Shown here: piece by piece, positions 1 to 21,588 of the stretch
How the letters are laid out: each line of letters starts with the position of its first letter
Numbering within the stretch: position 1 is the stretch's first letter
Virus record (IMG/VR): IMGVR_UViG_2563366997_000002
Source of the DNA: a virus
Taxonomy: Duplodnaviria > Heunggongvirae > Uroviricota > Caudoviricetes
Direction: 5' to 3' (one strand)
DNA: 21,588 nucleotides
Notes under the pieces: model-generated
Databases searched by the model: none
The model's input: the letters and a program-made list of their open reading frames with translations, nothing else
Told to the model about the DNA's origin: nothing
Made by a program: the position numbers and the translations under genes

Positions 1-393
1 TCATATTACTGGATAATCATCATCATCCTTCCCTATCCGATTGATAACGAATGTCACTACCCCGACAACTGTAACATCATCCAGGGCCTCACCTTCCAAC
101 GCTTCACCGTCTCGTGTAATAAATGCCCGGCCCATAATTTTTGCAAAATCAGTGCCGCCGCCGTATTGAATTAAAACGGTATCTCCTTGCTTTGGTTTTA
201 CGAAGCAATCCACTACGGCATAGCCGGTTTCTGTTTGTACTATCCGAGTATTGGGGCCGGTACCGCAGAGTGAATCAACGGTCAGACGCCGTTCAACATA
301 GTCAGCAGCTGGCGACGGAAATCCCACGTTATAGCCCTCCGTTTGGGTTGTATAACTGGAACGTGAGCTCATCGCCTTCCTGCGTTGAGACAT
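1..393 (-). CDS. UmuD/ImpA-like S24-family protein (SOS mutagenesis accessory-like)
   Basis: 130-aa ORF whose stop codon is the first 3 bases of the window. Contains GFPSPAADYVE, matching the UmuD/MucA N-terminal cleavage-site region (E. coli UmuD has CGFPSPAADYVE), and a C-terminal VVGVVTFV-type strand pattern like UmuD. The canonical GDSM serine motif is not evident by eye. Nine nt downstream of the preceding small ORF. Confidence 0.6.
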   Translation of the reverse strand: MSQRRKAMSSRSSYTTQTEGYNVGFPSPAADYVERRLTVDSLCGTGPNTRIVQTETGYAVVDCFVKPKQGDTVLIQYGGGTDFAKIMGRAFITRDGEALEGEALDDVTVVGVVTFVINRIGKDDDDYPVI

Positions 394-402
394 CCCGGAA
401 TG

Positions 403-561
403 TCAGTGCTCTATCCACTGGTTAGCCTGGCGCGGTGACCATATCCAGTTAACTTTTGCGAGTTCCCGGATAAAACCGGACGTTGTCACGGTGCGACGGC
501 CATTAGGCTCAATGACAATTGCCTGACGCCAGGCTATTTCGATATCTGAGTTTCGCGGCAT
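403..561 (-). CDS. small hypothetical protein (52 aa), first gene of an SOS-box operon
   Basis: ORF track gives 403..606, but that start would place the LexA box inside the coding region. The internal ATG at 561..559 has a strong SD (GGAGGTG, 5-nt spacer) and lies just downstream of the box. Gene order recalls impC-impA; that is inference. Confidence 0.4.
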   Translation of the reverse strand: MPRNSDIEIAWRQAIVIEPNGRRTVTTSGFIRELAKVNWIWSPRQANQWIEH

Positions 562-579
562 AACTTCACCTCCCGAAAA

Positions 580-599
580 TACTGTTTTTATATACAGTA
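580..599 (-). promoter_or_regulatory. LexA (SOS) box
   Basis: Minus-strand sequence TACTGTATATAAAAACAGTA is a perfect CTGT-N8-ACAG LexA operator with AT-rich spacer, about 20 bp upstream of the 52-aa ORF start. Confidence 0.7.
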
Positions 600-1103
600 G
601 ATTCATTAAGAGATCTGATCAATACAGGTTCCAGCTATCAATCAGGAACACTGAGGAGGAAACCAGTCACCTTTTAGCCTCTGATATTGGTTTCACTTAG
701 TGATTATGTTGTCTATGTGCCAACTATGAACTATCTTTTCTCAAAACCTGCTACTGCAAAATGGATATAAGATGTCACAGACGGACTTGCTGATTGTTGT
801 TTTTACTCTGGGCATTTTAGCCTTTGGCTATTCCATATGGTTCATTTCGAACAGAATACTTTGCTCTATATTTCATAGACTTACAAAGAATATATGAATT
901 GGGATGGTATAGACCCAAATTCATGGTCATTGCCCCTCGACGTCGGAAGGTACTTACAGATCATCTTCGCTCTTAACCTATCACATCGGCACCTACTCCA
1001 TGATGTAACAGCTCAGACCAGAAATATCTGGAAGCTTTAGGCATATTCTTGGAAGATAGACGAGCGCAAAGACGCACACAGCAATGATGTTATGTAGTAT
1101 TTT

Positions 1104-1135
1104 CCCCTTGAGTGTGCCTGCTCAAGGGGGTTTTT
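1104..1135 (+). terminator. putative Rho-independent terminator
   Basis: ccccttgag / loop tgtgcctg / ctcaagggg gives a 9-bp GC-rich stem, followed by TTTTT. The U-tract is present only in the plus orientation. Confidence 0.45.
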
Positions 1136-1150
1136 ATCGCCGTATTGTAC

Positions 1151-1219
1151 TGGCAAATATTTGTAAATAGTCTTCACCCCCACGCCTGTCACATCGGCCA
1201 CACGCGACTGGACAGGCGG
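1151..1219 (-). pseudogene. remnant of a serine DNA-invertase C-terminal HTH (second copy)
   Basis: In frame immediately after the stop of the 1220..1414 ORF, the minus strand reads PPVQSRVADVTGVGVKTIYKYLP. This is about 80% identical at nucleotide level to the HTH segment at 3160..3215 and has no start codon or catalytic domain. Confidence 0.35.
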
Positions 1220-1419
1220 TTAGTCCGGTATGTTTCTCGCGCTACTACTGCTTACGTTAACGTCTGGTAATGATCTAGCGGCGCGACGTAAAGCGGCGTT
1301 GAAAGCAATTATAGTGACCGGCCGGCATTGGTACTTCACACGGTTAGAATGGCTCTGAAATAAAAAAACATCTTCTGGATAGCGTTCTCTTCTACGAGCA
1401 ATGATCCCCTCCACTGGAG
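1220..1419 (-). pseudogene. tyrosine-recombinase-like gene, 3' part (split by IS4)
   Basis: Joining 2846..3079 to 1220..1419 across one copy of the 11-bp target duplication restores a continuous frame (...KSTPPVE-GIIARRRERYPEDVFLF...). The joined protein has an integrase-core-like segment HTGLSAGRLLSIRYDDIDGD...VKS but no downstream HxxR...Y catalytic region. Confidence 0.5.
1409..1419. repeat. IS4 target-site duplication, left copy (CTCCACTGGAG)
   Basis: Identical 11-mer at 2846..2856 directly flanks the other IS4 end. Confidence 0.85.
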
Positions 1420-2845
1420 TAATGCCGATCAGTTAAGGATCAGTTGACCGATCCAGTGGCTGTGTAAGAATCCGGAAACGCTCACTCGTTTCCGGATTTT
1501 TTTATGCACATTGGACAGGCCCTTGATTTGGTATCCCGTTACGATTCTCTGCGTAACCCACTGACTTCTCTGGGGGATTACCTCGACCCCGAACTCATCT
1601 CTCGTTGCCTTGCCGAATCAGGTACTGTAACGCTACGCAAGCGCCGTCTTCCCCTCGAAATGATGGTCTGGTGTATTGTTGGCATGGCGCTTGAGCGTAA
1701 AGAACCTCTTCACCAGATTGTGAATCGCCTGGACATCATGCTGCCGGGCAATCGCCCCTTCGTTGCCCCCAGTGCCGTTATTCAGGCCCGCCAGCGCCTG
1801 GGAAGTGAGGCTGTCCGCCGCGTGTTCACGAAAACAGCGCAGCTCTGGCATAACGCCACGCCGCATCCGCAATGGTGCGGCCTGACCCTGCTGGCCATCG
1901 ATGGTGTGTTCTGGCGCACACCGGATACACCAGAGAACGATGCAGCCTTCCCCCGCCAGACACATGCCGGGAACCCGGCGCTCTACCCGCAGGTCAAAAT
2001 GGTCTGCCAGATGGAACTGACCAGCCATCTGCTGACGGCTGCAGCCTTCGGCACGATGAAGAACAGCGAAAATGAGCTTGCTGAGCAACTTATAGAACAA
2101 ACCGGCGATAACACTCTGACGTTAATGGACAAAGGTTATTACTCACTGGGACTGTTAAATGCCTGGAGCCTGGCGGGAGAACACCGCCACTGGATGATCC
2201 CTCTCAGAAAGGGAGCGCAATATGAAGAGATCAGAAAACTGGGTAAAGGCGATCATCTGGTGAAGCTGAAAACCAGCCCGCAGGCACGAAAAAAGTGGCC
2301 GGGACTGGGAAATGAGGTGACAGCCCGCCTGCTGACCGTGACGCGCAAAGGAAAAGTCTGCCATCTGCTGACGTCGATGACGGACGCCATGCGCTTCCCC
2401 GGAGGAGAAATGGCGGATCTGTACAGTCATCGCTGGGAAATCGAACTGGGATACAGGGAGATAAAACAGACGATGCAACTGAGCAGGCTGACGCTGAGAA
2501 GTAAAAAGCCGGAGCTTGTGGAGCAAGAGCTGTGGGGTGTCTTACTGGCTTATAATCTGGTGAGATATCAGATGATTAAAATGGCGGAACATCTGAAAGG
2601 TTACTGGCCGAATCAACTGAGTTTCTCAGAATCATGCGGAATGGTGATGAGAATGCTGATGACATTGCAGGGCGCTTCACCGGGACGTATACCGGAGCTG
2701 ATGCACGATCTTGCAAGTATGGGACAACTTGTGAAATTACCGACAAGAAGGGAAAGGGCCTTCCCGAGAGTGGTAAAGGAGAGGCCCTGGAAATACCCCA
2801 CAGCCCCGAAAAAGAGCCAGTCAGTTGCTTAACTGACTGGCATTA
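1420..2845 (+). mobile_element. IS4 insertion sequence, complete copy
   Basis: 1426 bp; imperfect terminal inverted repeats (left TAATGCCGATCAGTTAAGG, right end reverse-complement TAATGCCAGTCAGTTAAGC); single 442-aa transposase ORF; flanked by an 11-bp direct repeat. Confidence 0.95.
1504..2832 (+). CDS. insG: IS4 transposase
   Basis: 442-aa [23 protein letters not shown]..., recognised as the IS4-family transposase; it occupies almost the whole IS. Confidence 0.95.
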
Positions 2846-2856
2846 CTCCACTGGAG
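2846..2856. repeat. IS4 target-site duplication, right copy (CTCCACTGGAG)
   Basis: Exact direct repeat of 1409..1419. Confidence 0.85.
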
Positions 2857-3079
2857 GGGTTGATTTAACACGTAGCTCCTTCAGGTGACCCTGTTTTCGT
2901 ATCAGTATCAAGTCACCATCAATATCATCATATCGAATACTCAGCAGCCTTCCAGCGCTTAAACCCGTGTGAAAAATTAACGCCCACAAGTCAGCCCATG
3001 TATCTGAGATGGAAACAAGATTGCTGTTAATAGTTAAAAATTGCTCAAAACTTATTGTTTTCTTACCGTTCACGAACAA
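2846..3079 (-). pseudogene. tyrosine-recombinase-like gene, 5' part (split by IS4)
   Basis: N-terminal 78 codons (apparent TTG start at 3079); the reading frame runs into the IS4 end where a stop occurs. See 1220..1419. Confidence 0.5.
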
Positions 3080-3156
3080 ACCAAACTGTTTTCAAAGCTG
3101 AATGAATTGATTAAGCCAAACGTAACATATCAGGAAAAGTAGTGAAATCTTTGCCT

Positions 3157-3369
3157 TCAAGTCGCCGGGAGGTACTTGTAGATTGTTTTCACGTCCACGC
3201 CTGTCACATCAGCCACCTGCTGCCGGGTAGCGCCGTTCTCCAGCATTCTGCGGCACCGCTCCACCACTTCTTCAGTCATTATCCGGCGGCGGCCGCCGAC
3301 TCTCTCCTGCTCCATCGCTGCGGACCGACTCGGATGCATTCGGCAAATTCTAGGCCGTGATTTTTCCAA
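3157..3369 (-). pseudogene. serine DNA-invertase (Hin/Gin/Pin/Cin family) C-terminal HTH remnant
   Basis: C-terminal 45 aa, GGRRRIMTEEVVERCRRMLENGATRQQVADVTGVDVKTIYKYLPA, aligns by eye with the Hin C-terminal DNA-binding domain. The N-terminal about 140-aa catalytic domain is absent and the 5' end overlaps the upstream 266-aa gene. Confidence 0.6.
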
Positions 3370-4150
3370 TCCTCTCCATCAGATATGCCAGGATGACATC
3401 CAGTGTGCTGGTCCCATATGCATATTTGCCGGGGAAAACCAAACATTCTGACAAAACGGATGTTAACGGAGACACTGAACCATTGCCTGCTCCGCCAATA
3501 CTCATTTTTTGAGACGGGCTATACGCTGGGATTGTATAGCCCGTCACTTGTCGGCTGGTCACTGCAGACTGATCTGACCGCTGGTATGCAATTGCATAGG
3601 ATCCAGCAGCCTTGTTAGAGCACATAACTACAGCGCAGAATAAAGATTGCCCTATATTGTTAGGAGTAAATGCCAGATCGGCCTCGATCCCTCCATTCAG
3701 AAAAATCGGGAATGAACCTGCTGACGTTGTACGAATGCCGACGCCATGAGGTGTGCTTTCCTGGGTTGCGATAACCGCTCTGTCCTGTGGCGTAGCCGGA
3801 AGCGCCCCACCTGGCAGCTGATAGATGAATGCAAAAGTATTGATGTTTGCGTCCATAACCACCGCCGTATCACCAGCCATGCCGGATGCACCGGAGAAAT
3901 TAAGCCCCTGCAAAACAGAACCATTCAGCTTTGTGGATGGCTCGAGGGTCTCCAGTGACTTGAAAAGTCCGCCATCTAATCGGTTAGAGATAGCTACTAC
4001 TTTTGCACCAGACCCCATTTTTAGAAACTCTGTCTTCACTGGTGTCCATACTGATGGGGATAGTTCTGAGATCGCTTTCTCTGCCGCTGTTTGTGAGTAC
4101 ACAGGGAGTAAGGGGTTATTCAGTCCAGTTAGTGTGTAAATCAGTCTCAT
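3350..4150 (-). CDS. hypothetical protein (266 aa), probably tail-associated
   Basis: Starts 7 nt after the esterase-domain gene stop with a GAGGAT SD; Gly/Ser/Thr/Ala-rich composition. No family recognised. Confidence 0.5.
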   Translation of the reverse strand: MRLIYTLTGLNNPLLPVYSQTAAEKAISELSPSVWTPVKTEFLKMGSGAKVVAISNRLDGGLFKSLETLEPSTKLNGSVLQGLNFSGASGMAGDTAVVMDANINTFAFIYQLPGGALPATPQDRAVIATQESTPHGVGIRTTSAGSFPIFLNGGIEADLAFTPNNIGQSLFCAVVMCSNKAAGSYAIAYQRSDQSAVTSRQVTGYTIPAYSPSQKMSIGGAGNGSVSPLTSVLSECLVFPGKYAYGTSTLDVILAYLMERIGKITA

Positions 4151-4159
4151 TTTTTATCC

Positions 4160-6223
4160 TCAGAAAACGTTAATACGAAAAGCGGGGAGCCAGTCGTAAA
4201 GAGTCACGGATGTGTCATACACCCATATGATTCCAGCGGAAGATCGAACACACCCTCTTGCACCAAGAGTCCGCCCGGAAGGTTTTACAGATGCGCCGCT
4301 CTGAAGTGGGTTTTCTGCTGTCGCATAGGAAACGCGCCCAAAACGTCCAGAGGGGGCGGTCGCCAGGTTAATCAGCACGCCCTTGCCGTCCGAGCTGATC
4401 GCGATGCTCGATATAGCAGGTGGAGCACCAGTCTCATCCGTGTAGCTAAAGCCGTAATTGGCCAGACCGGAGGTGTTGATCGTAGTCGTGTCCAGCACCA
4501 GGTTCGTATACGCTGGGACATTGATTTGTATCTGCGTGGGTGAGTTCCACACGAAACTGGTCGGAACCATCCCTGACCAGCCGCTCGTAAACCACTCCTG
4601 GAGAAGCGCTCTCGCCACAGCTGCTCCGCGCCGGTTCTGGCCCGCACACGTCAAGTGCAGACCGTCTGAAATAAAATCGTACTGGTACAAACTATTGACC
4701 AGCCTGAATTGCTCTTTTCCGTGCAATCGCGTCGACGCCAGTCGCGCGTACTGGCCTGTAAATGCACCATGCCCGTCATTGACATACCCCAGCTGGGTAA
4801 TGGCGATAATCGGCGGTTCGTTTTGACCCGTTCTTGCGATGATGTCGCTGGTGATTTGTCTCTGGTACTGCCTCATCCGTGATTCATACATTCCTTCTCG
4901 TAATCCTGACCAGTCCTCGTCGGACTCTCCCTGCATCCAGTCAACGCAGAGAACAATCGGCAGCCAGCCGCGTGCTTTACAGGCCGTTACGCAGTCTTCG
5001 ATTGAATCGAGCAGATACTGATATACCTGGTTACCCCGTTTCTGGTACTCGTAAGCCTGACCAGACTGCGCACATACGATTGATAGCGTGCGCGGCATGA
5101 TTCCGGTAGCTGCAGCCATATCGCGAATGAAGGTGTTCGCGAGGCCGCTTGCGGCCGTTTCTTTATCTGTCCCACTTACTGCCTCAACCAGTGGCACCAG
5201 AGTAGTGCTGCGTGTCCCTGTACGCCTAACCCCGCCGCTGAGCATGAAAGCGTTATCAGGATATATCGGCGTTGCTGCGACAATGGTTTGATCGGCGTCA
5301 GGACAATATCCTCGAGCGTTGGATTGCCCAGCAGTCACAAAGATAAAACATACAGGCACTGTCTCTGAGTAGGGGTACACAGTAGACCCTGACAAATGAA
5401 GTCCATACTCAGGGAGCTGGTTGGCATCATCGTCGCCACCACCACCGCCATTTCCGTTATTAACAGCTACCAGGCCACCGTCTGAGTAAATCCAGTGCTT
5501 CCCACCAACCGTATAAGCTTCAACGATCTGGTTTGTGGTTGAATCAACCGTCATCCGCCACACTTTTTCACCGCCAATAAACTGCGGTATAGAACCCTCC
5601 CGGCCCAGCGCATAGAGTTCGGATTCTTGTTGGGTTAAAAGTTCGTAATATTTTCCGTCAGGACCGATTTGAATTAATCTGCCGCTTGTATTTAAAAATG
5701 GAGCCACGCGGGAAGTCTCCGGATCATATGCTGCCAGGGTCACGCTGTCTGGCGATACCTGGTATGCGTAGTCGTCACGAACCATCCGCCGTCCGGTTGG
5801 CTGCAGCGTTCCAGCGAGGTTGATATACTCATCGGCCAGAGAGCTTCCGTCCTGACTGCGGACATAGGTTGTTGAACCTGCCGGAATATTCGCAATATCC
5901 GCCTGCGCCGCCGCCAGCGTCATGTACTGCCGGCTGAGAGGGATCAGGTTTTGGCGGGCTTCATCAATAACAGCGTCGGTAGCAGCTGCCATTTTTTTAG
6001 TAGCCCCAATTATCGTATCCTGGGCGTTACCAAAACGATCTATAAAAGTATCGCTTTCGCTGTTCAGGAAATCATCGTACGCCAGGGCGTTATCATTCAG
6101 ATCCTTCATGCTATTTGAAGGTCTTGGATTGCCGGTATTATATCTTTTGTCCATACCTGTTCCTGTCTTCATCTTTTCAATGAAGCAATTAAGATTGACG
6201 CCCCGCCCCTTCAGGGCTAACAT
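4160..6223 (-). CDS. tail-region protein with SGNH/SASA-type esterase domain (putative receptor-modifying tailspike or fibre)
   Basis: Up to 687 aa. Central domain has an SGNH-hydrolase nucleophile block VTAGQSNARGY and a distal DGLH block, as in sialate-O-acetylesterase-like proteins; a fibre-like N-terminal region and a C-terminal beta-rich region flank it. The true start is probably an internal Met (6172, 6154 or 6109), because 6218..6223 overlaps the -10 element of a divergent promoter. Confidence 0.7.
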   Translation of the reverse strand: MLALKGRGVNLNCFIEKMKTGTGMDKRYNTGNPRPSNSMKDLNDNALAYDDFLNSESDTFIDRFGNAQDTIIGATKKMAAATDAVIDEARQNLIPLSRQYMTLAAAQADIANIPAGSTTYVRSQDGSSLADEYINLAGTLQPTGRRMVRDDYAYQVSPDSVTLAAYDPETSRVAPFLNTSGRLIQIGPDGKYYELLTQQESELYALGREGSIPQFIGGEKVWRMTVDSTTNQIVEAYTVGGKHWIYSDGGLVAVNNGNGGGGGDDDANQLPEYGLHLSGSTVYPYSETVPVCFIFVTAGQSNARGYCPDADQTIVAATPIYPDNAFMLSGGVRRTGTRSTTLVPLVEAVSGTDKETAASGLANTFIRDMAAATGIMPRTLSIVCAQSGQAYEYQKRGNQVYQYLLDSIEDCVTACKARGWLPIVLCVDWMQGESDEDWSGLREGMYESRMRQYQRQITSDIIARTGQNEPPIIAITQLGYVNDGHGAFTGQYARLASTRLHGKEQFRLVNSLYQYDFISDGLHLTCAGQNRRGAAVARALLQEWFTSGWSGMVPTSFVWNSPTQIQINVPAYTNLVLDTTTINTSGLANYGFSYTDETGAPPAISSIAISSDGKGVLINLATAPSGRFGRVSYATAENPLQSGASVKPSGRTLGARGCVRSSAGIIWVYDTSVTLYDWLPAFRINVF
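6195..6223 (+). promoter_or_regulatory. putative sigma70 promoter for the HTH/acyltransferase cassette
   Basis: TTGACG, 17-bp spacer, TAACAT, located 9-33 bp upstream of the first plus-strand starts. Confidence 0.4.
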
Positions 6224-6231
6224 CGCCTTAC

Positions 6232-6519
6232 GTGTTTAAACGGTTAAATAAGAGAATGATTTTAATAAATAAATACACCCCTCCAACGCAGGAAGATTTA
6301 GCCAGACTGAAATCCGCACTAAATTACTCCGGAAACCAAATGGCAGGGCTCGCAGGTGTAGCCAGCGATAGCCAATGGCGGAAATACACTGGCGGAGAGA
6401 GCCCCAGGGTAATGTCAAGACACATACTGTTTTATATTGCAGCTCAGCTTGTTCTGTCTGATGAGCAACTTAACAATGTAATAAATAAAATGCGCGATAT
6501 TGGCGCGGAGATAAAATAA
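6232..6519 (+). CDS. small XRE-like HTH protein (putative regulator), coupled to the acyltransferase
   Basis: 95 aa from a GTG start (87 aa from ATG at 6256). The segment LNYSGNQMAGLAGVASDSQWRKYTGGE resembles a Cro/C1-type helix-turn-helix. Its stop overlaps the acyltransferase start (ATAATG). AT-rich. Confidence 0.5.
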   Translation: MFKRLNKRMILINKYTPPTQEDLARLKSALNYSGNQMAGLAGVASDSQWRKYTGGESPRVMSRHILFYIAAQLVLSDEQLNNVINKMRDIGAEIK

Positions 6520-7610
6520 TGCTTGGCCTAATAAGGTTTTTTTTGGCATCGTGCGTCATTGCTTTTCACTTAACGGCTCGCATACCTGCACTTGGCAACT
6601 TTGCAGTGAATTGCTTCTATGTTATTAGTGGTTTTTTAATAACATACATTTTGCATGAAACATACAAGTTCAACTTCTCTATGTTTTGGAAAAATAGAAT
6701 ACTGAGGTTATTCCCGGCATATATATTTTTTCTCGTCATGGGCTTTCTTATTATAAAATTAATTCCATCCGCAAAGGAATTCCACTCAAACTGGACAGGC
6801 AATTTCTTACCTGGAGATTTATTAGGAAACCTCTTAATCTTCCCCTGGGCTTTCCTTTCTGATAATGCTGTAGCAAATCCATTCGGTGCCTTTTCATCCA
6901 TTTATCACTTTGCTATTGATGGTAATAGATTCAGAATAGTCACATCATCATGGTCAGTGGGTGTTGAGATAACATGTTATTTTTTATTGTGGCTTTTCAT
7001 AGCCCGAAATAAATTTACAGCCATTACGTCGATTCTGCTTTCACTGCTTTATCATGCTTACGTATATGTAGTACACCATTCTTTTGATATGGCGTATTTC
7101 CCATTCCTTGCTGCAACACTTCCTTTTAGCATGGGTTCTCTGGGTTATTTTGCCCATAGAAAGTTCAAAGCTATGTATCTTTCTCCACACAAAGCTTTTT
7201 TAATAACATTTATTTGCATCGGGATTTTTATTACCAATTGGCATTTATATACAATTAATCCATTAGGTCAGTACAACATAATACTTTACTACACCAATAA
7301 TGTAATAGCATTGTTTACAACCCTGGTATTATTAAAAATAAAGACAAACATACATCTTGAGAAAATACTCAAGTGGTTTGGTGACCTGGCCTATCCAATT
7401 TTTCTTTGTCAATATTTTGGTGGATTTCTAGCATGGCTTGCTATTGGTGGTGAAAATCGTGGCTTATCCATCTTTTTATTAGGCTACCCAATATCAATTG
7501 CACTTGGGATCGTTTGTGTAATATTAATAGACAAGCCACTAATTAAAATTAGAGCAAAAATAAGGGCGGACGCTCAAAGCAAAAATAATCAGGAAAACTC
7601 TTCAAGGTAA
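6519..7610 (+). CDS. acyltransferase family 3 (OafA/Oac-like) integral membrane O-acyltransferase
   Basis: 363 aa, strongly hydrophobic with multiple predicted TM segments. N-terminal region FHLTARIPALGNFAVNCFYVISGFLITY is typical of AT3 acyltransferases. Markedly AT-rich relative to flanks; opposite strand to the structural genes. Confidence 0.8.
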   Translation: MLGLIRFFLASCVIAFHLTARIPALGNFAVNCFYVISGFLITYILHETYKFNFSMFWKNRILRLFPAYIFFLVMGFLIIKLIPSAKEFHSNWTGNFLPGDLLGNLLIFPWAFLSDNAVANPFGAFSSIYHFAIDGNRFRIVTSSWSVGVEITCYFLLWLFIARNKFTAITSILLSLLYHAYVYVVHHSFDMAYFPFLAATLPFSMGSLGYFAHRKFKAMYLSPHKAFLITFICIGIFITNWHLYTINPLGQYNIILYYTNNVIALFTTLVLLKIKTNIHLEKILKWFGDLAYPIFLCQYFGGFLAWLAIGGENRGLSIFLLGYPISIALGIVCVILIDKPLIKIRAKIRADAQSKNNQENSSR

Positions 7611-8374
7611 ACTAAACCATTCGCTCCTTTTCCTGATGAATAGTTACCATTCCCCCCGGCACCACCTGAGCCGGGGAAACCGCCATCATCGCCAGAACTA
7701 CCGAAGTGGCCATTGCCACCCGTTGATGAAAATGCAGATCCTCCAGCCCCGCCAATAAAAGCATCAGAACCATAATACAGACCACCTTGAGATATTCCGC
7801 CAGTAATATTTAAAATGTTCCCGCCACTTCCGATACCTCCAGCAGGAACTGTAGCCCCGCCACCACTCCCTCCAGTAGCTGAGATTAAACTCCCGAACCT
7901 TGTATCACCACCATTCCCGCCTTTAGACGAGACACCAGCAGCAACAGCACTGCCACCAGTACCTATCGTCACAGATATAGTTTCGTTATCAGAAATATTA
8001 AATAACCCTTCCGAAAATCCACCAGCACAACCTCCAGATGCGCCCACACTAACTGGAGCATTCTGGCCACCTCCCCCCGCTCCCCAAACTTTCACCCGCA
8101 CTCTTTTCGTCCCTTTAGTTGGAGTGTAAGTCCCTGACTTAGTAAAGGTGACAATATTAAGCAGGCGACCGCCACCAATCGCTTTAAGAACCTGTGAATC
8201 ATCATCAGGATCAAGCTCAAGCCCCGCGCCCTCAACAACGTTTACCAGCTCACGCTGAAAGGTATTCATCATCTCAGCATTAATTATTGTCGGTGAAATA
8301 CCATTAGCGACATTACCATTAGTGTATTCACCATTAGCATCAGCGGTGTCAGTTGTACTGCCAACTTTTCTCAT
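7589..8374 (-). CDS. glycine-rich tail fibre protein
   Basis: 261 aa. N-terminus (NAEMMNTFQRELVNVVEGAGLELDPDDDSQVLKAI) resembles the conserved tail-fibre attachment domain, followed by GGxGG-rich repeats. Directly downstream of the baseplate genes. Confidence 0.65.
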   Translation of the reverse strand: MRKVGSTTDTADANGEYTNGNVANGISPTIINAEMMNTFQRELVNVVEGAGLELDPDDDSQVLKAIGGGRLLNIVTFTKSGTYTPTKGTKRVRVKVWGAGGGGQNAPVSVGASGGCAGGFSEGLFNISDNETISVTIGTGGSAVAAGVSSKGGNGGDTRFGSLISATGGSGGGATVPAGGIGSGGNILNITGGISQGGLYYGSDAFIGGAGGSAFSSTGGNGHFGSSGDDGGFPGSGGAGGNGNYSSGKGANGLVYLEEFS

Positions 8375-8400
8375 ATAAACCTTCTTTTTAAATGTCTGAA

Positions 8401-9075
8401 TTAAACGTAACCGGAAGCGATATCAAATATTTTGGCAAACTCAGGCGTGACTTCGTAAACCCCCTCATCGTTAAAACCGAAATAGATATAGCCGAATTTG
8501 ACCAGGGTGTATGAGGGGGCGAGGGCATTAATCCGGCATTCAAGCTGACGATTACCCCAGGAACGTAATGGATCGCCACAATAACTCAGACCTGCACGGG
8601 CATAAGTTATCGTTGTGTCTTCCGCCTCTACCAGCCAGACAAATGGCCAGTCATCCCCATTTAGCCCGTCACCACATACCGATAAGCCAGCACGCGCCTG
8701 CCGGTATTCCTTAATCGAAATCGTATAACCCATTGCTGCGGCAATACTGATGAAATAGCTCTTTGACTGCCCGCCGGTACTGATGAGTTTCGATACAATG
8801 TCAGACTGACGCTTCGCAATCGTATCCACTTCGCCAATCGAGCAATCATCAGGTAAGCCGAGTGTTTTTTCCCACTCGGTGAGCATAATCGTCGCAGTTT
8901 TTGGAAAGGCACCGCGCAGCAATGCAAGTGCGTCGTTATCACTTCGCTGGAAACTGGCCGCAATGGCCCGCAGTACAGCGGCCTGAACAGCTTTTGGATC
9001 CCGTGTCCACGCTCGGCCGGTGGGGATAAGCGCCTGCAGTGCCTTCTGATAATCGTCTGTTGAGAAAAGGCTCAT
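8401..9075 (-). CDS. Mu gp48-like / P2 gpI-like baseplate protein (DUF2313-type)
   Basis: 224 aa; start overlaps the upstream J-like gene stop (ATGA-type coupling); size and position match the baseplate wedge partner. Confidence 0.65.
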   Translation of the reverse strand: MSLFSTDDYQKALQALIPTGRAWTRDPKAVQAAVLRAIAASFQRSDNDALALLRGAFPKTATIMLTEWEKTLGLPDDCSIGEVDTIAKRQSDIVSKLISTGGQSKSYFISIAAAMGYTISIKEYRQARAGLSVCGDGLNGDDWPFVWLVEAEDTTITYARAGLSYCGDPLRSWGNRQLECRINALAPSYTLVKFGYIYFGFNDEGVYEVTPEFAKIFDIASGYV

Positions 9076-10220
9076 GTGTAGTTCACCTCACCACGAACAG
9101 CCAGCTCCCCAACTCCCGGCTCAATATTCGCAGAAGGCGACACAAGGATATAACCTGAAGTACCGGCAACATCCCCTATCGCACGGTTGAGATCTGAAAG
9201 GTAAATTTTCCCTGTGCCGAGCGGGTTAGCGGATTCAAACAATACCCCGTCAATCGCATCAGCAATGGCCGCAGTCGTTGCGCTGTCGGCATCAGATATC
9301 CCGCCTATTTCAAAATCGATAACGCGTTCGATGGGAGAGCAGACATAGTTAAGGGAAGTAACCGGCGCAAGCGGATACATATAATCGGCAACTCTCCCCT
9401 GATCCCCGGTGGCTTTTACAGCCCCCCACTCTTCCAGTTGAGAGACACCGTCAGTTCCTACAGGGAATCCATGATTGGTTTTATCATCGCCGTCGCACAT
9501 GATGTAAATCACCACGGTACCCGGCCCCATCCCCCGGCGCCGTATCCATGCCCTGGTAATCCCCGACACGGATAAAGCCCAGCTTTTATAATCAGTGTCA
9601 CTCCCGCCCTGCGGGGGATTCTGATACGCCAGCAGACCACGTAATCGGAAATCCTCTTCACTTTCAATGTTGGCGCCGCCGGTGGCGGGCTCAATCAGCG
9701 TAACCGAGCTGTCTATGCCGGGGGCATTAGCATCCAGTGTAAGAATGGTGCCAGCATCGGCATTTCCGGAAGCGCCTCCTCCTGTCACATCGTCTGTGAT
9801 ATCCGGCAAAACCGCTGTTACAGCAACCGACGCACTGCCAGCAGTGTTTATCGTTATGGCATCATCGGTTGTGTACTGGTAACCATCATCACGGTTTAAC
9901 ACCGCCCCTTTTGACAGTGTTTTCCCCGGCGTTCCGGTAACGGTCGCCGCCGGAGAGCGTGCTGCCGTTGCGGCTTTTCGGTAAATCTGCTTTAGCGCCA
10001 TCCATCCGGCAAGCCACTCATCGGTAGAGGTGAAAGGCGTGCTCTGACGGGCAATATAATCCAGGTAGGCGTAGTGCAGATGGGCCATGCCCGCATCCAT
10101 ATCAGCGAGCACCTTAAGGTTGCCAAACCGTAACAGCGCGCCAACACTTTCAAGCTCTGCCTGCATAAACTGGCGATTCTCCTGCCGGAGCTCGCTCAGT
10201 GTTTTCCGCTTAAATGGCAT
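9072..10220 (-). CDS. baseplate J-like protein (Mu gp47 / P2 gpJ family)
   Basis: 382 aa; size and position after the gp46-like gene; translationally coupled to both neighbours. Confidence 0.75.
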   Translation of the reverse strand: MPFKRKTLSELRQENRQFMQAELESVGALLRFGNLKVLADMDAGMAHLHYAYLDYIARQSTPFTSTDEWLAGWMALKQIYRKAATAARSPAATVTGTPGKTLSKGAVLNRDDGYQYTTDDAITINTAGSASVAVTAVLPDITDDVTGGGASGNADAGTILTLDANAPGIDSSVTLIEPATGGANIESEEDFRLRGLLAYQNPPQGGSDTDYKSWALSVSGITRAWIRRRGMGPGTVVIYIMCDGDDKTNHGFPVGTDGVSQLEEWGAVKATGDQGRVADYMYPLAPVTSLNYVCSPIERVIDFEIGGISDADSATTAAIADAIDGVLFESANPLGTGKIYLSDLNRAIGDVAGTSGYILVSPSANIEPGVGELAVRGEVNYT

Positions 10221-10659
10221 TATTCAGTTGCTCCCATAGCCAGAAGAATTTGAACTCCTGCCAGTCCCCCGCCGGCGGCAAATACCGGATGATGAGGTTC
10301 AGCCTATTCGGGAAAACAATCTCTGACTGAGCCTCTATCGCTGCTGCAATACCATCCGACTTCATCCAGGCCAGAGCCTCTTCGGCATAATCTTCAGCTC
10401 TCATCGCCACTTCGCGCGTCAGTTTTTCACGCCGCAGTAGCCACAGCCTTGAGCCAATATTCCGGTCGTTGTCCAGATCCCCCCACCAGCCGCGGCGGTC
10501 AGTTCCTTCATAATCATCATCAGCGCGCGCCAGTCCGTCAGTAAACAAACTGATAATTATGGCCGTGTGCATATCATTCTCAGATGTCAGTACGCCGTTA
10601 CCGGTTTGCCAGTCAGCATGAATGGCATCCACATCCCAGAATGAGGAAATATCACTCAT
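10210..10659 (-). CDS. Mu gp46-like baseplate protein (GP46 family)
   Basis: 149 aa, acidic, between spike and J-like genes; overlapping start and stop with neighbours. Confidence 0.65.
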   Translation of the reverse strand: MSDISSFWDVDAIHADWQTGNGVLTSENDMHTAIIISLFTDGLARADDDYEGTDRRGWWGDLDNDRNIGSRLWLLRREKLTREVAMRAEDYAEEALAWMKSDGIAAAIEAQSEIVFPNRLNLIIRYLPPAGDWQEFKFFWLWEQLNNAI

Positions 10660-11237
10660 ACCTGACTCTCTGTTTTTTCGCTTATGATCGTGCTATCGCC
10701 GGACTGAACTTTTTTAACGTCATGGTCATGATCGTTGTGAGCATCCCGCAGCGCTTTGAGCGTTGAATTGTTCGTCTCGCAGTTATCGATGATGTCACCC
10801 GTCACCAGGAGTTTGGGGGTAACCAGCTTTACCTGTTCCGTTGCCGTCGCGGTGATGTTTCTGGCATTATTGATCTCTACATCTTTGCCTTTCGCATCAA
10901 TGAAAATTCCCTCCTCGGTCAGATGAATATTCATCCCCTGCTGGTTATAGACCACGGTTTCGCCTGGCTTAAGCCCGGTATACCGGAAGCTTTGATGGTT
11001 AGAGGCAATGACGACAGGACTGGAGCGGTCCCCGCCGAGAAAGGCAATAAGCACATCCGATCCCGCCGGTAACCCCGATGAAAAACCAAAATCAGAGAGC
11101 CGTGGGGCGCTGGCCACTTCCAGCGGAGTCTGGTACTGGATTTCCTGCACAACCCCGCTATCTTTCTGCGTGGTAATACGGCCAATGCCCAGCATGCCGG
11201 CGATGCGCGTGGCCGATTTCTTTAAATTTTGATTCAT
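10656..11237 (-). CDS. baseplate spike / assembly protein V (Mu gp45, P2 gpV-like)
   Basis: 193 aa; C-terminal His-rich apex HNDHDHD as in metal-binding spike tips; position after the hub gene. Confidence 0.75.
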   Translation of the reverse strand: MNQNLKKSATRIAGMLGIGRITTQKDSGVVQEIQYQTPLEVASAPRLSDFGFSSGLPAGSDVLIAFLGGDRSSPVVIASNHQSFRYTGLKPGETVVYNQQGMNIHLTEEGIFIDAKGKDVEINNARNITATATEQVKLVTPKLLVTGDIIDNCETNNSTLKALRDAHNDHDHDVKKVQSGDSTIISEKTESQV

Positions 11238-12319
11238 TGGTTTAGTCCGGGTATTTGCTGGTAGAAAGCATAAGGCTGGACAGCGAAAGCCTCCGGGGGC
11301 ATCAGATAAAGGCGCGCATGGGTGCCGTCACTGTCTCTGATATAAGTCACCTCTGCGATAAGCAATTCGGTGTCAGGCAGCTGCAGACTCGGGATGTTGA
11401 CCGGGATAAGCGTATTCGGCTCCCATAATTTCCCGGATTTATCGCGCCAGGAATCAATCGTCACCGTTAACTGACGGGAACGGCCGTATCGGCGGTTCAT
11501 CTCCCAGTCAATCGCTCGCTGAGCCTGTTGTGAAGCCATCAGTGTACTTTCAACAATAATGATCCGTTTTCGGTAACGCATACTGGCCGCCTCAGGATCG
11601 CGGGCCGTCGCCAGCGTCACCGAATCATAAGCCGTATCTGGCGAGAATCCTGCAATCGGCGAAATGCTCATCGATACGCCGACGTAATCAGAAAAGCGGT
11701 CAGCCATCGAACGGCGGTAATAAGCCTGTTCGATATTTACCCCTTCTGCGATACCGCTGGCCGCGCGCTTTGTCCCCACCCGGGTCAGAAATAAGTTACC
11801 GTCAGGCTGATCGTAATAAAGCAATGCCGACCAGCGGGAGACACGATCAAGTATTTCCTGTGGCGATTCCCCCCAGTTCAGGGAAAATTGCGGAACTTTC
11901 ACCAGATCATCAACGTCTGTACTTACGCCAATGTTGTAATGGGATGCGAGGCGGGAGGCTATATCAAGCGCATTACTGTTATTGATGACGTTATTTGGCC
12001 ATTCAGCAGAGCAATCAACGAGATCTGCGCACTTACTGCGGCCTGAGGCTCTGACTTCATGGCGCGAACGGGAAATAGCAGGCGACCAGTCATCAACATA
12101 CCCCGTCACTACCAGGTCGTTACCAAGCTTTACCTGACAAGGCATCCCTTCCTTTACCAGCTGCTTCTGGTCACTTCCCGGAAAATAATCCATCAGTCCC
12201 AGGTCAAAATCGGAGGGAAAACGCTCAATGCCACGGGTCACCCGCACAGAGTCCCATCCTTCAATGATTTTTCCGCCCACTGTCAGGGAGACAATATCCT
12301 GATCATTATCCGTACTCAT
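11234..12319 (-). CDS. baseplate hub protein (Mu P/gp44, P2 gpD late-control-D family)
   Basis: 361 aa; size, order (hub, then spike, gp46, J) and general resemblance to the phage tail protein D family. It does not resemble a major capsid protein. Confidence 0.7.
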   Translation of the reverse strand: MSTDNDQDIVSLTVGGKIIEGWDSVRVTRGIERFPSDFDLGLMDYFPGSDQKQLVKEGMPCQVKLGNDLVVTGYVDDWSPAISRSRHEVRASGRSKCADLVDCSAEWPNNVINNSNALDIASRLASHYNIGVSTDVDDLVKVPQFSLNWGESPQEILDRVSRWSALLYYDQPDGNLFLTRVGTKRAASGIAEGVNIEQAYYRRSMADRFSDYVGVSMSISPIAGFSPDTAYDSVTLATARDPEAASMRYRKRIIIVESTLMASQQAQRAIDWEMNRRYGRSRQLTVTIDSWRDKSGKLWEPNTLIPVNIPSLQLPDTELLIAEVTYIRDSDGTHARLYLMPPEAFAVQPYAFYQQIPGLNQ

Positions 12320-12702
12320 TGTCTCAACACCTTCATCGTCGTCGGCATAAATGCCGGATGCGGTACGCTGGCCTCCTGTATCAGTTCATTTGCCCGCGAG
12401 GCATCCTGATACAGGCGGTTGGCCAGTACCAGGGCAGGAACCGGCACCGCAGTATTGATTTGCATCAACTCACTCAGTCCGGATGAAGTCTGAGCCATGG
12501 TATTCAGAAAAGCGGTTCTCACGTCCATCAATGCCGTATAAAGATCATCATCGCCACGGTCGCCCGCCAGTAGTAACGCGGTATCCAGTTGCCCGGCCAC
12601 GCGTTGAGTGATTTCTTCGGCCTCATTACGACTGGTTGGGTTGTAATCTGCAGCAGCATCCGTCATGGCTCCGGTACATAGCACTACGATCAGCGTGTTC
12701 AT
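12316..12702 (-). CDS. hypothetical protein, possibly the 3' remnant of a DNA-circulation (Mu N-like) gene
   Basis: 128 aa from the first ATG; an internal ATG at 12666 has a GGAG SD. Its stop overlaps the hub start (ATGA). It overlaps the decoration-protein ORF by 41-77 nt in another frame, consistent with a deletion junction. Confidence 0.4.
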   Translation of the reverse strand: MNTLIVVLCTGAMTDAAADYNPTSRNEAEEITQRVAGQLDTALLLAGDRGDDDLYTALMDVRTAFLNTMAQTSSGLSELMQINTAVPVPALVLANRLYQDASRANELIQEASVPHPAFMPTTMKVLRQ

Positions 12703-13135
12703 GGTGCCAGCCAGTTGCTGGCTGCTTTCGGAACGCTGGTAAAGGTGCCTGGGCGCTGTCTTTCAGGAAGATGGCCAGCGGACGTAGTGCTGTTTTCAGT
12801 TCCGGCGCAGTCCAGGAATCGTCAAAAATAATATGATTCTGGTTGAACTCGCCCATCAGGTACAGGCCGCCGGACTGATCGCCATGGGTGGAAGCGTCAA
12901 CATCATCAACCAGAATGGCCGCTGGCGTCTCGCTACCATCCGTTGCGGTTTTCACACTGGCTGTATATTTGCCACTGGCGGTGATCATGCCAAGCACAGT
13001 GCCACGCTTATACACACCGCCGGTGATCGTGCCGGTGTCAGTGACCAGTTGCAGCGTACCGGCAATTAACTGATCCGGCACAAACACTGAACTCTTCATG
13101 CCAGGTGCAAAGGCATTCTGACCAAATTGATCCAT
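12626..13135 (-). CDS. head decoration protein (lambda gpD-like) with aberrant 3' extension
   Basis: First about 125 aa fit the head-decoration pattern (...AAILVDDVD...GLYLMGEFN...LKTALRPLAIFLK). The last about 40 aa (PLPAFRKQPATGWHHEHADRSAMYRSHDGCCCRLQPNQS) look like out-of-frame read-through. Start overlaps the scaffold-like gene stop (TAATG). Confidence 0.6.
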   Translation of the reverse strand: MDQFGQNAFAPGMKSSVFVPDQLIAGTLQLVTDTGTITGGVYKRGTVLGMITASGKYTASVKTATDGSETPAAILVDDVDASTHGDQSGGLYLMGEFNQNHIIFDDSWTAPELKTALRPLAIFLKDSAQAPLPAFRKQPATGWHHEHADRSAMYRSHDGCCCRLQPNQS

Positions 13136-13725
13136 TATTTCTCTCCTTTAATGGAGTTGTAGAGGCCGGTCATCTGGTTTACCAGTGCCGATTTACCGTT
13201 CTCTTTCTTGCCGCCATCCGGATTCAGACGGACATCATGGCTTTCCTGCATGCGCTGATCGAGAGAGCGCCCGCGCGTTGCCTTTGGTTGCAAGGCTGGC
13301 GCCGTGGATGCCAGAACATCGATAGCGGCGGTAGAGCTCATCCCGGTATTGAATGCGAGTGAAGCGGCCAGTGACGGATTCGCCGCAGCGTGCTTACTGC
13401 CGAAGATACGGGCGCAACGTTTACGCTCGGCGGCGCGGGCATTTTTCACCGCTTTGCTTTCTTTGCGGTCATCGTCGCCGTCATCTTCGGAATCGTCATC
13501 GTCTTCAGCCGCATCCAGGTCGTCACCGTCATCTTCAGCGTCATCATCACGATCGTCGTTTTCCGCGTCATCTTCGCGTTCATCGTCCCCGGCATCATCT
13601 TCGCGCTCATCCTCTTCCGCGCGACGGCCTTTCGCTTTTTTGGCCTTTTTGTCCTCTTCCTCTTCGGAAGCAGTCGCGCCACGGCCAATAAGATGAGCAA
13701 AACTAAAAGTCTTTTTCTTCGCCAT
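13135..13725 (-). CDS. acidic scaffold-like head protein (Nu3 position)
   Basis: 196 aa from ATG at 13725, one nt after the protease stop; extremely D/E-rich central tract. Position between protease and decoration protein. Confidence 0.55.
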   Translation of the reverse strand: MAKKKTFSFAHLIGRGATASEEEEDKKAKKAKGRRAEEDEREDDAGDDEREDDAENDDRDDDAEDDGDDLDAAEDDDDSEDDGDDDRKESKAVKNARAAERKRCARIFGSKHAAANPSLAASLAFNTGMSSTAAIDVLASTAPALQPKATRGRSLDQRMQESHDVRLNPDGGKKENGKSALVNQMTGLYNSIKGEK

Positions 13726-13726
13726 T

Positions 13727-14593
13727 TCAGGCTCCTGTTTTTTCAAGTAAGTTTCTGAACGCAGCATCAGGAGGACACACCTCATCAGCCAGTCCAAGTT
13801 CCACACCATCAGCAGCCATAAAACAGGCAGCCTGAGTACTTTTGATAACCTTTGCGCTAATCCCCCGATTTCTGGCGACGGTATTCACAAACAATTCGCC
13901 CATGGTGTTGATGTCCTGCTGAATAGCCGCCAGCGCTTCATCTGACAGCTCTCTCAGCGGTGCCCCCTCAGCCTTACGGGAACCGTAGGTGATGATGGTG
14001 ACTTTGAGGCCGTCATCTTTTATCCGCTGGGTCCAGTCAAGGTGCATAGTGATCACACCAACTGAACCCACACCACCGGTTCGGGGAACAGAAATCCGGT
14101 CCGCCGCACTGGCAATCGCATAGGCGGCGGAATAGGCGCTTTCCGTCAGAATGGCATGGATGGGCTTTTTCCCGCGGGCGCCATAAATGACATCGACCAG
14201 ATCGAAACATCCGGCGACCTCGCCTCCTGGCGAATCAATATCCAGGCAGATCCCTGTAATATCGGGGTCTTCCATCGCAGTCAGGAAGGCCTGACGAATG
14301 CCGTCATAGCCTGTCATGCCACTGTATGGGCGCAGGCTACCCAGCTTCTGCACCAGGGTCCCACATATCGGGATGACAGCGACGCCCAACACATTGTCAT
14401 AACCCGGGTCGCTACGGGATTCCCGCCCCCTGTTATCGTCGTATCCATACCAGTCATCATCCATGGCAAGAGAGGATTCGATTTTACTGATGCCAAACCG
14501 GTCCATAACGGATGCCATGATGACTTCAGCTTTACTTGGGTGCAGCGCCAGCGGTGTATTAAAAAGGCGCTGGGCCAGATGAGGTAGATTCAC
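13727..14593 (-). CDS. head maturation protease (S49/ClpP-like, lambda gpC family)
   Basis: 288 aa; recognised by eye as the S49/ClpP-like prohead protease family by overall sequence pattern, size and position after the portal; start overlaps the portal stop. Confidence 0.85.
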   Translation of the reverse strand: MNLPHLAQRLFNTPLALHPSKAEVIMASVMDRFGISKIESSLAMDDDWYGYDDNRGRESRSDPGYDNVLGVAVIPICGTLVQKLGSLRPYSGMTGYDGIRQAFLTAMEDPDITGICLDIDSPGGEVAGCFDLVDVIYGARGKKPIHAILTESAYSAAYAIASAADRISVPRTGGVGSVGVITMHLDWTQRIKDDGLKVTIITYGSRKAEGAPLRELSDEALAAIQQDINTMGELFVNTVARNRGISAKVIKSTQAACFMAADGVELGLADEVCPPDAAFRNLLEKTGA

Positions 14594-16224
14594 TTTTCCT
14601 CCGGATCGGTAATTGTCTGGCTGGCGAACTGGTCCGCCTGCGCCCAGCTAGGTAATGGAAGTCCGCGCTTCAGGCAGGACTCAATTTCCCGCTGGCGCTG
14701 ATCAAGTATCTCTTCCCAGTCCTCACCCACGTTTTCACCCACTTCAATTTCGAGAGTGGAAAGGCCGGCATCGAGGCCGAGAATGGCGCCTTTTTTCTCT
14801 GCCACCGGATCAACCCATCCTCGCCCCGGCCCCATCCAGCGCGCACGGGAATACGCTGCCCGGGCATCAACAAAATCAGGGGCATCATTAGGTAGAGGTA
14901 AATCCTCGTTATCGTGAACTTCCTCCACAAAGGCCGTCAGAAGCGGCTGAGCGGTACCCATGGAGAAATCATCACGTCGGCGGGTGAGCGTTTTCCATGC
15001 CTCCAGCAAGGAAGATCGCGCAGAGCTGTAATTCACATCAGACCAGTCCTGTGTAACCTGCTGAGGAGATAACCCCGTACCGGATGAGAAATTACGCAAT
15101 ACTGCAGACTCGAAAACCTCAAAGTTGCTGTAAGGGCGGGCAGCGTTGACCGTTGTTATTCTCTCCCCTGGATAAAGGATCGGCATACGGGCGCCATTCT
15201 GCAGCGTCAAACGGCGATCATTATGAAACTCTGCACGACCATCCTGGTATGCTCCCAATCCCTCTTCGAAGTTTTCCCCCAGCGCGGACTGGATCATTTC
15301 GGGATCGTATGGAGACTCAATATACGCGGCGAAGATAGCATTCAGAATTGCTGCTTCCAGCTCGCTCTGGTCGTACTTCACCAGCATCTTCAGACGTTGC
15401 ACTACTGGAGTCAGAATGCCATTCCCCCGATGCTGAGCTCCACGCTCATGGTCAAAGTCGTGCACAACGTGCGGGCGCCCCCATGCGGTTTCGCGCGGGA
15501 TTCGTCGCCATGTCATTGTTTTGGCGCCACTCCACCAGTCACCGATATGTGCTTCACGTATGTGATAAGCCACAGGTGCGCCGTCAGCATCAATTTCAAC
15601 GCCGCCGCGGATATTCGGCATATCAAAATTCTGCTGCGGGTTACTGAGTCTGTCGGGATCAACAACCTGCACCGTCGTGGCATAACGCCCCTTACCTGGT
15701 CCAAGGCGATCGGTGCGATACTGAAGCACCATCAGGGCATCGCCATCAATCAGCTTGTGGCGAAAGGCCAGACGCAACATTTGTGGAACGGTTAGCTTGC
15801 GCTCAACGTCACAATAACGGCCTGTGTCGTATGCCCAGGTTCTCCAGTGGGAAGCGAGTGCTTTTCCGTACTCTTCCGCCCATACTGCGTCAAAACTTTT
15901 ATTACCTGTCATCATCCGTAATACACGATAGTCAGGCTTCATGATCGGACGGAAATTGGCGCCGACCGCATTATCAAGCAGGCGAGTTATGGCACCATTG
16001 GCCCATCCATCATTTCGGACCAGATCCCGCGCACGGGAAACTATACGGTCACGGTAGATATTAATTTCGTTATCCGGTGACCATAGTGCGGGCTGCCAGT
16101 TCGCCAGTTGATCGCTGAAGGAATCCCCGGCGTCATATGGCACCCGGCTACCGCCCGTCAACATGCTGGGTTTTGGTGCCTGATAAGGTCTCCCGTCAGG
16201 ACCAAGGATTTGCACTTTATTCAT
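14590..16224 (-). CDS. portal protein (lambda gpB family)
   Basis: 544 aa; size and position between gpW-like and protease genes. Confidence 0.9.
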   Translation of the reverse strand: MNKVQILGPDGRPYQAPKPSMLTGGSRVPYDAGDSFSDQLANWQPALWSPDNEINIYRDRIVSRARDLVRNDGWANGAITRLLDNAVGANFRPIMKPDYRVLRMMTGNKSFDAVWAEEYGKALASHWRTWAYDTGRYCDVERKLTVPQMLRLAFRHKLIDGDALMVLQYRTDRLGPGKGRYATTVQVVDPDRLSNPQQNFDMPNIRGGVEIDADGAPVAYHIREAHIGDWWSGAKTMTWRRIPRETAWGRPHVVHDFDHERGAQHRGNGILTPVVQRLKMLVKYDQSELEAAILNAIFAAYIESPYDPEMIQSALGENFEEGLGAYQDGRAEFHNDRRLTLQNGARMPILYPGERITTVNAARPYSNFEVFESAVLRNFSSGTGLSPQQVTQDWSDVNYSSARSSLLEAWKTLTRRRDDFSMGTAQPLLTAFVEEVHDNEDLPLPNDAPDFVDARAAYSRARWMGPGRGWVDPVAEKKGAILGLDAGLSTLEIEVGENVGEDWEEILDQRQREIESCLKRGLPLPSWAQADQFASQTITDPEEK

Positions 16225-16487
16225 CAGAATCTGAACCTCACTGGCTTCCGTGGCCGGGCGACAATTCCCAGTTGCGCCTGCAGCAACTGAATCAGCGCCA
16301 GCAGGTCGGCGAGAGAGCTTTGCTGATAGGAGACAGAGCGCGTCCCATCACCCTGCGTATAGGAGAATGAGACGCCACGGCTGCCGGTAGTCAGGTCGAT
16401 ATAAGCCTGCTGCGCTTTCTGCAGAGCGTCTCTGAGCTGCTCATCAGTCATCCCACCAGCAAGTAAGCTCGTGTTTCGGTTAAACAT
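16224..16487 (-). CDS. head-tail joining protein (lambda gpW-like)
   Basis: 87 aa (75 aa from the internal Met); small protein between terminase large subunit and portal, as in lambda. Confidence 0.7.
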   Translation of the reverse strand: MFNRNTSLLAGGMTDEQLRDALQKAQQAYIDLTTGSRGVSFSYTQGDGTRSVSYQQSSLADLLALIQLLQAQLGIVARPRKPVRFRF

Positions 16488-16495
16488 GGTTTTCC

Positions 16496-18628
16496 TTATT
16501 GCGGCAGGAGTTTAGAAATGTTCTTACGCTTAACAGGAGCCATAGCCTCATCCACGATGGCACCCGGTAATTCGTAATTGATTTTTTCTTCTGGCTCGGC
16601 TGGCGCCGGCAGGAACTTATCGGGATCGGCCTGAAGGTTAGCGGCCCGAACATTGAGTTTTAATCCCATATGTTTCAGCCCACACAACGCGGCATAGCTG
16701 TAAACGAGGCAGTCGAGTGCTTCGTTCGCCCGTCCGGGGATAGGCTCCCAGACACTGAATCGCTGACCGGCCACCACTTTATAAACCAGTCGCTCGGCCA
16801 GCAGCTGGTTGAAATAGCCGAGGTCACGATCATCCGGGAAGTGCATATAGCCCGCACCGGCAGTACCTAAAGCTGGCGGTTCAAGATGCAGACGACCACG
16901 GACAACATCTTTCGCAGAGTTCACGCCAAGTATAATTGGCCTGAAGCTGGCTTTACTTTTTGATGTCGGTCGCTTGGTTGGCCAGACGGGGTTGCGTTTC
17001 CCACCCTGCGCAGATTCGCCCTTGATAGCCCAGACGCGGCGCCCAAGGCGATCTTTGCAGAACTCATAAACCTTTTGCGTGTGGTGACCGCCGGAGTCCA
17101 TACATGCAGCCAGAATATTCAGCCCTCGCCCGTCGCCGCGTCGCCATATCTGTTTCAGGTACGCATCGAGGCGCTTCCAGGGTTCCTCAGTCTCCAGATC
17201 GCCATAAATGACGTCATGCGCAACTGACCACGATTCCTCGTCCCGCCCCCAGCCAGTGATCGTGATTTCGAATCGGTCATCCTGAGTATCGACGCCCGCA
17301 GTTAACAATGCCACGCCATCAGGAACGACGGCCGGGAAGACTTCACGGCGCGCCAGCAGGACATCAACCGGGAGCTGTTTCCCGTGGTTAGGCCGGTGCG
17401 GCAACCCCATCTGGGTGTTCCACCAGGCCTGTTCCTTATCCGGATCCCCTTTCGCATCGAGGTATTTCTTTGCAATGTCCGATGGCTTGTCTTTTTGCCA
17501 GGGACTGAAGAGTTTTGACGCCTGGTACCCGGCGTGGTGATTATCCAGCGCCTCGGCCCCGCAGTCCGGGCAAATCGCCCGGTATACGGCATGCCGTTCC
17601 GACTCTGACCAGCGCCAGACGGCATCAACACTGCCCTCGTCTCCTTCATGCCATTTCTGGTCGTATTCCATTAATGGTGAATGGCGGGAACCACAACATT
17701 CAAACGGTTTGGTCTGATGCCAGCGGATTGTCTGTAATGCCCGCAGACGCTCACCCTCTGACCAGCCAGCACCACAACATTCACAATGGATCATGGCCGC
17801 TTTGGTCAGGTGCTTATCACCTTCTTTTGGCCATTGAACATGTTTGAAGAAATCAAGGAACTGTCGGTGCCCGCAATGGGGGCAAACTACAGAGGCCCGC
17901 CGCTGATCTGAATCTTCGTAACTGTCAGCAATCCGGCTTTCATCTTCGATCGTCGGCGAACAAGCCCGCACGGACAGCCAGTTAAGGCCAAATGTGGCGG
18001 TTCGCTCTTCCGCCAGAGCGATGGGATCGCCCTCACGGGTAATCGGATATTTATCCACCTCATCTGCCAGCAGAACACGGATCGGACGGCGCGCAAGGTT
18101 ATCTGGACTACCGGCGCCGGCCAGCGCCAGAAATCCGCCGGTGAAAGCTTTATACAGAATGGTTTCTTTTGAACTCTTCTGCTTTGAGTCACCTATGATG
18201 TTACGCAGAACTGGCGTTACCCTAACCAGCGGGCTGATGCGTTCTTTGGAAAACTGCTCAGCGGCCTCTTCCTTCGGCTGCAGGAGCAAAATCGGACATG
18301 GGTCGAGGTGCGCAAAATAACCAAACAGGTTTTCCAGCAGCGCGGTTTTCATTAACTGGGTACAGCACATCACGGTGATAATGTGGACGCCCGATTCCGT
18401 CGCGGCCAGCATAGGACCGCGGGCAATTTCAACCGTTGATGTTTCCCAGTTCCCGGAGGTACTGCCAGCTTCTTTCGCCAGCTTCCGGTAGTCATCGGCC
18501 CATTGCGGGACGCTGATCCGCGGCGGCGGTGTCCACCCTTTCCGGACACTCAGTTGAAGACGCTCAATCTTCCGCTGGGTTAAACTCTGGTTCTCCGAGG
18601 ACTGAGATATGTTTGTGGACATGTTCAA
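16496..18628 (-). CDS. terminase large subunit (lambda gpA family)
   Basis: 710 aa; contains the VDTQDDRFEITITGWGRDEESW segment I recognise from gpA-type terminases; 5' end overlaps the small-subunit gene as in lambda. Confidence 0.9.
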   Translation of the reverse strand: MNMSTNISQSSENQSLTQRKIERLQLSVRKGWTPPPRISVPQWADDYRKLAKEAGSTSGNWETSTVEIARGPMLAATESGVHIITVMCCTQLMKTALLENLFGYFAHLDPCPILLLQPKEEAAEQFSKERISPLVRVTPVLRNIIGDSKQKSSKETILYKAFTGGFLALAGAGSPDNLARRPIRVLLADEVDKYPITREGDPIALAEERTATFGLNWLSVRACSPTIEDESRIADSYEDSDQRRASVVCPHCGHRQFLDFFKHVQWPKEGDKHLTKAAMIHCECCGAGWSEGERLRALQTIRWHQTKPFECCGSRHSPLMEYDQKWHEGDEGSVDAVWRWSESERHAVYRAICPDCGAEALDNHHAGYQASKLFSPWQKDKPSDIAKKYLDAKGDPDKEQAWWNTQMGLPHRPNHGKQLPVDVLLARREVFPAVVPDGVALLTAGVDTQDDRFEITITGWGRDEESWSVAHDVIYGDLETEEPWKRLDAYLKQIWRRGDGRGLNILAACMDSGGHHTQKVYEFCKDRLGRRVWAIKGESAQGGKRNPVWPTKRPTSKSKASFRPIILGVNSAKDVVRGRLHLEPPALGTAGAGYMHFPDDRDLGYFNQLLAERLVYKVVAGQRFSVWEPIPGRANEALDCLVYSYAALCGLKHMGLKLNVRAANLQADPDKFLPAPAEPEEKINYELPGAIVDEAMAPVKRKNISKLLPQ

Positions 18629-19127
18629 TCAGCACCTCTGTCATCCTGTCCGCCGGCACATTCAGATCGGCGGCTATCAGCGGTGCCACGCGTGAAGGCC
18701 AGTTCAGCCAGGCATCACGCTGCTGGCGAAAGGCGTTAAACAGAACCTCCTCGGCGATGGCCAATTCAATTGTCTGGCCGCTGTCTTTTTCATACTGGAG
18801 CTTTGCCTGCAGGGCCATGTAATTTTCACGGATCCGCGCGGCCTCTTCCCTGGAAAGGACTGCACCTTCTGTAAGCATTATCTGGCGAACGGTTTCATCA
18901 ATTTCATCGTCGCCATCATTCCGGGGTGCTGGGGCTTTTTTCTTCTTCGCGTTTGATGCCCGCGGATCTTTTCCATCACGGTTTTTCTTCAGCGCGGCAT
19001 CGCTCGCCTCAACATCAATCAGGTCGCCATCCATGACGATAAACCGACCAGCCTTGATCCATCGGCCAATAGTCTTGCGATCGACGCCTGAATGTTGCGC
19101 GTACTGACTCTGGTTCATCGTGGTCAT
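18564..19127 (-). CDS. terminase small subunit (lambda Nu1-like)
   Basis: 187 aa; N-terminal HTH-like segment (DRKTIGRWIKAGRFIV) like Nu1; immediately downstream of a repeat-rich putative cos region. Confidence 0.8.
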   Translation of the reverse strand: MTTMNQSQYAQHSGVDRKTIGRWIKAGRFIVMDGDLIDVEASDAALKKNRDGKDPRASNAKKKKAPAPRNDGDDEIDETVRQIMLTEGAVLSREEAARIRENYMALQAKLQYEKDSGQTIELAIAEEVLFNAFRQQRDAWLNWPSRVAPLIAADLNVPADRMTEVLIEHVHKHISVLGEPEFNPAED

Positions 19128-19273
19128 GGGACATCACCTGGGACATTTTTGGGGTGGGACATTTACCTGGGACATTTTTTCAATGTCCCACACGAATGTC
19201 CCACTGGAATAAATGGAATAATCCGTGCTGGCTCTGGCGTGGCTGGCGATCCCTTGGGGTGGGACATGGGACA
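19128..19273. repeat. putative cosB-like terminase-binding repeat cluster (TGGGACAT motif)
   Basis: TGGGACAT direct copies at 19139, 19155, 19168 and 19260 (plus GGGACAT at 19128), and inverted copies ATGTCCCA at 19183 and 19196, all within 150 bp upstream of the small-terminase start. Confidence 0.45.
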
Positions 19274-19374
19274 CAAAATAAAAGTTTGTAGCTAGGAAAA
19301 CACTGCGGCGCGCAATGCCCGTGCCTTACAAAAGTCTCAGGAAGGACCCAAACCCTATGGGGTAGGTATTCAGG

Positions 19375-19899
19375 TCATTTTGCCGTTCGAATCGCTTCCT
19401 CAATCGCCCTACTCAGCGCGCCGGGCATTAAGCCGGCTGCCATTGACCGTGAGCGGTTCATGTAGTCAAGCGTAGGCGTAACAGGTAGAGCATCACCAAA
19501 CCTCACCAGCAGCTTAGGAGCACGCTGTTTCCGCTTTGGTCTGCGCGTACCATTCGCTGAGCGCCGGGCTCGTTTCTTTTTCGCCTTCTTCGGTTTACGC
19601 CTCTGCCAGACAGCATCAACACCATTGACCTCACCTACGAACACATTCGGCTTCGCTTTCAACTGCGACAGCTTATTTCGCGGCATGTTGCCGTATTTGT
19701 TCAGTTTGATGTTCTTTGGATTGAGCAGCGCCTGGCTGTTCAGTTTATGTTCACCACCAAATTCAAAGGGTTCGAGATATTCAGCGGCGACATCGCGCAC
19801 AAAGACTTTTGCGCGGAGGTTGTTCTTTCTGGCGCCAGCAGAGCCCACTGAGTTGACGGTGAACGGCGTCGGCGATTCCAGTTTTCGCCCCAGTGCCAC
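19375..19899 (-). CDS. hypothetical highly basic protein (174 aa)
   Basis: Long ORF between the integrase remnant and the cos-like region, same strand as the late operon; Lys/Arg-rich tract RRKPKKAKKKRARRSANGTRRPKRKQRAPK; no Cys. No family recognised; could be spurious. Confidence 0.35.
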   Translation of the reverse strand: MALGRKLESPTPFTVNSVGSAGARKNNLRAKVFVRDVAAEYLEPFEFGGEHKLNSQALLNPKNIKLNKYGNMPRNKLSQLKAKPNVFVGEVNGVDAVWQRRKPKKAKKKRARRSANGTRRPKRKQRAPKLLVRFGDALPVTPTLDYMNRSRSMAAGLMPGALSRAIEEAIRTAK

Positions 19900-20495
19900 C
19901 TTTTGCGCTGCGGCGATATCAGCGTGGTTATGTACCAGGTAATCCGTGTGTTGGTGTCGATAAGTTTCCTAAACCCCAGCGCGACCGCTACATAACTGAT
20001 GAAGAGTACATAGCTATCTTCACTCATGCGACACCTGCAGTTAAAGCCGCGATGGAAATTGCGTATCTTTGCGCTGCAAGGGTATCTGATGTTCTTAAAA
20101 TGAACTGGAATCAGATTCTTGATAAAGGAATTTTCATACAGCAAGGTAAAACTGGTATTAAACAGATCAAAGCCTGGACTGAGCGTCTTAGTGCGGCTGT
20201 GGATATTTGCAGGGAATGGGGACAGGATGGCCCTGTTATCAGGACAATGTATGGTGAGCGTTATTCATACAAGGGATTTAATGAAGCATGGAGAAAAGCG
20301 AGAAACGCGGCTTCTGAAGAACTTGGTAGGCCACTTGATTGCACCTTCCATGATCTAAAGGCTAAAGGGATCTCAGACTATGAAGGATCTGGCAGGGATA
20401 AGCAAAAATTCAGTGGTCATAAGACAGAATCACAGGTACTTGTTTACGACAGGAAAGTTAAAATCAGCCCAACGTTGAACAAGAAAATGAGATGA
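19893..20495 (+). pseudogene. tyrosine integrase, catalytic C-terminal domain only (5'-truncated)
   Basis: 200-aa ORF with an integrase catalytic-domain pattern (HDLKAKGISD ... SGHKTESQVLVYDR with the nucleophile Tyr). The frame is closed by a stop at 19860..19862 and no upstream frame encodes an integrase N-terminal domain. Ends 112 bp from the tRNA 3' end. Confidence 0.8.
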
Positions 20496-20607
20496 TTCTT
20501 TGGCGTCGGAGCATGCTTCGGCGCTAGAATTTTTCTCAGTGGATTTTCTCAATTTTTCTCATCGGGATGCAGGTCACTGAAAGGGAATGCTGTAAGTGTT
20601 TGAATAG

Positions 20608-20697
20608 TGGCGGAGAGAGGGGGATTTGAACCCCCGGTAGAGTTGCCCCTACTCCGGTTTTCGAGACCGGTCCGTTCAGCCGCTCCGGCATCTCTCC
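20608..20697 (-). tRNA. serU: tRNA-Ser (anticodon CGA)
   Basis: The reverse complement is a 90-nt class II tRNA (GGAGAGATGCCGGAGCGGCTGAACGGACCGGTCTCGAAAACCGG...GGGGGTTCAAATCCCCCTCTCTCCGCCA) with a 7-bp acceptor stem, CGA anticodon, long variable arm and encoded CCA. Confidence 0.93.
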
Positions 20698-20790
20698 GTT
20701 CAGATGGTTGCCATGATGCCAGGAAATTTGGCATTTTAACAGTCCCTGTCCGTGCAATTTTGTTCAAGTGACGAGTTTGCGAGCAAAACG

Positions 20791-21588
20791 ATGATTAAGT
20801 GGCCCTGGAAAGTACAAGAATCAGCACATCAAACTGCCCTTCCCTGGCAGGAAGCACTATCGATCCCCCTTTTAACGGGTCTGACGGAACAGGAACAAAG
20901 CAAATTAGTCACTCTTGCCGAACGTTTTTTACAGCAAAAGCGGCTTGTTCCTTTACAGGGCTTTGAACTGGATTCATTAAGAAGCTGCCGGATAGCACTT
21001 CTATTTTGCCTACCCGTTCTGGAGTTAGGACTGGAATGGCTGGATGGTTTTCATGAAGTCTTAATTTATCCTGCGCCATTTGTGGTCGATGATGAATGGG
21101 AAGACGATATCGGTCTGGTGCATAACCAACGTATTGTTCAGTCAGGTCAGAGCTGGCAGCAAGGGCCTATCGTTTTGAACTGGTTGGATATACAAGATTC
21201 TTTTGATGCTTCTGGTTTTAACCTGATTATTCATGAAGTCGCTCATAAGCTGGACACCCGTAACGGCGATCGCGCCAGCGGAGTTCCCTTTATTCCGTTG
21301 CGTGAGGTTGCTGGCTGGGAACACGATCTTCATGCTGCAATGAACAACATTCAGGAAGAAATCGAATTGGTTGGCGAGAATGCGGCGAGCATTGATGCTT
21401 ATGCTGCCAGTGATCCTGCTGAATGTTTTGCCGTACTTTCTGAATATTTCTTTAGCGCCCCAGAACTTTTTGCTCCTCGTTTCCCTTCATTGTGGCAACG
21501 TTTCTGCCAATTTTATCAACAAGATCCTTTGCAGAGACTGCATCGCACTAATGATACAGACTCGTTTTCGGCGACGAATGTTCATTAA
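20791..21588 (+). CDS. mtfA: Mlc titration factor A (zinc-dependent peptidase family)
   Basis: 265 aa from ATG at 20791 ([23 protein letters not shown]...); the ORF track starts at 20752 on an upstream in-frame codon. HEVAH zinc-binding motif present; the stop codon is the last 3 bases of the window. Confidence 0.9.

Follow-up and report, generated by a model that had tools for sequence, protein, structure and literature searches.

We analysed a window of 21,588 nucleotides, i.e. the whole stretch of DNA, and detected at its beginning a minus-strand gene pair encoding the small protein p79 and a UmuD'-like protein. The pair is the terminal cargo of a decayed prophage and belongs to the prophage itself, not to a neighbouring segment, as a preceding sequence-only reading had placed it ("next to" the prophage remnant). 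The prophage is of the lambdoid/SfV-like type and its copy here is a 19.5-kb remnant. In E. coli HS, where the locus is identical to the window, the UmuD'-like gene and a tRNA-Ser fragment (att site) are separated by about 200 bp without coding sequence, and yodB lies next. The HS element consists of late genes and a partial integrase only, the early and immunity regions being missing. An IS4 insertion lies nearby. The following features were annotated, from the promoter downstream:

617-622, minus strand: putative -35 hexamer TTGATC, 17 nt upstream of TACTGT, proposed from its conservation
580-599, minus strand: LexA (SOS) box TACTGTATATAAAAACAGTA, a unique match at a conserved offset; the left half, TACTGT, also serves as putative -10
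569-574, minus strand: Shine-Dalgarno GGGAGG of the first gene, read directly and conserved among relatives
403-561, minus strand: truncated p79 gene, 52 codons and TGA, with a 7-bp deletion at the 405/404 junction (alignment to intact alleles)
329-404, minus strand: 3' half of p79, here out of frame, up to the ancestral stop TAA 329-331 (alignment to intact alleles)
335-340, minus strand: Shine-Dalgarno GGAGGG of the UmuD'-like gene, conserved directly upstream of the start in related loci
1-327, minus strand: UmuD'-like gene, 108 codons, GTG 325-327 to TGA 1-3 (phrog_3469, family starts, AF2 fold, dN/dS 0.11)
292-324, minus strand: N-terminal arm GFPSPAADYVE, matching residues 25-35 of E. 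coli UmuD exactly
217-219, minus strand: Ala37 codon, equivalent of the UmuD Ser60 nucleophile (hhalign, MAFFT)
4-27, minus strand: acidic C-terminal tail DDDDYPVI, common to P1 HumD, N15 gp26 and HK140 gp28

The GFPSPAADYVE motif had been assigned to a 130-aa protein. The ORF is present (in-frame ATG 391-393, 9 nt past the stop of the 52-aa ORF) and includes the motif, but it is over-extended. Its 22-codon upstream extension is interrupted by in-frame stops at 16 of 49 related loci and is not conserved as coding sequence, while nearly all related loci having an intact 5' end share the start (A/G)TG GGN TTY CC with a preceding Shine-Dalgarno, and the 130-aa gene model was dropped on these grounds. 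The conserved product, 108 aa from GTG 325-327, opens with MGFPSPAADYVE, the exact start of mature UmuD'. The phrog_3469 profile ('UmuD-like protein') matched residues 23-126 of the 130-aa ORF over profile positions 1-104 of 106 (E = 6.9e-49). Members of this UmuD'-like family, 331 clusters at 90% identity, are mostly 105-108 aa long, begin MGF or MGFPSP, are encoded on more than 548 viral contigs and are frequent in Klebsiella, Enterobacter, Escherichia and related prophages and phage-plasmids. They are annotated only as 'hypothetical', 'UmuD-like' or 'S24/S26 peptidase', and literature searches found no study of, or experiment on, any member. The gene is under purifying selection in phages (dN/dS 0.11 for the whole gene, 0.05 for the arm). 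This is a widespread, unstudied family and a sister of the P1 HumD family.

The first gene had been described as a 52-aa ORF with a strong Shine-Dalgarno. Both exist (ATG 559-561 to TGA 403-405; GGGAGG 569-574), but the gene boundary was wrong: alignment to intact 79-aa alleles (SCU-308, MIN9) demonstrated that the ORF is a frameshift allele of a conserved phage gene, p79, in which a 7-bp deletion made the TGA, and this indel led us to drop the 52-aa gene model. Because of the deletion, the phrog_3893 (p79) profile match is limited to positions 1-52 of 79; PGAP labels the ORF 'frameshifted'. The most conserved part of p79 (TTFRDVSTQEGE...NPNGG) is missing from the window copy. In intact loci the start of the next gene lies 1-2 nt after the p79 stop, and the two genes are translationally coupled. 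p79 is under purifying selection in phages and has a winged-helix fold; it had no match against Pfam and PDB sequences, and the BFVD fold search matched only its own homologue. The annotation 'DNA polymerase V' given to the partner gene is misleading.

The proposal of an SOS box heading a LexA-controlled two-gene operon was borne out. CTGT-N8-ACAG at 582-597 is the sole match within the window, this loose pattern being modestly unlikely by chance (0.17 expected; at least one match in 14 of 100 shuffles). The 20-mer TACTGTATATAAAAACAGTA at 580-599 is near-consensus, fitting the palindromic consensus at 18 of 20 positions; the strict form is unique in the window and none of 100 shuffles matched it with 2 mismatches permitted. 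A perfect CTGT-N8-ACAG was detected at a fixed offset in 70 of 80 related viral loci, at about -278 with the intervening small gene and about -38 where the UmuD'-like gene stands alone, and P1 humD has an annotated LexA site at the same position. The -35 TTGATC or a close variant (TTGAnn, TTGCAT) stands at the same place in 77 of the 86 LexA boxes of related loci. A generic sigma-70 scan did not flag the promoter; we call it because TTGATC-N17-TACTGT is kept across related loci despite unrelated spacer sequences. The gene pair is probably under LexA control in vivo. No RNA element was found by the Rfam search of window positions 1-3400 (E up to 0.1), and an RNA element in the 5' region was dropped; a defence system was likewise dropped after a PADLOC search without a match.

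A LexA box followed by a small gene and a UmuD-like gene is superficially like impC-impA, and the sequence-only reading had drawn this analogy and expected a UmuC-like gene off-window, i.e. a standard umuDC/impCAB-type mutagenesis cassette with its polymerase gene just outside. In the HS locus, however, the non-coding DNA leads only to the att fragment and yodB, tblastn with UmuC detected no match in the window or in 85 related loci, and phage-plasmid copies of the module have no adjacent Y-family polymerase gene either. BLASTP of p79 and HK140 gp27 against ImpC and DinI (E up to 10) gave no match. A genuine impCAB operon (L093) encodes a DinI-like ImpC, a Y-family polymerase and an ImpA that carries a pro-peptide as well as GESM and VKR, while in the window protein the pro-peptide and the catalytic dyad are both missing. 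Neither an intact Ser/Lys dyad nor an ImpC homologue upstream, named beforehand as marks of an ordinary cassette, was found. Given the identical HS locus, the UmuC search and the comparison with a real impCAB operon, we dropped this interpretation, which is almost certainly wrong.

The UmuD-type precursor with a pro-peptide and a Cys/Ala-Gly site is absent, the conserved start codon standing directly before the Gly. It had been correctly noticed that the protein appears to lack the catalytic serine motif. The 130-aa ORF has no G-D-S-M block; Ala37 pairs with UmuD Ser60, UmuD residues 61-72 (12 residues) are deleted right after it (hhalign, 96% probability; MAFFT), and Ala62 of the 108-aa protein aligns to UmuD Lys97, so that the dyad is absent. 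The nucleophile column of 36 diverse family sequences holds A22/V5/Y3/H2/L2/D1 and never Ser. The suggestion of a non-cleaving protein or a variant site missed the main point, namely that there is nothing to cleave because the protein begins at the post-cleavage Gly.

In the same 36 sequences, G and F of the arm never vary, and S, P, A, D, Y and E hardly do. In the tail, Pro holds its column in 30 of the 36 and stands at position -3 or -2 in 27 of 35 representative tails, and the acidic DDxP tail was not found in UmuD, ImpA and SamA. Family tails such as ...SDDDIPIM, ...DDDDYPVI and ...DDSPF can be compared with the SSB tip DDDIPF. A family-specific and strongly conserved acidic motif, IT-x-DGEA[IL]EGEALDD, stands in place of the UmuD loop. 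The AF2 model (pLDDT 77; below 50 in the tail region) has the LexA/UmuD' S24 beta-fold. Foldseek gave a probability of 1.00 to LexA C-terminal domains and UmuD' (TM 0.5-0.6), with matches to UmuD' in 1AY9 (TM 0.59), UmuD in 8GMT and LexA C-terminal domains. UmuD and UmuD' were the sole real sequence matches in the PDB, and the Pfam search (E up to 10) gave no S24 match for the UmuD'-like protein.

Since this fold is the same as that of proteins binding the RecA* groove, the protein might be a RecA* filament binder, a non-cleavable pseudo-substrate that sits in the groove like DinI and tunes the cleavage of LexA, UmuD or CI. It is acidic, and in mEp390 and HK140 a dinI-like gene adjoins across the shared LexA box. 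The UmuD determinants are nevertheless replaced: the RecA*-contact residues (Y52, L54, F94, D91, E93) are not conserved in the family, the hydrophobic pocket Y52/L54/F94 having become I/V/L, E, L/T/V and the acidic pair D91/E93 variable C/G, R/E/G, and F18 falls in the pro-peptide that is missing here. The groove decoy was dropped on these contact residues, and we consider it highly improbable.

p79 has 79 aa and the next gene starts from the cleavage-site Gly, which echoes the LexA N-terminal domain (to 84) followed by Gly85. Together with the translational coupling, this could suggest a two-piece regulator, either a repressor of the LexA/CI type divided at the cleavage site or an SOS-induced antirepressor; Gifsy phages and phage 186 have known antirepressors under LexA control (PMC3121763). 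However, no sequence similarity links p79 with the N-terminal domain of LexA (probability 0.07%), and counting its residues gives no net charge. The top 120 of 947 p79 matches are standalone proteins of ~79 aa throughout, without a single fusion; the split LexA-like protein was dropped on the missing p79-LexA signal and the lack of fusions among these matches. Two p79 subtypes are exchanged ahead of near-identical UmuD'-like genes (loci L008 and L009), and p79 is missing from P1, N15 and some family members. The antirepressor for the own prophage was dropped as well, the module being kept in a remnant without an immunity region and distributed as a mosaic across unrelated phage backbones and phage-plasmids; moreover, the Gifsy antirepressor modules adjoin replication genes, not the att end. 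We regard a two-piece regulator as very unlikely.

For the window genome, the 7-bp deletion in p79, the remnant state, in which the integrase is partial and the early region missing, and the IS4 insertion nearby could mean that the surviving ORF is an inert relic, merely not yet degraded. This has a slim chance: nothing is broken in the 108-aa ORF, its Shine-Dalgarno, the promoter or the LexA box, all of which recur unchanged in at least 16 complete E. coli genomes, and family members elsewhere work without p79. It also concerns the window copy alone, the family being under purifying selection. Given the broken p79 and the remnant prophage, the window module may be drifting.

Pol V is normally restrained by slow RecA*-dependent UmuD cleavage. 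We propose, with a probability of roughly 0.5, that the 108-aa protein, expressed upon SOS induction from a terminal LexA-repressed prophage cargo operon, serves as a UmuD' surrogate or modulator that targets host UmuC/UmuD. DNA damage would inactivate LexA and open the promoter whose putative -10 lies in the left half of the SOS box. In intact phages, one transcript would carry the two translationally coupled genes, encoding the 79-aa winged-helix p79 and the 108-aa UmuD' mimic; in the window copy p79 is a frameshift pseudogene, and the UmuD'-like gene with its own ribosome-binding site is intact. Made from the equivalent of UmuD Gly25, the protein would be born as activated UmuD' and would not need RecA*-stimulated self-cleavage. 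The Ser-Lys site probably decayed (Ser to Ala and the 12-residue deletion) because a pre-cleaved protein no longer needed cleavage. Retained from UmuD' are the N-terminal arm, the S24 core and the dimer strand at the C-terminus, to which the acidic DDxPVI tail of HumD-type proteins is added. By analogy with P1 HumD, the mimic may dimerise and engage the host Pol V pathway via UmuC, UmuD or both, and translesion synthesis would then be controlled at once, without any need for cleavage, while SOS and prophage induction are under way. We infer the dimerisation, the host partner and the sign of the effect on mutagenesis, positive or negative. A productive mutasome is not guaranteed, because the RecA*-contact residues are not conserved and Pol V activation requires RecA.

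A host partner is available, as umuDC was found in 5,423 of 5,426 complete E. coli genomes. To our knowledge, the UmuD'-UmuC interface has no structural definition. UmuD' binds the C-tail of UmuC (PMC6511836), UmuD and UmuD' readily exchange subunits into heterodimers, and mutagenesis is delayed by UmuD2C (PMC5342242). A mimic that heterodimerises with host UmuD/UmuD', or blocks the UmuC C-tail without polymerase activation, would be a dominant-negative antagonist; Pol V mutagenesis would then be damped, or the UmuD2C checkpoint cancelled so that the induced phage replicates. Such a role is consistent with the conservation of the arm and of the dimer strand at the C-terminus amid an otherwise diverged surface, the RecA*-contact residues included, and with the conserved acidic motif in place of the UmuD loop. 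On the other hand, the record for HumD, the nearest relative that has been characterised, speaks of complementing UmuD' rather than of inhibition, and heterodimer formation is itself hypothetical; we hold antagonism to be unlikely. Quite unlikely, too, is an SOS-induced phage decoy, not a mutagenesis helper, that combines UmuD' arms on a dead S24 scaffold with an SSB-like C-terminal tip. It would dock on the UmuC tail, UmuD and SSB-tip-binding proteins, rewiring translesion synthesis or fork processing for the induced phage, with the winged-helix p79 as a co-factor; in a radical version, the pair would be a LexA-like regulator split at the cleavage site.

A prophage gene providing a ready-made uncleavable UmuD' look-alike upon LexA release could shift the timing and amount of lysogen mutation under DNA-damaging antibiotics, or alternatively shut the Pol V pathway down.

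Among the known systems, impCAB, mucAB and samAB have the SOS box in common with the window operon, and impCAB also has a small gene followed by a UmuD-like gene. Unlike p79, the first gene product ImpC is DinI-like; ImpA and SamA carry the pro-peptide, G[ED]SM and VKR, all absent from the window protein, and in these operons the UmuD-like gene is always followed by a gene for a Y-family polymerase, whereas the window pair is not. The Gifsy/186 antirepressors (GfoA, GftA, Tum) are similar in being encoded by small prophage operons with host LexA as the only known regulator (PMC3121763). They differ as unrelated small proteins encoded beside replication genes and targeting a cognate repressor, a non-cleavable one carried on the same element; the HS remnant has no cognate repressor.

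The likeness to E. coli UmuD/UmuD' comprises the arm (11 of 11 residues identical), the S24 fold, the C-terminal strand V-x-G-V-V and LexA regulation. The window protein differs in lacking the dyad, a cis umuC and the 24-residue pro-peptide, and in having the extra acidic tail. In UmuD, the Lon and ClpX degradation signals lie in the N-terminal arm of the full-length protein, the Lon signal being lost upon cleavage to UmuD' (PMC5342242); without the pro-peptide, the window protein has no cleavage step, nor the degradation and clamp-binding signals located in that segment.

The closest known system is P1 HumD, with N15 gp26, phiKO2 gp23 and HK140 gp28 (NCBIfam NF051876, phrog_811). These are orphan UmuD'-sized phage proteins that start at the equivalent of UmuD Gly25 with the arm GFPSPA-x-DYVE, have a LexA box directly upstream and no adjacent umuC, and end in an acidic DDxP[VI][ILM] tail. 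In lambdoid phages their genes, too, lie between those for the tail fibre and attP, and in HK140 a p79-type gene stands ahead of gp28, at the same position beside attP. Of the compared proteins of the HumD and window families, HumD alone has experimental support; the P1 GenBank record notes that it 'functionally complements E. coli UmuD''. The HumD equivalog model of NCBIfam gave the window protein 33.7 bits against a cut-off of 120, over profile positions 1-27 (the arm) only, and the window protein core is far more diverged from UmuD' than the HumD core. HumD-type proteins are ~129 aa long, ~40% identical to UmuD', whereas the window protein has 108 aa and lacks UmuD residues 61-72. They have also lost neither Lys97 nor the RecA*-contact residues, and the Ser persists in P1 HumD, while the window protein has Ala at both dyad columns. 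The HumD-type Ser is eroding (ADSH, then GATH). Pre-cleaved HumD-type proteins with an eroding Ser, and the window family with neither the Ser nor the following hairpin, form a natural experiment, a series that shows the fate of an autoprotease once its cleavage is needless.

The second gene of the pair on the minus strand of the window encodes a 108-aa protein that belongs to a large and uncharacterised family of phage UmuD' mimics, pre-cleaved and protease-dead, which is sister to P1 HumD. The sequence features reported for window 1-606 (minus strand) by the sequence-only reading were confirmed, and its view of an SOS-controlled, serine-less UmuD relative stands; its standard-cassette and variant-site views do not. 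The features are as follows.

622-617, minus strand: TTGATC hexamer, 17 nt from the TACTGT of the LexA box
599-580, minus strand: LexA box, TACTGTATATAAAAACAGTA
574-569, minus strand: GGGAGG before the first ORF
561-559 (ATG) to 405-403 (TGA), minus strand: 52-codon ORF, truncated p79
393-391 (ATG) to 3-1 (TGA), minus strand: 130-codon ORF, opening nine bases past the first stop and containing GFPSPAADYVE
327-325, minus strand: GTG, conserved start of the UmuD'-like gene, with GGAGGG ahead of it
1420-2845: complete IS4 copy (1,426 bp) with a 442-aa transposase (1504-2832) and terminal inverted repeats
1409-1419 and 2846-2856: 11-bp IS4 target duplication, CTCCACTGGAG
E. coli HS loci L001 11669-11805 (partial tRNA-Ser copy) and L089 7071-7160 (intact serU): bounds of the prophage remnant, about 19.5 kb apart

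The 130-codon ORF is present with its GFPSPAADYVE motif, but the length of 130 aa proposed for the protein is not its true one. Nearly all 5'-intact copies in 80 related viral loci start with (A/G)TG GGN TTY CC (M-G-F-P), and stops interrupt the 22-codon upstream extension in 16 of 49 loci, so the true product is 108 aa. Database members of the family are mostly 105-108 aa long with the N-terminus MGFPSP, and phiES15 gp52 and mEp390 gp26 are annotated with the MGFP-type start. Residues G2-E12 are identical to UmuD G25-E35 (11/11). Translation thus begins at the post-cleavage glycine, so there is nothing left to cleave and the protease is not maintained by selection; the idea of a variant active site falls, and a cleavage-defective UmuD was rejected, since the protein starts pre-cleaved.

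The 108-aa protein has no Pfam match, and the NCBIfam HumD and UmuD models cover only its first 27-50 residues, far under their cut-offs. PHROGs assigns it to phrog_3469, 'UmuD-like protein' (E = 7e-49), UmuD and UmuD' were the only meaningful matches in a PDB sequence search, and a profile of 33 family members aligned with E. coli UmuD over its residues 25-99 (96% probability). A MAFFT alignment including UmuD, ImpA, SamA, HumD and N15 gp26 agrees in register with the profile alignment. Ser60 of UmuD faces Ala37, Lys97 faces Ala62, Lys98 faces Lys63, and UmuD residues 61-72 (MIDGGISDGDLL) are missing. Across 36 sequences (the window protein and 35 full-length representatives of 50%-identity clusters) the N-terminal arm is nearly invariant, the nucleophile column holds A, V, Y, H, L or D, Ser there was found in 0/36, and the G-x-S-[ML] block in none, bearing out the missing serine motif. 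In the AF2 model (pLDDT 77) the protein adopts the LexA/UmuD' S24 fold with a flexible arm and C-terminal tail; the model matches 1AY9 (TM 0.59), 8GMT (0.56-0.60) and LexA C-terminal domains. Purifying selection acts on the gene (dN/dS 0.11 overall, 0.05 in the arm).

Two database proteins are composite. P0256 (141 aa) joins a UmuD-like pro-peptide (FIRPAELREIIALTLFSDSMQC) to a phage-family body at the shared GF(P/T)SPAADYVE motif, which suggests that umuD recombined with the phage gene, or else a chimera made in assembly. P0284 (187 aa), a p79-to-UmuD'-like read-through fusion, looks like a frameshift product.

The CTGT-N8-ACAG pattern behind the proposed SOS box is single in the window (0.17 expected; one or more matches in 14 of 100 shuffles) and alone is only mildly improbable; the full 20-mer with its A/T spacer was never matched in shuffles, with two mismatches permitted. 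Of 80 related viral loci, 70 have a perfect CTGT-N8-ACAG upstream, at about -278 with the 79-codon gene between and about -38 where the UmuD'-like gene is alone. We detected TTGATC or a close variant (TTGAnn or TTGCAT) exactly 17 nt before TACTGT in 77 of 86 boxes compared, a position conserved across at least four unrelated spacer sequences. This conserved -35-like hexamer therefore indicates a promoter that uses the left box half as its putative -10, and LexA binding would thus occlude it. HK140 gp27-gp28 and N15 gp26 are preceded by the same arrangement (the N15 -35 being TTGCAT); P1 humD has a LexA site annotated at the equivalent position, but without such a hexamer. A generic sigma-70 scan does not pick up the window promoter. 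LexA control of the gene pair is strongly supported by this comparison across loci.

The 52-aa ORF has its ATG, GGGAGG and stop; as a gene model it does not hold, being a 79-codon gene cut by a 7-bp deletion. In strains SCU-308 and MIN9 the locus is the same but for 7 additional bases, and its first ORF has 79 codons (MPRNSDIEIAW...TFQLYNPNGGL), stopping at a TAA one base ahead of the GTG. In the window the deletion makes the TGA at 405-403 and costs p79 its most conserved half, TTFRDVSTQEGE...NPNGG; the phrog_3893 (PHROGs) match covers only positions 1-52 of 79, and PGAP labels the locus 'frameshifted'. The two p79 subtypes, phrog_3893 (NPNGG type) and the HK140 gp27/mEp390 type (NMGRV), are each exactly 79 aa and clearly homologous. 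A p79 profile search returned 947 clusters; no match was found in Pfam, PDB or PADLOC, and no relation to ImpC or DinI. The confident AF2 model (pLDDT 88; order alpha-beta-alpha-alpha-beta-beta) predicts a winged helix, and dN/dS of 0.18 indicates purifying selection. That p79 and the UmuD'-like protein form a regulator pair is unlikely, because p79 has no detected sequence-level relation to the LexA N-terminal domain. P1, N15 and some members of the window protein's family have no p79, and its subtypes are swapped ahead of nearly identical UmuD'-like genes; p79 is therefore dispensable for the architecture.

PGAP and UniRef call the 79-aa protein 'DNA polymerase V' (proteins P0121-P0238; HS L001 12329-12561). 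We rejected this name given the lack of a Pfam match or UmuC/UmuD similarity and the predicted winged-helix fold; the label was apparently transferred from the adjacent gene.

Phage mEp390 (NC_019721, L004) has an unannotated 79-aa p79-type ORF at 3774-4013 on the plus strand (MPRQLDIRAAF...NMGRVF), directly upstream of gp26 with the start overlap TGATG, in place of which the record annotates the 42-aa gp25 on the opposite strand. A single LexA box (3731-3750) serves this pair and the divergent dinI-like gp24. A DinI-like gene diverges in this way over a shared SOS box in HK140 (L088 1907-2887) as in mEp390 (L004 3421-4333), so both phages have a small 'SOS-modulator island' beside attP.

Window 1-760 is 100% identical in E. 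coli HS and about 15 further complete genomes (at least 16 in all), and the allele is carried by 57 of 5,426 complete E. coli genomes. The identical HS locus has no polymerase gene beyond the window start: where an off-window UmuC-like gene had been suggested, about 200 bp of non-coding DNA, a 'tRNA-OTHER' fragment and yodB follow the 130-codon ORF. This fragment is the 3' part of tRNA-Ser (GGGGGTTCAAATCCCCC...CTCTCCGCCA), on which ARAGORN makes no gene call, and is therefore a duplicated att core. The gene pair is thus the last cargo inside the prophage remnant, with the att core about 200 bp beyond, and not 'next to' the element. All that the remnant retains is late genes, from terminase to tail and baseplate, along with a partial integrase and a putative O-antigen acyltransferase and esterase; immunity, replication and lysis regions are all absent in HS. 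The IS4 copy is missing from the otherwise matching HS locus, where its insertion would break a 141-aa hypothetical gene. The window copy may be partly decayed (p79 a pseudogene, the prophage defective); its promoter, LexA box, ribosome-binding site and 108-aa ORF are intact.

Two ORFs lie at 4160-7610, between the operon and the baseplate genes. One, of 687 aa, is annotated in HS as sialate O-acetylesterase and is probably a tail spike or fibre; the other, divergent and of 363 aa, has the HS product name acyltransferase. Both may be conversion genes that modify the O antigen. The family gene of phage-plasmids is found just upstream of the small terminase gene, not beside attP, and in the Klebsiella phage-plasmid NZ_CP097708 (L090 3111-5330) it adjoins a group II intron reverse transcriptase.

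On LexA inactivation, the 108-aa protein would accumulate at once in an 'activated' form; we infer that it would dimerise via the conserved C-terminal strand and display UmuD' arms to host partners. Of 5,426 E. coli genomes, 5,423 encode UmuC. The UmuC C-tail is the primary UmuD'-binding site (PMC6511836), and UmuD and UmuD' readily exchange subunits (PMC5342242). The N-terminal segment of full-length UmuD, with its Lon degradation signal and ClpX recognition sequence (PMC5342242), is absent from the 108-aa protein. On the analogy of HumD, the most likely outcome, with a probability of about 0.5, would be cleavage-independent Pol V-like activity or UmuC stabilisation. Compared with UmuD, the window protein has lost the Lys, the hairpin past the nucleophile, and Y52, L54, F94, D91 and E93, which bind RecA* (PMC9926225). 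The diverged core and lost RecA contacts favour the main rival, an antagonist role, which we consider a distinctly weaker possibility; the loss of the same residues makes a RecA* binder improbable, even more so than the regulator pair.

The pre-cleaved phage UmuD'-like proteins (window 4-27, minus strand; P1 HumD, N15 gp26, HK140 gp28, mEp390) finish with an acidic tail that has Pro at -3 or -2 and a hydrophobic last residue (DDDDYPVI, SGEFDDCPVI, NDDCPAI, SDDDIPIM, DDSPF), which is absent from cleavable UmuD, ImpA and SamA in the aligned sequences. The tail is predicted to be disordered and resembles the SSB C-terminal tip DDDIPF (motif cited in PMC5872125). The family is already catalogued as 'UmuD-like'; we found no description in the literature of the dyad loss, conserved SSB-like tail or winged-helix partner, which provide testable hypotheses on prophage manipulation of SOS mutagenesis.

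Comparison of umuDC/impCAB/samAB (values from loci L093, impCAB of an IncK2/Z plasmid, and L092, samAB), the P1 HumD type and the window family, in that order
LexA box: present in all three
N-terminal pro-peptide: in the operons only
Ser60 position: Ser (G[ED]SM); Ser in P1 (ADSH), Thr in N15 gp26 and HK140 gp28 (GATH); non-Ser throughout (Ala, Val or other)
Lys97 position: Lys; Lys (as IKR in P1, N15 and HK140); Ala, Gly or Val
UmuD residues 61-72: deleted in the window family only
Neighbouring Y-family polymerase: yes; no; no
DDxP[VI][ILM] acidic tail: no; yes; yes

The window module has only the LexA box in common with Pol V-type operons, and four defining features fail; the suggested impC-impA likeness goes no further, p79 being unrelated to ImpC or DinI. 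A standard mutagenesis cassette was rejected, as pro-peptide, Ser/Lys and adjoining polymerase are all lacking. Among known kinds the nearest is P1 HumD, together with N15 gp26, phiKO2 and HK140 gp28, which share with the window module the LexA box, the absence of umuC, the tail-fibre to attP slot, the acidic tail and a UmuD alignment beginning only at residue 25. The nucleophile block, GDSM in UmuD, is already eroding in the HumD type while its Lys remains, which is an intermediate stage to the complete loss in the window family. According to its P1 GenBank record note, HumD functionally complements UmuD'. Since it falls short of the HumD equivalog model (NCBIfam) and has also lost the Lys, the hairpin and the RecA* residues, the window protein is not a HumD family member but a variant of the HumD kind.

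Follow-up and report, generated by a model that had tools for sequence, protein, structure and literature searches.

A mosaic prophage spacer with two probable small genes: a 41-codon membrane-peptide frame and a portable candidate small RNA module

The interval and its genomic setting

Between a umuD-like gene and a run of invertase relics, the 21,588-nucleotide viral sequence analysed here (called the window, at its full length) carries an SOS box, a 41-codon open reading frame (ORF), a compact module ending in a terminator hairpin and the decayed 3' ends of DNA invertase genes (Table 1). The initial annotation described positions 607-1140 as AT-rich, non-coding DNA free of ORFs of 60 aa or more. 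The composition and the lack of longer frames are confirmed: the GC fraction is 0.34-0.45 over 601-1100 against about 0.5 in the flanks, a 67-aa ORF stops at 606, and the largest ORF overlapping 607-1140 is 54 aa long (1037..1201, minus strand). The non-coding label stands only in part, as it fails for about 100 nt at roughly 905-1005, the decayed 3' end of an invertase gene, and for 1141-1201, another such end. On balance, we read the interval as a mosaic prophage spacer with two independent plus-strand small genes, the cassette of the 41-aa ORF and a small RNA (sRNA) module. It would be the accessory ('moron') spacer that terminates a defective prophage of the E. coli HS type.

Table 1. Features of the spacer and its immediate borders, in window coordinates
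Feature	Position	Strand	Description
LexA (SOS) box	580..599		TACTGTTTTTATATACAGTA; sole CTGT-N8-ACAG match in the window
LexA box and promoter of the frameshifted umuD-like gene	580-645		
Lineage-specific cassette with the 41-aa ORF	about 646-935		~290 bp
Candidate ORF promoter	709..737	+	TTGTCT (709-714), 17-nt spacer, TATCTT (732-737); start predicted near 744
41-aa ORF	772..897	+	short polar N-terminus, one ~20-residue hydrophobic helix, basic C-terminal tail
Imperfect hairpin	894..924	+	10-bp inverted repeat from the ORF stop codon, without T-run
Decayed Hin/Pin-type DNA invertase 3' end	905..1005	-	..GADVIG.. and ..ICKYLP.. in two different frames
Self-contained sRNA module (candidate)	1020-1135	+	~115 bp; promoter-like islands, invariant unpaired stretch, terminator
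Promoter-like islands	1020..1057	+	AGAAATATC, TGGAAG (1029-1034), 17-nt variable spacer, GAAGAT (1052-1057)
Predicted sRNA	1064..1135	+	~72 nt; 5' end predicted from the -10 position
Second invertase 3' remnant	1141..1201	-	..ADVTGVGVKTIYKYLPVQYGDK.. (Hin/Pin C-terminus); ORF 1037..1201

Over positions 560-1200 the window matches the E. coli HS chromosome, and about a dozen other strains, with 100% identity. Its identity to HS continues through the next 5.8 kb, interrupted only by a 1437-bp insertion at 1420-2856. The insertion is made of a 1426-bp IS4 and an 11-bp target duplication (CTCCACTGGAG), and it interrupts an integrase-like gene (140 aa, phrog_19751) whose HS counterpart is intact. 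The HS interval is situated close to one end of a defective prophage, with a frameshifted 'DNA polymerase V' (umuD-like) gene and, farther out, a tRNA-like gene to its left; to its right come a hypothetical gene of 140 aa, an invertase fragment and genes of tail-fibre type. The same spacer occurs in an e14-like element of strain MRSN346595, where both of its neighbours, the umuD-like gene and a Pin/Hin-type recombinase, are intact. Close to the far end of the window, a minus-strand tRNA gene (20611-20697, 57 bits with Rfam) may mark the other boundary of the prophage.

The left border is formed by a umuD/HumD-like gene (1-606, minus strand) that a frameshift has cut into 403..606 and 1..393. 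Its identity follows from NCBIfam HumD/UmuD matches and from the RefSeq name 'DNA polymerase V, frameshifted'; no umuC-like partner is visible on the umuD side within the window. The LexA box is located 19 nt upstream of the ATG of this gene (561-559, minus strand), a start with a good SD. Klebsiella phage phi9.2 has an identical box next to its umuD, and E. coli phage 733R5 a similar one at the corresponding position. Alignment of the window to these two phages shows the umuD promoter region and the 3' sRNA module to be common, with other sequence replacing about 646-935, a stretch that we consider on this ground to be a replaceable cassette. Because the box persists beside umuD where the ORF cassette is missing, it belongs to umuD rather than the small ORF. 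Confined to that cassette is a minus-strand promoter-like site at 703-730 (TTCATA-16-CATAAT, 9/12), back-to-back with the candidate ORF promoter and facing the umuD-like gene from upstream of the LexA box.

Two invertase ends lie farther to the right. The upstream relic was recognized from reverse-strand translations and from a 14-nt repeat (977-990 and 1185-1198). In Klebsiella-type relatives this upstream copy still reads GVKTIYKYFPAG up to its stop codon, and makes a 50-nt direct repeat with the downstream invertase end. Relatives with an intact invertase have its stop codon inside the terminator hairpin, and the recombinase CDS of the MRSN346595 element ends at the equivalent of window ~1125. 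The duplicated ends that bracket the sRNA module as direct repeats point to a footprint of recombination between phage invertase genes. A third invertase fragment (3157-3369, minus strand; ..ATRQQVADVTGVDVKTIYKYLPAT) lies past the IS4 and the integrase-like gene, and the invertase gene is thus broken here into several relics.

A 41-codon frame in a replaceable cassette

The ORF encodes exactly the peptide first reported for it, MSQTDLLIVVFTLGILAFGYSIWFISNRILCSIFHRLTKNI, and a local BLAST of 607-976 against the collected loci recovered 31 loci of 90-100% identity, all arranged like the window. Since every copy is at least 90% identical, there has been little time for frame decay, and the ORF could be a chance open frame in a recently spread AT-rich spacer whose functional parts are the sRNA module and the umuD promoter only. 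We see this as a distinct possibility, though not as a likely one, in view of how the 126 nt of the ORF have fared: among 30 distinct homologues the frame of 41 codons is intact in all 30, with neither stop nor indel, while the flanks do have indels. These homologues encode 17 peptide variants.

The substitutions point the same way. The ORF region has 25 variable columns, 12 of them at codon position 3, an excess so modest that it could suit a chance frame and is suggestive, not decisive. The frequent changes (807, 861 and 867) fall on third codon positions and are synonymous, the polymorphisms of the first two thirds of the ORF are synonymous save three single-sequence changes, and the replacements are mostly conservative (I/L/V/M, S/T, R/K) and clustered in the C-terminal tail, which argues against a frame open by chance. 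So do the start region (768-788) and the hexamers of the candidate promoter, invariant in the 30 homologues, and the pN/pS ratio, 0.35 in frame versus ~1.05 and 3.3 in the remaining two plus-strand frames, a comparison whose weight is limited by the close relatedness of the sequences (90-100% identity). One antisense frame, which contains stops, gives a similar ratio of 0.32.

Conservation of the peptide frame across homologous regions was the check proposed at the outset, and its result supports the suggested small membrane peptide gene. We regard it as moderate evidence for coding, not as proof. The ORF is probably a narrowly distributed small membrane-protein gene, and its product would be a single-pass membrane peptide, probably translated and under mild purifying selection.

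The cassette would drive this gene from a weak promoter of its own, a candidate for which lies at 709-737. The element was read from the sequence and agrees with the consensus at 8 of 12 positions, under the scan threshold of 9; in contrast with its invariant hexamers, spacer positions 717, 722, 723 and 726 vary among the 30 distinct homologues. Translation would start from a poor site, as the weak SD of the initial annotation proves to be nothing but a GGA at 7-9 nt upstream, another trait compatible with a chance frame. A role as 3' stabiliser is conceivable for the hairpin that begins at the ORF stop codon, as is a chance origin: changes at 915 and 923 keep G-U pairs, and single sequences break pairs 916 and 920. 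The stretch 897-1103 contains no other terminator, so that the ORF transcript probably ends at the hairpin 1103-1130 of the sRNA module.

Database searches placed the peptide among no known proteins. A word-indexed search of 5.8 billion proteins gave no homologue beyond near-identical copies, and an exhaustive HMMER search of 1.84 billion representatives, together with tblastn of phages and plasmids, none outside the ORF-bearing relatives. RefSeq has no gene annotated at the ORF in any annotated relative examined. Both the silence of annotation pipelines and the want of homologues elsewhere would agree with a chance frame, as would two database entries that are frameshifted, 35-aa versions of the peptide. 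Two longer entries of 158-180 aa (P0003 and P0004) include the 41-aa peptide; they come from gene calls that read TGA as sense, i.e. from the wrong genetic code, and are therefore artefacts.

Pfam, PHROGs and PADLOC hold no match to the peptide, and NCBIfam gave only a sub-threshold one to the Ecr family (NF033861; 14.4 bits versus a cut-off of 33, E 0.023, residues 1-25). Small regulatory membrane proteins include MgrB-like ones, and the peptide resembles Ecr and MgrB-like proteins in its size class of about 40-50 aa, its one transmembrane helix and its short charged tail. Membership of the Ecr family was nonetheless rejected, as the match stays below the cut-off, concerns the hydrophobic N-terminal half only and amounts to compositional similarity. 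As a guess, the peptide might be a small membrane regulator or an exclusion-type moron.

The ORF had also been compared to a type I toxin locus, possibly with an antisense RNA. The peptide would then be a membrane-damaging toxin, checked either by an undetected antisense RNA or by the adjacent sRNA, a reading that we hold to be very improbable. Enterobacterial type I toxins are represented by TisB, DinQ, Hok, Ldr, Ibs, ShoB and ZorO. Like them, the peptide is small (<60 aa), hydrophobic and borne by a mobile element, with one helix and a basic tail that fit in size and shape. Unlike them, it comes without cognate antisense RNA, structured leader or family match. A scan for minus-strand promoters and terminators in or after the ORF found none, the one promoter-like site of the minus strand (730 to 703) is directed away from it, the mRNA is not unusually structured (z -0.91 for 744-930 and -0.76 for 646-940), and Pfam, NCBIfam, PHROGs and PADLOC returned no toxin family. 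The small RNA gene 130 nt downstream could at first sight provide the antitoxin, but this candidate was rejected: it is encoded on the same strand as the ORF, its unpaired region forms with the ORF mRNA a duplex that 30/300 shuffled controls equal, a chance-level pairing, and most sRNA loci are found without the ORF. The nearby SOS box recalls TisB and DinQ, which are SOS-controlled; here, however, the box is that of umuD, present also where the ORF cassette is missing. Neither the toxin locus nor the antisense RNA was therefore borne out.

A conserved module with a candidate small RNA

The terminator hairpin first placed at 1104..1135 is real in sequence, being a 12-pair stem at 1103-1130 with TTTTT at 1131-1135, and a scan of 300-1600 found two terminator-like sites versus 0.9 expected from shuffles. 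It is not specific to the ORF locus, however, but closes an independent module which occurs without the ORF in most relatives. All versions of this module have a common anatomy. They read AGAAAyATC-TGGAAA, 17 nt, GAAnAT, 7-8 nt and GCGCAAAGACGCACACAGCAATrATGTyAT.., followed by a U-rich tract, a GC-rich hairpin and T5-8. In the predicted sRNA of the window, the successive parts are a 5' mini-hairpin (GCG/CGC), the invariant unpaired stretch ACACAGCAAUGAUGU.., the U-rich tract, the terminator (1103-1130) and U5 (1131-1135), with a fold of -24.3 kcal/mol (z -2.35).

The simplest reading of this anatomy is a weak promoter followed by a ~72-nt RNA that has an unpaired seed and ends in an intrinsic terminator. 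Transcription would start about 7 nt past the conserved GAAnAT element. In 12 representatives differing at more than 8 columns, the promoter-like islands are at least 90% conserved at a constant spacing of 17 nt, and the first half of the spacer is variable. Each hexamer agrees with the sigma-70 consensus at 3/6 positions, so that promoter function is inferred; the promoter scan makes no call, and the spacer is itself partly conserved. This leaves room for a longer RNA, for transcription that depends on an activator, or for an RNA that is only a processed 3' UTR, and the RNA might alternatively be cut from the 3' UTR of any upstream gene, here the 41-aa ORF. Other readings were tried and rejected: sigma-54, sigma-32 or sigma-E promoters at the islands, on spacing or on the -10 element (by eye, against their consensus sequences), and a short ORF within the sRNA (1084..1170), which lacks an SD, has the terminator inside it and is conserved in a manner that is not codon-like.

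The conservation of the module is directly observed. Among 30 distinct sequences, 1069-1124 has zero variable columns versus about 20-24% in the ORF and the flanks, and the core CGCACACAGCAAT is common to every family member collected, partly by construction of the search. Most variants fold in a way that leaves this core unpaired. With a covariance model based on 13 versions, a single copy is detected in the window (1031-1136, 133 bits).

The terminator stem contrasts with this stretch. On a model-based alignment of 45 distinct sequences, 97.4% of the cells of the helix are paired and 7 of its 9 pairs have changed on both sides. The observed covariation score was reached by 0 of 500 shuffles and no slid register comes close, on counts from a model-fitted alignment, which favours the modelled structure. 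The covariance-model alignment was used because a plain MAFFT alignment mis-aligned the alternative terminators, and RNAalifold recovered only 6 pairs from it. At least five stem types exist, including CCCCUUGAG/CUCAAGGGG, CCCCUUAAG/CUUAAGGGG, CCCCCUGAG/CUCAGGGGG, CCCCCGG/CCGGGGG and CCCCGGC/GCCGGGG. The stem is thus changeable, but the ~40 nt preceding it are almost frozen; the 5' mini-hairpin, with 83.9% of cells paired, is weakly supported.

The terminator loop (window 1113-1118) is GUGCCU in two stem types (CCCCUUGAG.. and CCCCCGG..) and is replaced only in a third (CCCCGGCUCUUUGCCGGGG), a conservation unusual for a plain terminator. A likeness of the terminator to CRISPR repeats was judged superficial (by eye), and mimicry of such repeats was rejected.

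A structure-maintained terminator with a U tail and a conserved unpaired seed, both seen here, are among the marks of trans-acting sRNAs of the Hfq/ProQ type. An RNA with the invariant unpaired stretch GACGCACACAGCAAUrAUGU, a U-rich tract and a Rho-independent terminator would have the anatomy of a chaperone-dependent base-pairing regulator, from which we infer that it may act in trans.

Distribution of the module and possible functions of its RNA

When the whole interval is compared by BLAST with phage and plasmid sequences, only its last 120-190 nt match, in unannotated DNA of phages of Klebsiella and E. coli, of Klebsiella plasmids and of Mydo, a lytic Proteus phage of 145 kb. Prophage contigs in which the module recurs and the ORF is missing number more than 100. 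Viral contigs of IMG/VR contain at least 120 stretches with the 17-nt core pattern CGCACACAGCAATNATG (one free position), and filtering of the core-pattern matches listed left 57 distinct versions. The covariance model gives 104 matches in 100 sources (103 in 99 sources besides the window). The module is present in 45 of 5426 complete E. coli genomes; further hosts are Klebsiella and Raoultella, in addition to two divergent copies. A 16-base pattern searched on genome contigs returned mostly chance matches, with the full module in 6 of the loci listed, three of them in Raoultella.

In its other contexts, the module starts 29-69 nt past the stop codon of a large same-strand ORF, and several of these ORFs encode GDSL/SGNH-hydrolase proteins. 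In the strictly lytic phage Mydo (Vequintavirinae), it lies at record positions 121870-121978 (locus 3012-3117), just behind a 71-aa ORF resembling the C-terminal end of a GDSL hydrolase and just before the L-shaped tail-fibre gene. The -35-like element of Mydo, TTGAAA, is nearer to the consensus than those of the prophage copies. Different genes can take the upstream place, which is in some cases empty or occupied by a dead gene; the module thus behaves as a portable cassette and not as a part of one conserved mRNA. On these sequence comparisons, we consider it a portable, strongly conserved candidate sRNA gene.

Such recurrence directly behind large same-strand ORFs could have a simpler cause: with recombination-prone invertase ends on its flanks and weak promoter hexamers, the module might be merely a shared terminator or 3' UTR, copied by recombination along with tail-fibre and invertase gene ends and regulating nothing. 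We consider this unlikely. A bare terminator leaves unexplained the ~40 invariant nt upstream of a hairpin whose stem is free to change, the upstream genes are unrelated to each other, and the module is kept behind the 41-aa ORF, behind dead invertase fragments and in a lytic phage.

Some elements hold two module copies. In the e14-like element of MRSN346595, two diverged copies in opposite orientation, at 10191-10293 (minus strand) and 6459-6564 (plus strand), bracket ~3.6 kb, the one abutting the invertase and the other behind a GDSL/SGNH-hydrolase gene. Two copies were also seen in loci L007, L022, L062, L115 and L037, the last with one very weak match (28 bits).

The candidate sRNA was compared with known RNAs at several levels. 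Rfam 15 has no family at the gathering threshold in the module, the tRNA gene near the far end being the sole match at threshold in the window, and a search of 500-1500 at E values up to 10 yielded nothing above 16 bits (all E >3). Exact sub-sequences of the sRNA matched only unrelated eukaryotic papers in the searchable literature. A likeness of its 5' part to the 5' end of MicA, judged by eye, was rejected as superficial, with no Rfam match to MicA.

Prophages are known to encode base-pairing sRNAs, such as DicF of Qin and the anti-sRNAs AgvB and AsxR of EHEC prophages. The module resembles prophage sRNAs as a short RNA gene in an enterobacterial prophage accessory region, spread by phage mosaicism, and as a conserved unpaired stretch followed by a Rho-independent terminator. 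Other prophage sRNAs are C0293 of e14 and svsR of prophage NC-SV, the latter located at the 3' end of cI (PMC12803456); unlike svsR, the module is found behind tail-fibre-type genes or invertase ends. Identity with C0293 was rejected, since alignment to the K-12 sequence stays under shuffled controls, and the homologous pinE-mcrA spacer of K-12 e14 (106 nt) lacks the module.

A second class to consider is that of 3'-UTR-derived sRNAs, which arise from an internal promoter or by processing (DapZ/MicL and CpxQ/SroC types). The module shares with them its short distance from a same-strand stop codon and a terminator common with that gene, and in the window it lies within the 3' UTR of the 41-aa ORF. 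It differs from them in that its upstream gene is interchangeable.

As to targets in the 21.6-kb window, a duplex scan and a complementary-pattern search found only the antisense strand of the sRNA itself. The hairpin has no U-tail on the minus strand, so the transcript of an intact invertase must traverse the module in antisense, and a cis-antisense effect on the invertase mRNA is therefore possible. However, an ORF of at least 100 aa converges on the module in about 9 of about 95 such loci, most of these ORFs being invertases by their C-termini, and the rest keep a remnant only. Since so few loci keep the converging ORF and the module also occurs without an invertase, a role in trans is likelier than one in cis.

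Going further, we propose quite tentatively, and with more doubt than confidence, that the module belongs to an undescribed family of phage-borne regulatory RNAs. In prophages of Klebsiella, Escherichia and Raoultella it would travel as a cassette behind invertase ends and behind receptor-binding and tail-fibre genes, besides occurring in a lytic phage of Proteus, and it would reprogramme a conserved host mRNA (for a surface receptor, the capsule or the O-antigen, for example) to the benefit of the phage. Where an invertase reads through, it may also be an antisense brake on tail-fibre switching. If the module is transcribed, the conservation of its seed is such that one host target should be readily found.

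For the annotation of prophages, the interval teaches that an 'empty' 500-bp spacer can contain two genes and two gene relics. The 41-aa ORF would be one more entry among the poorly charted small membrane proteins of prophages. The recurrent adjacency of the module to tail-fibre, tail-spike and invertase genes suggests that host-range hardware is linked to host gene control. If the module is transcribed, it would represent a widespread and unannotated sRNA family, absent from Rfam and common to temperate phages and one lytic phage of clinically important Enterobacterales.

Follow-up and report, generated by a model that had tools for sequence, protein, structure and literature searches.

Stacked 3' remnants of Gin/Cin-family invertase genes beside the tail-fibre genes of an E. 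coli prophage

We have found the 3' ends of three DNA invertase genes, here called copies A, B and C, stacked within a 21,588-nt stretch of viral DNA (IMG/VR record IMGVR_UViG_2563366997_000002; hereafter the window). The stack appears to lie at a variable right end of the prophage, between the tail-fibre genes and umuDC. The three tails are, in our judgement, quite probably non-functional scars of different Gin/Cin-family alleles, left behind by repeated module replacement at the prophage right end. The feature belongs to the ordinary decay of E. coli prophages, serves no function, and has little importance beyond annotation: public genomes already list copy A as a pseudogene, and copies B and C are pseudogene fragments without annotation. 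The locus is useful as a worked example of module gain and loss at prophage right ends, as other genomes preserve the intermediate states. In relatives this variable cargo site holds retron-type and group II intron reverse transcriptases.

Invertase remnants in the window

The following features of the window, listed in order of position, are referred to throughout.

1..393 and 403..606, minus strand: UmuD-like gene fragments, the conserved right-hand anchor downstream of the stack
~927..998, minus strand: copy C, the invertase 3' remnant in the most advanced decay (reading GADVIG-stop-ERR-stop-SVSTFRR)
1020..1135, minus strand: hairpin and spacer after copy B, with a terminator-like hairpin at 1103..1130
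1133..1207, minus strand: copy B, which keeps the final ~23 codons (VADVTGVGVKTIYKYLPVQYGDK...) from an apparent second invertase allele, with a 'B-type' tail
1220..1419, minus strand: 3' part of a 140-aa gene (ORF140), ending in SSSSARNIPD-stop
1420..2845, plus strand: IS4, 1426 bp, with the transposase ORF at 1504..2832
2857..3079, minus strand: 5' part of ORF140, for a small protein resembling a tyrosine-recombinase catalytic domain, interrupted by IS4
3157..3369, minus strand: copy A, a Gin/Cin/Hin-family invertase gene truncated at its 5' end, with the C-terminal third remaining
~3157..3345, minus strand: the invertase-derived part of copy A, residues ~122-182 of the intact protein
3163..3294, minus strand: HTH_7 domain of copy A (Pfam)
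3350..4150, minus strand: gene for a 266-aa protein, upstream of copy A
3350..6223, minus strand: two-gene tail-fibre module in the place of the invertase 5' part
4160..6223, minus strand: SASA/acetylesterase tail-fibre protein, 687 aa (Pfam SASA, E=1.8e-11)

A sequence-only reading of this DNA had described two remnants of a Hin/Gin-family invertase, in direct orientation on the minus strand. Both were found where it had placed them. A repeat search paired 1158-1201 with 3173-3216: the two 44-nt stretches are direct repeats, 84% identical and spaced 2015 bp apart. Nucleotide alignment of the two regions scored 31 against 8.7 +/- 1.3 for 500 shuffles, which is above chance. The 70-aa ORF of copy A (3157..3369) belongs to a recombinase helix-turn-helix (HTH) family and not to a non-recombinase one: it matches the resolvase HTH of Pfam, HTH_7, at E=1.9e-9 (37.9 bits, cut-off 23.8) and the Hin DNA-binding domain, 1hcr, at E=2.9e-6, and it aligns with residues 125-181 of Mu Gin (4m6f). 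The family assignment also stands, with the intact invertase of a relative matching Mu Gin at E=3e-71 and being 67.8% identical to P1 Cin and 64.3% identical to SfMu Gin.

When the intact invertase of a relative was used as a tblastn query, its residues 122-180 matched positions 3342..3166 and its residues 164-186 matched 1201..1133, which is copy B; residues 1-121 had no match anywhere in the window. The copies are therefore devoid of a catalytic domain, as had been proposed for the two remnants then recognized. Pfam likewise finds only HTH_7, and none of the three copies has a Resolvase catalytic domain (PF00239), a domain that is matched by a relative's invertase pseudogene at E=1.6e-42. 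Copy A begins right behind the stop codon of the 266-aa gene, and its DNA is labelled in RefSeq (PGAP) as 'helix-turn-helix domain-containing protein, incomplete, missing N-terminus'.

Copy B retains just the last 16-23 residues (HTH_7, E=0.061). The intact invertase gene of E. coli 5CRE51 gives a 93.8% identical match, over its 3' end and the DNA downstream, to positions 1198..576. The spacer after copy B contains an invariant 22-mer, ATTGCTGTGTGCGTCTTTGCGC (1064..1085, the plus strand carrying its complement), and 1020..1135 is homologous to intergenic DNA that follows a 238-aa gene in the invertible segments of SX45 and 5CRE51. Copy C consists of an A-type tail and a few bases beyond the former stop codon, and is broken by in-frame stops; its local alignment with copy A scored 22, compared with 8.2 +/- 1.2 for shuffles. 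Better preserved counterparts of copy C occupy the same position in four related loci (L003, L005, L007 and L008). SX45 was considered as a direct ancestor of copy C and rejected, as the tail alone aligns and the downstream DNA differs.

The A-type tail ends in LPAT and a stop codon; the B-type tail ends in LPVQYGDKKSP and a stop codon and runs into the terminator. Since each type is found on intact invertases in other genomes, the copies appear to be different invertase alleles and not the products of duplication in situ. This agrees with one suggestion of the earlier reading, namely that decayed elements had been stacked.

The separation of about 2 kb that had been reported between copies A and B holds as a distance, but most of it is IS4. 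The element and its target duplication account for 1437 of the 2015 bp, so the original spacing was 578 bp. The sequence itself shows terminal inverted repeats of 18 bp and, at 1409-1419 and 2846-2856, a target duplication of 11 bp (CTCCACTGGAG). In its length (~1.4 kb), its terminal inverted repeats, its DDE transposase (442 aa) and a target duplication within the 11-13-bp range, the element has the properties of IS4, and it is ~98-99% identical to loci annotated 'IS4-like element IS4 family transposase'. Relatives have the empty site, and among the records examined the insertion is unique to the window. With IS4 and a single target-duplication copy taken out, 2857..3079 and 1220..1419 rejoin into a 140-aa ORF. 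Neither IS4, nor the 140-aa gene between the copies, nor copy C had been noticed in the sequence-only reading.

The inversion system and its traces in relatives

A complete inversion system is present in 5CRE51, within the same flanking DNA as in the window. Its intact 189-aa invertase has a copy-B-type tail and adjoins a 5.5-kb segment with oppositely oriented alternative tail-fibre genes. This segment is bounded by two identical inverted 26-bp sites, TTCGCCCAAACGAGGGTTTGAGCGAA (0 expected by chance), which are palindromes of the CAAAC..GTTTG type and lie 23 nt upstream of whole tail-fibre genes. These findings bear out the earlier proposal that a former tail-fibre inversion system has been deleted. 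Judged against such relatives, the window seems to have lost the catalytic two-thirds of the invertase, the crossover sites and the alternative fibre gene. With the switch gone, the tail-fibre specificity of the prophage is fixed.

Crossover sites had been sought in vain in the first reading, and our searches gave the same result. The generic gix/hix core, AAACCNNGGTTT, had one match in the window, which is at chance level, and the 26-mer of 5CRE51 was absent from it whether up to 3 or up to 8 mismatches were allowed. Strain SCU-308 also has no convincing inverted crossover sites. In the window, copy A shares the minus strand with both the fibre gene and the 266-aa gene, and no inverted fibre ORF lies between them; relatives do have inverted fibre genes. 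A Fis-dependent recombinational enhancer sits in the 5' part of gin, cin and hin, and the window is without the 5' part of the invertase gene.

To the left of the stack, the N-terminal ~150 aa of the 687-aa fibre protein are 47-58% identical to both alternative fibre proteins of the 5CRE51 invertible segment. In 9 IMG/VR loci the 266-aa gene joins the invertase at residue 122, as it does in the window, and homologues of the 266-aa protein all either share this junction or have no invertase nearby. A pre-deletion state, with the 266-aa gene, an inverted gene and an intact invertase, was found neither in complete E. coli genomes nor in IMG/VR. To the right, the UmuD-like fragments match phrog_3469 (UmuD-like, E=7e-49) and also phrog_3893, and are annotated 'DNA polymerase V, frameshifted' and 'S24/S26 peptidase'; intact umuDC is found at this position in 5CRE51 and in phage ST846-OXA48phi9.2. 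The sole Rfam match in the window is a tRNA at 20611..20697.

Relatives carry a range of intermediate states. An intact invertase with a single tail is found in SX45, MB07152 and Klebsiella phage KPP5665-2. In 5CRE51 the intact invertase with its B tail is followed by copy C and then by umuDC. SCU-308 has a near-full-length A-type pseudogene, followed by ORF140, B and C, and the arrangement of a truncated A followed by ORF140, B and C occurs in E. coli HS, two sequenced phages and Raoultella. A further locus (L024) combines a single truncated copy with a C'-type tail and the window's junction between the 266-aa gene and the invertase. The left truncation points differ among lineages, falling at invertase residues 8, 109, 111, 122, 146, 154 and 164 (at least six different 5' points). 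The cargo upstream varies as well and includes an acetylesterase fibre, an SGNH hydrolase, a retron-type RT, a group II intron RT and hypothetical genes.

Copy A is itself divided by a mosaic boundary at the conserved HTH core, where divergence between lineages falls off abruptly. In comparisons of the window with three related loci (L002, L003 and L005), mismatches are dense down to position 3211 and nearly absent thereafter; for L003 the counts are 23 in 113 nt upstream and 6 in ~570 nt downstream. Because the differences within the HTH part are mostly synonymous (pN/pS ~0.11), the alleles would have diverged while functional and would have been joined later to a nearly clonal downstream module. 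The 5CRE51 invertase resembles A ahead of the core and B behind it.

Origin of the stack

In this phage family the invertase would be the last gene of the late region, beside an invertible segment with alternative tail-fibre genes. We propose that new tail-fibre or cargo modules enter repeatedly from the left, with a right-hand junction inside the resident invertase gene; because the junction fell inside that gene, its 3' end would survive downstream of the newcomer. The order of events may be reconstructed by parsimony over ~20 loci, as opposed to a dated phylogeny. An invertase with an A-type tail would have occupied the locus at the outset, its tail now being copy C. A B-type invertase with its terminator module would then have displaced it, a state that is kept in 5CRE51. 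An A-type invertase followed by the 140-aa gene would in turn have displaced the B-type invertase, giving the state of SCU-308. The acetylesterase fibre module would next have replaced the catalytic two-thirds, the crossover sites and the alternative fibre gene (the E. coli HS state), and the entry of IS4 into the 140-aa gene would have been the last step.

Phage mosaics arise chiefly through homology-driven recombination, in which high divergence is tolerated and traces are left at fragment borders (De Paepe et al. 2014, PMC3945230). Here, the conserved HTH-coding core (GATGTGACAGGCGTGG) may have given diverged alleles a patch at which to recombine by homology, which would account for the sharp mosaic junctions at the core and for the one-, two- and three-tail variants. 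Against this explanation, the right junctions of at least two replacements, upstream of B and of C, are non-homologous joins, and no donor/recipient pair that would fix these junctions was found. Copies B and C also start within ~30 nt of the same point in the gene, which speaks against random junctions, whereas the truncation points of other lineages are scattered.

Site-specific integration would offer a different explanation. A small cassette made up of ORF140 and a replacement invertase tail would have inserted into the resident invertase gene at its 3' end, in the manner of e14 at icd; this would make copy A attL-like, copy B the displaced original 3' end (attR-like) and copy C an earlier scar of the same kind. 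The unit is indeed compact, with 578 bp between direct repeats that share an identical 16-nt core, the insertion looks precise when compared with the A-like and B-like parts of the 5CRE51 gene, and the replacement tail keeps the invertase reading frame. We nevertheless regard such integration as highly improbable. Cores are not identical in every copy, the left boundaries of the remnants range from residue 8 to residue 164 among lineages, and intact invertases carry both A-type and B-type tails as ordinary alleles.

The evidence from ORF140 itself points both ways. E. coli HS and relatives have the gene unbroken, under the annotation 'site-specific integrase' (WP_024186700.1). Its product matches phrog_19751 at E=5e-46 and, weakly, the phrog_1 integrase at E=2.4e-8; with no match in Pfam (Phage_integrase included) or NCBIfam, it is classified by PHROGs and fold comparison only. 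An AF2 model (pLDDT 81, pTM 0.79) had as its top Foldseek matches the S. aureus integrase, lambda Int, XerA, XerH and Cre (probability 1.00, TMq 0.74-0.76), covering only part of the target domains (TMt 0.3-0.64). The product is thus predicted to have the fold of a tyrosine-recombinase catalytic domain. The gene has been under purifying selection over long distances (pN/pS ~0.22), and its homologue in HK544 adjoins attP; these points, like the fold, would suit a cassette. The product, however, ends before the catalytic-tyrosine region and so would not amount to a complete catalytic domain; the missing part would presumably carry the tyrosine nucleophile. All 161 homologues, which are 138-144 aa long, stop just after an SSxSAR motif. 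Furthermore, invertase remnants are absent beside the homologues at 43-69% identity (L011-L014) and HK544 gp25. The flanking tails are limited to the lineage of 95-99% identical ORF140 genes, and the regular att duplication expected of an integrative element is lacking.

A MAFFT alignment had hinted that the homology of copy B reaches into the end of the 140-aa gene. This was rejected: the SSxSAR C-terminus is a feature of the ORF140 family itself and is shared by HK544 gp25 and the 43-69% identical homologues.

A broader version of the same idea would make the invertase 3' HTH patch a dedicated landing or exchange site for small cargo, with the 578-bp ORF140 unit moved site-specifically, perhaps by a full integrase acting in trans. 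If so, the stacked tails would be attL/attR-like scars and not accidents. We give this version the same poor prospects.

It is very doubtful that copy A was retained for a function, its HTH-only product being kept for DNA binding, whether to occupy the crossover sites of incoming phages or to regulate. The HTH frame has no stops or frameshifts in any lineage examined, across at least five different 5' truncations, an in-frame ATG stands ahead of the HTH (MTEEVV...), and the differences between alleles are mostly synonymous. The synonymous bias can, however, predate the truncations, and the segment is short, so that a stop-free frame is weak evidence. Copies B and C are clearly decayed, and RefSeq treats copy A as a pseudogene. 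A promoter scan of 850..3450 picked out one promoter-like site, which is within IS4 and on the plus strand and so does not serve copy A. Finally, the 40-aa form that starts at the in-frame ATG is without the arginine-rich arm before the HTH, although the longest ORF keeps GGRRR.

Tandem duplication in situ, in which slippage or unequal crossing-over made local copies of one invertase 3' region that later diverged, would suit copies that lie close together in direct orientation and the one-, two- and three-copy variants that unequal crossing-over yields, but it is most unlikely, given that copy B is closer to the 5CRE51 tail (88.9% over 63 nt, and 93.8% for 627 nt further downstream) than to copy A (84% over 44 nt), that the two tail types are distinct, and that the DNA between copies is unrelated from unit to unit (ORF140 versus the terminator spacer).

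Comparison with known systems

The closest known systems are those of the small serine recombinases, namely Mu Gin with the G segment, P1 Cin with the C segment, e14 Pin and Salmonella Hin, and copy A aligns with both Gin and the DNA-binding domain of Hin. As in these systems, the invertase of the relatives sits at the end of the tail-fibre region beside an invertible segment with 26-bp inverted sites. The window differs from them in holding 3' fragments, without catalytic domain, crossover sites or an oppositely oriented fibre gene. In Mu and P1 the crossover sites are inside the fibre coding sequence; unlike these, the sites of the intact relative precede whole fibre genes. K-12 cryptic prophages carry pin-type genes and remnants, and the window resembles such cases in having a decayed Pin/Gin-type gene in a defective prophage. 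It departs from them in that the tails of apparently three different alleles are stacked directly, with one interval disrupted by IS4.

The arrangement also recalls e14 at icd and the islands that target tRNA genes, in that direct repeats of 3' ends enclose an inserted unit, with the reading frame preserved in the proximal copy. Unlike these, the unit is without a functional integrase, its boundaries are not fixed, and distant ORF140 homologues are without the repeats. The mosaics formed by relaxed recombination between temperate phages and defective prophages (PMC3945230) differ from our case in that we compare sequences alone and that the joins which built the stack must be non-homologous. 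They are like it in that divergence changes abruptly at a short conserved patch, and in the occurrence of the same right-end module on different upstream alleles and different phage backbones.

Invertase remnants in the window

Three 3'-end remnants of Gin/Cin/Hin-family DNA-invertase genes (copies A, B and C) lie in the stretch listed here.

Features of the remnant region (window coordinates)
6223..4160, minus: SASA (sialate-O-acetylesterase) tail-fibre protein, 687 aa (Pfam E=1.8e-11)
4150..3350, minus: 266-aa protein
3369..3157, minus: copy A (Pfam HTH_7)
3079..2857 + 1419..1220, minus: ORF140, a 140-aa gene split by an insertion sequence
1420..2845: IS4, 1426 bp; transposase gene (442 aa) between terminal inverted repeats, target duplication of 11 bp
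about 1207..1133, minus: copy B
1130..1103, then 1020..1135, minus: hairpin, then spacer
about 998..927, minus: copy C, the third remnant
606..403 and 393..1, minus: UmuD-like gene fragments

The sequence-only reading had proposed two invertase HTH remnants, and both exist: a repeat search returned 1158-1201 and 3173-3216 as a 44-nt direct repeat (84% identity), and copies A and B align beyond chance (local score 31 vs 8.7 +/- 1.3 for shuffles). Copy A is a recombinase HTH, above the Pfam HTH_7 cut-off (E=1.9e-9), and can be aligned residue by residue with the Hin DNA-binding domain and the Mu Gin C-terminus. The absence of a catalytic domain was also borne out: with an intact relative's invertase as query, residues 122-180 (copy A) and 164-186 (copy B) were all that matched in the window. 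Copy C, which that reading did not include, lies ~210 bp downstream of copy B and aligns locally to copy A at 22 vs 8.2 +/- 1.2 for shuffles. Its translation (..GADVIG*ERR*SVSTFRR..) has in-frame stops and is more decayed than A and B; several relatives carry better-preserved versions at this position. Beside the hairpin, the spacer holds an invariant 22-mer, ATTGCTGTGTGCGTCTTTGCGC (minus strand; 1064..1085). SX45 and 5CRE51 carry this 22-mer again within their invertible segments, behind genes associated with tail fibres. It resembles a terminator or intergenic module that has been reused, and Rfam gave no match.

Elsewhere the window is prophage DNA, including lambda-type head genes and a baseplate. 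At its other end, a truncated integrase ORF (200 aa) adjoins a tRNA gene (20611..20697) and mtfA (19893..20697 overall); the prophage is defective. The same DNA sits between yodB and mtfA in complete E. coli genomes, and is present at 99.9-100% identity in HS plus 15 further E. coli records, all without IS4. The UmuD-like gene (1..606, minus) is in two pieces (RefSeq: 'DNA polymerase V, frameshifted'), and umuDC is intact at this position in relatives. On the opposite strand (6232..7610, plus), a membrane protein of the acyltransferase family (363 aa) and a 95-aa ORF separate the acetylesterase fibre gene from a glycine-rich tail protein, and look like an inserted surface-modification moron.

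An intact switch and intermediate states in relatives

Relatives were found by searching the flanks of the stack in complete genomes. In E. coli 5CRE51, the match to window 1198..576 (93.8%) starts exactly at copy B, which there forms the native 3' end of an invertase gene that is intact (189 aa; E=3e-71 to Mu Gin; 67.8% identity to P1 Cin). Upstream of the shared core this gene resembles A (90.5% to window 3323..3176), and downstream of it B. Adjoining it is a 5.5-kb segment with tail-fibre genes in opposite orientations, bordered by two identical, inverted 26-bp sites, TTCGCCCAAACGAGGGTTTGAGCGAA (1422-1447 and 6971-6996 of locus L015; 0 expected by chance). The arrangement is a complete switch, followed by copy C and then umuDC.

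Intermediate states are observed directly, as are the homologies. Single-tail intact invertases occur in SX45, MB07152 and Klebsiella phage KPP5665-2. In SCU-308 an A-type pseudogene of almost full length precedes ORF140, B and C, and the same order with a truncated A is found in Klebsiella phage ST846-OXA48phi9.2 (phi9.2), Escherichia phage vB_EcoS-716R3, E. coli YJ4 and two Raoultella genomes; EC7 has only a truncated B and C. The IMG/VR prophage L024 shares the 266-aa gene/invertase junction with the window and has a single hybrid copy that agrees, in its tail and in the DNA beyond it, with the third copy of phi9.2. The 5' cut points of remnants vary by lineage (invertase residues 8, 109, 111, 122, 146, 154 and 164), as does the upstream cargo (acetylesterase fibre, SGNH hydrolase fibre, retron-type RT, group II intron RT, hypothetical genes); to the right of the remnants, the DNA is conserved. 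Reverse transcriptases, retron-type or group II intron, stand upstream of the remnant in L005 (3929..5413) and L007 (2697..4184) and downstream in L024 (7200..9087), which marks the slot as a variable cargo hotspot.

ORF140 and IS4

Copies A and B are ~2 kb apart because IS4 inserted between them; with IS4 removed, the spacing is 578 bp. The element, ~98-99% identical to annotated IS4 copies, is flanked by the duplication CTCCACTGGAG (1409-1419 and 2846-2856). It hit ORF140, which is uninterrupted in all relatives, and a search of 5,426 complete E. coli genomes found none with IS4 at this site.

ORF140 (phrog_19751) belongs to a family of conserved 138-144-aa proteins with invariant motifs (161 matches, mostly Klebsiella and Raoultella prophages); no Pfam or NCBIfam profile matched it. 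Its pN/pS of ~0.22, against homologues 66-69% identical in protein, indicates that it has been a genuine gene under purifying selection. The predicted structure (pLDDT 81) resembles tyrosine-recombinase catalytic domains, namely those in lambda Int, XerA, XerH and Cre (TMq up to 0.76), and in this model the protein ends ahead of the missing part of the fold, which we take to bear the tyrosine nucleophile. A homologue adjoins attP in phage HK544 (gp25).

The compact 578-bp unit, its flanking repeats that share an identical 16-nt core and the preserved invertase frame could suggest site-specific insertion into an invertase 3' end. This is very unlikely, since ORF140 homologues at 43-69% identity, including HK544 gp25, occur without flanking tails, the protein lacks the catalytic end and the remnant boundaries vary.

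Origin of the stack and comparison with known systems

A- and B-type tails are ordinary alleles on intact genes, and copy B is more similar to the 5CRE51 tail than to copy A; we therefore read the copies as the 3' ends of successive resident invertases. Their successive displacement, with 3' ends surviving, is the most likely origin of the stack. We infer the following order and mechanism. Each resident would have been displaced by a new module arriving from the tail-fibre side, leaving its 3' end behind. Homologous recombination in the conserved HTH patch may have joined different functional alleles to a recently spread downstream module. Between the window and L002, L003 and L005, divergence of 10-20% drops to about 1% at position 3211, where the shared core begins, and upstream differences are mostly synonymous, which fits such recombination. 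Exchange of this kind, driven by homology and tolerant of divergence, has been described between lambdoid phages and defective prophages (PMC3945230). Through the same patch, stacked copies could have recombined unequally, which would account for variants with one, two or three tails.

That the product of copy A, an HTH alone, still has a function would suit a frame open in every lineage, but is very unlikely, slightly less probable even than site-specific insertion; RefSeq lists copy A as a pseudogene, an annotation already present in public genomes. In-situ duplication is the least probable origin, since the relationships of the alleles and the unrelated DNA filling the gaps between copies contradict it.

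Successive displacement accords with both earlier suggestions, a lost tail-fibre inversion system (complete in 5CRE51, reduced to the HTH in the window) and stacked decayed elements (three tails of different alleles, with B and C fragmentary). The stack is ordinary prophage decay and mosaicism; its least ordinary points are the tidy three-tail series, for which intermediates survive, and the small conserved protein, tyrosine-recombinase-like, that is encoded between tails.

The locus derives from a tail-fibre inversion system of Gin/Cin/Hin/Pin type and is no longer a member. Unlike those systems, the window keeps the HTH only: the catalytic domain, an alternative fibre gene and crossover sites were each searched for and were absent, the last, of hix/gix type, as already reported from the sequence alone. 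In 5CRE51, 23 nt separate the 26-bp sites from the start codons of the whole tail-fibre genes that follow them, so inversion would exchange complete genes behind the tipJ operon, whereas in Mu and P1 it exchanges C-terminal gene ends.

What the first reader, a model, noticed from the sequence alone, without database searches (positions are those of the whole stretch)
1220..3079. IS4 insertion splitting a tyrosine-recombinase-like gene; ORF is reconstructable across the 11-bp duplication
A complete 1426-bp IS4 with an 11-bp target duplication (CTCCACTGGAG) interrupts a minus-strand gene. Removing the IS and one repeat copy restores a continuous 142-codon frame with an integrase-core-like segment. 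Even the restored protein lacks the catalytic HxxR...Y region and runs into the invertase-HTH remnant, so it was already degraded or is a non-canonical small recombinase-like protein.
Basis: seen in the sequence. Interest (0 to 1): 0.45.

Follow-up and report, generated by a model that had tools for sequence, protein, structure and literature searches.

The report
IS4 splits a small dead-recombinase gene
A recent IS4 jump has cut a small prophage gene whose 140-residue product is a conserved but catalytically dead, shortened relative of tyrosine recombinases; the insertion is ordinary, while the gene family is real, under selection and of unknown function.

Summary
A complete 1426-bp IS4 (1420-2845) with an 11-bp duplication (CTCCACTGGAG, 1409-1419 and 2846-2856) interrupts a minus-strand gene. 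In-silico excision gives a 140-codon ORF, and that empty site is 100% identical in 16 complete E. coli chromosomes, including strain HS.

The ORF is tyrosine-recombinase-like: PHROG integrase profile E 2.4e-8, HHalign E 7e-19 to 187-aa Pfam Phage_integrase proteins, and only tyrosine recombinases among the top 50 Foldseek hits. It was not a degraded gene before IS4 arrived. It belongs to a family (PHROG 19751) that stays 132-146 aa long down to 40% identity across Enterobacteriaceae, with dN/dS about 0.16.

The family has lost Arg-I and His-II and ends four residues after Arg-II. It therefore lacks His/Trp-III and the tyrosine nucleophile and cannot recombine DNA alone. The gene sits at the tail-fibre (attR-proximal) end of prophages, often just after a Hin-type invertase gene.

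IS4 landed here because the gene contains a CCCCTCCA-C-TGGAGGGG palindrome. Three other IS4 insertions I examined have similar targets.

The function of the protein is unknown. My best guess, which is inference only, is a non-catalytic DNA-binding accessory protein. Overall this is an ordinary IS knockout of a mildly interesting, uncharacterised pseudo-recombinase.

The parts
1420..2845 (+). Complete IS4 element, 1426 bp. Terminal inverted repeats at 1420-1437 and 2828-2845, 16 of 18 positions matching.
   Evidence: I1. It is 99-100% identical to annotated IS4 copies.
1504..2832 (+). Intact IS4 transposase gene (insG-type), 442 aa.
   Evidence: Pfam Nterm_IS4 3.1e-33 and DDE_Tnp_1 8.7e-32.
1409..1419 (.). 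Left copy of the 11-bp target-site duplication CTCCACTGGAG.
2846..2856 (.). Right copy of the 11-bp target-site duplication CTCCACTGGAG.
2857..3079 (-). 5' part of the small recombinase-like gene (codons 1-74 and 1 nt). TTG at 3079; the probable true start is GTG at 3073. As it stands it reads on through the repeat copy to a stop inside the IS4 end, giving the 78-aa ORF 2843-3079.
   Evidence: The homologues' N-termini MNGKK/MNRKK align with the GTG.
1220..1419 (-). 3' part of the small recombinase-like gene (rest of codon 75 to codon 140 plus TAA stop at 1222-1220).
1400..1419 (.). Left half of the 29-bp near-palindromic IS4 target. The empty site reads AATGATCCCCTCCA-C-TGGAGGGGTTGATT. The right half is 2846-2865.
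   Evidence: I1; hairpin in the empty allele; similar targets at three other IS4 copies.
3083..3156 (-). Upstream region of the small gene. It is homologous to a promoter-like block conserved in Klebsiella/Raoultella loci (GTTAAC..GTTAACATCTGAGATAAT). The window version has diverged (..TTTGGCTTAAT).
   Evidence: alignment. The consensus promoter scan found nothing in the E. coli allele.
3157..3369 (-). Remnant of a Hin/Pin-type serine invertase gene. Only the C-terminal HTH is left.
   Evidence: HTH_7 1.9e-9, no Resolvase domain. (aligns to residues 122-180 of an intact 183-aa invertase). (PGAP: incomplete, missing N-terminus).
1158..1201 (-). Second, 84%-identical copy of the last 44 nt of the invertase gene (partner at 3173-3216). 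It lies 18 nt after the small gene's stop and is in frame with it.
   Evidence: (D1).
19893..20495 (+). Context: the prophage's own truncated integrase (200 aa, catalytic domain only), next to tRNA-Ser(cga) at 20608-20697. It is unrelated in sequence to the small gene.

Best explanation
Shown:
- A copy of IS4 transposed recently into a cryptic, roughly 21-kb prophage remnant lying between yodB and tRNA-Ser (serU) in an E. coli chromosome.
- It hit a CCCCTCCA-C-TGGAGGGG palindrome and duplicated 11 bp. Three other IS4 copies I examined also sit in 11-12-bp palindromic targets of the form CTCC...GGAG.
- The palindrome lies inside codons 74-80 of a 138/140-codon minus-strand gene, so the gene is now split into a 78-aa and a 64-aa fragment and is inactivated.
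- The gene was intact before the insertion. It is a member of a conserved family (PHROG 19751; RefSeq WP_024186700.1, named 'site-specific integrase' or 'hypothetical protein').
- The family consists of small basic proteins (pI 9.9) with the fold of the tyrosine-recombinase catalytic domain. They derive from a clade of about 185-aa single-domain tyrosine recombinases with which they share the motif RRRxxYPxDxYLFQSHSNR.
- The family has Ser or other residues in place of Arg-I and Ser in place of His-II. It stops four residues after Arg-II, so the His/Trp-III helix and the nucleophilic Tyr are missing.
- The gene sits at the tail-fibre (attR-proximal, lambda 'b-region') end of enterobacterial prophages, usually just downstream of a Hin-type tail-fibre invertase gene. 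In the Klebsiella group it has a conserved promoter-like block of its own.

Inferred:
- The protein cannot cut or join DNA by itself.
- It is kept by selection for a non-catalytic role. Most likely it binds DNA through the retained recombinase-domain surface, either as a regulator or as a blocker of a related recombinase.
- It is expressed as an autonomous accessory ('moron') gene.
- Its loss here has no obvious consequence, because the prophage is already defective.
For: IS4 and the duplication. Empty-site allele at 100% identity in 16 genomes; annotation. Target preference: (four independent insertions, duplications of 11-12 bp, all CTCC..GGAG or CTCC..GAAG palindromes).

Family membership: phrog_19751 E 5.3e-46 over the whole length. 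There are 161 homologues, nearly all 136-144 aa. A further 18 loci in Raoultella, Klebsiella, Kluyvera, Yokenella, Superficieibacter and Pseudocitrobacter, down to 40% identity, have open frames of 132-146 aa that end at the same place.

Selection: Nei-Gojobori dN/dS is 0.10-0.25, median 0.16, in the 28 pairs with 0.1<dS<2.

Fold: AF2 pLDDT 82, pTM 0.79. The Foldseek top 50 in PDB and in BFVD are all tyrosine recombinases or integrases, TMq 0.6-0.77.

Nearest full-length relatives: 183-192-aa proteins that pass Pfam Phage_integrase. HHalign to P0159 gives 99.1% probability, E 7e-19.

Catalytic residues: alignment A3.

Synteny. Conserved upstream block. pI. Prophage remnant.
Against: - No experiment or annotated relative gives a function. 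The DNA-binding or regulator role is inference from fold, charge and selection only.
- Pfam, NCBIfam, PADLOC and PDB sequence searches give nothing.
- Only one of the five AF2 models was confident; the other four had mean pLDDT 41-62.
- No sigma-70 consensus promoter is found in the E. coli allele, and the start codon is non-ATG with a weak ribosome-binding site.
- Within the shallow E. coli/Klebsiella clade (at least 94% identity) variable codons are 11 nonsynonymous to 2 synonymous. That fits neutrality, so this particular lineage may already have been under relaxed constraint before IS4 arrived.
- Several other rearranged alleles exist.
Confidence: 0.75

Rival explanations
1. The interrupted ORF was already a dead fragment of a once full-length integrase gene. 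On this view IS4 merely hit a pseudogene.
For: It lacks the catalytic residues and the C-terminal third of the domain. It lies in a decaying prophage among other truncated genes: the invertase remnant, a frameshifted polV gene and a truncated Int. The shallow-clade substitutions are 11 nonsynonymous to 2 synonymous. Pfam gives no hit.
Against: Length and stop position are conserved at 40-96% identity in at least six genera, including sequenced phages. dN/dS is 0.10-0.25 on deeper pairs. The family has its own invariant motifs that the active relatives lack (SDTWxDLW, PVTxIAFN). It has a dedicated PHROG of matching length.
Confidence: 0.08
2. It is one half of a split recombinase. The missing C-terminal segment (His-III and Tyr) would be encoded elsewhere and joined on excision across attP, as in SSV-type integrases, or supplied in trans by another protein.
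For: The gene is the last gene before the prophage/host junction in several loci. Flp-type recombinases donate Tyr in trans (established knowledge).
Against: The stop codon is at the same place whatever lies downstream: umuD, host DNA, or the hairpin element. In phage records and in the viral contig L037 the ORF also ends at 140 aa and is followed by a convergent, unrelated 366-aa integrase. Arg-I and His-II are also lost, and Arg-II and the beta-hairpin Lys are not conserved in distant members.
Confidence: 0.03
3. It is a partial duplicate of the prophage's own integrase, created by aberrant recombination across attP, and has no independent history.
For: It lies next to attP/attR, on the opposite side of the site from int.
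Against: There is no detectable similarity to the window's own Int remnant (BLASTP E 0.56) or to the Int adjacent in L037 (hhalign E 0.42). Its nearest relatives are a separate clade of about 185-aa single-domain recombinases.
Confidence: 0.02
4. The conserved thing is not the protein but an overlapping nucleic-acid signal, for example the internal palindrome or an antisense transcript, and the ORF is incidental.
For: A 17-nt perfect hairpin followed by a T-rich stretch lies inside the gene on the antisense strand.
Against: Synonymous sites are saturated while amino acids are conserved. The perfect palindrome is specific to the E. coli lineage: it was created by the A79G and M80I changes and is not conserved.
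Confidence: 0.02

Closest known systems
IS4 (IS4 family, type element; insG transposase of E. coli K-12)
   Same: It has the same length (1426 bp), the same imperfect 18-bp ends and the same 442-aa DDE transposase with the Nterm_IS4 domain. It makes an 11-12-bp target duplication in a palindromic target. It is 99-100% identical to annotated copies.
   Different: Nothing apart from the insertion site, which is not present in any of 5426 complete E. coli genomes.
Single-domain (~183-192 aa) tyrosine recombinases of Pfam PF00589 found here (P0159, P0160, P0172, P0174, P0198, P0203...)
   Same: They share the catalytic-domain fold, 25-31% identity and the motif RRRxxYPxDxYLFQSHSNR. P0159 also sits at a prophage end next to the phage integrase.
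   Different: Those proteins keep Arg-I, the hairpin Lys, HxxR, His-III and Tyr, and they pass Pfam's threshold. The small family has lost Arg-I and His-II, is about 45 residues shorter, and carries its own invariant motifs. The function of the full-length clade is also unknown.
FimB/FimE-type fimbrial-switch recombinases (~200 aa)
   Same: They are single-domain tyrosine recombinases without an N-terminal core-binding domain, so the architecture is analogous.
   Different: There is no significant sequence relation to the small family (hhalign E 0.06, 30 columns). The relation to P0159 is only weak (E 3e-6). FimB/FimE are catalytically complete.
Lambda Int / XerA / XerH / Cre catalytic domains (PDB 1ae9, 1z1g, 5hxy, 5jk0, 1crx)
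   Same: The fold of the first ~135 residues of the catalytic domain matches (Foldseek TMq 0.6-0.77, E 3e-5 to 1e-3).
   Different: Identity is 12-19%. There is no N-terminal DNA-binding domain, no C-terminal helices and no nucleophile.

Membership tests
IS4 insertion sequence | Element of about 1426 bp with imperfect 18-bp terminal inverted repeats | tested here: met
   1420-2845, ends TAATGCCGATCAGTTAAG and TAATGCCAGTCAGTTAAG (16 of 18).
IS4 insertion sequence | Single DDE transposase with an IS4-type N-terminal domain | tested here: met
   Nterm_IS4 3.1e-33, DDE_Tnp_1 8.7e-32. The ORF is intact at 442 aa.
IS4 insertion sequence | Direct target duplication of 11-13 bp | tested here: met
   11 bp. 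The empty site with a single copy is present in 16 genomes. Three other copies have 12-bp duplications.
Tyrosine recombinase / phage integrase (Pfam PF00589) | Catalytic-domain fold | tested here: met
   AF2 model of a 96%-identical homologue. All top 50 PDB and BFVD matches are tyrosine recombinases.
Tyrosine recombinase / phage integrase (Pfam PF00589) | Score above the curated family threshold | tested here: not met
   no Pfam hit at E<=1; no NCBIfam hit. Only phrog_1 at 2.4e-8 and profile-profile similarity.
Tyrosine recombinase / phage integrase (Pfam PF00589) | Arg-I, His-II and Arg-II of the R..HxxR motif | tested here: not met
   Ser41 sits in the Arg-I column, which is variable across the family. 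SSSSAR replaces (S/T)HSxRK, so His-II is Ser. Arg-II is kept in close members but not in distant ones.
Tyrosine recombinase / phage integrase (Pfam PF00589) | His/Trp-III and the nucleophilic tyrosine | tested here: not met
   the protein ends 4 residues after Arg-II in all members. The ~45-residue segment carrying LNHSS...RY in the relatives is absent.
PHROG 19751 (phage protein family of unknown function) | Full-length match to the family profile | tested here: met
   E 5.3e-46, residues 7-137 on profile positions 5-135 of 140.
Hin/Gin/Pin serine invertase (the neighbouring remnant at 3157-3369) | N-terminal Resolvase catalytic domain plus C-terminal HTH_7 | tested here: not met
   HTH_7 only; only residues 122-180 of a 183-aa invertase are present. 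It is a remnant.
Known anti-phage defence proteins (PADLOC-DB) | Match to any defence-system model | tested here: not met
   no hit at E<=1.

The most novel reading that the evidence does not exclude
The disrupted gene may represent an unrecognised class of phage 'pseudo-recombinases'. These would be truncated, catalytically dead tyrosine-recombinase domains kept under purifying selection next to attP. They would act without chemistry, for example by occupying recombinase core sites, or by accepting but not donating the C-terminal helix that links recombinase subunits. Either way they would regulate or block site-specific recombination (integration, excision or inversion) by related enzymes.
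Probability: 0.15. Interest if true: 0.55.

Novelty: new variant of a known kind. Interest (0 to 1): 0.3.

Why it matters
The IS4 event itself is routine genome decay in a cryptic prophage. What has some value is the corrected reading of the target gene. Annotation pipelines call it 'site-specific integrase', but it cannot be one. It is a selected, shortened, non-catalytic offshoot of single-domain tyrosine recombinases, widespread in Klebsiella, Raoultella, Kluyvera and E. coli prophages at a fixed position near attP. If a role in controlling recombination or gene expression were shown, it would add a pseudo-enzyme to the tyrosine-recombinase repertoire and would correct thousands of annotations. 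The four IS4 targets compared here also give a compact picture of IS4's palindromic target preference (CTCC..GGAG).

Tried and rejected
1. Pfam, NCBIfam, PADLOC and a PDB sequence-profile search with the restored ORF or the family gave nothing useful.

I used an alignment led by P0001, which is 96% identical.

3. Idea: the 44-nt repeat of the invertase 3' end on both sides of the gene (D1) marks an att-like duplication left by an integrating element. Rejected. In other loci the second copy is absent (L005-L008), or it lies upstream of the gene and brackets other inserted genes (L009, L010/L014). It looks like a recurrent mosaic recombination joint instead.

4. Idea: the gene is split on integration, as in SSV-type integrases. 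Rejected.

5. Idea: it is a paralogue of the prophage's own Int. Rejected.

6. Idea: it is a FimB/FimE relative. Not significant.

7. Idea: read-through into the in-frame HTH remnant. The remnant is absent downstream in most homologues, so the shared frame is probably coincidence.

8. The afdb50 fold library was not available.

9. Literature searches found nothing on this family and nothing usable on IS4 target choice.

10. Rfam gave no family for the hairpin element at gathering score. There was only a weak partial match to the 3' hairpin of CssrB.
Full report
**1. The observation**

The 11-mer CTCCACTGGAG occurs exactly twice in the window, at 1409-1419 and 2846-2856. The 1426 bp between the two copies (1420-2845) begin TAATGCCGATCAGTTAAG and end with the reverse complement of TAATGCCAGTCAGTTAAG (inverted repeat I1). 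The only long ORF inside, 1504-2832(+), is 442 aa and matches Pfam Nterm_IS4 (3.1e-33) and DDE_Tnp_1 (8.7e-32). The element is 99-100% identical to annotated IS4 copies on many plasmids. It is a complete IS4 with an intact transposase and a perfect 11-bp target duplication, so the insertion is recent.

Deleting 1420-2856 joins 3079->2857 to 1419->1220 on the minus strand. The result is an uninterrupted 423-nt ORF of 140 codons plus stop.

As it stands, the gene is split into the 78-aa ORF 2843-3079, which stops inside the IS end, and the 64-aa ORF 1220-1414.

The excision is not only a thought experiment. The reconstructed 1800-bp empty site is present at 100% identity in 16 complete E. coli chromosomes, including strain HS. 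None of 5426 complete genomes has the IS4 junction. The 78-aa fragment is on record only on two tiny contigs of draft assemblies.

**2. Why IS4 landed here**

The empty site reads AATGATCCCCTCCA-C-TGGAGGGGTTGATT, a 29-bp near-palindrome with perfect 8-bp arms around the duplicated 11 bp. I extracted three unrelated IS4 insertions: one between yhjB and treF on a chromosome, and two on plasmids. Their duplications are CTCCTCCTGAAG, CTCCATCAGGAG and CTCCTTCGGGAG, each embedded in a longer palindrome. Four out of four targets therefore have the form (C)CTCC-N3-4-GGAG(G), which points to strong target selectivity.

The two E. coli-specific codon changes A79G and M80I are what make the palindrome perfect in this lineage.

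**3. What the interrupted gene is**

Pfam and NCBIfam do not recognise the restored protein. PHROGs does: phrog_19751 (unknown function, profile length 140) at E 5.3e-46 over the full length. The general integrase family phrog_1 matches at 2.4e-8.

A search of 5.8 billion proteins found 161 relatives. Nearly all are 136-144 aa and come from Klebsiella, Raoultella and E. coli, with identity down to about 60%. Some sources name them 'site-specific integrase' or 'Tyr recombinase domain-containing protein'.

A scan of one genome per species added loci in Kluyvera, Yokenella, Superficieibacter, Pseudocitrobacter and an unnamed enterobacterium at 40-46% identity. In all but two of these loci the open frame is 132-146 aa and ends a few residues after the motif (V/I)SSxSA(R). 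One exception is a frameshifted copy and the other a truncated copy.

Pairwise Nei-Gojobori dN/dS for the 28 pairs with unsaturated dS (0.1-2) is 0.10-0.25, median 0.16. A pseudogene would not keep its length, its stop position and that ratio at 40% identity. The 'already degraded' reading is therefore rejected for the family.

One caveat applies. Among nine sequences at least 94% identical to the window's copy, variable codons are 11 nonsynonymous to 2 synonymous. That is compatible with neutrality. This shallow clade, much of it in cryptic prophages, may already have been drifting. Other independently rearranged alleles exist.

**4. Relation to tyrosine recombinases**

An AlphaFold2 model was built from a 38-sequence family alignment whose first row is P0001, 96% identical to the restored ORF. 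The best model has pLDDT 82 and pTM 0.79, but the other four models were poor. Its top 50 Foldseek matches in the PDB are all tyrosine recombinases: S. aureus integrase 3nkh, lambda Int, XerH, XerA, Cre, IntI and P2 Int, with TMq 0.6-0.77. The same holds for predicted viral structures.

A profile search of 1.84 billion cluster representatives found 162 hits. After the small family itself come proteins of 183-192 aa that match over their first ~135 residues and then extend ~45 residues further. These pass Pfam Phage_integrase (E 1e-17 to 1e-23). They share the striking motif RRRxxYPxDxYLFQSHSNR with the small family. HHalign of the family against one of them, P0159, gives 99.1% probability, E 7e-19 and 32% identity over 133 columns.

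The joint alignment shows the following:
- Arg-I column: the full-length proteins have Arg-I (ALRISD), where the window protein has Ser41 (GLSAGR). This column varies across the small family.
- HxxR column: they have (S/T)HSxRK, where the small family has SSxSAR. His-II is lost. Arg-II is kept in close members but not in distant ones.
- C-terminus: the small proteins stop four residues later and lack the segment carrying LNHSS (His-III) and RY (the nucleophile).
- The small family has its own invariant motifs, SDTWxDLW and PVTxIAFNxAL, which the active relatives lack.

The protein thus has the fold of a tyrosine recombinase but fails the defining catalytic features, so I do not file it as a recombinase.

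It is also not a copy of the prophage's own integrase. There is no similarity to the truncated Int at 19893-20495 (E 0.56) or to the integrase next to a 96%-identical copy in viral contig L037 (E 0.42). FimB, the textbook single-domain recombinase, is not significantly related either (E 0.06).

**5. Surroundings**

The window is a prophage remnant of about 21 kb. In order it contains:
- mtfA (20752-21588)
- tRNA-Ser(cga) (20608-20697)
- a 200-aa integrase remnant
- terminase small and large subunits, portal, protease and decoration protein
- baseplate proteins and a tail fibre
- an acyltransferase
- a 687-aa SASA-type esterase and a 266-aa protein
- the C-terminal HTH of a Hin-type invertase (3157-3369)
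- the small gene carrying IS4
- a UmuD-like peptidase (1-393)

In empty-site genomes the next features are a tRNA fragment and yodB.

In other genera the order is tail fibre, then an intact 183-aa invertase, then sometimes one or two inserted genes, then the small gene, then either umuDC-like genes or host DNA directly. In many loci the invertase is decayed or absent while the small gene is intact, so its function does not depend on the invertase.

In K. michiganensis-type loci the gene is followed within about 100 nt by four TTTGGGGCA repeats, which are probably integrase arm sites, and then by host genes. In viral contig L037 the gene converges on a 366-aa integrase. The gene therefore occupies the attP-proximal 'b-region', on the opposite side of the attachment site from int. 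A 187-aa full-length relative (P0159) sits in the same kind of place.

Upstream of the gene, Klebsiella/Raoultella loci share a block GTTAAC..N..GTTAACATCTGAGATAAT, which resembles an extended -10 promoter and contains two GTTAAC palindromes. The window's version has diverged, and a consensus scan finds no promoter there.

The 44-nt repeat of the invertase 3' end on both sides of the gene (1158-1201 and 3173-3216, 84% identical) is not an att-type duplication. In other loci the second copy is missing or lies elsewhere.

**6. How it most likely works**

These steps are shown. IS4 inserted into a preferred palindromic target inside an intact gene and disrupted it. The gene encodes a selected, truncated domain that is recombinase-like and catalytically incompetent.

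These steps are inferred. The product is basic (pI 9.9, 15.7 kDa). It retains most of the part of the fold that contacts DNA in real recombinases. It lacks the C-terminal segment that in Cre and lambda Int carries the nucleophile and links neighbouring subunits (established structural knowledge).

The most economical mechanism is non-catalytic DNA binding. The protein could be a regulator, or it could compete with or cap a related recombinase. I put about 35% on DNA binding of some kind and about 15% on a specific role in controlling recombination. No known defence-system model matches it.

Because the host prophage lacks most early genes and has truncated int and invertase genes, the knockout probably has no phenotype.

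**7. Novelty and score**

The IS4 insertion is an ordinary event of a known kind. The family it hit is catalogued (PHROG 19751, RefSeq WP_024186700.1) but uncharacterised, and it is mis-named 'integrase' by current annotation. Recognising it as a conserved pseudo-recombinase derived from about 185-aa single-domain recombinases makes it a new variant of a known kind. Interest is modest (0.3).

Noticed in passing
Not in the window. L021 2209-2296, L022 4384-4473, L024 4377-4467, L025 4357-4447, L011 4736-4827, L012 4732-4823, L016 4412-4505, L019 3797-3884, L028 4689-4779, L003 3746-3834(-), L010 6432-6520, and viral contigs L037-L051: A conserved ~90-nt two-hairpin element lies just after the last late gene (tail fibre, invertase or the small gene). 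Hairpin 1 has a 10-12-bp stem of variable sequence, with compensatory changes in 11 of 15 predicted pairs, and a conserved loop GTATGCAAG. Hairpin 2 has a short variable stem and the conserved loop GGTGTTCATGCC. No Rfam family reaches gathering score; there is a weak partial match to the 3' hairpin of CssrB. In L037 it sits between the small gene and a convergent integrase, the position that sib/tI holds in lambda. C-A mismatches outnumber G-U pairs in the orientation of the small gene, which hints that the opposite (int-sense) strand is the functional one.
   Followed up: partly
window 1400-1419 and 2846-2865; L036, L059, L060: Four independent IS4 insertions share a palindromic target with an 11-12-bp duplication: ccCTCCACTGGAGgg, CTCCTCCTGAAG(agg), gcCTCCATCAGGAGgc and ccCTCCTTCGGGAGgg. 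The last of these looks like a terminator hairpin.
   Followed up: partly
window 1158-1201 and 3173-3216: There is a 44-nt direct repeat (84% identical) of the 3' end of the invertase gene on both sides of the small gene. The downstream copy is in the same frame as the small ORF, after its stop codon and six further codons. In Raoultella/Klebsiella loci (L009, L010/L014) similar extra copies instead bracket other inserted genes, so the invertase 3' end seems to be a recurrent joint for module exchange.
   Followed up: partly
window 2857-3079 / 1220-1419 versus L002-L004, L011, L012, L037, L039: Within the clade at least 94% identical to the window's gene, variable codons are 11 nonsynonymous to 2 synonymous, against a dN/dS of about 0.16 on deep pairs. 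Two E. coli-specific changes (A79G, M80I) create the perfect palindrome that IS4 hit.
   Followed up: partly
window 3083-3156 (minus strand); L005, L009, L013, L016, L017 upstream of the small gene: A promoter-like block is conserved upstream of the small gene. It contains two GTTAAC palindromes about 20 nt apart and TGAGATAAT (an extended -10). It is well kept in Klebsiella/Raoultella and degraded in the window. It could be an operator.
   Followed up: no
window 1-21588: The whole window is a prophage remnant of about 21 kb between tRNA-Ser(cga)/mtfA and the yodB side. Lambda-like head genes (terminase, portal, protease, gpD) are followed directly by baseplate genes. The capsid, tail-tube and early regions are missing. 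The integrase is cut down to its 200-aa catalytic domain (19893-20495).
   Followed up: partly
L031-L033 5001-5528 (P0138): A 175-aa intermediate form keeps a degenerate C-terminal segment (MLNHHDAAYTRAW) but has Lys in place of Arg-I and Ser in place of His-II. It passes Pfam Phage_integrase. It is a stand-alone chromosomal gene near minCDE/ycgLMN and is not in a prophage.
   Followed up: no
P0103, P0021, P0122, P0123 (public proteins): Other rearranged alleles of the same gene exist. There is an E. coli copy that diverges after residue 93. There are also N-terminal fusions to a tail-fibre N-terminus or to a UmuD-like fragment. The locus is therefore a frequent site of decay in cryptic prophages.
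   Followed up: no
L004 4333-5817 (Escherichia phage vB_EcoS-733R5): In this phage a gene for a retron-type reverse transcriptase lies immediately beyond the invertase remnant, next to the small gene module.
   Followed up: no
window 1103-1140 (+): A strong terminator-like hairpin (TCCCCTTGAG...CTCAAGGGGG followed by TTTTTAT) lies on the plus strand just beyond the HTH remnant. It faces the small plus-strand ORFs at 772-1040.
   Followed up: no

Follow-up and report, generated by a model that had tools for sequence, protein, structure and literature searches.

Temperate contractile-tailed phages of the SfV, ST64B and phiP27 type are lambdoid and carry a Mu-type baseplate, with head modules that are HK97-type, not of the lambda gpA/W/B/C/D/E type; in SfV, O-antigen-modifying morons are found near the tail-fibre end. 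The cryptic prophages of E. coli K-12 (e14, Rac, DLP12, Qin and CP4-57) are deletion-riddled remnants that occupy their original att sites and display truncated integrases or IS insertions. The locus described here is most closely related, among described phages, to Citrobacter phage phiNP (OR565852) and Serratia phage vB_SspM_BZS1 (BZS1). phiNP is a viable contractile-tailed temperate phage of C. rodentium and integrates at ssrA, in contrast with the serU site used by the element under study (PMC6456863).

The window, i.e. the whole 21,588-nt stretch of DNA that was analysed, is 100% identical to the genome of E. coli HS, and the prophage it contains lies at the 3' end of serU in a host locus flanked by yodB and mtfA. 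Features are collected in Table 1. Bases 20593-20669 recur at attL with 94.9% identity (blastn), in a pseudo-tRNA located ~200-330 bp to the left of the window start, and a single pair of att sites was identified. The left end had been placed at position 3157 by the initial annotation and has to be moved, as the element runs leftward past this point and through window position 1 to reach the attL pseudo-tRNA outside. A literature search on HS, serU and prophages returned nothing specific.

Table 1. Features of the prophage element, in window coordinates.
Feature	Position	Strand	Basis
Left-arm accessory genes: UmuD-like ORF (1-372), frameshifted 'DNA polymerase V' fragment (329-561)	1..561	-	phrog_3469 E 6.9e-49; RefSeq HS
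IS4, 1426 bp (transposase 1504-2832)	1420..2845	+	Pfam Nterm_IS4 + DDE_Tnp_1
Hin/Gin-type DNA invertase remnant, C-terminal HTH	3157..3321	-	phrog_125 E 2.6e-11; RefSeq 'missing N-terminus'
Distal tail-fibre module	3350..6223	-	phrog_4201 tail fibre E 1.3e-66; Pfam SASA E 1.8e-11
266-aa ORF, no assigned function	3350-4150	-	
687-aa fibre/spike with SASA (sialate O-acetylesterase-type) domain	4160-6223	-	
Acyl_transf_3 O-acetyltransferase moron	6519..7610	+	PF01757 E 2e-15; phrog_3333
Mu-type baseplate + proximal fibre block	7589..12319	-	Pfam; colinear with phiNP, 53-82% aa identity
Gly-rich fibre (fibre261)	7589-8374	-	
gp48	8401-9075	-	PF10076
J/gp47	9072-10220	-	PF04865
gp46	10210-10659	-	PF07409
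gp45 spike	10656-11237	-	PF06890
gp44/gpP hub, 361 aa	11234-12319	-	PF21683/PF22255/PF21929; PDB 1WRU
DNA-circularisation (Mu gp43-like) 3' remnant, 141/466 codons	12319..12741	-	tblastn, phrog_184/phrog_17109
Internal deletion junction	12740..12741	.	blastn vs intact relative; junction alignment; TA microhomology
Lambda-type packaging/head block	12626..19127	-	Pfam, PHROGs; lengths identical to Ec1117
gpD decoration	12626-13135	-	HDPD, PF02924
Scaffold-like protein	13135-13725	-	
S49 protease (gpC)	13727-14593	-	PF01343
Lambda-family portal (gpB)	14590-16224	-	PF05136
gpW	16224-16487	-	PF02831
terL	16496-18622/18628	-	GpA_ATPase PF05876 E 5.6e-66; GpA_nuclease PF20454 E 3.4e-81
terS	18564-19127	-	phrog_57, E 1.7e-34
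N-terminally truncated ORF, residues 32-212 of 212-aa protein	19375..19920	-	tblastn; phrog_1924 E 6e-45; RefSeq 'missing N-terminus'
Early-region deletion junction	19917..19920	.	blastn vs MIN9; junction alignment; TATC microhomology
Tyrosine integrase 3' fragment, ~192 codons	19917..20495	+	Pfam Phage_integrase
attR + tRNA-Ser(CGA) (serU)	20593..20697	-	serU 20608-20697 by ARAGORN

The order of every retained structural gene is identical in the window, phiNP and BZS1, comprising a hypothetical gene, terS, terL, gpW, portal, S49 protease, scaffold and D, followed by DNA-circ, hub, gp45-gp48 and fibre. All 15 retained structural genes match phiNP in the same order, with amino-acid identities of 33-90% (portal 83%, protease 85%, hub 82%, TerL 46% and terS 33%). 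phiNP and BZS1 were recovered by protein-level searches and are the best matches of TerL and hub among 50,697 phage records, where nucleotide searches produced peripheral matches only (integrase, fibre tip and invertase region) and did not reveal any closely related cultured phage. phiNP differs from the window element by keeping the full capsid-to-tape-measure block and the lysis and early genes, and by displaying dissimilar fibre tips and morons. The SfV/ST64B/phiP27-type phages are far more distant in sequence, their hubs being 31-33% identical, and the K-12 cryptic prophages derive from a different phage lineage; compared with the latter, the window remnant is far more recent (its carriers diverge by 0.03%), with no demonstrated host benefit. 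The element thus appears to belong to the phiNP/BZS1-like lineage of temperate myoviruses, an already known phage type.

Closer relatives are E. coli prophages. Ec1117 (NZ_CP126602, near yecD) is 98.9% identical at the nucleotide level over 13 kb, including both flanks of the internal junction, while MIN9 (NZ_CP069682) is a near-complete homologue (87-92% identity) that occupies the same attachment site in the yodB-serU locus, with a full integrase (99.2%) beside serU and a lambdoid early region. Unlike the window element, these relatives keep the 7.8-kb and ~14.5-kb segments described below. Ec1117 also differs in its integration site and its SGNH/GDSL fibre tip, and in MIN9 the gp46, lysozyme and rusA genes are already interrupted by internal stops. 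The intact arrangement, in which the two junction halves lie apart in one prophage, is observed in ~18 E. coli genomes. The initial annotation had described a chimera of lambda-like head and Mu-like baseplate genes; this view is contradicted by phiNP, BZS1 and the intact E. coli prophages, where a lambda-type head followed by a Mu-type contractile tail is the native, colinear layout.

Within the head block, gpW, portal, S49 protease and gpD match their Pfam families above gathering score and are colinear in lambda order, and the large terminase is of the gpA type, with both ATPase and endonuclease domains present. The whole inventory proposed from the letters of the sequence (terS, terL, gpW, portal, protease, scaffold and decoration) was recovered on the minus strand by Pfam and PHROGs, and the operon retains tight gene overlaps. 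gpD is damaged, displaying residues 1-132 of its 135 native residues followed by 37 out-of-frame residues. The predicted baseplate cluster (hub, spike, gp46, J, gp48 and fibre) is likewise complete, Mu-type and on the minus strand, including gp44, gp45, gp46, gp47 and gp48, and its ORFs are all full length, with the lengths of their Ec1117 counterparts and no internal stops. The 361-aa protein matches PDB 1WRU (Mu gp44; E 4e-42, residues 9-347) as well as 3CDD. A capsid identity for this protein, considered in the initial annotation, was checked and ruled out by the three Mu GpP-type Pfam domains together with the full-length 1WRU/3CDD match, and the protein is the baseplate hub.

Relative to Ec1117, 7,812 bp are missing at 12740/12741, where a 2-bp (TA) microhomology is present. 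The loss covers the terminal 12 nt of gpD, the gene for the gpE-type major capsid, connectors (one of them FII-like), DUF2635, the genes for sheath, tube, chaperone and tape measure, and 325 DNA-circ codons. In Ec1117 this segment encodes Phage_cap_E (the gpE-type capsid, PF03864; E 4e-61), Phage_attach, sheath, tube, TAC, tape measure and DNA_circ_N, as identified by Pfam. Searches of the window by tblastn with the proteins of the intact relative revealed no gpE-type major capsid, and no sheath, tube, chaperone, tape measure or complete DNA-circ (all present in Ec1117, MIN9 and phiNP) other than the last 141 DNA-circ codons. These correspond to residues 326-466 of Ec1117 DNA-circ, with a 100% match, and the 128-aa ORF at 12316-12702 is this remnant. 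The earlier statement that head genes run straight into the baseplate is thus correct as to the missing capsid-to-tape-measure genes but not as to the contact itself, since the 3' third of DNA-circ sits between gpD and hub. The head-to-baseplate junction is, from these alignments, a single 7.8-kb internal deletion inside one phage genome.

The early region was compared with MIN9, from which the window differs by a deletion of ~14.5 kb with a 4-bp TATC microhomology. Rha, the lysis genes, the Q region, replication genes, cro/cI, ParB, ea22, xis and the integrase N-terminus are lost. On one side of the junction lies the truncated phrog_1924 gene, which is positioned upstream of terS in intact relatives; on the other, the integrase ORF (19893-20495) lacks ~138 N-terminal codons, in agreement with the truncation noted initially. 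In nucleotides, the integrase fragment is 99.2% identical to full-length MIN9 int over the 3' part of the latter, and 99.6% identical to the int of Klebsiella phage KpF5. Proteins of the intact relative were searched against the whole window by tblastn (E<=1e-3), with queries that also included capsid, connector, sheath, tube, chaperone and tape-measure proteins; no match to lysis, Q, O, P, cI, cro or cII was found, and three truncated remnants were the sole hits. The missing capsid, sheath, tube, tape-measure, lysis, repressor and replication genes are therefore as first reported. Genes of an inducible prophage are wanting, the integrase being incomplete and homologues of xis, cI/cro, O/P, Q and lysis genes absent, and a crude consensus scan identified no sigma-70-like promoter between terS and serU. 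The initial view of a defective prophage at tRNA-Ser(CGA), unable to form particles as capsid, sheath, tube and tape measure are absent, is thus upheld by the truncated integrase, the missing virion and early genes and the att repeat at serU.

In the 687-aa fibre ORF, relatives share the N-terminal ~145 codons only (~120 from the RefSeq start; window 5790-6223), the homology breakpoint with Ec1117 falls at window position 5790, and fibre C-termini vary among relatives. No intact prophage was found that carries exactly the SASA esterase-type fibre module, and the direct ancestor is thus deduced from close relatives (98.9% and ~90% identity). The invertase remnant lacks its catalytic N-terminus and is 92.6% identical in nucleotides to the Hin recombinase region of Klebsiella/Escherichia phages. 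An invertible fibre segment, hinted at by this remnant, was rejected, as the inverted repeats are just 16-26 nt long, imperfect and consistent with chance. IS4 splits a 141-aa ORF and is flanked by an 11-bp target duplication (1409-1419 = 2846-2856); its insertion is secondary to the prophage, the HS records used in the alignment lack IS4, and in a set of 5,426 complete genomes of E. coli none is occupied at this site.

Six of 5,426 genome records contain the internal deletion junction (12740/12741), and they come from two strains, HS and Res13. Between these strains, 6 SNPs were counted in 18.7 kb of the element and 4 in ~6.8 kb of flank. The element SNPs comprise 5 nonsynonymous and 1 synonymous changes, as against 25 nonsynonymous and 49 synonymous differences between HS and Ec1117 (pN/pS 0.16), a shift that gives a Fisher p of 0.026, or 0.058 without the 266-aa ORF, the 5:1 count being small. 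Sister remnants in 127, PCN061 and NRZ96606 lie at the same locus and share the left 6.8 kb at 100% identity, but have a deletion that spans the whole stretch from fibre gene to rusA and includes all head and baseplate genes. The terminase, portal and baseplate ORFs do look intact, as initially described: none of the 13 structural ORFs retained at full length is interrupted by a stop or frameshift, and their lengths equal those of intact relatives (terS lay outside this comparison). At 0.03% divergence, however, the element would be expected to contain ~0.3 nonsense mutations (estimated as 6 SNPs x ~5% stop-creating), so intact ORFs are uninformative on selection; they would be what neutrality predicts at such divergence between two carrier lineages.

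The element is very probably an ordinary decaying phiNP-like prophage remnant, derived by two simple deletions, and the apparent fusion of lambda head and Mu baseplate would represent a recent deletion derivative of a temperate myovirus type that is already known, here carried by the commensal reference strain HS. Its source would be a single phiNP/BZS1-type temperate myovirus, in which a lambdoid early region was combined with a terminase/portal/protease/D/E head of lambda type and a contractile tail of Mu type, and whose tyrosine integrase inserted it at the serU 3' end. Once lysogeny was established, we infer, the prophage was inactivated by two deletions of the RecA-independent (microhomology) type. 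One, of 7.8 kb, would have extended from the last gpD codons to two-thirds into DNA-circ, removing capsid, connector, sheath, tube, chaperone and tape measure; the other, of ~14.5 kb, would have joined the gene upstream of terS to the integrase, removing lysis, late-regulation, replication, immunity and excision functions. The two deletions would preclude excision, replication, late-operon switch-on and head or tail assembly. The remnant was presumably then inherited vertically, probably transcriptionally silent, with its terminase, portal and baseplate ORFs drifting neutrally and looking intact because the deletions are recent.

A true chimera, formed by recombination or tandem insertion of a lambda-like siphovirus and a Mu-like myovirus prophage, would fit the assignment of head genes to lambda families and of baseplate genes to Mu families by Pfam. 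It would also fit the divergence of TerL from phiNP, far higher than that of hub and portal (46% against 82-83% identity), a difference that shows module exchange within the family. The contiguity of both flanks in ~18 E. coli prophages, phiNP and BZS1, with capsid-to-tape-measure genes between, argues against this origin, as do the ~98.9% identity of both flanks to one relative, Ec1117, the absence of transposition genes and the single att pair, and such a fusion is extremely improbable. Scarcely more credible is the selective retention suggested in the initial annotation, which would mean that terminase-portal-protease and/or baseplate genes serve the host, for instance as tailocin parts, in GTA- or satellite-like packaging or in defence against related phages. 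The uninterrupted structural ORFs and tight overlaps speak for it, but a tailocin depends on sheath, tube and tape measure, and a GTA or capsid-forming satellite on a major capsid protein. As no homologue of these essential genes was found, the readings as tailocin, cf-PICI or GTA were rejected. Moreover, gpD is damaged, the late promoter has been lost together with the Q region, the form is limited to two strains, post-deletion changes are mostly nonsynonymous, intact ORFs carry no signal at this divergence, and sister remnants have lost the same head and baseplate genes. Selective retention of the surviving genes is, on such comparisons, not supported. An action of terminase-portal-protease and baseplate genes in trans on superinfecting phiNP-like phages, by assembly poisoning as a defence or as a recombination reservoir from which incoming phages are rescued or re-assorted, or else selection of left-arm cargo (O-acetyltransferase/esterase) that maintains the entire remnant in its lineage, is together improbable, if slightly less so.

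A more tenable, though still unlikely, proposal is that selection acts on the O-acetyltransferase moron of the left arm, with or without the esterase fibre, while head and baseplate genes hitch-hike. Across 16 genomes the 4.3-kb left module shows 100% identity, every case examined being a deletion remnant of HS or 127 type, the acyltransferase is highly conserved despite swaps of the fibre C-terminus, and its low GC is typical of morons. The 16 genomes nevertheless appear closely related (of the ten that are not of HS type, the three examined share flanking protein accessions with HS), so sharing of the left module may reflect common descent, and one of the six SNPs between HS and Res13 is a nonsynonymous change (G311S) in the acyltransferase itself.

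Read as a decaying phiNP-like remnant, neither a new chimeric element nor a domesticated device, the locus is of slight importance outside annotation. It provides an example of prophage decay in which HS-type and 127-type deletion derivatives of one lysogen type coexist in close strains, their junctions being mapped to the base and displaying microhomology, and relaxed constraint being measurable afterwards. The moron (GC 0.35-0.40) is oriented opposite to the late operon and is 97-99% conserved across the family while the adjacent fibre C-termini swap; a conserved O-acetyltransferase beside swappable esterase-type fibre tips may be of interest for receptor modification.

Apart from one IS4 copy (1420-2845), the window corresponds to the yodB-serU-mtfA region of E. 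coli HS, a commensal strain, with identities of 100% over bases 1-1419 and 99.995% over bases 2846-21588. The IS4 is complete (1,426 bp), displays an 11-bp target duplication (1409-1419 = 2846-2856) and is not present in the HS reference assemblies. Since IS4 is lacking at this site in all 5,426 complete E. coli genomes searched, the window derives from an unsampled HS-like variant. The right boundary of the element, initially set at 20607/20608, was confirmed. Position 3157, proposed as the left boundary, is not the element end, as the same island extends leftward in HS, MIN9 and the 127-type strains (127, PCN061 and NRZ96606). The serU 3' end is repeated at attL, in a copy annotated as a pseudo-tRNA and located ~200-330 bp outside the window start, and the UmuD-like ORF and UmuC-like fragment next to it are a decayed SOS-mutagenesis moron.

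Pfam and PHROGs calls reproduced the gene inventory of the initial annotation, including a closely packed minus-strand operon. Its 361-aa protein matches the crystal structure of Mu gp44 (PDB code 1WRU; E 4e-42) and the MuSo2 43-kDa tail protein (PDB code 3CDD; E 3.5e-51), both over residues 9/10-347, and is therefore the baseplate hub; the same matches rule out a capsid protein. The listed gene absences also held when proteins translated from an intact relative were used as tblastn queries against the whole window, where no homologue was found of the capsid protein, three connectors, DUF2635, sheath, tube, chaperone, tape measure, lysis proteins, Q, O, P, cII, cro or cI. The matches obtained were limited to three truncated remnants, comprising gpD (residues 1-132 of 135), the DNA-circularisation protein (residues 326-466 of 466) and a 212-aa protein upstream of terS (residues 32-212). 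The integrase ORF retains its C-terminal ~192 codons alone.

Features of the prophage remnant and its surroundings (window coordinates)
Feature	Position	Strand	Remarks
UmuD-like (S24 peptidase) ORF	1-372	minus	attL-proximal prophage end
DNA polymerase V (UmuC-like) fragment	within 1-561	minus	frameshifted; attL-proximal prophage end
141-aa ORF	left of 3157		prophage left arm; split by IS4
DNA invertase C-terminal remnant, Hin/Gin-type	3157-3321	minus	HTH alone surviving; adjoins fibre genes
687-aa fibre with SASA esterase domain	4160-6223	minus	adjoins acyltransferase
Acyl_transf_3 O-acetyltransferase moron	6519-7610	plus	low GC (35-40%)
Operon, in order: terS (phrog_57); gpA-type large terminase; gpW; lambda-family portal; S49 (gpC-type) protease; scaffold-like protein; gpD; Mu gp44/gpP hub; gp45; gp46; Baseplate_J/gp47; gp48; glycine-rich fibre	19127 down to 7589	minus	Pfam, PHROGs
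128-aa ORF	12316-12702		created by first deletion; C-terminus of DNA-circularisation protein
tRNA-Ser(CGA)	20608-20697	minus	sole tRNA in window; followed by mtfA

Prophages sharing 88-99.5% identity with the retained parts were identified in ~18 further complete E. coli genomes. The intact prophage of strain Ec1117 (NZ_CP126602) is 98.9% identical to the window on both sides of 12740/12741, where it contains an additional 7,812 bp. Pfam assigned to this segment a lambda gpE-type major capsid protein (PF03864, E 4e-61), a gpFII-like head-tail attachment protein, DUF2635, tail sheath, tail tube, tail assembly chaperone and the N-terminal two-thirds of the DNA-circularisation protein. A 617-aa presumptive tape measure, whose sole Pfam match falls below the gathering score, was assigned by position and homology to the annotated tape measure of the Citrobacter temperate myovirus phiNP. 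In Ec1117 the lambdoid early and lysis region is complete as well (LexA-like repressor, cro, cII, O, P, RusA, Q, holin, lysozyme and spanins). A nearly complete homologue in strain MIN9 (NZ_CP069682) occupies the chromosomal site used in HS; its attL repeat adjoins yodB, and its integrase, which adjoins serU, is full-length and shares 99.2% identity with the HS fragment. Relative to MIN9, HS lacks ~14.5 kb between 19917 and 19920, a stretch that contains Rha, the genes for lysis and replication, the late-regulation region, cro/cI, ParB, ea22, xis and ~138 codons from the start of int.

At junction 12740/12741 the parental sequences have only TA in common, inside an imperfect TGGT(T)A, while TATC is common to both at 19917-19920. 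Short microhomology is the signature of illegitimate, microhomology-mediated deletion, and by reference to established deletion mechanisms both junctions carry it. On the same grounds, the junctions do not point to two different phages joined by site-specific or homologous recombination. Following the first deletion, gpD consists of 132 native residues plus 37 out-of-frame residues from the DNA-circularisation remnant.

The initial annotation regarded the element as a chimeric fusion of a lambda-like head and a Mu-like baseplate. A protein search of 50,697 phage records gave phiNP and Serratia phage vB_SspM_BZS1 as best matches for the large terminase and the hub alike. The gene order of phiNP is exactly the same, with a capsid-to-tape-measure block filling the gap, and 15 of 15 retained structural proteins are colinear with it (33-90% identity). 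It is temperate, spontaneously released and plaque-forming, with a contractile tail (PMC6456863). gpA terminases and gpP hubs are likewise combined in Acetobacter, Bordetella and other phages. Because phiNP is viable and colinear, with the same order, the combination of lambda-type head and Mu-type tail is a native and functional one in this lineage, and a fusion of two elements is not borne out. The element belongs to a known phage type and is an ordinary prophage remnant, inactivated recently.

The initial observation was accurate; the possible selective retention that it raised is not supported, as distribution, age, substitution pattern and alternative decay all speak against retention of the head and baseplate genes. 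The deletion junction occurs in six of 5,426 genome records, namely four HS assemblies and two O9:H10 isolates of Res13 from pigs. Between HS and Res13 there are 6 differences over 18.7 kb of the element and 4 over ~6.8 kb of chromosomal flank, and the remnant is thus vertically inherited and very young. We estimate that ~0.3 nonsense mutations are expected at this substitution count, so intact ORFs are uninformative. All six differences are coding, with one synonymous and five amino-acid changes (266-aa ORF, acyltransferase, hub, protease and portal), in contrast to 49 synonymous and 25 nonsynonymous differences between HS and the Ec1117 prophage (pN/pS 0.16; Fisher p = 0.026, or 0.058 without the 266-aa ORF). 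Numbers are small, and the contrast suggests that constraint was relaxed once the deletions had occurred.

The remnants of 127, PCN061 and NRZ96606 occupy the same yodB-serU site, and are 100% identical to HS over the left 6.8 kb and 99.94% at the right end. Their deletion, a different one, starts within the 261-aa fibre gene (window-equivalent 8244) and extends to rusA, leaving early genes and the whole integrase and removing all head and baseplate genes. The left module is found without head genes in ten genomes and with them in six records. Further IS5/IS1 insertions are present in the 127-type remnants, as is a type I restriction gene in PCN061. The MIN9 locus, otherwise complete, has internal stops in gp46 (18211-18660), lysozyme (37622-38152) and rusA (41119-41496; locus coordinates) and an IS1 fragment close to the fibre genes, which constitute a third, independent decay route of the lineage. 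No sigma-70-like promoter was detected between terS and serU and the Q-dependent late-control region is absent from the remnant; the operon is therefore probably silent.

The left-arm module, the sole part kept in both remnant kinds, is the remnant's only mildly interesting residue, but shared ancestry accounts for its persistence no less well than selection would. The module comprises the acyltransferase moron and the adjoining SASA fibre. The acyltransferase is placed convergently between fibre genes, with 22 bp of overlap at the 3' end of the 261-aa fibre gene. In relatives it is kept at 97-99% identity, while the esterase-type fibre tip is swapped for SGNH/GDSL, TolB-like or CotH-type domains. 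Acyltransferase and SASA fibre may form a receptor-modification/receptor-deacetylation pair. The invertase remnant hints that a host-range segment was once invertible; a search of 2846-8500 gave no convincing inverted crossover sites.

The integrase fragment and att region (~19906-20669) share 99.6% nucleotide identity with the integrase region of Klebsiella phage KpF5, and many accessions of early-region proteins from the MIN9-type and 127-type relatives are also annotated in Klebsiella phages. These observations suggest recent module exchange between Klebsiella and E. coli.

Follow-up and report, generated by a model that had tools for sequence, protein, structure and literature searches.

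A small gene co-inherited with the esterase module of a phage tail fibre may encode a lectin-fold accessory subunit

Introduction

The locus described here raises a simple question: what is the role of a 266-aa protein whose gene lies directly behind that of an esterase-carrying tail fibre? It is found in a 21,588 nt stretch of DNA from a member of the Caudoviricetes (IMG/VR record IMGVR_UViG_2563366997_000002), referred to below, at its full length, as the window. An earlier sequence-only reading had suggested that the small gene encodes a receptor-binding or chaperone partner of the esterase protein, and it will be called the partner gene. Its coding status, its occurrence beside other esterase fibres, its relatives and the predicted fold of its product are considered in turn, along with four explanations of what the protein might do.

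Gene arrangement and coding status

The features of the fibre locus, all on the minus strand, are as follows (window coordinates):

3350..4150, minus strand: partner gene, 266 aa, with an ATG start at 4148-4150 and a TAG stop at 3350-3352.
4148..4165, minus strand: fibre-partner junction, comprising the fibre TGA (4160-4162), a GAGGA Shine-Dalgarno (SD) sequence, the 9-nt spacer GGATAAAAA and the partner ATG.
4160..6223, minus strand: esterase tail-fibre ORF of 687 codons, with a tail-fibre N-terminus and a SASA/SGNH esterase domain.
5783..6154, minus strand: N-terminal anchor of the fibre, 90% identical to that of sister prophages and including the linker 'LIPLSRQYMTLAAAQADIANIP'.
4160..5782, minus strand: C-terminal module of the fibre, about 540 aa, containing a SASA-type (SGNH-like) esterase and a C-terminal domain ending ...LYDWLPAFRINVF.
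4598..5344, minus strand: SASA esterase domain (PF03629), residues 294-542 of the ORF.

Between positions 3000 and 6300 the window is 100% identical to Escherichia coli HS and to 15 other complete E. coli genomes. The HS copy of the partner is WP_001237226.1, annotated as a hypothetical protein, a label that it carries throughout the E. coli and Klebsiella records that were read. The 266-aa ORF starts with ATG and lies directly downstream of the esterase-fibre ORF on the same strand, as had been claimed. It is a real gene and not a chance ORF, since full-length homologues occur in other genomes (44-97% identity) and dN/dS is low: 0.08-0.17 for every pair with unsaturated dS, a range matching that of the fibre module. 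The gene is thus under purifying selection. Its GC content (49%) is similar to that of the fibre, and the protein is rich in Gly, Ser and Thr (29% of residues), a composition that had been noted earlier as pointing to a beta-rich fold, which is also what structure prediction gave (see below). The protein begins with a highly conserved stretch of 19 residues, MRLIYTLTGLNNPLLPVYS, and its conserved N-terminal strand reads MRLxYTxTGLNNPLLPVY.

The assignment of the fibre ORF is based on profile matches, with the SASA family (Pfam PF03629) being matched at E 1.8e-11 and 44.6 bits (cut-off 24.8), while a PHROG scan matched the N-terminus to phrog_4201, phrog_9750 and others. The true start of the fibre is probably M24 (window position 6154), which is also the start given in the E. 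coli HS annotation.

The two genes are tightly coupled. The good SD sequence ascribed to the partner gene is present as GAGGA and overlaps the fibre stop codon (TTC TGA GGA TAA AAA ATG), but the gap of 7 nt given previously should be corrected to 9 nt. No promoter-like or terminator-like site was seen between the fibre and partner genes on the minus strand.

Co-inheritance of the fibre module and the partner gene

Five genomic contexts were read: the E. coli HS-type prophage, Klebsiella phage ST16-OXA48phi5.2, Escherichia phage AV124, the NRZ96052a prophage and a Sodalis prophage. In all five the partner gene directly follows a fibre gene carrying the same esterase module of about 540 aa, and in none was the partner ORF missing beside the homologous esterase gene, so that the proposed association with the esterase protein holds up in every context read. 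The tail backbones that carry the pair are unrelated, and include the Mu/P2-like baseplate of the E. coli HS-type prophage. The four others compare with the window as follows:

Klebsiella phage ST16-OXA48phi5.2: gp10-type baseplate; fibre module 83-87% identity, partner 72%.
Escherichia phage AV124 (lytic, Vequintavirinae): Tail_spike_N anchor; fibre module 82-86%, partner 73%.
E. coli NRZ96052a prophage: 780-aa fibre; module DNA 82%, partner 68%.
Sodalis prophage: lambda-like, with an Stf-type N-terminus; fibre module 52%, partner 44%.

The identities of fibre and partner fall in parallel (87/72%, 86/73% and 52/44%), and identity to the Klebsiella, AV124 and Sodalis fibres is confined to the C-terminal module, which is the part of the fibre co-inherited with the partner gene. 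At the 5' edge, similarity stops at the junction between anchor and module, around '...TGRRM'. The Klebsiella, AV124, NRZ96052a and Sodalis copies have the same fibre-partner junction as the window, exactly or very nearly so, and the spacing between the two genes is 9-12 nt in all contexts read. Both fibre module and partner gene are also present in Klebsiella phage KpnBHU6, and the partner gene is found in a Klebsiella replicon from a plasmid collection. Family searches never found the partner gene away from the esterase fibre module.

Since similarity ends exactly at the partner stop codon, the fibre module and partner gene form one mobile cassette. Within it, identity is uneven; between the window and the Klebsiella phage it is 100% at 5390-5210 and about 55-70% across the partner gene, where synonymous divergence is also higher. 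This mosaic profile indicates that recombination has occurred inside the cassette as well. The papers that were found do not describe the strict pairing of partner and esterase module or its boundary at the stop codon.

These observations bear on whether the partner could be a passenger, that is, for example a lysogenic-conversion or exclusion gene that hitch-hikes behind the tail operon. The locus is one where morons are often found, a low-GC acyltransferase adjoins, and umuD-like genes lie downstream. However, the GC content of the partner gene is fibre-like rather than moron-like, its SD is coupled to the fibre gene and no separate promoter was seen, it is kept inside the tail-fibre cluster of a strictly lytic phage (AV124), and it was never found apart from the esterase module, all of which make a passenger highly improbable.

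The 3' edge of the cassette and the invertase remnant

Downstream of the partner gene lies the remnant of a DNA invertase:

3157..3324, minus strand: serine recombinase (invertase) remnant, retaining only the C-terminal HTH_7 domain (Pfam); annotated as a pseudogene in E. coli HS.

The remnant aligns to residues 128-182 of a 182-aa recombinase, and its homology begins about 25 nt past the partner stop codon. The sequence-only reading had the 3' end of the partner gene overwriting the invertase. The partner gene does adjoin a 5'-truncated invertase, but it does not overlap invertase-homologous sequence: the apparent overlap of 20 nt (3350-3369) falls in a spurious, non-homologous N-terminal extension of the remnant ORF, and a true overlap was rejected on these grounds. 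Because homology starts only some 25 nt after the stop codon, the supposed overwriting amounts to adjacency. Nucleotide similarity to other cassettes stops exactly at the partner stop (3350), a pattern that fits replacement of the 5' part of the invertase gene by the cassette.

A gene in this setting might encode a fibre-specific assembly chaperone of the kind represented by Tfa, P2 gpG, Mu U or T4 gp38/gp57A. Such a protein would fold or trimerise the C-terminal domain of the fibre, and be absent from the virion or loosely retained in it. The position is the classic one of Tfa, 3' of the fibre gene and translationally coupled to it, the invertase remnant alongside recalls the fibre loci of the Mu/P2/e14 type, and the partner is swapped and diverges together with the C-terminal module of the fibre, as Tfa proteins do. 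We nevertheless judge both the chaperone assignment and this account of its action to be unlikely, for reasons that come from the sequence searches, the predicted fold and related fibres described below.

Sequence searches

The partner was compared with Pfam, PHROG, NCBIfam and PDB sequences, using single sequences and profiles at E values up to 10, and no meaningful match was found; as none of the models in Pfam, PHROG or NCBIfam fits it, the family is new to these databases. The remote homology search proposed with the original suggestion has thus shown no clear homology to an unrelated family in these four collections. Tail-fibre-assembly families (Caudo_TAP/Tfa and gpG/U type) were among those scanned in Pfam, PHROG and NCBIfam without a match to the partner, which argues against a chaperone. 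The only hit of these searches, to DUF6856 (E 0.05-0.16), was dismissed as meaningless.

An exhaustive HMMER search of 1.84 billion cluster representatives recovered only about 20 close relatives, from E. coli and Klebsiella, and one distant relative, a 265-aa protein of Sodalis sp. RH22 with 44% identity. At E<=0.001 this search gave 13 proteins, with the Sodalis protein, fragments and frameshifted copies included, and two word-indexed searches for further relatives did not take the family beyond these kinds of sequence. The sequence clusters to which the partner belongs contain several hundred members. One of the 13 HMMER matches, P0031 (1342 aa, with lamin-tail-like repeats), was set aside as a spurious repeat protein.

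Predicted structure of the partner protein

AlphaFold2 (AF2) failed on an alignment of 14 family sequences (pLDDT 31, pTM 0.29). With 27 sequences, after twelve phrog_4390-type partners (see below) had been added, the best model reached pLDDT 66 and pTM 0.74, and shows a beta-sandwich (residues ~33-240) followed by a C-terminal helix (248-265). The five models ranged in pLDDT from 45 to 66, with residues 1-12, 39-68 and 123-131 below 50. Since the added sequences are not provably homologous, the model may have borrowed its fold from them. This caveat is partly offset by three observations: the strand positions were already visible in the failed family-only model, AF2 turned confident with the larger alignment, and the LamG-like order of motifs can be followed by eye in the partner itself (FAFIYQL, LFCAVVM, KMSIGG and SECLVFPG, then the helix). 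Structure prediction had been recommended as a check, and it yielded a lectin-like beta-sandwich with moderate confidence, from an alignment that includes these unproven homologues. On this modelling, the partner quite likely has a ConA-like/LamG lectin-type jelly-roll beta-sandwich.

The best structural match of the model is the tailspike gp15 of cyanopodophage Pan3 (PDB 9vyh chain q, 269 aa), a structure that comes from a virion cryo-EM map. Further matches are to the lectin-like Hc-N domain of BoNT, sialidase lectin domains, legume lectins (E about 1e-3 in a Foldseek search of PDB), the CBM2 of phage J-1 Dit, and the lectin-like domain of the phage SASA-esterase NanS-p (PDB 6yp6). In BFVD, Foldseek matched viral ConA-like/LamG proteins, several of them about 250 aa long, with E values down to 2.5e-7. 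Calnexin and calreticulin, which are chaperones, and some enzymes have ConA-like folds as well, and this counts against reading the fold as that of a binding subunit.

The predicted lectin fold tilts towards receptor or substrate binding over a chaperone role; to our knowledge, none of the solved Tfa-type chaperones resembles a lectin jelly roll. The Pan3 match also counts against a chaperone, as gp15 sits in the virion map. From the predicted fold by itself, the partner might instead be a small beta-jelly-roll polysaccharide lyase or glycoside hydrolase that cuts capsule or O-antigen after deacetylation. We regard this as quite improbable, as there is no match to a lyase or hydrolase family and non-enzymatic lectins give equal or better fold matches. 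Nor was a conserved catalytic constellation spotted in the family: the Sodalis homologue has Met in place of the sole histidine, H135, and does not keep the stretch 'YQRSDQ'.

An adhesin of the T2/S16 gp38 type (about 262 aa, Gly-rich), similar in size to the partner, was also considered and rejected, given a single short glycine run (GGAGNG), no family hit and a different predicted fold.

Similar gene pairs behind other esterase fibres

The sister E. coli prophages have the baseplate, the acyltransferase and the first 124 residues of the fibre (90% identity) in common with the window, and differ in their C-terminal fibre modules, each of which comes with its own partner of 249 or 251 aa. One of these matches phrog_34046 and phrog_4390 (5e-7). 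The other matches Laminin_G_3 (PF13385) at E 7.5e-5 and 23.4 bits, which is below the Pfam cut-off (27.6).

More distant esterase fibres show a comparable arrangement. The fibre of Klebsiella ST13-OXA48phi12.5 is homologous to the window fibre over its full length (28% identity, E 1e-45), and those of Acinetobacter siphophages and Vibrio phage VvAW1 are 26-28% identical to it. In each of these cases the fibre gene is followed within 0-11 nt by a gene for a phrog_4390 protein of 190-258 aa. The window partner has the same placement, immediately downstream of an SGNH/SASA esterase fibre gene, and at 266 aa is similar in size to partners of 190-260 aa. The free-standing partners have a common N-terminal motif, a hydrophobic strand then N-N-x-x-L-P, and the esterase fibres a common C-terminal motif, LY-x-[WFV]-x-P-x-F.

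An hhalign comparison of the partner-family alignment with a 15-sequence phrog_4390-type alignment gave E 0.37, which is not significant, and single-sequence comparisons (hhalign, BLASTP) were not significant either. Neither the window partner nor the Sodalis homologue matched the PHROG profile phrog_4390 at E<=0.1, and a custom phrog_4390-type HMM run over the 189 ORFs of the window did not pick out the partner ORF. With the Laminin_G_3 HMM (gathering score 27.6 bits), 11 members of the partner family gave no hit at E<=10. As these sequence comparisons were all non-significant, the link between the partner and phrog_4390 rests on synteny, size, motifs and the behaviour of AF2.

The Acinetobacter partner carries ConA-like assignments from SUPERFAMILY and Gene3D and has been counted as a second tail fibre (PMC11058221); the authors who first described it used the term 'lectin-like' and speculated that it takes part in capsule degradation (PMC7354433). 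When Gp20 of fEg-Aba01 lacked 69 aa through an in-frame deletion, neither adsorption nor host range changed for the strains that were tried (PMC7354433), an outcome that suggests the subunit may be accessory and dispensable, at least on some hosts. Intact adsorption with a truncated partner also argues against a chaperone. Virion proteomics was found in the literature neither for members of the 266-aa family nor for the Acinetobacter analogues, the paper on Loki presenting SDS-PAGE only (PMC5313236).

A fused form is seen in Klebsiella phage K21lambda1, where a phrog_4390-like module follows a GGGGS linker and makes up the C-terminal tip of a 581-aa fibre. That fibre has the linker 'LIPLSRQYMTLAAAQADIANIP' in common with the window fibre. 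The position of the module at the distal tip of a fibre counts against a chaperone; by analogy, this fusion and the Pan3 tailspike match both tilt towards receptor or substrate binding. A weaker point against a chaperone is that Klebsiella prophage SGNH fibres made alone are active esterases (PMC13123978), the weight of this being limited because those fibres are not tied to the window fibre.

A possible role for the partner

On this evidence we propose that the partner, encoded by its own gene, serves the esterase fibre as an accessory receptor-binding subunit with a lectin fold. We give this reading an even chance. Docking of the subunit, its presence in the virion and its binding of glycans are all proposals. 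The protein would be made from the late transcript of the fibre, probably by coupled translation, and would dock on the C-terminal domain of the fibre, probably via the conserved N-terminal strand. The N-terminal 19 residues are the candidate docking element because the fused K21lambda1 version has no equivalent free strand. Once in place, the partner could bind a host surface polysaccharide (O-antigen or capsule) and so position the fibre, whose SASA esterase would then strip O-acetyl groups; alternatively, the partner itself may be the distal receptor-binding tip. Fibre module and partner would be swapped between phages as a single host-range cassette.

A broader and rather doubtful extension of this proposal is that esterase fibres of phages of Enterobacteria, Acinetobacter and Vibrio are two-component receptor-binding machines. 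A lectin-fold subunit would clip onto the C-terminal end of the fibre via its N-terminal strand and provide glycan specificity, and the 266-aa family would be a branch too divergent to be recognised by sequence. A bolder version would make the partner a jelly-roll lyase or hydrolase and the fibre a two-enzyme device that acts by 'deacetylate-then-cut'. If the two-component or two-enzyme view were true, the determinant of specificity would be the pair and not the fibre alone.

Comparison with known systems

Among known systems, the phrog_4390 proteins (Gp22 of fLi-Aba02/03 and Gp20 of fEg-Aba01, both from Acinetobacter phages, VvAW1 gp39 and ST13-OXA48phi12.5 QEA09545) come closest to the window partner. 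They are alike in gene position and length (190-260 aa), in having a ConA-like fold, assigned or predicted, and in starting with a strand then N-x-x-L-P and ending in a hydrophobic strand then a helix. They differ from the 266-aa family in lacking detectable sequence homology to it, and the phrog_4390 signatures 'AYGHW' and 'E-x-I-I-F/H-D/N-K-A-L-S' are absent from that family. The relation to Laminin_G_3 (PF13385) and the ConA-like superfamily is of a similar kind, with likeness in the predicted fold and the LamG-like motif order but no HMM hit to the 11 family members searched.

Pan3 gp15 has only 14% sequence identity to the partner, and belongs to another type of phage with another host. 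We know of no esterase partner for it, and a search of the literature found no paper on its role. NanS-p (phi24B vb_24B_21), a sialate O-acetylesterase, carries its esterase and lectin-like domains on a single polypeptide and is not known to be a tail fibre, whereas in the window the esterase lies within the fibre and the partner is a second gene.

Tfa of lambda, gpG of P2, U of Mu and gp38 of T2 and S16 resemble the partner in being encoded immediately 3' of the fibre gene and in being swapped with its distal module, and the window locus also has a neighbouring DNA-invertase remnant. In the Pfam, PHROG and NCBIfam scans the partner matched none of these families, and its predicted lectin jelly roll differs both from the Tfa fold and from the polyglycine sandwich of gp38. 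The gp38 proteins of T2 and S16 do show that a distal adhesin can be encoded apart from its fibre (bioRxiv 10.64898/2026.05.12.724579).

In temperate Klebsiella phages, SGNH/SASA esterase fibres have lately emerged as some of the most frequent receptor-binding enzymes and as predictors of capsule type (PMC13123978). They are treated there as single proteins, while in the case described here one such module is co-inherited with a second gene. If the partner supplies or tunes glycan binding, then host-range prediction, GWAS of host-range determinants and the swapping of receptor-binding proteins for phage therapy should use the gene pair. A small lectin-fold tail protein after an SGNH fibre is already known in outline from the Acinetobacter phages and from LamG-type tail modules; for the 266-aa family, 'lectin-fold tail-fibre accessory protein' is offered as a testable annotation, and the boundaries of the cassette are now defined for engineering.

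Mosaic structure of the cassette

On nucleotide comparison with the other cassette-bearing loci L002, L003 and L004, the cassette of esterase module and partner gene (window 3350-5782) is a recombination mosaic. Identity to the Klebsiella phage is 100% across about 5390-5210 and about 70–80% in the rest of the fibre module, while most of the partner gene is only 53–70% identical. Within the partner gene, the match to phage AV124 includes an island at window 3950-3815 that is about 90% identical.

IS4 copy and duplicated invertase remnant

The HTH-coding remnant of the invertase occurs twice (84% identity over 44 nt), each time encoding the peptide VADVTGV(G/D)VKTIYKYLP. The copies are spaced 2015 nt apart, with the region of the IS4 copy and the integrase fragments between them.

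1158-1201 and 3173-3216: invertase HTH-coding remnants
1400-2865: IS4 copy, with 38 nt terminal inverted repeats at 1400-1437 and 2828-2865
1504..2832 (+): IS4 transposase ORF, 442 aa

The IS4 copy is inserted in integrase-like gene fragments, and IS4 at this position was found in none of 5426 complete E. coli genomes; among the same genomes, the best matches to window 1-3400 covered 58% of it, as two pieces. Genes for UmuD-like S24 peptidases recur just past the cassette of fibre and partner genes in several otherwise different prophages:

Window, 1-393 (-): UmuD-like S24 peptidase gene
L002 (cassette-bearing locus), 8146-8463: UmuD-like S24 peptidase gene
L004 (cassette-bearing locus), 3556-3873: UmuD-like S24 peptidase gene
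L005 (Sodalis prophage), 11296-12986: UmuD-like S24 peptidase gene and umuC

Fibre genes and the acyltransferase gene between them

The true start of the 687-codon fibre ORF (first part, 6154-6223) is probably M24 (MDKRYNTGNP..., window 6154), the position at which similarity to the sister-prophage fibres begins and from whose equivalent the fibre annotated in E. coli HS starts, giving 664 aa. Further genes lie beyond it:

6232..6519 (+): HTH-like ORF, 95 aa, preceding the acyltransferase gene
6519..7610 (+): Acyl_transf_3 gene (PF01757, E 2e-15)
7589-8374 (-): glycine-rich tail protein, 261 aa (PF21722 Gly_rich_2; phrog_863)

The Gly_rich_2 gene lies directly 3' of the YmfQ/baseplate genes, and it shares its final 22 nt (7589-7610), in antisense orientation, with the acyltransferase gene's 3' end. 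The window prophage thus has two different fibre-type genes with a moron between them, antisense to both. The GC content of the acyltransferase gene is 35%, compared with 51–53% in the surroundings, and the gene is probably a moron for O-antigen or capsule acetylation. An OafA-like gene (Acyl_transf_3 plus SGNH) is also present in the Sodalis prophage, directly 3' of the partner gene (L005 9068-11056), so that an acetyltransferase conversion gene and a deacetylating fibre co-occur in two unrelated prophages.

Fused phrog_4390-like module in K21lambda1

Klebsiella phage vB_Kpn_K21lambda1 encodes a 581-aa Stf-type fibre (L011 2487-4232) without an esterase domain, which shares the linker module 'LIPLSRQYMTLAAAQADIANIP...TGRKM' with the window fibre and has a phrog_4390-like LamG module at its C-terminus, fused after an NGGGGS linker.

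Follow-up and report, generated by a model that had tools for sequence, protein, structure and literature searches.

O-acetyltransferases carried by phages alter serotype, vaccine epitopes and phage susceptibility. To our knowledge, the control of their expression is mostly unknown, with the exception of phase-variable gtr operons, and we know of no dedicated repressor described for oac. Oac of Shigella phage Sf6 and related enzymes are AT3-only proteins of about 330–360 aa with the motifs R/K-X10-H, FFXISG and RXXR, features shared by the enzyme analysed here, and Sf6 oac is likewise a temperate-phage gene transcribed against the structural genes (PMC7556043). Unlike the present gene, it adjoins the integrase gene, as the title of reference 52 in PMC7556043 indicates. 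A search for close sequence kin of the present AT3 protein in sequenced phages found none, the best relative being 28% identical and coming from a Vibrio phage.

A cassette of the same kind is already known from Serratia phage vB_SspM_BZS1 (p24–p26, MT843275; Bujak et al. 2020, PMC7556043). It occupies the same site, between a short tail fibre by a Mu gp48-like gene and a pfam03629 esterase tail protein, runs in the same orientation against the structural genes, and encodes a helix-turn-helix (HTH) protein 67% identical to that of the window (the whole stretch of 21,588 nucleotides that was analysed), with an AT3 gene directly downstream. The AT3 protein of BZS1 has essentially no relationship to that of the window (31% identity over 49 residues). 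BZS1, a viable phage, retains a 57-aa membrane-peptide gene (p26), a leader and a hairpin, whereas the window, whose prophage is a remnant, lacks all three and is a truncated form of the p26-p25-p24 cassette, which makes the result for the window itself a modest one. The BZS1 authors proposed an acetylase–deacetylase interplay and had ‘no clue’ on the roles of p25 and p26; promoter, operator and range of partner enzymes were not described in that paper (PMC7556043).

Further likeness is found to Aca proteins and to the C-terminal HTH domain of AcrIF24, which also combine a small HTH placed second in the operon with a palindrome within the core promoter and with variable cargo. Unlike these, the present family has no adjacent anti-CRISPR gene, its cargo consists of envelope enzymes and a membrane peptide, and the sequence similarity is marginal. 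The SGNH/SASA receptor-binding proteins of temperate Klebsiella phages and gp63.1 of coliphage G7C resemble the SASA tailspike flank, not the cassette (PMC13123978). In Klebsiella prophages, SGNH tail proteins are active esterases and 5–30% of the prophages also carry acetyltransferases, the HTH–AT3 operon not being described in that study (PMC13123978).

Seen against these systems, the cassette of the window is probably a two-gene accessory operon (‘moron’), a trimmed version of an operon widespread in prophages, encoding a putative lysogenic-conversion O-acetyltransferase under predicted autorepression. A role in lysogenic conversion or exclusion appears the most plausible one and agrees with the speculation published for BZS1.

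Position and composition of the cassette

The features of the locus are as follows.
4160–6154, minus strand: tailspike with a SASA/SGNH sialate O-acetylesterase domain and the conserved N-terminal anchor NTGNPRPSNSMKDLNDNALAYDDF, divergent from the cassette
6195–6223, plus strand: sigma-70-type promoter, -35 TTGACG (6195–6200), 17-nt spacer, -10 TAACAT (6218–6223), agreeing with the consensus at 9 of 12 positions
6203–6219, unstranded: degenerate operator-like 17-bp palindrome CCGCCCC-TTC-AGGGCTA, three mismatches to the family consensus
6256–6519, plus strand: 87-aa XRE-type HTH gene, predicted autorepressor (phrog_20491)
6519–7610, plus strand: 363-aa AT3-only membrane acyltransferase, predicted to O-acetylate a surface glycan, its translation coupled to that of the HTH gene (PF01757, phrog_3333)
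7589–8374, minus strand: glycine-rich tail-fibre gene (PF21722, phrog_863), convergent with the AT3 gene

The cassette consists of two plus-strand genes, HTH then AT3, sited between the minus-strand tailspike and tail fibre, and every long flanking ORF from 3350 to 19127 lies on the minus strand. The HTH stop and the AT3 ATG overlap by one base (TAATG), with a GGAG 9 nt 5' of this ATG, and at its 3' end the AT3 gene runs 22 nt into the convergent tail-fibre gene. GC content is 0.352 in the AT3 gene and 0.432 in the small gene, against 0.527 in the tailspike, 0.483 in the fibre and 0.509 in the whole window. The tailspike of Klebsiella phage ST16-OXA48phi5.2, homologous to that of the window, begins 22 nt after the preceding 257-aa gene and has no cassette, and it is for this reason that the cassette is described as inserted. 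These observations bear out what the sequence-only reading had proposed, namely two coupled genes opposite to the structural genes, much poorer in GC than their flanks and inserted in the tail-fibre region, and they support the view of the cassette as a foreign, AT-rich insertion among receptor-binding genes.

Receptor-binding genes flank the cassette in E. coli, in Serratia and in phage BZS1. The tail-fibre gene is linked to it in all 32 of the E. coli genomes, and an esterase tailspike (SASA or SGNH/GDSL) adjoins at least 24 of the 32 E. coli copies, the types of neighbouring tailspike ranging over SASA, SGNH, TolB-like and CotH. The tailspike of the window matches PF03629 (E-value 1.8e-11) and phrog_4201 (tail fibre), is annotated in RefSeq in strain HS, and shares 84% nucleotide identity with a Klebsiella prophage tailspike. 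The prophage that carries the cassette is a defective E. coli remnant with a Mu-like baseplate; any present benefit would thus accrue to the host and not to a viable phage, and exclusion cannot serve a live phage.

The membrane acyltransferase and its possible substrates

The 363-aa protein matches Pfam PF01757 with 57.1 bits (cut-off 31), its residues 4–336 corresponding to model positions 6–323 of 326, and phrog_3333, annotated as ‘O-acetyltransferase’. AT3 proteins are marked by R/K-X10-H in TMH1, FFXISG in TMH2 and RXXR at TMH3 (PMC7448272), and all three signatures are present, as R6-X10-H17 (exactly 10 residues between), F33YVISG38 and R60ILR63. A Kyte–Doolittle profile gave eight clear hydrophobic segments and two to three weaker ones, that is ∼10, which is consistent with the family norm of about 10 TM helices. 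The AT3 assignment made from the sequence, which was to fall if signature residues or TM topology were lacking, is thereby upheld. With 363 aa, no second Pfam domain, no fused SGNH and no 11th helix with linker, the architecture is AT3-only and Oac-like. The identical protein occurs on 665 contigs, and the cluster at ≥90% identity includes Klebsiella species. Silencing by H-NS may affect this gene of 35% GC in E. coli.

AT3 enzymes also modify enterobacterial common antigen, and we know of no description of the standard O9 polymannan structure as O-acetylated. Membership in the family does not fix the substrate, since AT3 enzymes modify many different molecules, peptidoglycan and antibiotic precursors among them (reviews PMC9558356, PMC7448272). 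This diversity leaves room for the proposal that the enzyme acts on a non-receptor envelope molecule (peptidoglycan, enterobacterial common antigen or LPS core) for the benefit of the host, through resistance to lysozyme, complement or immune attack. The gene persists in identical form on hundreds of contigs and in more than one genus in spite of a defective prophage, which points to a host benefit, and the range of tailspikes found beside the cassette implies no covariation with one receptor-binding protein. We nevertheless consider this proposal quite unlikely, given that the recognisable genes downstream of the HTH are usually of the LPS/O-antigen type (WaaZ, Wzy-like, GT25, with HtrL nearby), that most of the neighbouring tailspikes are acetyl-esterases, and that the AT3-only architecture is that of the O-antigen-acetylating Oac of phage Sf6 (PMC7448272). 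Moreover, the tail-region cassettes of E. coli, Serratia, Salmonella and Burkholderia phage phiE131 adjoin receptor-binding genes, the pair being also found elsewhere in prophages. The capsule type of HS does not track with the cassette.

For the lysogenic-conversion enzyme that we favour, the AT3 protein would move acetyl from cytoplasmic acetyl-CoA across the inner membrane to periplasm-exposed O-antigen or capsule, the substrate being predicted. Acetylation would then alter the surface read by phage receptor-binding proteins and lead to a change of serotype, to the exclusion of other phages or to both, and the neighbouring esterase tailspikes may be the matching acetyl-removing enzymes.

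The predicted small regulator, its promoter and the palindrome

The longer ORF of the small gene runs from a GTG at 6232 to 6519 and encodes 95 aa, the size previously ascribed to the product, this GTG being an alternative but unlikely start. The ATG at 6256 is almost certainly the true start, for a product of 87 aa, because all homologues begin with M-R/I-L-I at this point and RefSeq holds an 87-aa ‘transcriptional regulator’ in strain W21; its Shine-Dalgarno sequence AAGAGA abuts the ATG, a poor spacing. The protein is conserved in more than 1,100 clusters and its AF2 model is confident (pLDDT 93.8), with an XRE-type fold of five helices in which helices 2 and 3 form the HTH, so that both the HTH likeness and the conservation of the frame anticipated from the sequence were confirmed. 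Both cassette ORFs are intact between copies differing by 1.5%. Across Pfam, NCBIfam and PHROG, the sole family match is phrog_20491, of unassigned function; curated HTH models (HTH_3, HTH_31 and others) gave no Pfam match at E-value ≤0.01 and no NCBIfam match. In Foldseek, the nearest structures are AcrIF24 and Aca10, both autorepressors, and then Aca1, Aca2, C-proteins and HigA, with a modest best E-value of 0.019, and a profile search marginally recovered the C-terminal domain of AcrIF24 (E-value 0.055). Identity with Aca5 was discarded, Aca5 being a 60-aa protein with HTH_3.

The promoter lies in a divergent intergenic region of 101 nt between the tailspike start (6154) and the ATG at 6256. 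As a local pattern match, the TTGACG-17-TAACAT element singled out by the sequence-only reading is no better than chance (four promoter-like sites between 5900 and 7900, against 5.9 expected), and its validation comes instead from homology, in sequence and in spacing to the embedded palindrome, with the promoter of the HTH family, TTGACA-N2-4-TAGCACCAAAGGGGCTA-TTAT. A second E. coli cassette (L104) has a promoter ∼90% identical to it, and the family promoter, with its embedded 17-bp palindrome, is conserved across gamma- and beta-proteobacteria.

Of 96 distinct loci, 76 have the palindrome (family consensus TAGNNCC-N3-GGNNCTA) 5' of the HTH gene when at most two mismatches are allowed, against 0.07 expected per 400 nt, and in the subset of loci inspected it lies between -35 and -10, the same position within the promoter as Aca operators (PMC9410906). 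Its inner bases change symmetrically and in step with the residues that start helix 3: DH goes with TAGACCC/GGGTCTA (5/5 cases) and GR with TAGGCCC/GGGCCTA (3/4 cases, the fourth having one imperfect arm). The mutual information between palindrome and helix 3 exceeded that of all 5,000 shuffles, a statistic that ignores shared ancestry. In the window, the right half has stayed almost intact, the left half no longer has its TA, and no second copy was found beyond chance.

In the lysogen, host RNA polymerase would transcribe the operon from the promoter at 6195–6223. Fold, architecture and covariation suggest that an HTH dimer would bind the palindrome and repress its own operon, thereby holding the coupled polytopic membrane enzyme at a low, steady level. 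Autorepression might be weak or absent in the window copy, since its operator carries three mismatches and half of the left arm is lost. Should the HTH protein be an autorepressor acting on a conserved operator, this would explain how prophages keep the amount of a polytopic and potentially toxic membrane enzyme within safe bounds, and the HTH gene with its TAGNNCC-N3-GGNNCTA promoter would become a sequence marker for surface-modifying genes, able to find those missed by K-locus/O-locus typing in E. coli, Klebsiella, Salmonella, Serratia and Burkholderia. The proposed contest between prophage acetylation and de-acetylation by esterase tailspikes would then be directly testable in E. coli HS, a safe commensal.

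The family operon and its cargo

Most relatives carry the parts that the window lacks. In its full form, the operon runs from a near-consensus sigma-70 promoter with palindrome through a conserved leader, a 56-aa tail-anchored membrane peptide, a GC-rich hairpin and the 87-aa HTH to an optional glycan enzyme. On IMG/VR contigs, 40 of 55 genes downstream of the HTH encode glycan-modifying enzymes (29 AT3, 9 hexapeptide, 1 GT25 and 1 GDSL), the AT3 genes falling in 11 clusters, and WaaZ, GT2, GT4, Wzy-like and SGNH enzymes were further seen in genomes. Relatives carry at least 11 unrelated AT3 clusters. The coupling of an HTH to an AT3 enzyme, previously deemed unusual, is hence the most frequent arrangement where a downstream gene exists.

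Known anti-CRISPR (Acr) proteins are typically soluble. A strong promoter with core palindrome that precedes a small gene and then an HTH gene is the order of acr-aca loci, in which case the small first gene would encode an immunity inhibitor, the HTH an Aca-like repressor and the AT3 gene would be unrelated cargo; the closest structures (Aca10, AcrIF24, Aca1, Aca2) and a conserved leader hairpin that recalls 5' UTR motifs reported for aca operons fit this view. Such an anti-defence locus is nonetheless highly improbable here, as the product of the first gene is a membrane peptide with a tail anchor, the window does not have that gene, no known Acr lies alongside, and the recognisable downstream genes are mostly envelope enzymes. 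With a membrane peptide and envelope enzymes as partners in the operon instead of an anti-CRISPR gene, membership among Aca proteins was not supported.

A HigA-like type II toxin-antitoxin system was not supported either, no known toxin family being adjacent; the upstream 56-aa peptide has no PADLOC or Pfam match. A related and unlikely explanation is that the HTH is the leftover regulator or antidote of the lost peptide, with no role for the AT3 enzyme, which would merely use the promoter, the stop/start overlap reflecting a compact insertion. HigA-type antitoxins are indeed among the structural neighbours, the peptide–HTH pair is widespread without an enzyme, implying a primary function independent of enzymes, and the window has kept neither peptide gene, leader nor hairpin. 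In the second E. coli lineage, L104, the HTH has broken invariant residues (W41C, GG to SN) before an intact AT3 gene. Against this explanation, the HTH ORF is intact with conservative substitutions in all E. coli copies compared, and its dN/dS is 0.27 even against L104. Independent captures (the window, Lonsdalea, Serratia, Kosakonia, Scandinavium and phiE131) have the enzyme start overlapping or abutting the HTH stop, and the strong hairpin between peptide and HTH would make ‘toxin’ exceed ‘antitoxin’, unlike toxin-antitoxin pairs.

Returning to the moron reading, the unit of promoter, palindrome, leader, peptide and HTH may, though we hold this tentatively, be a widespread and so far undescribed self-repressing prophage carrier operon of gamma- and beta-proteobacteria that has repeatedly captured unrelated envelope-glycan enzymes (AT3, hexapeptide, GT2/GT4/GT25, WaaZ, Wzy-like, SGNH/GDSL). 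In that case, genes for lysogenic conversion and exclusion could be traced through the HTH gene by guilt by association, as anti-CRISPRs are through aca, the 56-aa peptide would be a new exclusion effector and the leader hairpin a second, RNA-level control point. The idea that the HTH is dedicated to this AT3 gene did not hold, since the promoter-operator-regulator unit is portable and also occurs without any enzyme, and the AT3 proteins downstream of it are mutually 22–30% identical while their HTH partners share 52–81%.

The cassette and its place in the prophage

The window matches a prophage remnant at serU/yodB of Escherichia coli HS, with 100% identity over 6150-7650, and this segment was found in 32 of 5,426 complete E. 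coli genomes. The sequence-only reading had described a low-GC cassette of two genes on the strand opposite to the structural genes. The ORF, strand and GC data agree with that description, GC being 0.352 in the enzyme gene and 0.432 in the small gene, against 0.509 in the window. The features concerned are the following:

6232 (GTG)/6256 (ATG)..6519, plus strand: small ORF among minus-strand structural genes
6519..7610, plus strand: 363-aa ORF, starting on the last base of the small-ORF stop (TAATG)
4160-6154, minus strand: receptor-binding tailspike of the left flank, with a sialate O-acetylesterase (SASA)/SGNH domain
7589-8374, minus strand: receptor-binding, glycine-rich tail fibre of the right flank, following a Mu gp48-like gene

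A GGAG lies 9 nt upstream of the start of the 363-aa ORF, and the last 22 nt of this enzyme gene are shared with the tail-fibre gene. The small protein has 87 aa, and not the 95 aa assigned to it before, because the starts of all homologues correspond to the ATG at 6256 and RefSeq records 87 aa in strain W21. In Klebsiella phage ST16-OXA48phi5.2 only 22 nt separate the preceding 257-aa gene from the homologous tailspike, so that the cassette is an insertion, whose site is fixed by this comparison. The Klebsiella phage served as the empty site in place of a cassette-less E. coli fibre; no E. coli genome had the same fibre without the cassette, all 32 of the 32 genomes with the fibre carrying it.

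The prophage of the window looks defective, a remnant; the annotation of the HS stretch fetched shows no integrase, capsid, sheath, tube or tape-measure gene. At window 11234-13809 the HS annotation has a head decoration gene, then a short hypothetical gene and directly thereafter a baseplate gene. Strain W21 still has, upstream of its baseplate genes, a gene like Mu gp43. The terminase gene is followed, after about 2 kb, by a tRNA-Ser(CGA) gene (20608-20697). The window also contains an IS4-family transposase gene (1504-2832, plus strand; 442 aa, Nterm_IS4 and DDE_Tnp_1) downstream of the tailspike region. The annotation of E. coli HS has no transposase at the corresponding position, so the window derives from a related strain.

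The HTH protein and its promoter-operator region

NCBIfam, PADLOC and Rfam yielded no match for the small protein, the enzyme, or the peptide and leader of related loci described below, and neither the small protein nor the peptide matched Pfam. The small protein belongs to phrog_20491, within a large and tightly conserved family (194, 1,158 and 1,545 clusters in successively reported sequence searches) whose members of 86-105 aa occur in Enterobacterales, Pseudomonas, Burkholderiales and Neisseriales and share an invariant QWRKYTGG motif. AlphaFold modelling required a deep alignment: 14 close sequences gave a pLDDT of 62, and 126 diverse sequences gave five helices at pLDDT 93.8 and pTM 0.80. 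The best Foldseek match was AcrIF24 (probability 1.0, 28% identity over 68 columns), followed by Aca10, HigA, a phage 186 regulator, Aca1 and Aca2. Independently of the fold search, the C-terminal HTH of AcrIF24 was also the best PDB match by sequence profile (E-value 0.055). The earlier description of the small protein as HTH-like was thus borne out, and the solved structures nearest to its predicted model are autorepressors of mobile-element operons. Identification as Aca5 was rejected, that protein having 60 aa with HTH_3/HTH_28.

The promoter proposed from the sequence, TTGACG-17-TAACAT, is one of four promoter-like sites in 5900-7900, where 5.9 were expected from shuffles. Local promoter statistics were therefore set aside as evidence and the promoter was judged by homology, after about 100 related loci had been aligned over their upstream regions. 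The region they share runs to the start codon of a 51-60-aa gene; it begins with TTGACA, 2-4 nt and TAGCACC-AAA-GGGGCTA, a palindrome whose right arm overlaps a TATTAT -10, and continues with a conserved leader. Of 96 distinct loci, 76 have the 17-bp palindrome TAGNNCC-N3-GGNNCTA, with at most two mismatches, in the 400 nt preceding the HTH gene (background, 0.07 per 400 nt); wherever the context was inspected, it stands directly after the -35. A promoter with a palindrome is hence conserved in the family. This arrangement is the one found and validated by Shehreen et al. (PMC9410906) for Aca autorepressors, whose operators are likewise palindromes in the core promoter.

The inner bases of the palindrome change jointly on both arms (CA/TG, CC/GG, GC/GC, AC/GT) and track the two residues just ahead of QWRKY, where helix 3 begins. 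DH pairs with TAGACCC/GGGTCTA in 5/5 cases and GR with TAGGCCC/GGGCCTA in 3/4, the fourth having one imperfect arm. Mutual information between helix-3 residues and palindrome, uncorrected for phylogeny, was 1.78 (shuffle mean, 1.20), a value that none of 5,000 shuffles exceeded. Altogether, it is likely that the HTH protein represses its own operon.

The window promoter, TTGACG-CC-CCGCCCC-TTC-AGGGCTA-ACAT (6195-6223), aligns base for base with the family at the same spacing. The promoter claim stands, then, as to presence and homology, and fails as to local expectation; by homology the site would be a real promoter of the cassette. Its palindrome has three mismatches, the left arm lacking TA, and no second operator beyond chance was detected in the window. 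The corresponding site of the sister E. coli cassette (L104) reads CTGCCCC-TTC-GGGGCTA. The degenerate operator and the poorly placed Shine-Dalgarno sequence of the HTH gene are weak points of the window's copy. Expression of the cassette is probable during lysogeny, and its low GC may expose it to silencing by H-NS.

Partner enzymes and upstream elements of related operons

The 363-aa protein is an acyltransferase-3 (AT3) enzyme, matching Pfam Acyl_transf_3 over its whole length (57 bits; cut-off 31) as well as the PHROG 'O-acetyltransferase'. It has about 10 hydrophobic segments in a hydropathy scan and contains R6-X10-H17, F33YVISG38 and R60ILR63, the three motifs defined by Pearson et al. 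(PMC7448272) for characterised AT3 carbohydrate acetyltransferases. Since no SGNH domain is fused to it, the enzyme is AT3-only, as is Oac of phage Sf6. No close relative was found in sequenced phages, the best being 28% identical, nor any solved structure matching by sequence. The exact protein is present on 665 contigs, and its cluster at ≥90% identity takes in Klebsiella pneumoniae, K. quasipneumoniae and K. aerogenes.

Elsewhere the HTH gene precedes a variety of enzyme genes:

Citrobacter braakii: WaaZ Kdo transferase
Lonsdalea, Serratia, Achromobacter: AT3
Buttiauxella: GT2
Salmonella arizonae: GT4
Kosakonia: Wzy-like protein
Scandinavium, Buttiauxella: hexapeptide acetyltransferase
Salmonella enterica (747 index blocks): hexapeptide acetyltransferase and a convergent HtrL gene
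Burkholderia phage phiE131: SGNH/GDSL hydrolase

IMG/VR gave 277 matches, of which 80 loci were read; in 55 of these an ORF of 100 aa or more follows within 150 nt on the same strand. These downstream genes comprised 29 AT3 in 11 sequence clusters, 9 hexapeptide acetyltransferases and one each of GT25, GDSL and DUF1796, the other 14 being recombinases or of unknown type. AT3s behind different HTHs are only 22-30% identical whereas the HTHs are 52-81% identical, and therefore the enzymes were captured independently.

The HTH gene comes second in its operon in most loci, and three elements precede it, namely a leader, a peptide gene and a hairpin. After the promoter, about 100 related loci conserve a leader of consensus GGTAGCGG-loop-CCGCAGCCCGAACCCGAAAGGAAGAAC, in whose hairpin one base pair covaries (CG 21, GC 17, AU 7) and the rest is invariant. 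The peptide (56 aa; phrog_6330/9071) is coiled at the N-terminus and has a membrane helix at the C-terminus, and its gene is conserved as a tail-anchored product of 51-60 aa:

L032:5793-5963, Serratia
L007:4787-4960, K. oxytoca
L095:4790-4963, Serratia phage vB_SspM_BZS1 (BZS1)

A GC-rich hairpin with a T-run follows, 10-15 nt before the HTH start. In three lineages, E. coli (the window and L104), Lonsdalea and Kosakonia, the promoter stands directly before the HTH gene without leader, peptide or hairpin; on these comparisons the window's cassette is best read as a truncated member of its type. Enzyme-less copies of the peptide-HTH pair also occur: Klebsiella oxytoca prophages have one between Q and the holin gene, and others are found in Bordetella phage IFTN8 and beside tail-fibre ends. 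The HTH protein would therefore regulate a portable operon and not AT3 as such, and the notion of a regulator dedicated to the enzyme was not borne out.

Several details of these loci deserve mention. The leader, which is about 50 nt long and precedes the peptide gene (GGUAGCG-N-loop-N-CGCAGCCCG...CCCGAAAGGA; e.g. L032:5745-5792, L007:4736-4786), is conserved between Enterobacterales and Burkholderiales and may be an RNA-level control element. The peptide contains an NRExxWYP motif, and the motif of the peptide is present in 48/80 IMG/VR loci. The hairpin and T-run between peptide and HTH genes (AAGCCCCGAAAGGGGCTTTTT; 10-45 nt upstream of the HTH ATG; e.g. L032:5968-5990) resemble an internal terminator or attenuator, which would govern how much peptide is made relative to HTH and enzyme. 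In the IMG/VR locus L122:1107-2270 the HTH has 95% identity to that of the window, and the gene behind it encodes, in place of an AT3, a 295-aa DUF4214/DUF1796 (papain-like) protein, as if the downstream gene had recently been exchanged. The Salmonella enterica loci (L096-L101), with peptide, HTH, hexapeptide acetyltransferase and convergent HtrL/YibB genes, sit at the prophage tail-fibre end (Baseplate_J and tail-fibre-assembly genes), adjoining sopA or SPI-5-type effector genes. The sister cassette (L104:4001-5331), beside intS/yfdC, has the same promoter as the window. Its HTH is altered at invariant residues (W41C, GG to SN), and its AT3 shares only 48% identity with the window's enzyme. 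At this site the K-12 prophage CPS-53 has gtrABS-like genes (yfdGHI).

The window's arrangement has a precedent in a viable Serratia myovirus, BZS1, described by Bujak et al. 2020 (PMC7556043), where p26 (with a C-terminal membrane helix), p25 (HTH) and p24 (AT3) lie opposite to the structural genes and are flanked by tail fibre p23 and an esterase tail protein, p27. Those authors had 'no clue' about p25 and p26, reported that such pairs always adjoin an acetyltransferase in Serratia genomes, and speculated on an acetylase-deacetylase interplay (PMC7556043). The Serratia quinivorans prophage L032 has the window's synteny, including the tailspike N-terminal anchor. The cassette type had already been seen in BZS1; what is new is the conserved promoter-operator, the Aca-like HTH fold, the lost peptide and leader, and the breadth of captured enzymes.

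Host glycans and receptor context

The polysaccharide loci of E. coli HS include one for O9 polymannan and one for a group 1 capsule. The latter (L108:38469-50000; HS 2163469-2175000), beside the O9 locus, is Klebsiella-like, with wzc, wbaP, wzy and glycosyltransferase genes, and no acetyltransferase is annotated in the part fetched. A link of the cassette to the HS capsule type was rejected: the HS-specific wzy region or K type occurs in 14/5,426 genomes and overlaps the cassette set only in the four HS records. Among the 32 genomes with the cassette, at least 15 are O9 (at least 13 among 60 listed O9 genomes, and two more named O9:H10), versus 285 of 5,426 overall. This enrichment is strong and could reflect clonal inheritance, which is inseparable here from specificity, so it was set aside as substrate evidence.

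The AT3 enzyme probably O-acetylates O-antigen or capsule, and the cassette would then function in conversion or exclusion. The interpretation advanced in the sequence-only reading was partly right: the identities of AT3 and HTH hold, the dedication of one to the other does not. The tailspike beside the cassette in the 32 E. coli genomes is a SASA esterase in about 16, an SGNH/GDSL esterase in at least 8, TolB-like in 3 and CotH in 1, the rest being unannotated, and antagonism between the enzyme and esterase tailspikes seems likely. In Klebsiella prophages SGNH tail proteins have esterase activity, and acetyltransferases are carried by 5-30% of these prophages (PMC13123978). The occurrence of SGNH/GDSL, TolB-like and CotH tailspikes behind the same N-terminal anchor in other E. 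coli copies indicates swapping of receptor-binding domains. The window's SASA-esterase tailspike (4160-6154, minus strand) and the adjoining 266-aa gene (3350-4150, minus strand) share about 84% DNA identity with genes of Klebsiella phage ST16-OXA48phi5.2.

Follow-up and report, generated by a model that had tools for sequence, protein, structure and literature searches.

A predicted SASA-type acetylesterase tip on a tail fibre of an Escherichia coli HS prophage remnant, and its independence from a neighbouring O-acyltransferase gene

The gene located at positions 4160–6154 (minus strand) of the DNA stretch analysed here (21,588 bp; hereafter the window) was found to encode a tail fibre or receptor-binding protein (RBP) of 664 aa (plus stop; RefSeq WP_001565623.1), in which an N-terminal virion anchor is followed by an SGNH esterase domain of the SASA type and an all-beta C-terminal domain. 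We consider it probable (about 0.8) that this protein is the second (side) tail fibre of a prophage, that its tip is a mobile SASA acetylesterase/beta-sandwich unit with a role in adsorption, and that the nearby genes orf87 and AT3, the latter encoding an AT3-only membrane O-acyltransferase, form a separate unit. A three-part architecture (fibre N-terminus, esterase centre, beta-rich C-terminus) had been proposed in a first-pass annotation made from the letters alone, and it is supported by the results below.

Comparison with E. coli HS (NC_009800.1) showed 99.995% identity over window positions 2846–21588 and 100% identity over positions 1–1419, the sole large difference being an additional IS4 copy at 1420–2845. 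The window contains a prophage remnant that is flanked by yodB and mtfA and adjoins tRNA-Ser(cga) (20608–20697). Terminase, portal, protease and decoration genes are retained and are fused straight onto baseplate genes, and no major capsid, sheath, tube or tape-measure genes were found in the remnant; because these are missing, the fibre cannot serve an infectious particle here. The element is a myovirus-type prophage with a Mu/e14-like baseplate, situated in tRNA-Ser of an HS-type O9 chromosome and now tail-less. Downstream of the baseplate J and YmfQ genes follow, in order, the first fibre gene of the baseplate module, encoding a Gly-rich short tail fibre of 261 aa (7589–8374, minus strand; Pfam Gly_rich_2 and PHROG tail families), a cassette on the opposite strand consisting of orf87 (6256–6519, plus strand) and the acyltransferase gene (6519–7610, plus strand; 363 aa), the esterase fibre gene, and directly downstream of the latter p266 (3350–4150, minus strand; 266 aa). 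The 3′ ends of the Gly-rich fibre gene and the acyltransferase gene overlap by 22 bp. The opposite-strand cassette parts the esterase fibre gene from the late operon, and a promoter and terminator scan gave no convincing promoter of its own for this fibre gene. An NCBIfam search of the five genes returned no match for any of them.

The longest open reading frame at the fibre locus spans 4160–6223 (minus strand) and would encode 687 aa. Its annotated start had been suspected to be wrong, and the evidence agrees with that suspicion: translation almost certainly begins at the ATG at 6154, as judged from close homologues, the Shine-Dalgarno sequence and RefSeq, which already uses it. The RefSeq CDS maps to 4160–6154 and begins at Met24 of the 687-aa frame. 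This ATG is preceded by AGGA at −10 to −7, whereas the ATG at 6223 is preceded only by AAGG, three bases off. Among the Klebsiella homologues that share this anchor, the closest (P0002) begins with MPQRYNTGN..., to be compared with MDKRYNTGN... from Met24. The 23 extra codons of the longest frame (6155–6223) are probably untranslated, and they cover a promoter-like site on the plus strand (6195–6223; TTGACG-17-TAACAT) upstream of orf87 and the acyltransferase gene. The earlier statement that the gene start overlaps a divergent promoter thus holds for the longest frame, and we read that promoter as one consensus match, because the promoter scan overall was not above shuffled expectation (5 sites found, 8.8 expected).

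The N-terminal part of the protein was expected to be fibre-like, and a search with tail-fibre profiles bore this out. Ten PHROG families matched within the N-terminal 150 aa (aa 27–150), three of them annotated as tail fiber, and phrog_4201 (tail fiber) matched nearly in full length (E 1e-66). Numbered from Met24, the virion anchor comprises aa 1–66 and is followed by a conserved connector at aa 67–125, RQNLIPLSRQYMTL...GTLQPTGRR (anchor and connector together 5780–6154, minus strand; assigned from PHROG and homologues). A neck region of aa 126–244 (5423–5779, minus strand), which ends in a Gly5 linker (5435–5449), precedes the esterase domain and is conserved together with the distal module in homologues.

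More than 1900 homologues were found, mostly K. pneumoniae prophage proteins with 84–93% identity. They are alike from RQNLIPLSRQYMTL onward and carry at least five unrelated N-termini, including one of the Tail_spike_N type; in comparison with other RBPs the breakpoint lies at about window positions 5784–5800. The connector is the site at which anchors on one side and distal modules on the other are exchanged, and the combination of a phage-specific anchor with a shared mobile distal module conforms to standard RBP anatomy. The gene located upstream of the module gene was gpJ in lambda-like K. pneumoniae prophages and baseplate J in Klebsiella phage ST16-OXA48phi5.2, and in the lytic Mydovirus AV124 the module gene was present in the fibre cluster. 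The esterase module and p266 form a cassette that moves, in both Klebsiella and E. coli, between phages with different kinds of tail.

The p266 gene was located directly downstream in all 30 loci that reach past the esterase fibre gene. Its product had only 22 close homologue clusters in a database of 5.8 billion proteins. It had no Pfam, PHROG or PDB match (nothing credible in Pfam up to E 5, and an empty PDB profile search), its AF2 model was unusable (pLDDT 29), and hhalign comparison with the downstream partners found in four other RBP cassettes yielded probabilities below 1%. The p266 allele class correlates with all fibre regions alike, which is uninformative because all of these regions correlate through shared ancestry. 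The product may serve the fibre as a chaperone or form a distal subunit of it, and it is conceivable that it represents a novel type of obligate partner restricted to fibres with SASA-type tips.

A central esterase domain had been claimed for this protein, and the profile search located it: the only Pfam domain found in the fibre protein was SASA (PF03629) at aa 294–542, covering model positions 4–226 of 226. This match is well beyond chance, at 44.6 bits (cut-off 24.8) and E 1.8e-11. On the window the domain was assigned to 4580–5422 (minus strand) from Pfam, conserved blocks and fold. The GQSN block corresponds to aa 299–302 of the 687-aa frame (5318–5329), block III (WMQGESD) to aa 429–435 and the DGLH block to aa 520–523 (4655–4666). 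Counted from Met24, the putative catalytic residues are S278 (codon 5321–5323), D497 (4664–4666) and H500 (4655–4657).

Conservation of these residues was followed by aligning 53 representatives of 27–54% identity to the 420 distal residues (54 sequences in total). They came from a search against 1.8 billion cluster representatives, in which 1287 clusters were recovered at E<=1e-3. Among the 150 representatives listed, most match the whole module, i.e., esterase plus beta domain, at the C-terminal end of longer proteins. GQS and the His of DGLH were invariant (54/54 each), and the Asp of DGLH was present in 39/54; in block III, Gly was found in 47, Glu in 49 and Asp in 38 of the 54 sequences. 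Direct phmmer comparison of the fibre protein with PDB sequences gave chance-level matches only, and a family profile was needed: it matched a tailspike (9vyh; E 4e-30) and At4g34215, a SASA esterase of Arabidopsis (2apj; E 5e-8). In the profile alignment, GQSN falls onto GQSN (Ser31) and DxxH onto DNLH (Asp235/His238) of 2apj. Ser31, Asp235 and His238 are the catalytic triad of that enzyme. The first-pass reading of the GQSN Ser and the DGLH Asp and His as SGNH catalytic residues, which a failure of these blocks to align would have overturned, is therefore upheld by the profile alignment, the family invariance and the fold.

An AF2 model of the module was obtained with high confidence (pLDDT 93.4, pTM 0.92) and displays the alpha/beta/alpha SGNH fold. 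Module residues 289–418 contain strands only, and the C-terminal 140 aa are all-beta, as had been predicted for the C-terminus. This domain (4163–4579, minus strand) resembles an Ig/CBM-like sandwich in the model. The match to 9vyh, the Pan3 tailspike, spans 387 residues and includes both the esterase and the beta domain; judged from this and from the homologues, the beta domain is inherited jointly with the esterase domain.

We considered whether the esterase fold might have been kept for carbohydrate binding only, with no hydrolysis of the receptor. The variation among the 54 sequences lends this some plausibility, as the triad Asp is replaced in 15 and the block I Asn in 17 of them. It is nevertheless unlikely: none of the 54 divergent relatives has a substitution at Ser or His, and block III is likewise conserved, a pattern expected under selection for catalysis, the HS fibre protein itself has all three triad residues, and a SASA-type fibre of a Klebsiella prophage was active on p-nitrophenyl acetate. 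By analogy with such relatives, the tip is very likely an acetylesterase that strips acetyl groups from bacterial surface sugars.

Prophages also encode esterases of the NanS/NanS-p type, and such an enzyme would be released at lysis, would render O-acetylated sialic acids of the host available for use and would not be a virion protein. The NanS-p prophage esterases of EHEC have an N-terminal DUF1737 and are located beside the stx/lysis region. In the HS fibre protein Pfam gave only SASA, and its gene lies in a tail module, which makes a function of this type highly improbable for the HS protein. The RefSeq name "sialate O-acetylesterase" was rejected as evidence for the substrate, and nothing in the analysis supports sialic acid.

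The reading that we prefer, an esterase-tipped side fibre, leads to the following proposed mechanism. The fibre would bind an O-acetylated capsular polysaccharide or O-polysaccharide of a Klebsiella-like surface, by analogy with tested relatives; the acetyl esters would be hydrolysed by the predicted Ser278/Asp497/His500 triad; and the fibre would thereby act as a receptor-modifying or receptor-destroying enzyme during adsorption and would not be a depolymerase. E. coli HS carries a Klebsiella K47-type capsule and an O9 (= Klebsiella O3) antigen, a mannan (bioRxiv 10.64898/2026.05.19.726188; its two prophage remnants were outside the analysis of that study), so that a Klebsiella-type fibre module in this strain is unsurprising. 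The K47 capsule and the O9 mannan of HS are not among the O-acetylated K types listed in PMC13123978, and a literature search on the structure and acetylation of K47 gave nothing usable.

The O9 marker (wbdD-wzt) was detected in 264 of 5426 complete E. coli genomes. All carriers of the prophage backbone for which the O locus was checked were O9, namely the four HS assemblies, strains 13P484A and 127, five genomes in which both the RBP and the integration site were different, and the two genomes with an 83%-identical module. The K locus of 13P484A and 127 differs from that of HS and includes an acyltransferase of its own. This distribution suggests that the phage family infects O9 strains, and it is given little weight here since the signal is probably partly clonal.

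An O-acyltransferase gene had been described as adjacent to the fibre gene. Its presence on the plus strand was confirmed, and the description needs correction in that orf87 lies between the two. The 363-aa product matched Pfam Acyl_transf_3 (E 2e-15; 57.1 bits against a cut-off of 31) and phrog_3333, O-acetyltransferase (E 6e-22). It is a single domain with no fused SGNH part, and it contains R6-X10-H17 and R60ILR63, corresponding to the motifs by which AT3-only proteins are defined (R/K-X10-H in TM1 and RXXR in the first cytoplasmic loop; PMC9558356). The GC content of the gene is 0.35 against approximately 0.5 for its neighbours. The orf87 gene (phrog_20491, E 3e-30) has a stop codon that overlaps the acyltransferase start (TAATG), an arrangement by which orf87 is translationally coupled to the acyltransferase gene. 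It is without annotation in RefSeq HS. In K. pneumoniae loci with the same backbone, orf87 was 99–100% identical and the acyltransferase 49% identical, and both were located beside yet another RBP.

The juxtaposition of the two predicted activities had been interpreted as a write-and-erase pair. Under this reading a surface glycan of the lysogen would be O-acetylated by the AT3 protein, and exactly this acetyl group would be recognised and cleaved off by the esterase on the phage's own fibre. The layout invites this interpretation, since the fibre gene and orf87 plus acyltransferase are adjacent, divergent and about 100 bp apart, both products are predicted to act on carbohydrate O-acetyl groups, and the O9 type of the checked backbone carriers makes a common glycan conceivable. 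The association was tested with IMG/VR loci, phage records, complete or draft-independent look-ups of exact proteins and E. coli genomes, and on those loci only because pattern-based scans of species-representative genomes gave nothing (the single-protein pattern scan found no relative). The two genes were shown to assort independently. The acyltransferase, or any relative of it, was present in only 4 of 32 loci with the esterase module (87–100% identity), all four being HS-type, and it was absent from the 28 Klebsiella/Mydovirus module loci in the fetched sequence of up to 8 kb on each side. Conversely, the same acyltransferase (98–100% identical) flanks four unrelated RBP types, i.e., SASA, SGNH/GDSL, TolB-like and one unclassified. 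The three RBPs other than SASA were found on the same backbone in other E. coli genomes, each with a downstream partner gene of its own. The acyltransferase was always located at the fibre end of prophages, and in Pantoea and other prophages relatives of it end the tail module with no second RBP. Identities of the Gly-rich fibre tip, its C-terminal domain, and of the acyltransferase followed each other (100/100, 78/64 and 40/50%), a comparison of three allele classes, which are few, in which physical linkage alone could give the pattern.

These observations, together with the GC difference of the acyltransferase (0.35 against 0.53), argue against the write-and-erase pair, as does the behaviour of known phage AT3 enzymes: the enzymes studied so far shield the lysogen, because they block the tailspike of their own phage (PMC9558356), a logic opposite to that of feeding an esterase. 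We therefore consider such a pair improbable. A more specific form, in which the prophage family acetylates either the O9/O3 mannan or the group 1 capsule of its lysogens and this mark is then read and stripped by its own fibre, is regarded as very unlikely; if true, this would be a self-marking system, with the phage making a receptor that it later recognises and destroys, and the SASA cassette in HS-type strains would have been selected for matching the acyltransferase of the backbone. Because the acyltransferase assorts independently of the esterase module, the adjacency is best explained by a slot for morons where the fibre genes of the prophage end. The acyltransferase is most likely a lysogenic-conversion moron, an independent passenger gene; orf87 and AT3 would then form a lysogenic-conversion unit of the phage backbone that is linked to the Gly-rich fibre. 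Should the acyltransferase have a fibre as its partner at all, the Gly-rich one is a better candidate than the esterase fibre.

For the HS locus itself the yield is modest, as the gene was already annotated in RefSeq, the fibre belongs to a class published in 2025–2026 and the copy resides in a dead prophage. On a wider scale, esterase-tipped fibres appear to be a main route of capsule recognition for temperate Klebsiella phages, and the same esterase module crosses into E. coli with Klebsiella-like surfaces (O9 plus group 1 capsule). One tail locus is a clean example of three independently exchangeable units, of which the first is the fibre tip together with its partner, the second the acyltransferase and the third the anchor. 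This is relevant to host-range prediction, as is the insight that acetyl groups written onto a surface by one prophage can be erased by virions of a different one.

Among known systems, fibres with an SGNH domain rank with the most common enzymatic RBPs that K. pneumoniae prophages carry (PMC13123978, PLoS Biol 2026), and prophage tailspike esterases resembling sialate O-acetylesterases have been reported as well (PMC12115436, 2025). Two SGNH fibres hydrolysed p-nitrophenyl acetate, including 164_08 (WP_232162347.1), for which Pfam SASA is given in the supplement (PMC13123978). The fibre 164_08-KL2 resembles the HS fibre in being a prophage fibre with the connector RQNLIPLSKQY...GTLQPTGRK, a SASA domain with GQS and no beta-helix depolymerase. 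It differs in having GQSL where the HS fibre has GQSN and in belonging to another module subfamily, and a p266 partner is not described for 164_08-type fibres in PMC13123978. The Pan3 tailspike (PDB 9VYH) showed approximately 20% identity to the HS fibre, but it belongs to a cyanobacterial podovirus and has another N-terminal part; a literature search for this tailspike and for 9VYH found no paper on its activity. As cited in PMC13123978, G7C gp63.1 (PDB 4QNL) is an SGNH RBP that removes acetyl groups from the host O antigen but leaves the polymer intact, and this deacetylation is required for infection. We adopted gp63.1 as a mechanistic model for the HS fibre, although the SGNH subfamily and domain arrangement of gp63.1 were not found in the HS protein.

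More distant enzymes with the same fold and with GQSN, QGE.D and DxxH blocks are At4g34215 (2APJ), XAC1771 (7KMM), 1ZMB, mammalian SIAE (8F9R) and NanS (3PT5), of which XAC1771 also shares an added beta domain with the HS fibre. The SASA, CE6 and CE20 enzymes differ from the fibre in being soluble and cellular with no fibre anchor, at 13–22% identity. The HS acyltransferase, for its part, resembles Oac of Sf6 and PhiV10 in having one AT3 domain of approximately 330–360 aa with both motifs, in being prophage-borne and in being located beside tail-fibre or tailspike genes; the similarity is at the family level only, and the HS gene is distinguished by the coupled 87-aa gene that precedes it.

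The gene for the membrane O-acyltransferase and that for the glycine-rich short tail fibre (window 6519-8374) were found to be convergent and to overlap by 22 bp. Across three backbones, acyltransferase identity followed the identity of the C-terminal domain of the glycine-rich fibre, which suggests that these two genes move as a single block. In the slot after the acyltransferase, at least five different receptor-binding protein (RBP) cassettes were found in related loci of E. coli and K. pneumoniae (L004, L005, L006, and L012), each with its own partner gene encoding about 250-300 aa. One partner protein showed a weak match to Laminin_G_3 and another showed a match to ArabFuran-catal. The start of the acyltransferase gene is overlapped by the stop of orf87, an unannotated plus-strand gene of 87 aa (window 6256-6519) that matched phrog_20491 (E 3e-30). 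When E. coli loci were compared with K. pneumoniae loci, orf87 kept 99-100% identity even where the acyltransferases shared only 49%. A weak, sub-threshold match of orf87 to HTH_31 was also seen.

Linkage of the 266-aa protein p266, encoded on the minus strand (window 3350-4150), to the esterase fibre was strict and held in myovirus, siphovirus and Mydovirus contexts. Very few homologues of p266 were found, and no recognisable fold was detected in it. The p266 alleles fell into two classes, of 97-100% and 68-76% identity, and either class can accompany nearly identical fibre modules.

The prophage is a remnant: in window 8401-19127, the genes for terminase, portal, S49 protease and decoration proteins directly abut the baseplate genes, and those for the major capsid protein, sheath, tube and tape measure are missing. 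In intact relatives, a DNA-circularisation gene lies 5′ of the hub gene. The attachment site is marked by tRNA-Ser(cga) (window 20608-20697, minus strand) and the adjoining truncated integrase. At the opposite prophage end in E. coli HS, beyond the window, a 78-bp copy of the 3′ part of this tRNA gene was present with 95% identity.

Comparison with the E. coli HS reference (NC_009800.1) showed a single large difference, an IS4 copy (window 1420-2845; transposase ORF 1504-2832, plus strand) that is missing at the corresponding site in HS. An 11-bp target duplication was observed on both sides of the copy.

All carriers of the prophage backbone for which the O locus was checked were of type O9. 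Among these O9 carriers, the group 1 capsule loci in the his-gnd regions varied (L045, L046, and L047): the HS locus is of the wbaP/K47 type, and those of 13P484A and 127 are of the wcaJ type, which encodes an acyltransferase of its own as well as a beta-helix protein.

Follow-up and report, generated by a model that had tools for sequence, protein, structure and literature searches.

A very probable deletion scar between head decoration and DNA circularization genes in a defective prophage of the Escherichia coli HS lineage

Late genes of the prophage remnant

The window, i.e., the whole stretch of 21,588 nucleotides analyzed here, is the E. coli HS chromosome (NC_009800.1, positions 2062900-2083050) bar a single SNP, at window position 14076, and one insertion of 1,437 bp, at window positions 1420-2856. 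It carries a prophage remnant that adjoins tRNA-Ser and mtfA and has its late operon on the minus strand. The operon runs from a terS-like gene through terL, gpW, portal, S49 protease, an acidic scaffold-like gene, an ORF of 169 aa and another of 128 aa to the baseplate hub gene, which is followed by gp45-, gp46-, gp47/J- and gp48/YmfQ-like baseplate genes and then by a glycine-rich tail protein. Three of these genes serve as landmarks in what follows:

18564-19127, minus strand: terS-like gene, first in the late-operon order
13135-13725, minus strand: acidic scaffold-like gene of 196 aa, intact, directly upstream of the decoration gene, with a TAATG overlap
11234-12319, minus strand: baseplate hub gene, Mu gpP/gp44-like, 361 aa, intact (Pfam GpP-like_1st, Gp44-like_2nd and GpP_4th)

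We took as intact reference the prophage of E. coli W21 (NZ_CP163122.1; locus L001), using blastn and a base-by-base three-way comparison. This prophage has 99% DNA identity to the remnant and is integrated beside yecE with a different integrase. The Citrobacter phage phiNP (OR565852.1), a cultured phage with contractile-tailed virions (PMC6456863), was used for synteny only. In both relatives the late genes have the same order as in the remnant (terL, gpW, portal, S49 protease, scaffold and a decoration protein of 135 aa, then, further on, DNA circularization, hub and gp45/46/47/48-like baseplate genes), but they keep 10 genes between decoration and hub, and their decoration and circularization genes are of full length. 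The scaffold-like gene is identical in length and position in W21 and phiNP. Actually, the approximately 13 kb of late genes retained in the window are free of frameshifts and stops and their ORF lengths are as in W21, which could mean that the deletion described below is recent or that there is some selection for retention.

The region between the scaffold-like and hub genes had been singled out in a first-pass annotation as the probable scar of a deletion (window positions 12600-12770), in part by the way in which the genes overlap. The 169-aa ORF overlaps the next minus strand ORF, in another frame, by 77 nt if the latter starts at the ATG at 12702 or by 41 nt from the RefSeq start at 12666, in agreement with the 41-77 nt given there. 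That every other junction of the operon is tight holds for the most part, since overlaps of 1-4 nt (ATGA, GTGA, TAATG, TGATG) or gaps of 1-8 nt predominate, but gp46 and gp47 overlap by 11 nt and terS and terL by 59 nt. The last overlap is also found in the intact W21 prophage and is thus native, so that a long overlap alone is not diagnostic of a scar.

Several features of the remnant are worth describing in their own right. The gene at the scaffold position (window 13135-13809, minus strand) contains a very acidic low-complexity stretch with runs of D and E; its mechanically called ORF, of 224 aa, begins upstream of the start given in the annotation (196 aa) and reaches into the protease gene, and the weak Pfam match of its product to 'Nop14' is compositional. 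Mosaic boundaries relative to the W21 prophage delimit window positions 1-5883 and 18771-19280. The distal tail-spike region, with a protein of 687 aa that has a sialate O-acetylesterase domain (4160-6223) and an ORF of 266 aa (3350-4150), is devoid of a W21 counterpart. The same applies to the 5' part of the terS-like gene, whose product has 187 aa in the window and 166 aa in W21. A gene for a membrane acyltransferase of 363 aa (window 6519-7610, plus strand) is embedded between the tail genes on the opposite strand, and has been kept in W21 and in an independent remnant of the same phage type (L007, see below). It may be an O-antigen-modifying gene of lysogenic conversion, in which case it could explain the retention of that end of the remnant.

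The insertion at 1420-2856 corresponds to an IS4-family element of 1,426 bp that interrupts a hypothetical gene and is flanked by a target duplication of 11 bp, CTCCACTGGAG. Its transposase, of 442 aa, has Nterm_IS4 and DDE_Tnp_1 domains, and its first approximately 130 nt reach at best approximately 97% identity to other IS4 copies. The insertion at this site was found neither in NC_009800.1 nor in any of the complete E. coli genomes searched.

Two broken genes at positions 12740/12741

The features found around the anomalous overlap are the following:

12626-13135, minus strand: chimeric ORF of 169 aa, codons 1-131 of a lambda gpD-type decoration gene and codons 132-169 of out-of-frame circularization gene
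12740-12741, no strand: deletion junction with a microhomology of 2 nt, from blastn against the W21 prophage and the three-way base comparison
12316-12741, minus strand: 3' 426 nt of a Mu N/gp43-type DNA circularization gene (codons 326-466 plus stop), from the comparison with W21
12316-12702, minus strand: ORF of 128 aa, residues 339-466 of the circularization protein with an internal Met start, from the comparison with the intact protein

The 169-aa ORF is labeled 'head decoration protein' in RefSeq and matches the Pfam profile HDPD (PF02924, lambda gpD) over residues 20-121 (E=1.9e-22, 80.0 bits versus a gathering cut-off of 29.1, profile positions 9-112 of 116). As in lambda, the gene comes after those of the protease and the scaffold. 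When aligned to seven intact decoration proteins, its homology runs to ...AIFLKDSAQAPL, residue 131, and stops there. The break in the family pattern noticed in the first-pass annotation is therefore real, but it lies seven residues beyond the AIFLK at which it had been placed, and the atypical extension, estimated there at about 40 residues, comprises 38, PAFRKQPATGWHHEHADRSAMYRSHDGCCCRLQPNQS, before the stop codon. The intact W21 protein, of 135 aa, ends instead in ...AIFLKDSAQAPLTTS (...APLTTS and stop), while the 38-aa tail is obtained verbatim when the circularization gene of W21, which is intact, is translated in another frame. Compared with gpD, then, the last three native residues have been swapped for 38 frame-shifted ones. 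Decoration proteins of the gpD type form trimers that bind and stabilize the capsid, whereas in the remnant there is no major capsid protein left to bind.

A search of 5.8 billion proteins gave 446 homologues of this ORF. In all of the 120 listed the alignment ended at approximately residue 132 (for almost every one of them, at 78-79% of the query), and a length of 132-135 aa was shared by nearly all of these 120. None of the 120 listed contained the 38-aa tail, so that homologues sharing the full C-terminal extension, which would have spoken for a native protein, did not appear among them. The length (132-135 aa) and the C-terminus (...QAP(L/V)xxS) that are typical of the subfamily are thus both lacking in the 169-aa ORF. 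Regarding its position, which in the family is between scaffold/protease and major capsid, the upstream neighbors are present and the capsid gene is absent. One of the listed homologues (P0082, 162 aa) is itself a deletion chimera from another genome, in which approximately 53 N-terminal residues of the S49 protease precede the decoration sequence from about residue 28 onward, so that the scaffold gene has been lost there.

The 128-aa ORF sits directly upstream of the gp44/gpP hub gene, to which it is joined by an ATGA overlap (12316-12319), the hub being the first complete gene downstream of the scar. This is the place where the intact relatives have the DNA circularization gene, as the first-pass annotation had recognized, although the comparison with W21 takes the identification a step further: the ORF itself is what remains of that gene. 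The remnant retains 141 in-frame codons, approximately 30% of the gene, and the promoter-proximal 325 codons, including the DNA_circ_N domain, are gone. Its DNA is 100% identical to W21 over the terminal 493 bp. The intact W21 protein has PF07157 (DNA_circ_N) at residues 24-117 (E=2.6e-31), while no Pfam match, this one included, was found in the 128-aa ORF. In RefSeq a shorter version, of 116 aa with the start at 12666, appears as 'hypothetical protein'.

Protein comparisons agree with this origin. When 1.84 billion representatives were searched exhaustively with HMMER, there were 1,545 matches at E<=1e-3, most of these being proteins of 420-490 aa that were aligned at their extreme C-terminus (the last approximately 115-125 residues). 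The ORF therefore has the C-terminal homology of the circularization family and not its full length of approximately 420-495 aa. In 11 of 11 phage records the match fell at the 3' end of annotated DNA circularization or circulation genes, and in phiNP the protein identity over the ORF was 68.8%. A profile built from 50 full-length relatives aligned with Mu protein N (PDB 9ki1) over residues 25-485 of 495 (profile positions 26-450, E=9e-38). The intact W21 allele and the family as a whole thus align with Mu N/gp43 along nearly the entire length, and in Mu as well the gene is directly upstream of a gp44-type hub. The window, in contrast, keeps only the last 141 codons and has lost the defining N-terminal domain. 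The alignment to the C-termini of Mu N and gp43 that had been proposed as a check on the ORF gave, accordingly, the extreme end of proteins of 420-490 aa.

We also considered whether the 128-aa ORF could be a complete family that stands alone. A word-indexed protein search had returned just 20 short proteins and none of full length, but this reading fell when the short proteins proved to start at differing internal points and the exhaustive HMMER search was dominated by full-length proteins. A minority of the HMMER matches were of approximately 186-190 aa. In a metagenomic locus (L006, positions 5138-6561; JGI metagenome 3300031595) the circularization gene is split into a DNA_circ_N ORF of 288 aa and an ORF of 186 aa with an overlap of 4 nt, and the many representatives of approximately 187 aa suggest either a natural variant that recurs or a frameshift that is conserved. 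The HS ORF was rejected as a split-form gene: the window has no N-terminal partner, the ORF aligns only from approximately residue 60-75 of the ~186-aa proteins, it begins some 46-59 residues inside this C-terminal module, and its DNA is that of the unsplit W21 gene.

That a C-terminal ORF of approximately 186 aa exists as a separate gene in some lineages, together with the intactness of all the retained genes, could nevertheless be taken to indicate that the modules of a satellite-like or domesticated element meet here natively and functionally, in which case the extended decoration protein and the short circularization protein would be real products. We regard this as improbable in the extreme. 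The short ORF of L006 directly follows its 288-aa DNA_circ_N partner and starts approximately 46-59 residues earlier, the tail of the HS decoration ORF is frame-shifted circularization sequence present in none of the homologues listed, and the remnant DNA is 100% identical to the matching part of an intact gene of 466 codons. Besides, the element has no capsid gene, sheath, tube, tape measure, lysis genes or whole integrase.

Two other truncations of circularization genes were detected. In L007 (position 7973; GCA_902840395.1, CADGFX010000035.1), the independent remnant mentioned above, a recE/recT/integrase block is joined directly to approximately codon 298, 82 bp from the HS endpoint, and the same baseplate, fiber and acyltransferase genes follow with 99% identity. 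In L009 (positions 5405-5893; a Logan contig of SRR17854599, protein P0122), 43 unrelated N-terminal residues are joined at approximately codon 348 and the fusion adjoins a large serine recombinase and TMP and Dit genes of siphovirus type; an insertion or a chimeric contig could account for it. A deletion hot spot around these three endpoints (approximately codon 298 in L007, 326 in HS and approximately 348 in L009) was considered and found unsupported, as the cases were ascertained using the fragment as query. The HS-type truncation is the only one among 5,426 complete E. coli genomes.

At the DNA level, window positions 5883-12741 correspond to L001 5334-12192 (99.0% identity by blastn) and window positions 12740-18770 to L001 20005-26035 (98.9%). 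Absent from the window is L001 12193-20004, 7,812 bp. Comparison with the intact W21 prophage at the DNA level thus gave a single breakpoint, 12740/12741, found independently of the range in which the scar had been predicted and located inside it. The two alignments overlap by 2 bases, 'TA', present in each parental flank, and past them each flank diverges fully from the other parent save for an imperfect TGGT(T)A resemblance. The junction falls on the second base of decoration codon 132 and on the first of circularization codon 326, and as a consequence the two frames are out of register.

The missing segment contains what the first-pass annotation had supposed to be lost in one deletion, the genes from capsid to tape measure, and this supposition is supported by the 7,812 extra bp of W21. 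Starting from the decoration gene, the window lacks its final three codons and stop (of 135 aa in W21); the major capsid gene, which both W21 and phiNP have; three head completion or connector genes (two small hypothetical ones and one labeled 'ATP-binding'), plus a DUF2635 gene; the genes for tail sheath, tail tube and tail assembly chaperone; a gene of 1,854 nt in the tape-measure position; and codons 1-325 of the 466-codon circularization gene, i.e., 70% of it. Putting the segment back restores both broken genes in frame, a decoration protein of 135 aa and a circularization protein of 466 aa with its PF07157 N-terminal domain. Because phiNP has the same order with all the missing genes, the change is a loss in the HS lineage and not a gain in W21. 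When the deleted segment was searched by megablast against 50,697 phage records, phiNP was the only match (74.5% identity over the sheath and tube genes).

The three-way comparison revealed no inserted or foreign DNA, IS end or target duplication at 12740/12741. In the intact sequence, the only direct or inverted repeats up to 150 bp from the two breakpoints were 8-9-mers, off the breakpoints and no longer than in shuffled sequence, and repeat-mediated homologous recombination was dropped on these grounds. Deletion by a mobile element (IS-adjacent), a site-specific recombinase or homologous recombination between repeats is for the same reasons highly improbable, in spite of the IS4 copy in the window and of the serine recombinase gene that accompanies the differently truncated circularization gene of L009: the longest direct repeats, of 8-9 nt, are of chance length, the IS4 copy lies at a distance of 10 kb, and NC_009800.1 has the scar but lacks this copy. 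In W21, neither breakpoint has an IS or a recombination site.

Distribution of the junction and a second scar

We compared window positions 11200-14600 by megablast with 5,426 complete E. coli genomes. Full-length matches were found in 6 of them, four HS assemblies and two O9:H10 pig isolates. In many other genomes, that of W21 among them, the match covers only the part from window position 12737 onward, and the record has a further match at some distance. The two sides of the junction are contiguous in 6 complete assemblies and lie apart in 17. The circularization gene is of full length in 18 genomes and truncated only in the six with the scar, always at the same base. Since the junction is contiguous in six complete assemblies belonging to two strain groups, it is not an artefact of assembly. 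Sequencing error can be set aside on the same evidence, the identical junction in four independent HS assemblies and in the two pig isolates; we found no point in favor of an artefact of either kind, to which we assign a negligible probability.

A second junction is found at the other end of the late operon:

19917-19920, no strand: second deletion junction, 4 nt common to both parents, from the comparison with W21 and strain 13P484A

To its left is the hypothetical gene that W21 has upstream of terS, minus the first 31 codons, and to its right a tyrosine integrase beside tRNA-Ser, minus the first 132 codons. W21 was discarded as reference for the integrase side, its prophage being at yecE with a different integrase, and strain 13P484A was used, which has the whole integrase (324 aa) at this tRNA-Ser site. 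Missing at the second scar are the genes for lysis, regulation and replication, together with the N-terminus of the integrase. The junction is carried by the same six genomes.

This second scar bears on the question of whether the main junction originated in one step. At least one other independent deletion took place in the remnant (19917-19920), related remnants elsewhere carry different deletions, repeated erosion being normal for this phage type, and one final junction would look the same after one event or several nested ones. Two or more successive nested deletions are however unlikely to have produced the junction at 12740/12741. Among the 5,426 complete genomes no intermediate deletion states were found, only 18 intact copies and 6 with the 7,812-bp deletion, and one event is more parsimonious.

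Origin and fate of the remnant

Taken together, the region is very probably a deletion scar in a defective prophage at tRNA-Ser near mtfA in the E. coli HS lineage. It would descend from a temperate myovirus in which a head module of lambda type (terminase, gpW, portal, S49 protease, scaffold, gpD-like decoration and major capsid) was combined with a contractile tail and baseplate of Mu type, an organization also found in the viable phage phiNP. One illegitimate recombination would then have removed the 7,812 bp, from three codons before the decoration stop to circularization codon 325. This event is considered RecA-independent in type because the ends share only the 2-nt 'TA', with the imperfect TGGT(T)A around it, and the joining, by replication slippage or end joining, would have been at the level of microhomology. 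Such an illegitimate joining in a single event is the most likely course, although 2 nt of microhomology are near chance level and we infer the mechanism only from the absence of repeats and IS ends.

Because the frames on the two sides of the junction do not agree, a ribosome on the decoration gene would run for 38 nonsense codons into the circularization gene and stop at 12626. The in-frame 3' third of the latter survives as an ORF that has two internal starts, 12702 and 12666, hence the unusual overlap of 41-77 nt. Neither the chimeric nor the truncated product is likely to have a function. Judging by its gene content the element cannot make capsids or tails. It would also be immobile, because the second scar removed the genes for lysis, regulation and replication and half of the integrase. 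Since it lacks a complete integrase and the genes for capsid, tail, lysis, regulation and replication, we would describe it as a locked, non-productive remnant.

There is prior evidence that fits this description. 'Two prophage remnants' have been reported in E. coli HS (bioRxiv 10.64898/2026.05.19.726188, 2026 preprint), and after mitomycin C induction of this strain coverage of virion-protected DNA was obtained only for two complete prophages (bioRxiv 10.64898/2026.05.19.726188).

The erosion of prophages through short-homology deletions is well established. Cryptic prophages of E. coli have decayed, like the HS remnant, by internal deletions in which essential structural, lysis and regulatory genes were lost, and share with it truncated and fused ORFs, a tRNA anchor and a truncated integrase. 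Specific to the HS case are the exact breakpoints and the fact that RefSeq calls the scar ORFs ordinary proteins and not pseudogenes.

It might be argued that the remnant has been kept as something useful, either because the baseplate or head assembly of incoming related phages is poisoned, in a dominant-negative manner, by the circularization fragment or by the extended decoration protein, or because the baseplate, fiber and acyltransferase genes are a domesticated block. In the intact protein, the fragment is the portion next to the product of the hub gene, and the stop-free ~13 kb of late genes and the start of L007 in the same part of the circularization gene, 82 bp away, are compatible with this idea, L007 having been found by a search biased toward circularization fragments. 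We consider such a role very unlikely.

What we describe is, in our reading, ordinary prophage decay and no new system or biology. In terms of annotation, both scar ORFs are artefacts of deletion that should be treated as pseudogenes; as they stand, they seed spurious protein clusters. The two junctions (12740/12741 and 19917-19920) provide a clean marker, exact to the base, for the HS/O9:H10 lineage, and the scar documents with the same precision how a prophage of E. coli HS, a commensal strain in wide use as a model, was disabled.

Follow-up and report, generated by a model that had tools for sequence, protein, structure and literature searches.

A predicted lambda-style cosB with a recognition sequence of its own upstream of the small terminase gene in a prophage remnant of Escherichia coli HS

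What is the role of the cluster of short direct and inverted repeats that immediately precedes the small terminase gene in a prophage remnant of Escherichia coli HS? A first-pass annotation of this DNA read the cluster as cosB, the set of small-terminase binding sites of lambda-type phages, with a packaging specificity of its own, or alternatively as an operator array. We have analysed the whole stretch of 21,588 nucleotides (NC_009800.1 2061463-2083050, below called the window) and come to favour the first of these readings. With a probability of roughly 0.85, the repeat cluster is a cosB, the predicted packaging-initiation recognition site of a lambda-style cos. This reading is supported by the position of the cluster, its lambda-like geometry, its conservation, its co-variation with the DNA-binding domain of the small terminase TerS, and its presence in satellites that have no adjacent terS.

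On the plus strand, exact copies of the 8-mer TGGGACAT start at 19127, 19139, 19155, 19168 and 19260, and a degenerate copy agreeing at 7 of 8 positions (TGGGACAC) starts at 19267; two inverted copies, which lie on the minus strand and read ATGTCCCA on the plus strand, occupy 19183-19190 and 19196-19203. In all, the interval 19127-19274 holds seven exact copies in either orientation and one 7/8 copy. The start-to-start distances are 12, 16, 13, 15 and 13 bp, then 64 and finally 7 bp, the spacings of 12-16 bp being without helical phasing, and the eight sites (7-8 bp, consensus aATGTCCCA) fall into three blocks, 2 + 2 (inverted) + 4, with a gap of 56 bp. The first-pass annotation, with its four to five direct and two inverted copies in 19128-19273, was right to within 1 bp; its spacing of 13-16 bp, roughly correct, leaves out the gap of 56 bp and the period of 7 bp in the tandem pair. 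Seven exact copies in 150 bp are to be compared with a maximum of two to four for any 8-mer in 200 dinucleotide-preserving shuffles; the next best 8-mer cluster in the real window has four copies, and a single further exact copy of the motif occurs elsewhere in its 21.6 kb, at 4514. The first copy (19127) shares one base with the terS start codon. Because ATGTCCCA contains an ATG, it creates spurious reading frames, namely a plus-strand ORF of 67 aa (19092-19295) and, in relatives, extensions of terS that continue in frame upstream; they have no family match and were discarded.

The window lies between yodB and tRNA-Ser/mtfA and represents a doubly deleted lambdoid myovirus prophage, which carries the baseplate J, gp46 and gp47 genes and, compared with its intact relatives, is missing the major capsid and tail-sheath genes and has lost its early genes. 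Below the repeats, the minus strand encodes terS, a gpA-family terL, gpW, a lambda-family portal and an S49 protease. In the intact relatives, among them prophages of E. coli 2022CK-00450 and strain 100416, the gene order is Q, lysis genes, a conserved 212-aa ORF (phrog_1924) that precedes cos, the cos intergenic region, terS and terL. A truncated integrase gene (19917-20495) is found 790 bp from the array in HS; the annotation marks this gene and ORF174 alike as lacking their N-terminal ends, with the truncation at 19917, and it is because of the deletion that the integrase has come to lie beside the array. The product of terL is 28% identical to lambda gpA over its full length and is the enzyme expected to nick cosN.

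The small terminase itself is labelled a hypothetical protein in RefSeq and has no NCBIfam family. A Pfam search gave no hit above noise, Phage_Nu1 (PF07471) included, and a sequence search of the PDB returned noise only. It was recognized by PHROG 57, 'terminase small subunit', with an E-value of 1.7e-34 over residues 1-186. Its architecture is of the gpNu1 type: an N-terminal winged helix-turn-helix (HTH) domain (aa 1-51; recognition helix at about 17-26, VDRKTIGRWIK) is followed by a disordered basic linker and a helical C-terminal region for oligomerisation and pairing with TerL. An hhalign comparison with lambda Nu1 aligned residues 4-31 (28 residues) with a marginal probability of 33%. 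The best matches of the modelled N-domain are winged-HTH domains of small terminases, with Foldseek E-values that are not significant, and its structural neighbours include BldC, Xis (Pukovnik Xis) and AlpA. Thus the earlier description of the protein as Nu1-like appears to hold for the fold of the modelled N-domain and fails at the sequence level, where PF07471 is not matched. The phage collection contained no cultured phage with a close TerS (best identity 33%), and DNA searches of the same collection gave no close relative, the sole match being a 71-bp cosN stretch of Citrobacter phage phiNP.

The components of the predicted cos region, read in the direction of terS, are collected in Table 1 together with the two terminase genes.

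Table 1. Predicted cos region and terminase genes in the HS prophage remnant (positions in the window; bp counted in the terS direction from base 1 of the predicted cohesive end)
Feature	Position	Strand	Remarks
cosQ-like heptamer GGGTCCT	19343..19349	-	inside invariant block GGGTCCTTCC (19340-19349)
cosN block GCACGGGCATTGCGCGCCGC	19305..19324	-	20-mer invariant in 69 distinct relatives
Predicted 12-nt 5' cohesive end GCATTGCGCGCC	19307-19318	-	base 1 = 19318; identical to the BZS1 overhang
T-rich spacer between cosN and cosB, I2-like	19274..19304	-	bp 15-45
Distal tandem pair gTGTCCCA-TGTCCCA, R3-like	19260..19274	-	bp 46-59; 7-bp period
56-bp spacer, R3-like to R2-like	19204..19259		position of lambda IHF site I1
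Inverted pair, R2-like	19183..19203	ATGTCCCA on +	bp 116-135; orientation opposite to the other sites; conserved
Four direct ATGTCCCA sites, R1-like	19127..19175	-	19168-19175, 19155-19162, 19139-19146, 19127-19134; bp 144-192
terS, small terminase, 187 aa	18564..19127	-	phrog_57 match
terL, gpA-family large terminase (ATPase + endonuclease)	16496..18628	-	Pfam GpA_ATPase 5.6e-66, GpA_nuclease 3.4e-81

The same layout is common to about 190 related loci gathered from E. coli genomes, GTDB genomes and IMG/VR: GGGTCCTTCC, GCACGGGCATTGCGCGCCGC at a distance of 17 bp, about 30 bp of T-rich DNA, the tandem pair, the 56-bp spacer, an inverted pair of the form TGGGACAT n5 TGGGACAT, and four direct sites. 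The heptamer GGGTCCT is invariant in 69 distinct relatives and is also found in satellites and in Serratia phage vB_SspM_BZS1 (MT843275). The T-rich spacer is partly conserved (TGTTTT, AGCTA and a T-tract). The distal tandem pair is fully conserved in the loci of the same TerS class as HS (class A), and in every specificity class the class-specific tandem pair starts at the same distance from cosN, within 3 bp. The following spacer, which measures about 56-85 bp in the classes with the full layout (A-E), carries in HS two copies of TGGAATAA 10 bp apart (19205-19212 and 19215-19222) and is poorly conserved in sequence, the TTATTCC repeats and GAT excepted. The proximal direct sites are conserved amid spacers that vary, and the last of them overlaps the terS ATG.

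A cosN-like site had been predicted to lie between 19275 and 19375, and it is indeed there: the proposed cohesive end coincides with the one determined for BZS1, for which a 12-nt 5' overhang was obtained from PhageTerm and then checked in the prophage, by PCR and sequencing through cos (PMC7556043). In the BZS1 record, GCATTGCGCGCC forms the start of the genome, with a cosL annotation, and ...GGGTCCTTCC...GCACGG its end. Base 1 was at one point placed at the G of GGGCATT, in analogy with the GGGC of lambda; this was dropped for the BZS1-determined end, 2 nt further in. The 20-mer of the cosN block occurs in 116 IMG/VR contigs, and one of the 80 listed among them (L145) ends within the block, 2 nt past the BZS1 overhang, where the relatives begin to differ; this end was treated as an assembly break and not as the end of a virion. 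The two-fold symmetry of cosN is weak (6/16 by hand count) and was therefore left out of the evidence. The IHF site that the first-pass annotation suggested for the interval 19275-19375 did not materialize, the consensus WATCARNNNNTTR having no match with at most one mismatch anywhere in 19128-19375, a result to be read with the degeneracy of IHF sites in mind.

Comparison with the cos regions of related prophages, which had been proposed as a check, showed the repeats to be conserved in all 69 distinct regions of class A, from Escherichia, Kluyvera, Citrobacter, Salmonella, Raoultella and other genera. The motif columns have a mean conservation of 0.992 with 77% of them invariant, against 0.842 and 31% for the non-motif columns of cosB (Fisher p = 4e-8). 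In two relatives (L004 and L006), which have the same cosQ and cosN as HS, a TerL 99% identical and an identical TerS C-domain, the TerS N-domain is different (about 50% identical) and GGTAACA/TGTTACC replaces every site in a layout of 2 + 2 (inverted) + 3, the GGTAACA class having an equivalent inverted pair, TGTTACC n5 TGTTACC. Among about 105 distinct cos regions with one cosN in common, the recognition helix V-D-R-K-T-[IV]-[GT]-R-W goes with 5-8 copies of TGTCCCA and none of GGTAACA (69 regions), V-S-R-K-T-V-T-x-W with 5-10 copies of GGTAACA and none of TGTCCCA (34 regions), and M-S-R-R-A-F-Y-N-W with seven TTCACA-type (TTCACAC) repeats (one region). Thus repeat sequence and recognition helix change together, and none of the regions mixes them; as long as the TerS N-domain is the same, the repeats are always kept, so that relatives with the same terminase and no repeats, which would have spoken against a cosB, did not turn up. 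In the alignment with lambda, the differing TerS residues fall on its recognition helix (17-24), and among the positions concerned is that of E24, which is known to be a determinant of specificity in lambda (PMC9026076).

The GGTAACA motif follows the TerS N-domain despite a differing C-domain and TerL (phages of the BZS1 type, TerL identity 44-49%), and TGTCCCA is kept in relatives from Rahnella, Ewingella and Hafnia (class C), in which TerS is 64-68% identical and the spacers are otherwise unalignable. In contrast, the upstream phrog_1924 ORF does not co-vary with the motif: it is 99% identical in L004, whose motif differs, and absent or different in three loci that keep the same motif (L012, L013 and L095). 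Satellite islands of E. coli have a TGTCCCA array as well, spaced from their cosQ and cosN as in the prophages and lacking an adjacent terS, and this array sits at the end far from the primase gene. Since the TerS N-domain is encoded within 200 bp of the repeats, the co-variation could partly reflect linkage in one mosaic module. We would nevertheless argue from the sequence comparisons that linkage alone is probably not the explanation, given the selective conservation of the motif, the satellite arrays without terS, the rearranged class of BZS1 and phiNP, and the deeply diverged class C.

BZS1 and phiNP are the closest cultured relatives of the HS terminase (TerL 49% and TerS 32% identical). 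The cohesive end of BZS1 is identical to GCATTGCGCGCC of HS, the cosQ-like GGGTCCTTCC is present in both phages, and the phrog_1924 ORF is conserved upstream of cos in both of them and in HS (PMC7556043). Unlike HS, they have a TerS N-domain of the GGTAACA class and a compact cosB that is partly intragenic (class B2, in which the distal group directly precedes terS and the other sites are within the gene). In these phages and their relatives, terS starts about 75 bp past the cohesive end and is preceded by three GGTAACA sites; five or six further sites are found about 200 bp downstream, inside terS, where they encode Gly-Asn-Lys repeats. This arrangement is reminiscent of N15, whose cosB is simple and whose rR2 is situated within gene 1. 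Cohesive ends are described in the BZS1 paper, which mentions neither cosB nor cosN nor repeats (PMC7556043); the phiNP paper does not discuss packaging.

How closely does the proposed cos resemble that of lambda? The heptamer GGGTCCT starts 31 bp upstream of cohesive-end base 1 in HS and 30 bp upstream of the cohesive end in lambda (48473-48479), where it is cosQ; by its position (-31 versus -30) the HS heptamer is a putative cosQ. GTTTTC stands at bp 18-23 in both (19296-19301 in HS), and the segment in question, I2 of lambda (bp 18-50), carries poly-dA/dT tracts (PMC4856287). In lambda, the terminase binds R3 at bp 50-65, the inverted R2 at bp 108-123 and R1 at bp 152-167 (PMC9026076); the corresponding sets in HS are the distal pair at 46-59, the middle pair at 116-135, likewise inverted, and the direct set at 144-192, which ends on the terS ATG at 192, as compared with 191 for that of Nu1. 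As in a cosB, then, the repeats lie between cosN and terS, one set is inverted, and the distance from cosN to the first site is fixed. HS and lambda also share the order of subsites, a gpA-family TerL, a winged-HTH N-domain of TerS and a 12-nt 5' overhang, which is predicted in the case of HS.

The differences are equally clear. The recognition sequence of HS (ATGTCCCA) is unrelated to the CGTTTCC-type 16-mers of lambda; each 'R' position consists of 2-4 short sites, eight in all, as against three R sites of 16 bp; the spacer of HS has no IHF consensus, whereas lambda has I1 between R3 and R2; TerS has no Pfam Phage_Nu1 match, unlike gpNu1; and the cohesive end GCATTGCGCGCC is identical to GGGCGGCGACCT of lambda at 5 of 12 positions. 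Over the cos region as a whole, the likeness is weak (40 of 115 ungapped positions identical, shuffle p about 0.03). Phages of the 'lambda-like' group have been described as having 12-base cohesive ends that closely resemble GGGCGGCGACCT and are conserved in their left half (PMC4669245), and the HS cos is outside this group as defined by cohesive-end identity. Nevertheless, functionally and architecturally it is almost certainly a lambda-type cos with another recognition sequence. The distinct packaging specificity proposed in the first-pass annotation is thus supported, the motif being unlike the lambda R sites and co-varying with the TerS recognition helix. In lambda, 21 and N15, each TerS recognition helix is matched to its cosB repeat, and it is this pairing that determines specificity, on an interchangeable background of cosN, cosQ and TerL (PMC4669245); compared with these, at least three candidate pairs (TGTCCCA, GGTAACA and TTCACAC) appear here on one cosN, and HS, as a myovirus with baseplate genes, represents another phage lineage. 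Searches of the literature for the 8-mer returned unrelated primer sequences only, those for the cosQ sequence nothing usable, and no published description of ATGTCCCA, GGTAACA or TTCACAC sites was found.

These comparisons suggest the following scheme of packaging initiation. We infer from the sequence that TerS binds the repeats, in which case the winged-HTH N-domains of the TerS encoded just downstream would each contact a site of 7-8 bp. The tandem pair at bp 46-59 would anchor the gpA-type TerL over cosN, 45 bp away, and staggered nicks by TerL, at positions that are predicted for the HS element, would generate the 12-nt 5' overhang GCATTGCGCGCC. Past the 56-bp spacer, the inverted pair and the four direct sites would fold back onto the distal pair and so stabilise a multi-subunit terminase-DNA complex, in analogy with R3-I1-R2-R1 of lambda; this fold-back, too, is predicted for HS. 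Packaging would then run through terS and terL and stop at the next cosQ/cosN. Since the HS prophage is deleted, having no major capsid gene and having lost its early genes, its cos would be an intact relic that is usable only with a helper of the same specificity.

An alternative to this scheme concerns the geometry of the complex and not the identity of the sites. TerS could occupy its cosB sites as a head-to-tail filament of the Xis or BldC type, or the DNA could be wrapped on a TerS oligomer, with no IHF-assisted hairpin and with the inverted pair as a filament boundary. Because the sites are short, numerous and 12-16 bp apart, such a cooperative filament or wrapped complex is a live alternative, even if we regard it as rather unlikely. 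Eight short sites with unphased spacings of 12-16 bp and a 7-bp tandem pair, in place of three 16-bp R sites, fit it at least as well as they fit the lambda model of a dimer across a bend; 19128-19375 has no IHF consensus; and two structural neighbours of the N-domain, Pukovnik Xis and BldC, bind tandem repeats cooperatively. Moreover, the number and orientation of the proximal sites vary: they are mostly direct in class D, in class B2 five or six of them are direct and intragenic, and eight or nine mixed ones occur in the satellites. On the other hand, the distal set, the spacer of about 56-85 bp, the inverted set and the direct set coincide with R3-I1-R2-R1 of lambda in both position and orientation, and this block layout is kept in two independent specificities, which argues for the lambda-like complex.

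An operator or autoregulatory array, at which a repressor or other transcription factor, perhaps TerS itself, would control transcription or translation of terS or the late operon without any role in packaging, was the alternative offered by the first-pass annotation, and in our opinion it is very improbable. The last site does overlap the terS start codon, the array spans the 5' untranslated region, and among the nearest structural relatives of the N-domain are transcription factors with cooperative binding to direct repeats (BldC, Xis, AlpA). However, a scan of 18900-19600 yielded zero sigma-70-like promoters, and in lambdoid relatives the region is internal to the late operon, with Q and the lysis genes upstream of it; a terminator scan gave two terminator-like hits, both within genes and on the wrong strand. 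An operator would also leave unexplained why the distance from array to cosN is fixed in all classes, why the same array accompanies cosN in satellites that have no terS downstream, and why most copies in the BZS1/phiNP class are inside the coding sequence of terS. A secondary effect of the array on terS translation may exist in addition to its proposed role as cosB. That the repeats are arm-type integrase sites, replication iterons or sites of the phrog_1924 product, placed beside terS by chance, is hardly credible in spite of the nearby integrase gene and the conserved ORF that is always upstream of cos, since the motif is unrelated to the integrase and adjacent to it only through the deletion, lysis, Q and replication genes intervene in intact relatives, the phrog_1924 ORF and the motif vary independently, and the satellite array is remote from the primase.

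The cosB reading leaves the known picture of cos packaging unchanged, and its significance lies elsewhere. A function is predicted for a conserved non-coding region and for a RefSeq 'hypothetical protein', a small terminase without a Pfam or NCBIfam family that belongs to a widespread lineage of enterobacterial prophages. In the loci described here, nature has exchanged protein and DNA specificities in matched pairs while cosN and TerL stayed constant; sets of this kind serve to dissect how a terminase chooses viral DNA and could possibly be used in the design of orthogonal cos-packaging systems. They also predict the prophages by which a given satellite, or a chromosomal cos relic like the one in the commensal strain HS, could be mobilised.

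A broader proposal, which we advance tentatively and for which the odds are somewhat below even, is that these loci make up a modular specificity system: one chassis of cosQ, cosN and TerL would be combined with at least three freely rearranged cassettes of TerS N-domain and cosB (TGTCCCA, GGTAACA and TTCACAC/TTTACAC), most sites having in one case moved into terS as Gly-Asn-Lys repeats, and the system would be exploited by satellites of about 17 kb in E. coli, one cos of which would copy the TGTCCCA array of the helper while the other would pair with a TerS homologue of the satellite. If true, this would be the cos-phage counterpart of TerS hijacking by SaPIs, without the need for Rpp. In Gram-negative PICIs, a helper-type cosN with an element in the position of cosB leads to packaging by the helper terminase (PMC6739421, PMC9026076), and the E. 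coli islands likewise carry a cos of the helper type, here that of the HS family. Whereas in PICIs with Rpp a different site is read by the Rpp-TerS complex, in the islands it is the TGTCCCA array of the helper itself that has been copied. In the satellites, the same cosQ and cosN occur twice at a distance of 5.3 kb. One of these two cos sites is followed by TGTCCCA repeats; at the other, TTTACAC repeats precede an ORF similar to the TerS C-domain and a full TerS homologue (phrog_57, E 3e-14). This second cos beside a TerS homologue of the island's own has no equivalent in the PICI scheme.

Two copies of TGGAATAA lie in the 56-bp spacer of the cosB array (window positions 19205-19212 and 19215-19222), exactly 10 bp apart and adjoining the inverted pair. 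The TGGAATAA pair is kept across the TGTCCCA class in E. coli, Kluyvera, and Salmonella, and is not conserved in the other classes. It could be a bend or host-factor site, replacing the IHF site I1 of lambda.

A different arrangement was observed in the class of Serratia phage BZS1 (L220, 45-310) and Citrobacter phage phiNP (L222), to which L101, L102, L156, L171, and L218 also belong. Here terS starts ~75 bp past the cohesive end and is preceded by three GGTAACA sites; five to six further GGTAAC repeats are located inside the gene, ~200 bp downstream, and encode a Gly-Asn-Lys/Arg repeat linker. One and the same sequence of terS doubles as predicted protein-binding DNA repeats and as a peptide repeat. 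This arrangement is similar to that of N15 with its intragenic rR2. In the metagenomic viral contig IMGVR_UViG_3300024582_000047 (L145), the last 20 bases stop exactly at ...GCATTGCGCGCCGC, that is, 2 nt past the BZS1 cohesive end, at the first position that varies among relatives. As the origin of this terminus, an assembly break is likelier than a virion end.

Two cos sites per element were found in E. coli satellite islands of ~17 kb (L099, NZ_CP070229.1 3668000-3689000, and L219), which are flanked by 21-bp att repeats at tRNA-Ile or, alternatively, beside thiM, and carry genes for an integrase, an Icd-like protein, a primase, SSB, ProQ/FinO, and PerC. The two sites are 5.3 kb apart in the same orientation, with identical cosQ/cosN and different cosB. 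In one of them the repeats are TTTACAC, and after these come a TerS-C-domain-like ORF and a TerS homologue of 177 aa (phrog_57, E 3e-14); the other has a TGTCCCA array of the same class as that of the window. Such a satellite may combine its own TerS/cosB pair with an additional helper-type cosB.

A conserved ~212-aa ORF (phrog_1924, "minor tail protein"), the C-terminal half of which is basic, is invariably located just upstream of cos in the lineage of the window. This ORF does not co-vary with the cosB motif, and the authors of the BZS1 study reported that unrelated phages likewise have such an ORF just upstream of cos (PMC7556043). In the cosB repeat motif, ATGTCCCA includes ATG and reads Met-Ser-His/Gln. 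Because the motif contains this codon, ORF callers can extend terS upstream across the repeats or call an opposite-strand 67-aa ORF; neither this ORF nor the terS extensions had a family match, and both are most likely artefacts.

Coordinates of features in the window and in related loci
Feature	Sequence	Position	Strand	Remark
Satellite features of note	L099	13618-13900, 13977-14866, 18902-19200		L099 coordinates
ORF174	window	19375-19917	-	N-terminally truncated
Integrase fragment	window	19917-20495	+	N-terminally truncated
phrog_1924 ORF	window	19375-19899	-	
phrog_1924 ORF	L002 (related cos locus)	8854-9492		
phrog_1924 ORF	BZS1			p72
67-aa ORF	window	19092-19295	+	called through repeats
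Upstream in-frame terS extensions	L002, L014-L016, L095			related cos loci
"tRNA-OTHER", 137 nt	window	1106-1242	-	RefSeq annotation; near yodB, far end of prophage remnant

The HS prophage is deleted at least doubly. The truncated ends of ORF174 and the integrase meet at 19917; in addition, at 12316-12702, the baseplate genes come almost directly after the head decoration gene, and the major capsid, tail sheath, and tube genes are absent between them. Despite these deletions, the cos/terS/terL block is intact. The RefSeq "tRNA-OTHER" feature is possibly what remains of an attachment site or a tRNA-like sequence. Finally, the second strongest 8-mer cluster of the window, four copies of GAAGATGA in 150 bp (~13480-13630), lies inside an ORF for a hypothetical protein (13135-13725), with the protease on one side and the decoration protein on the other, and is probably a coding repeat.
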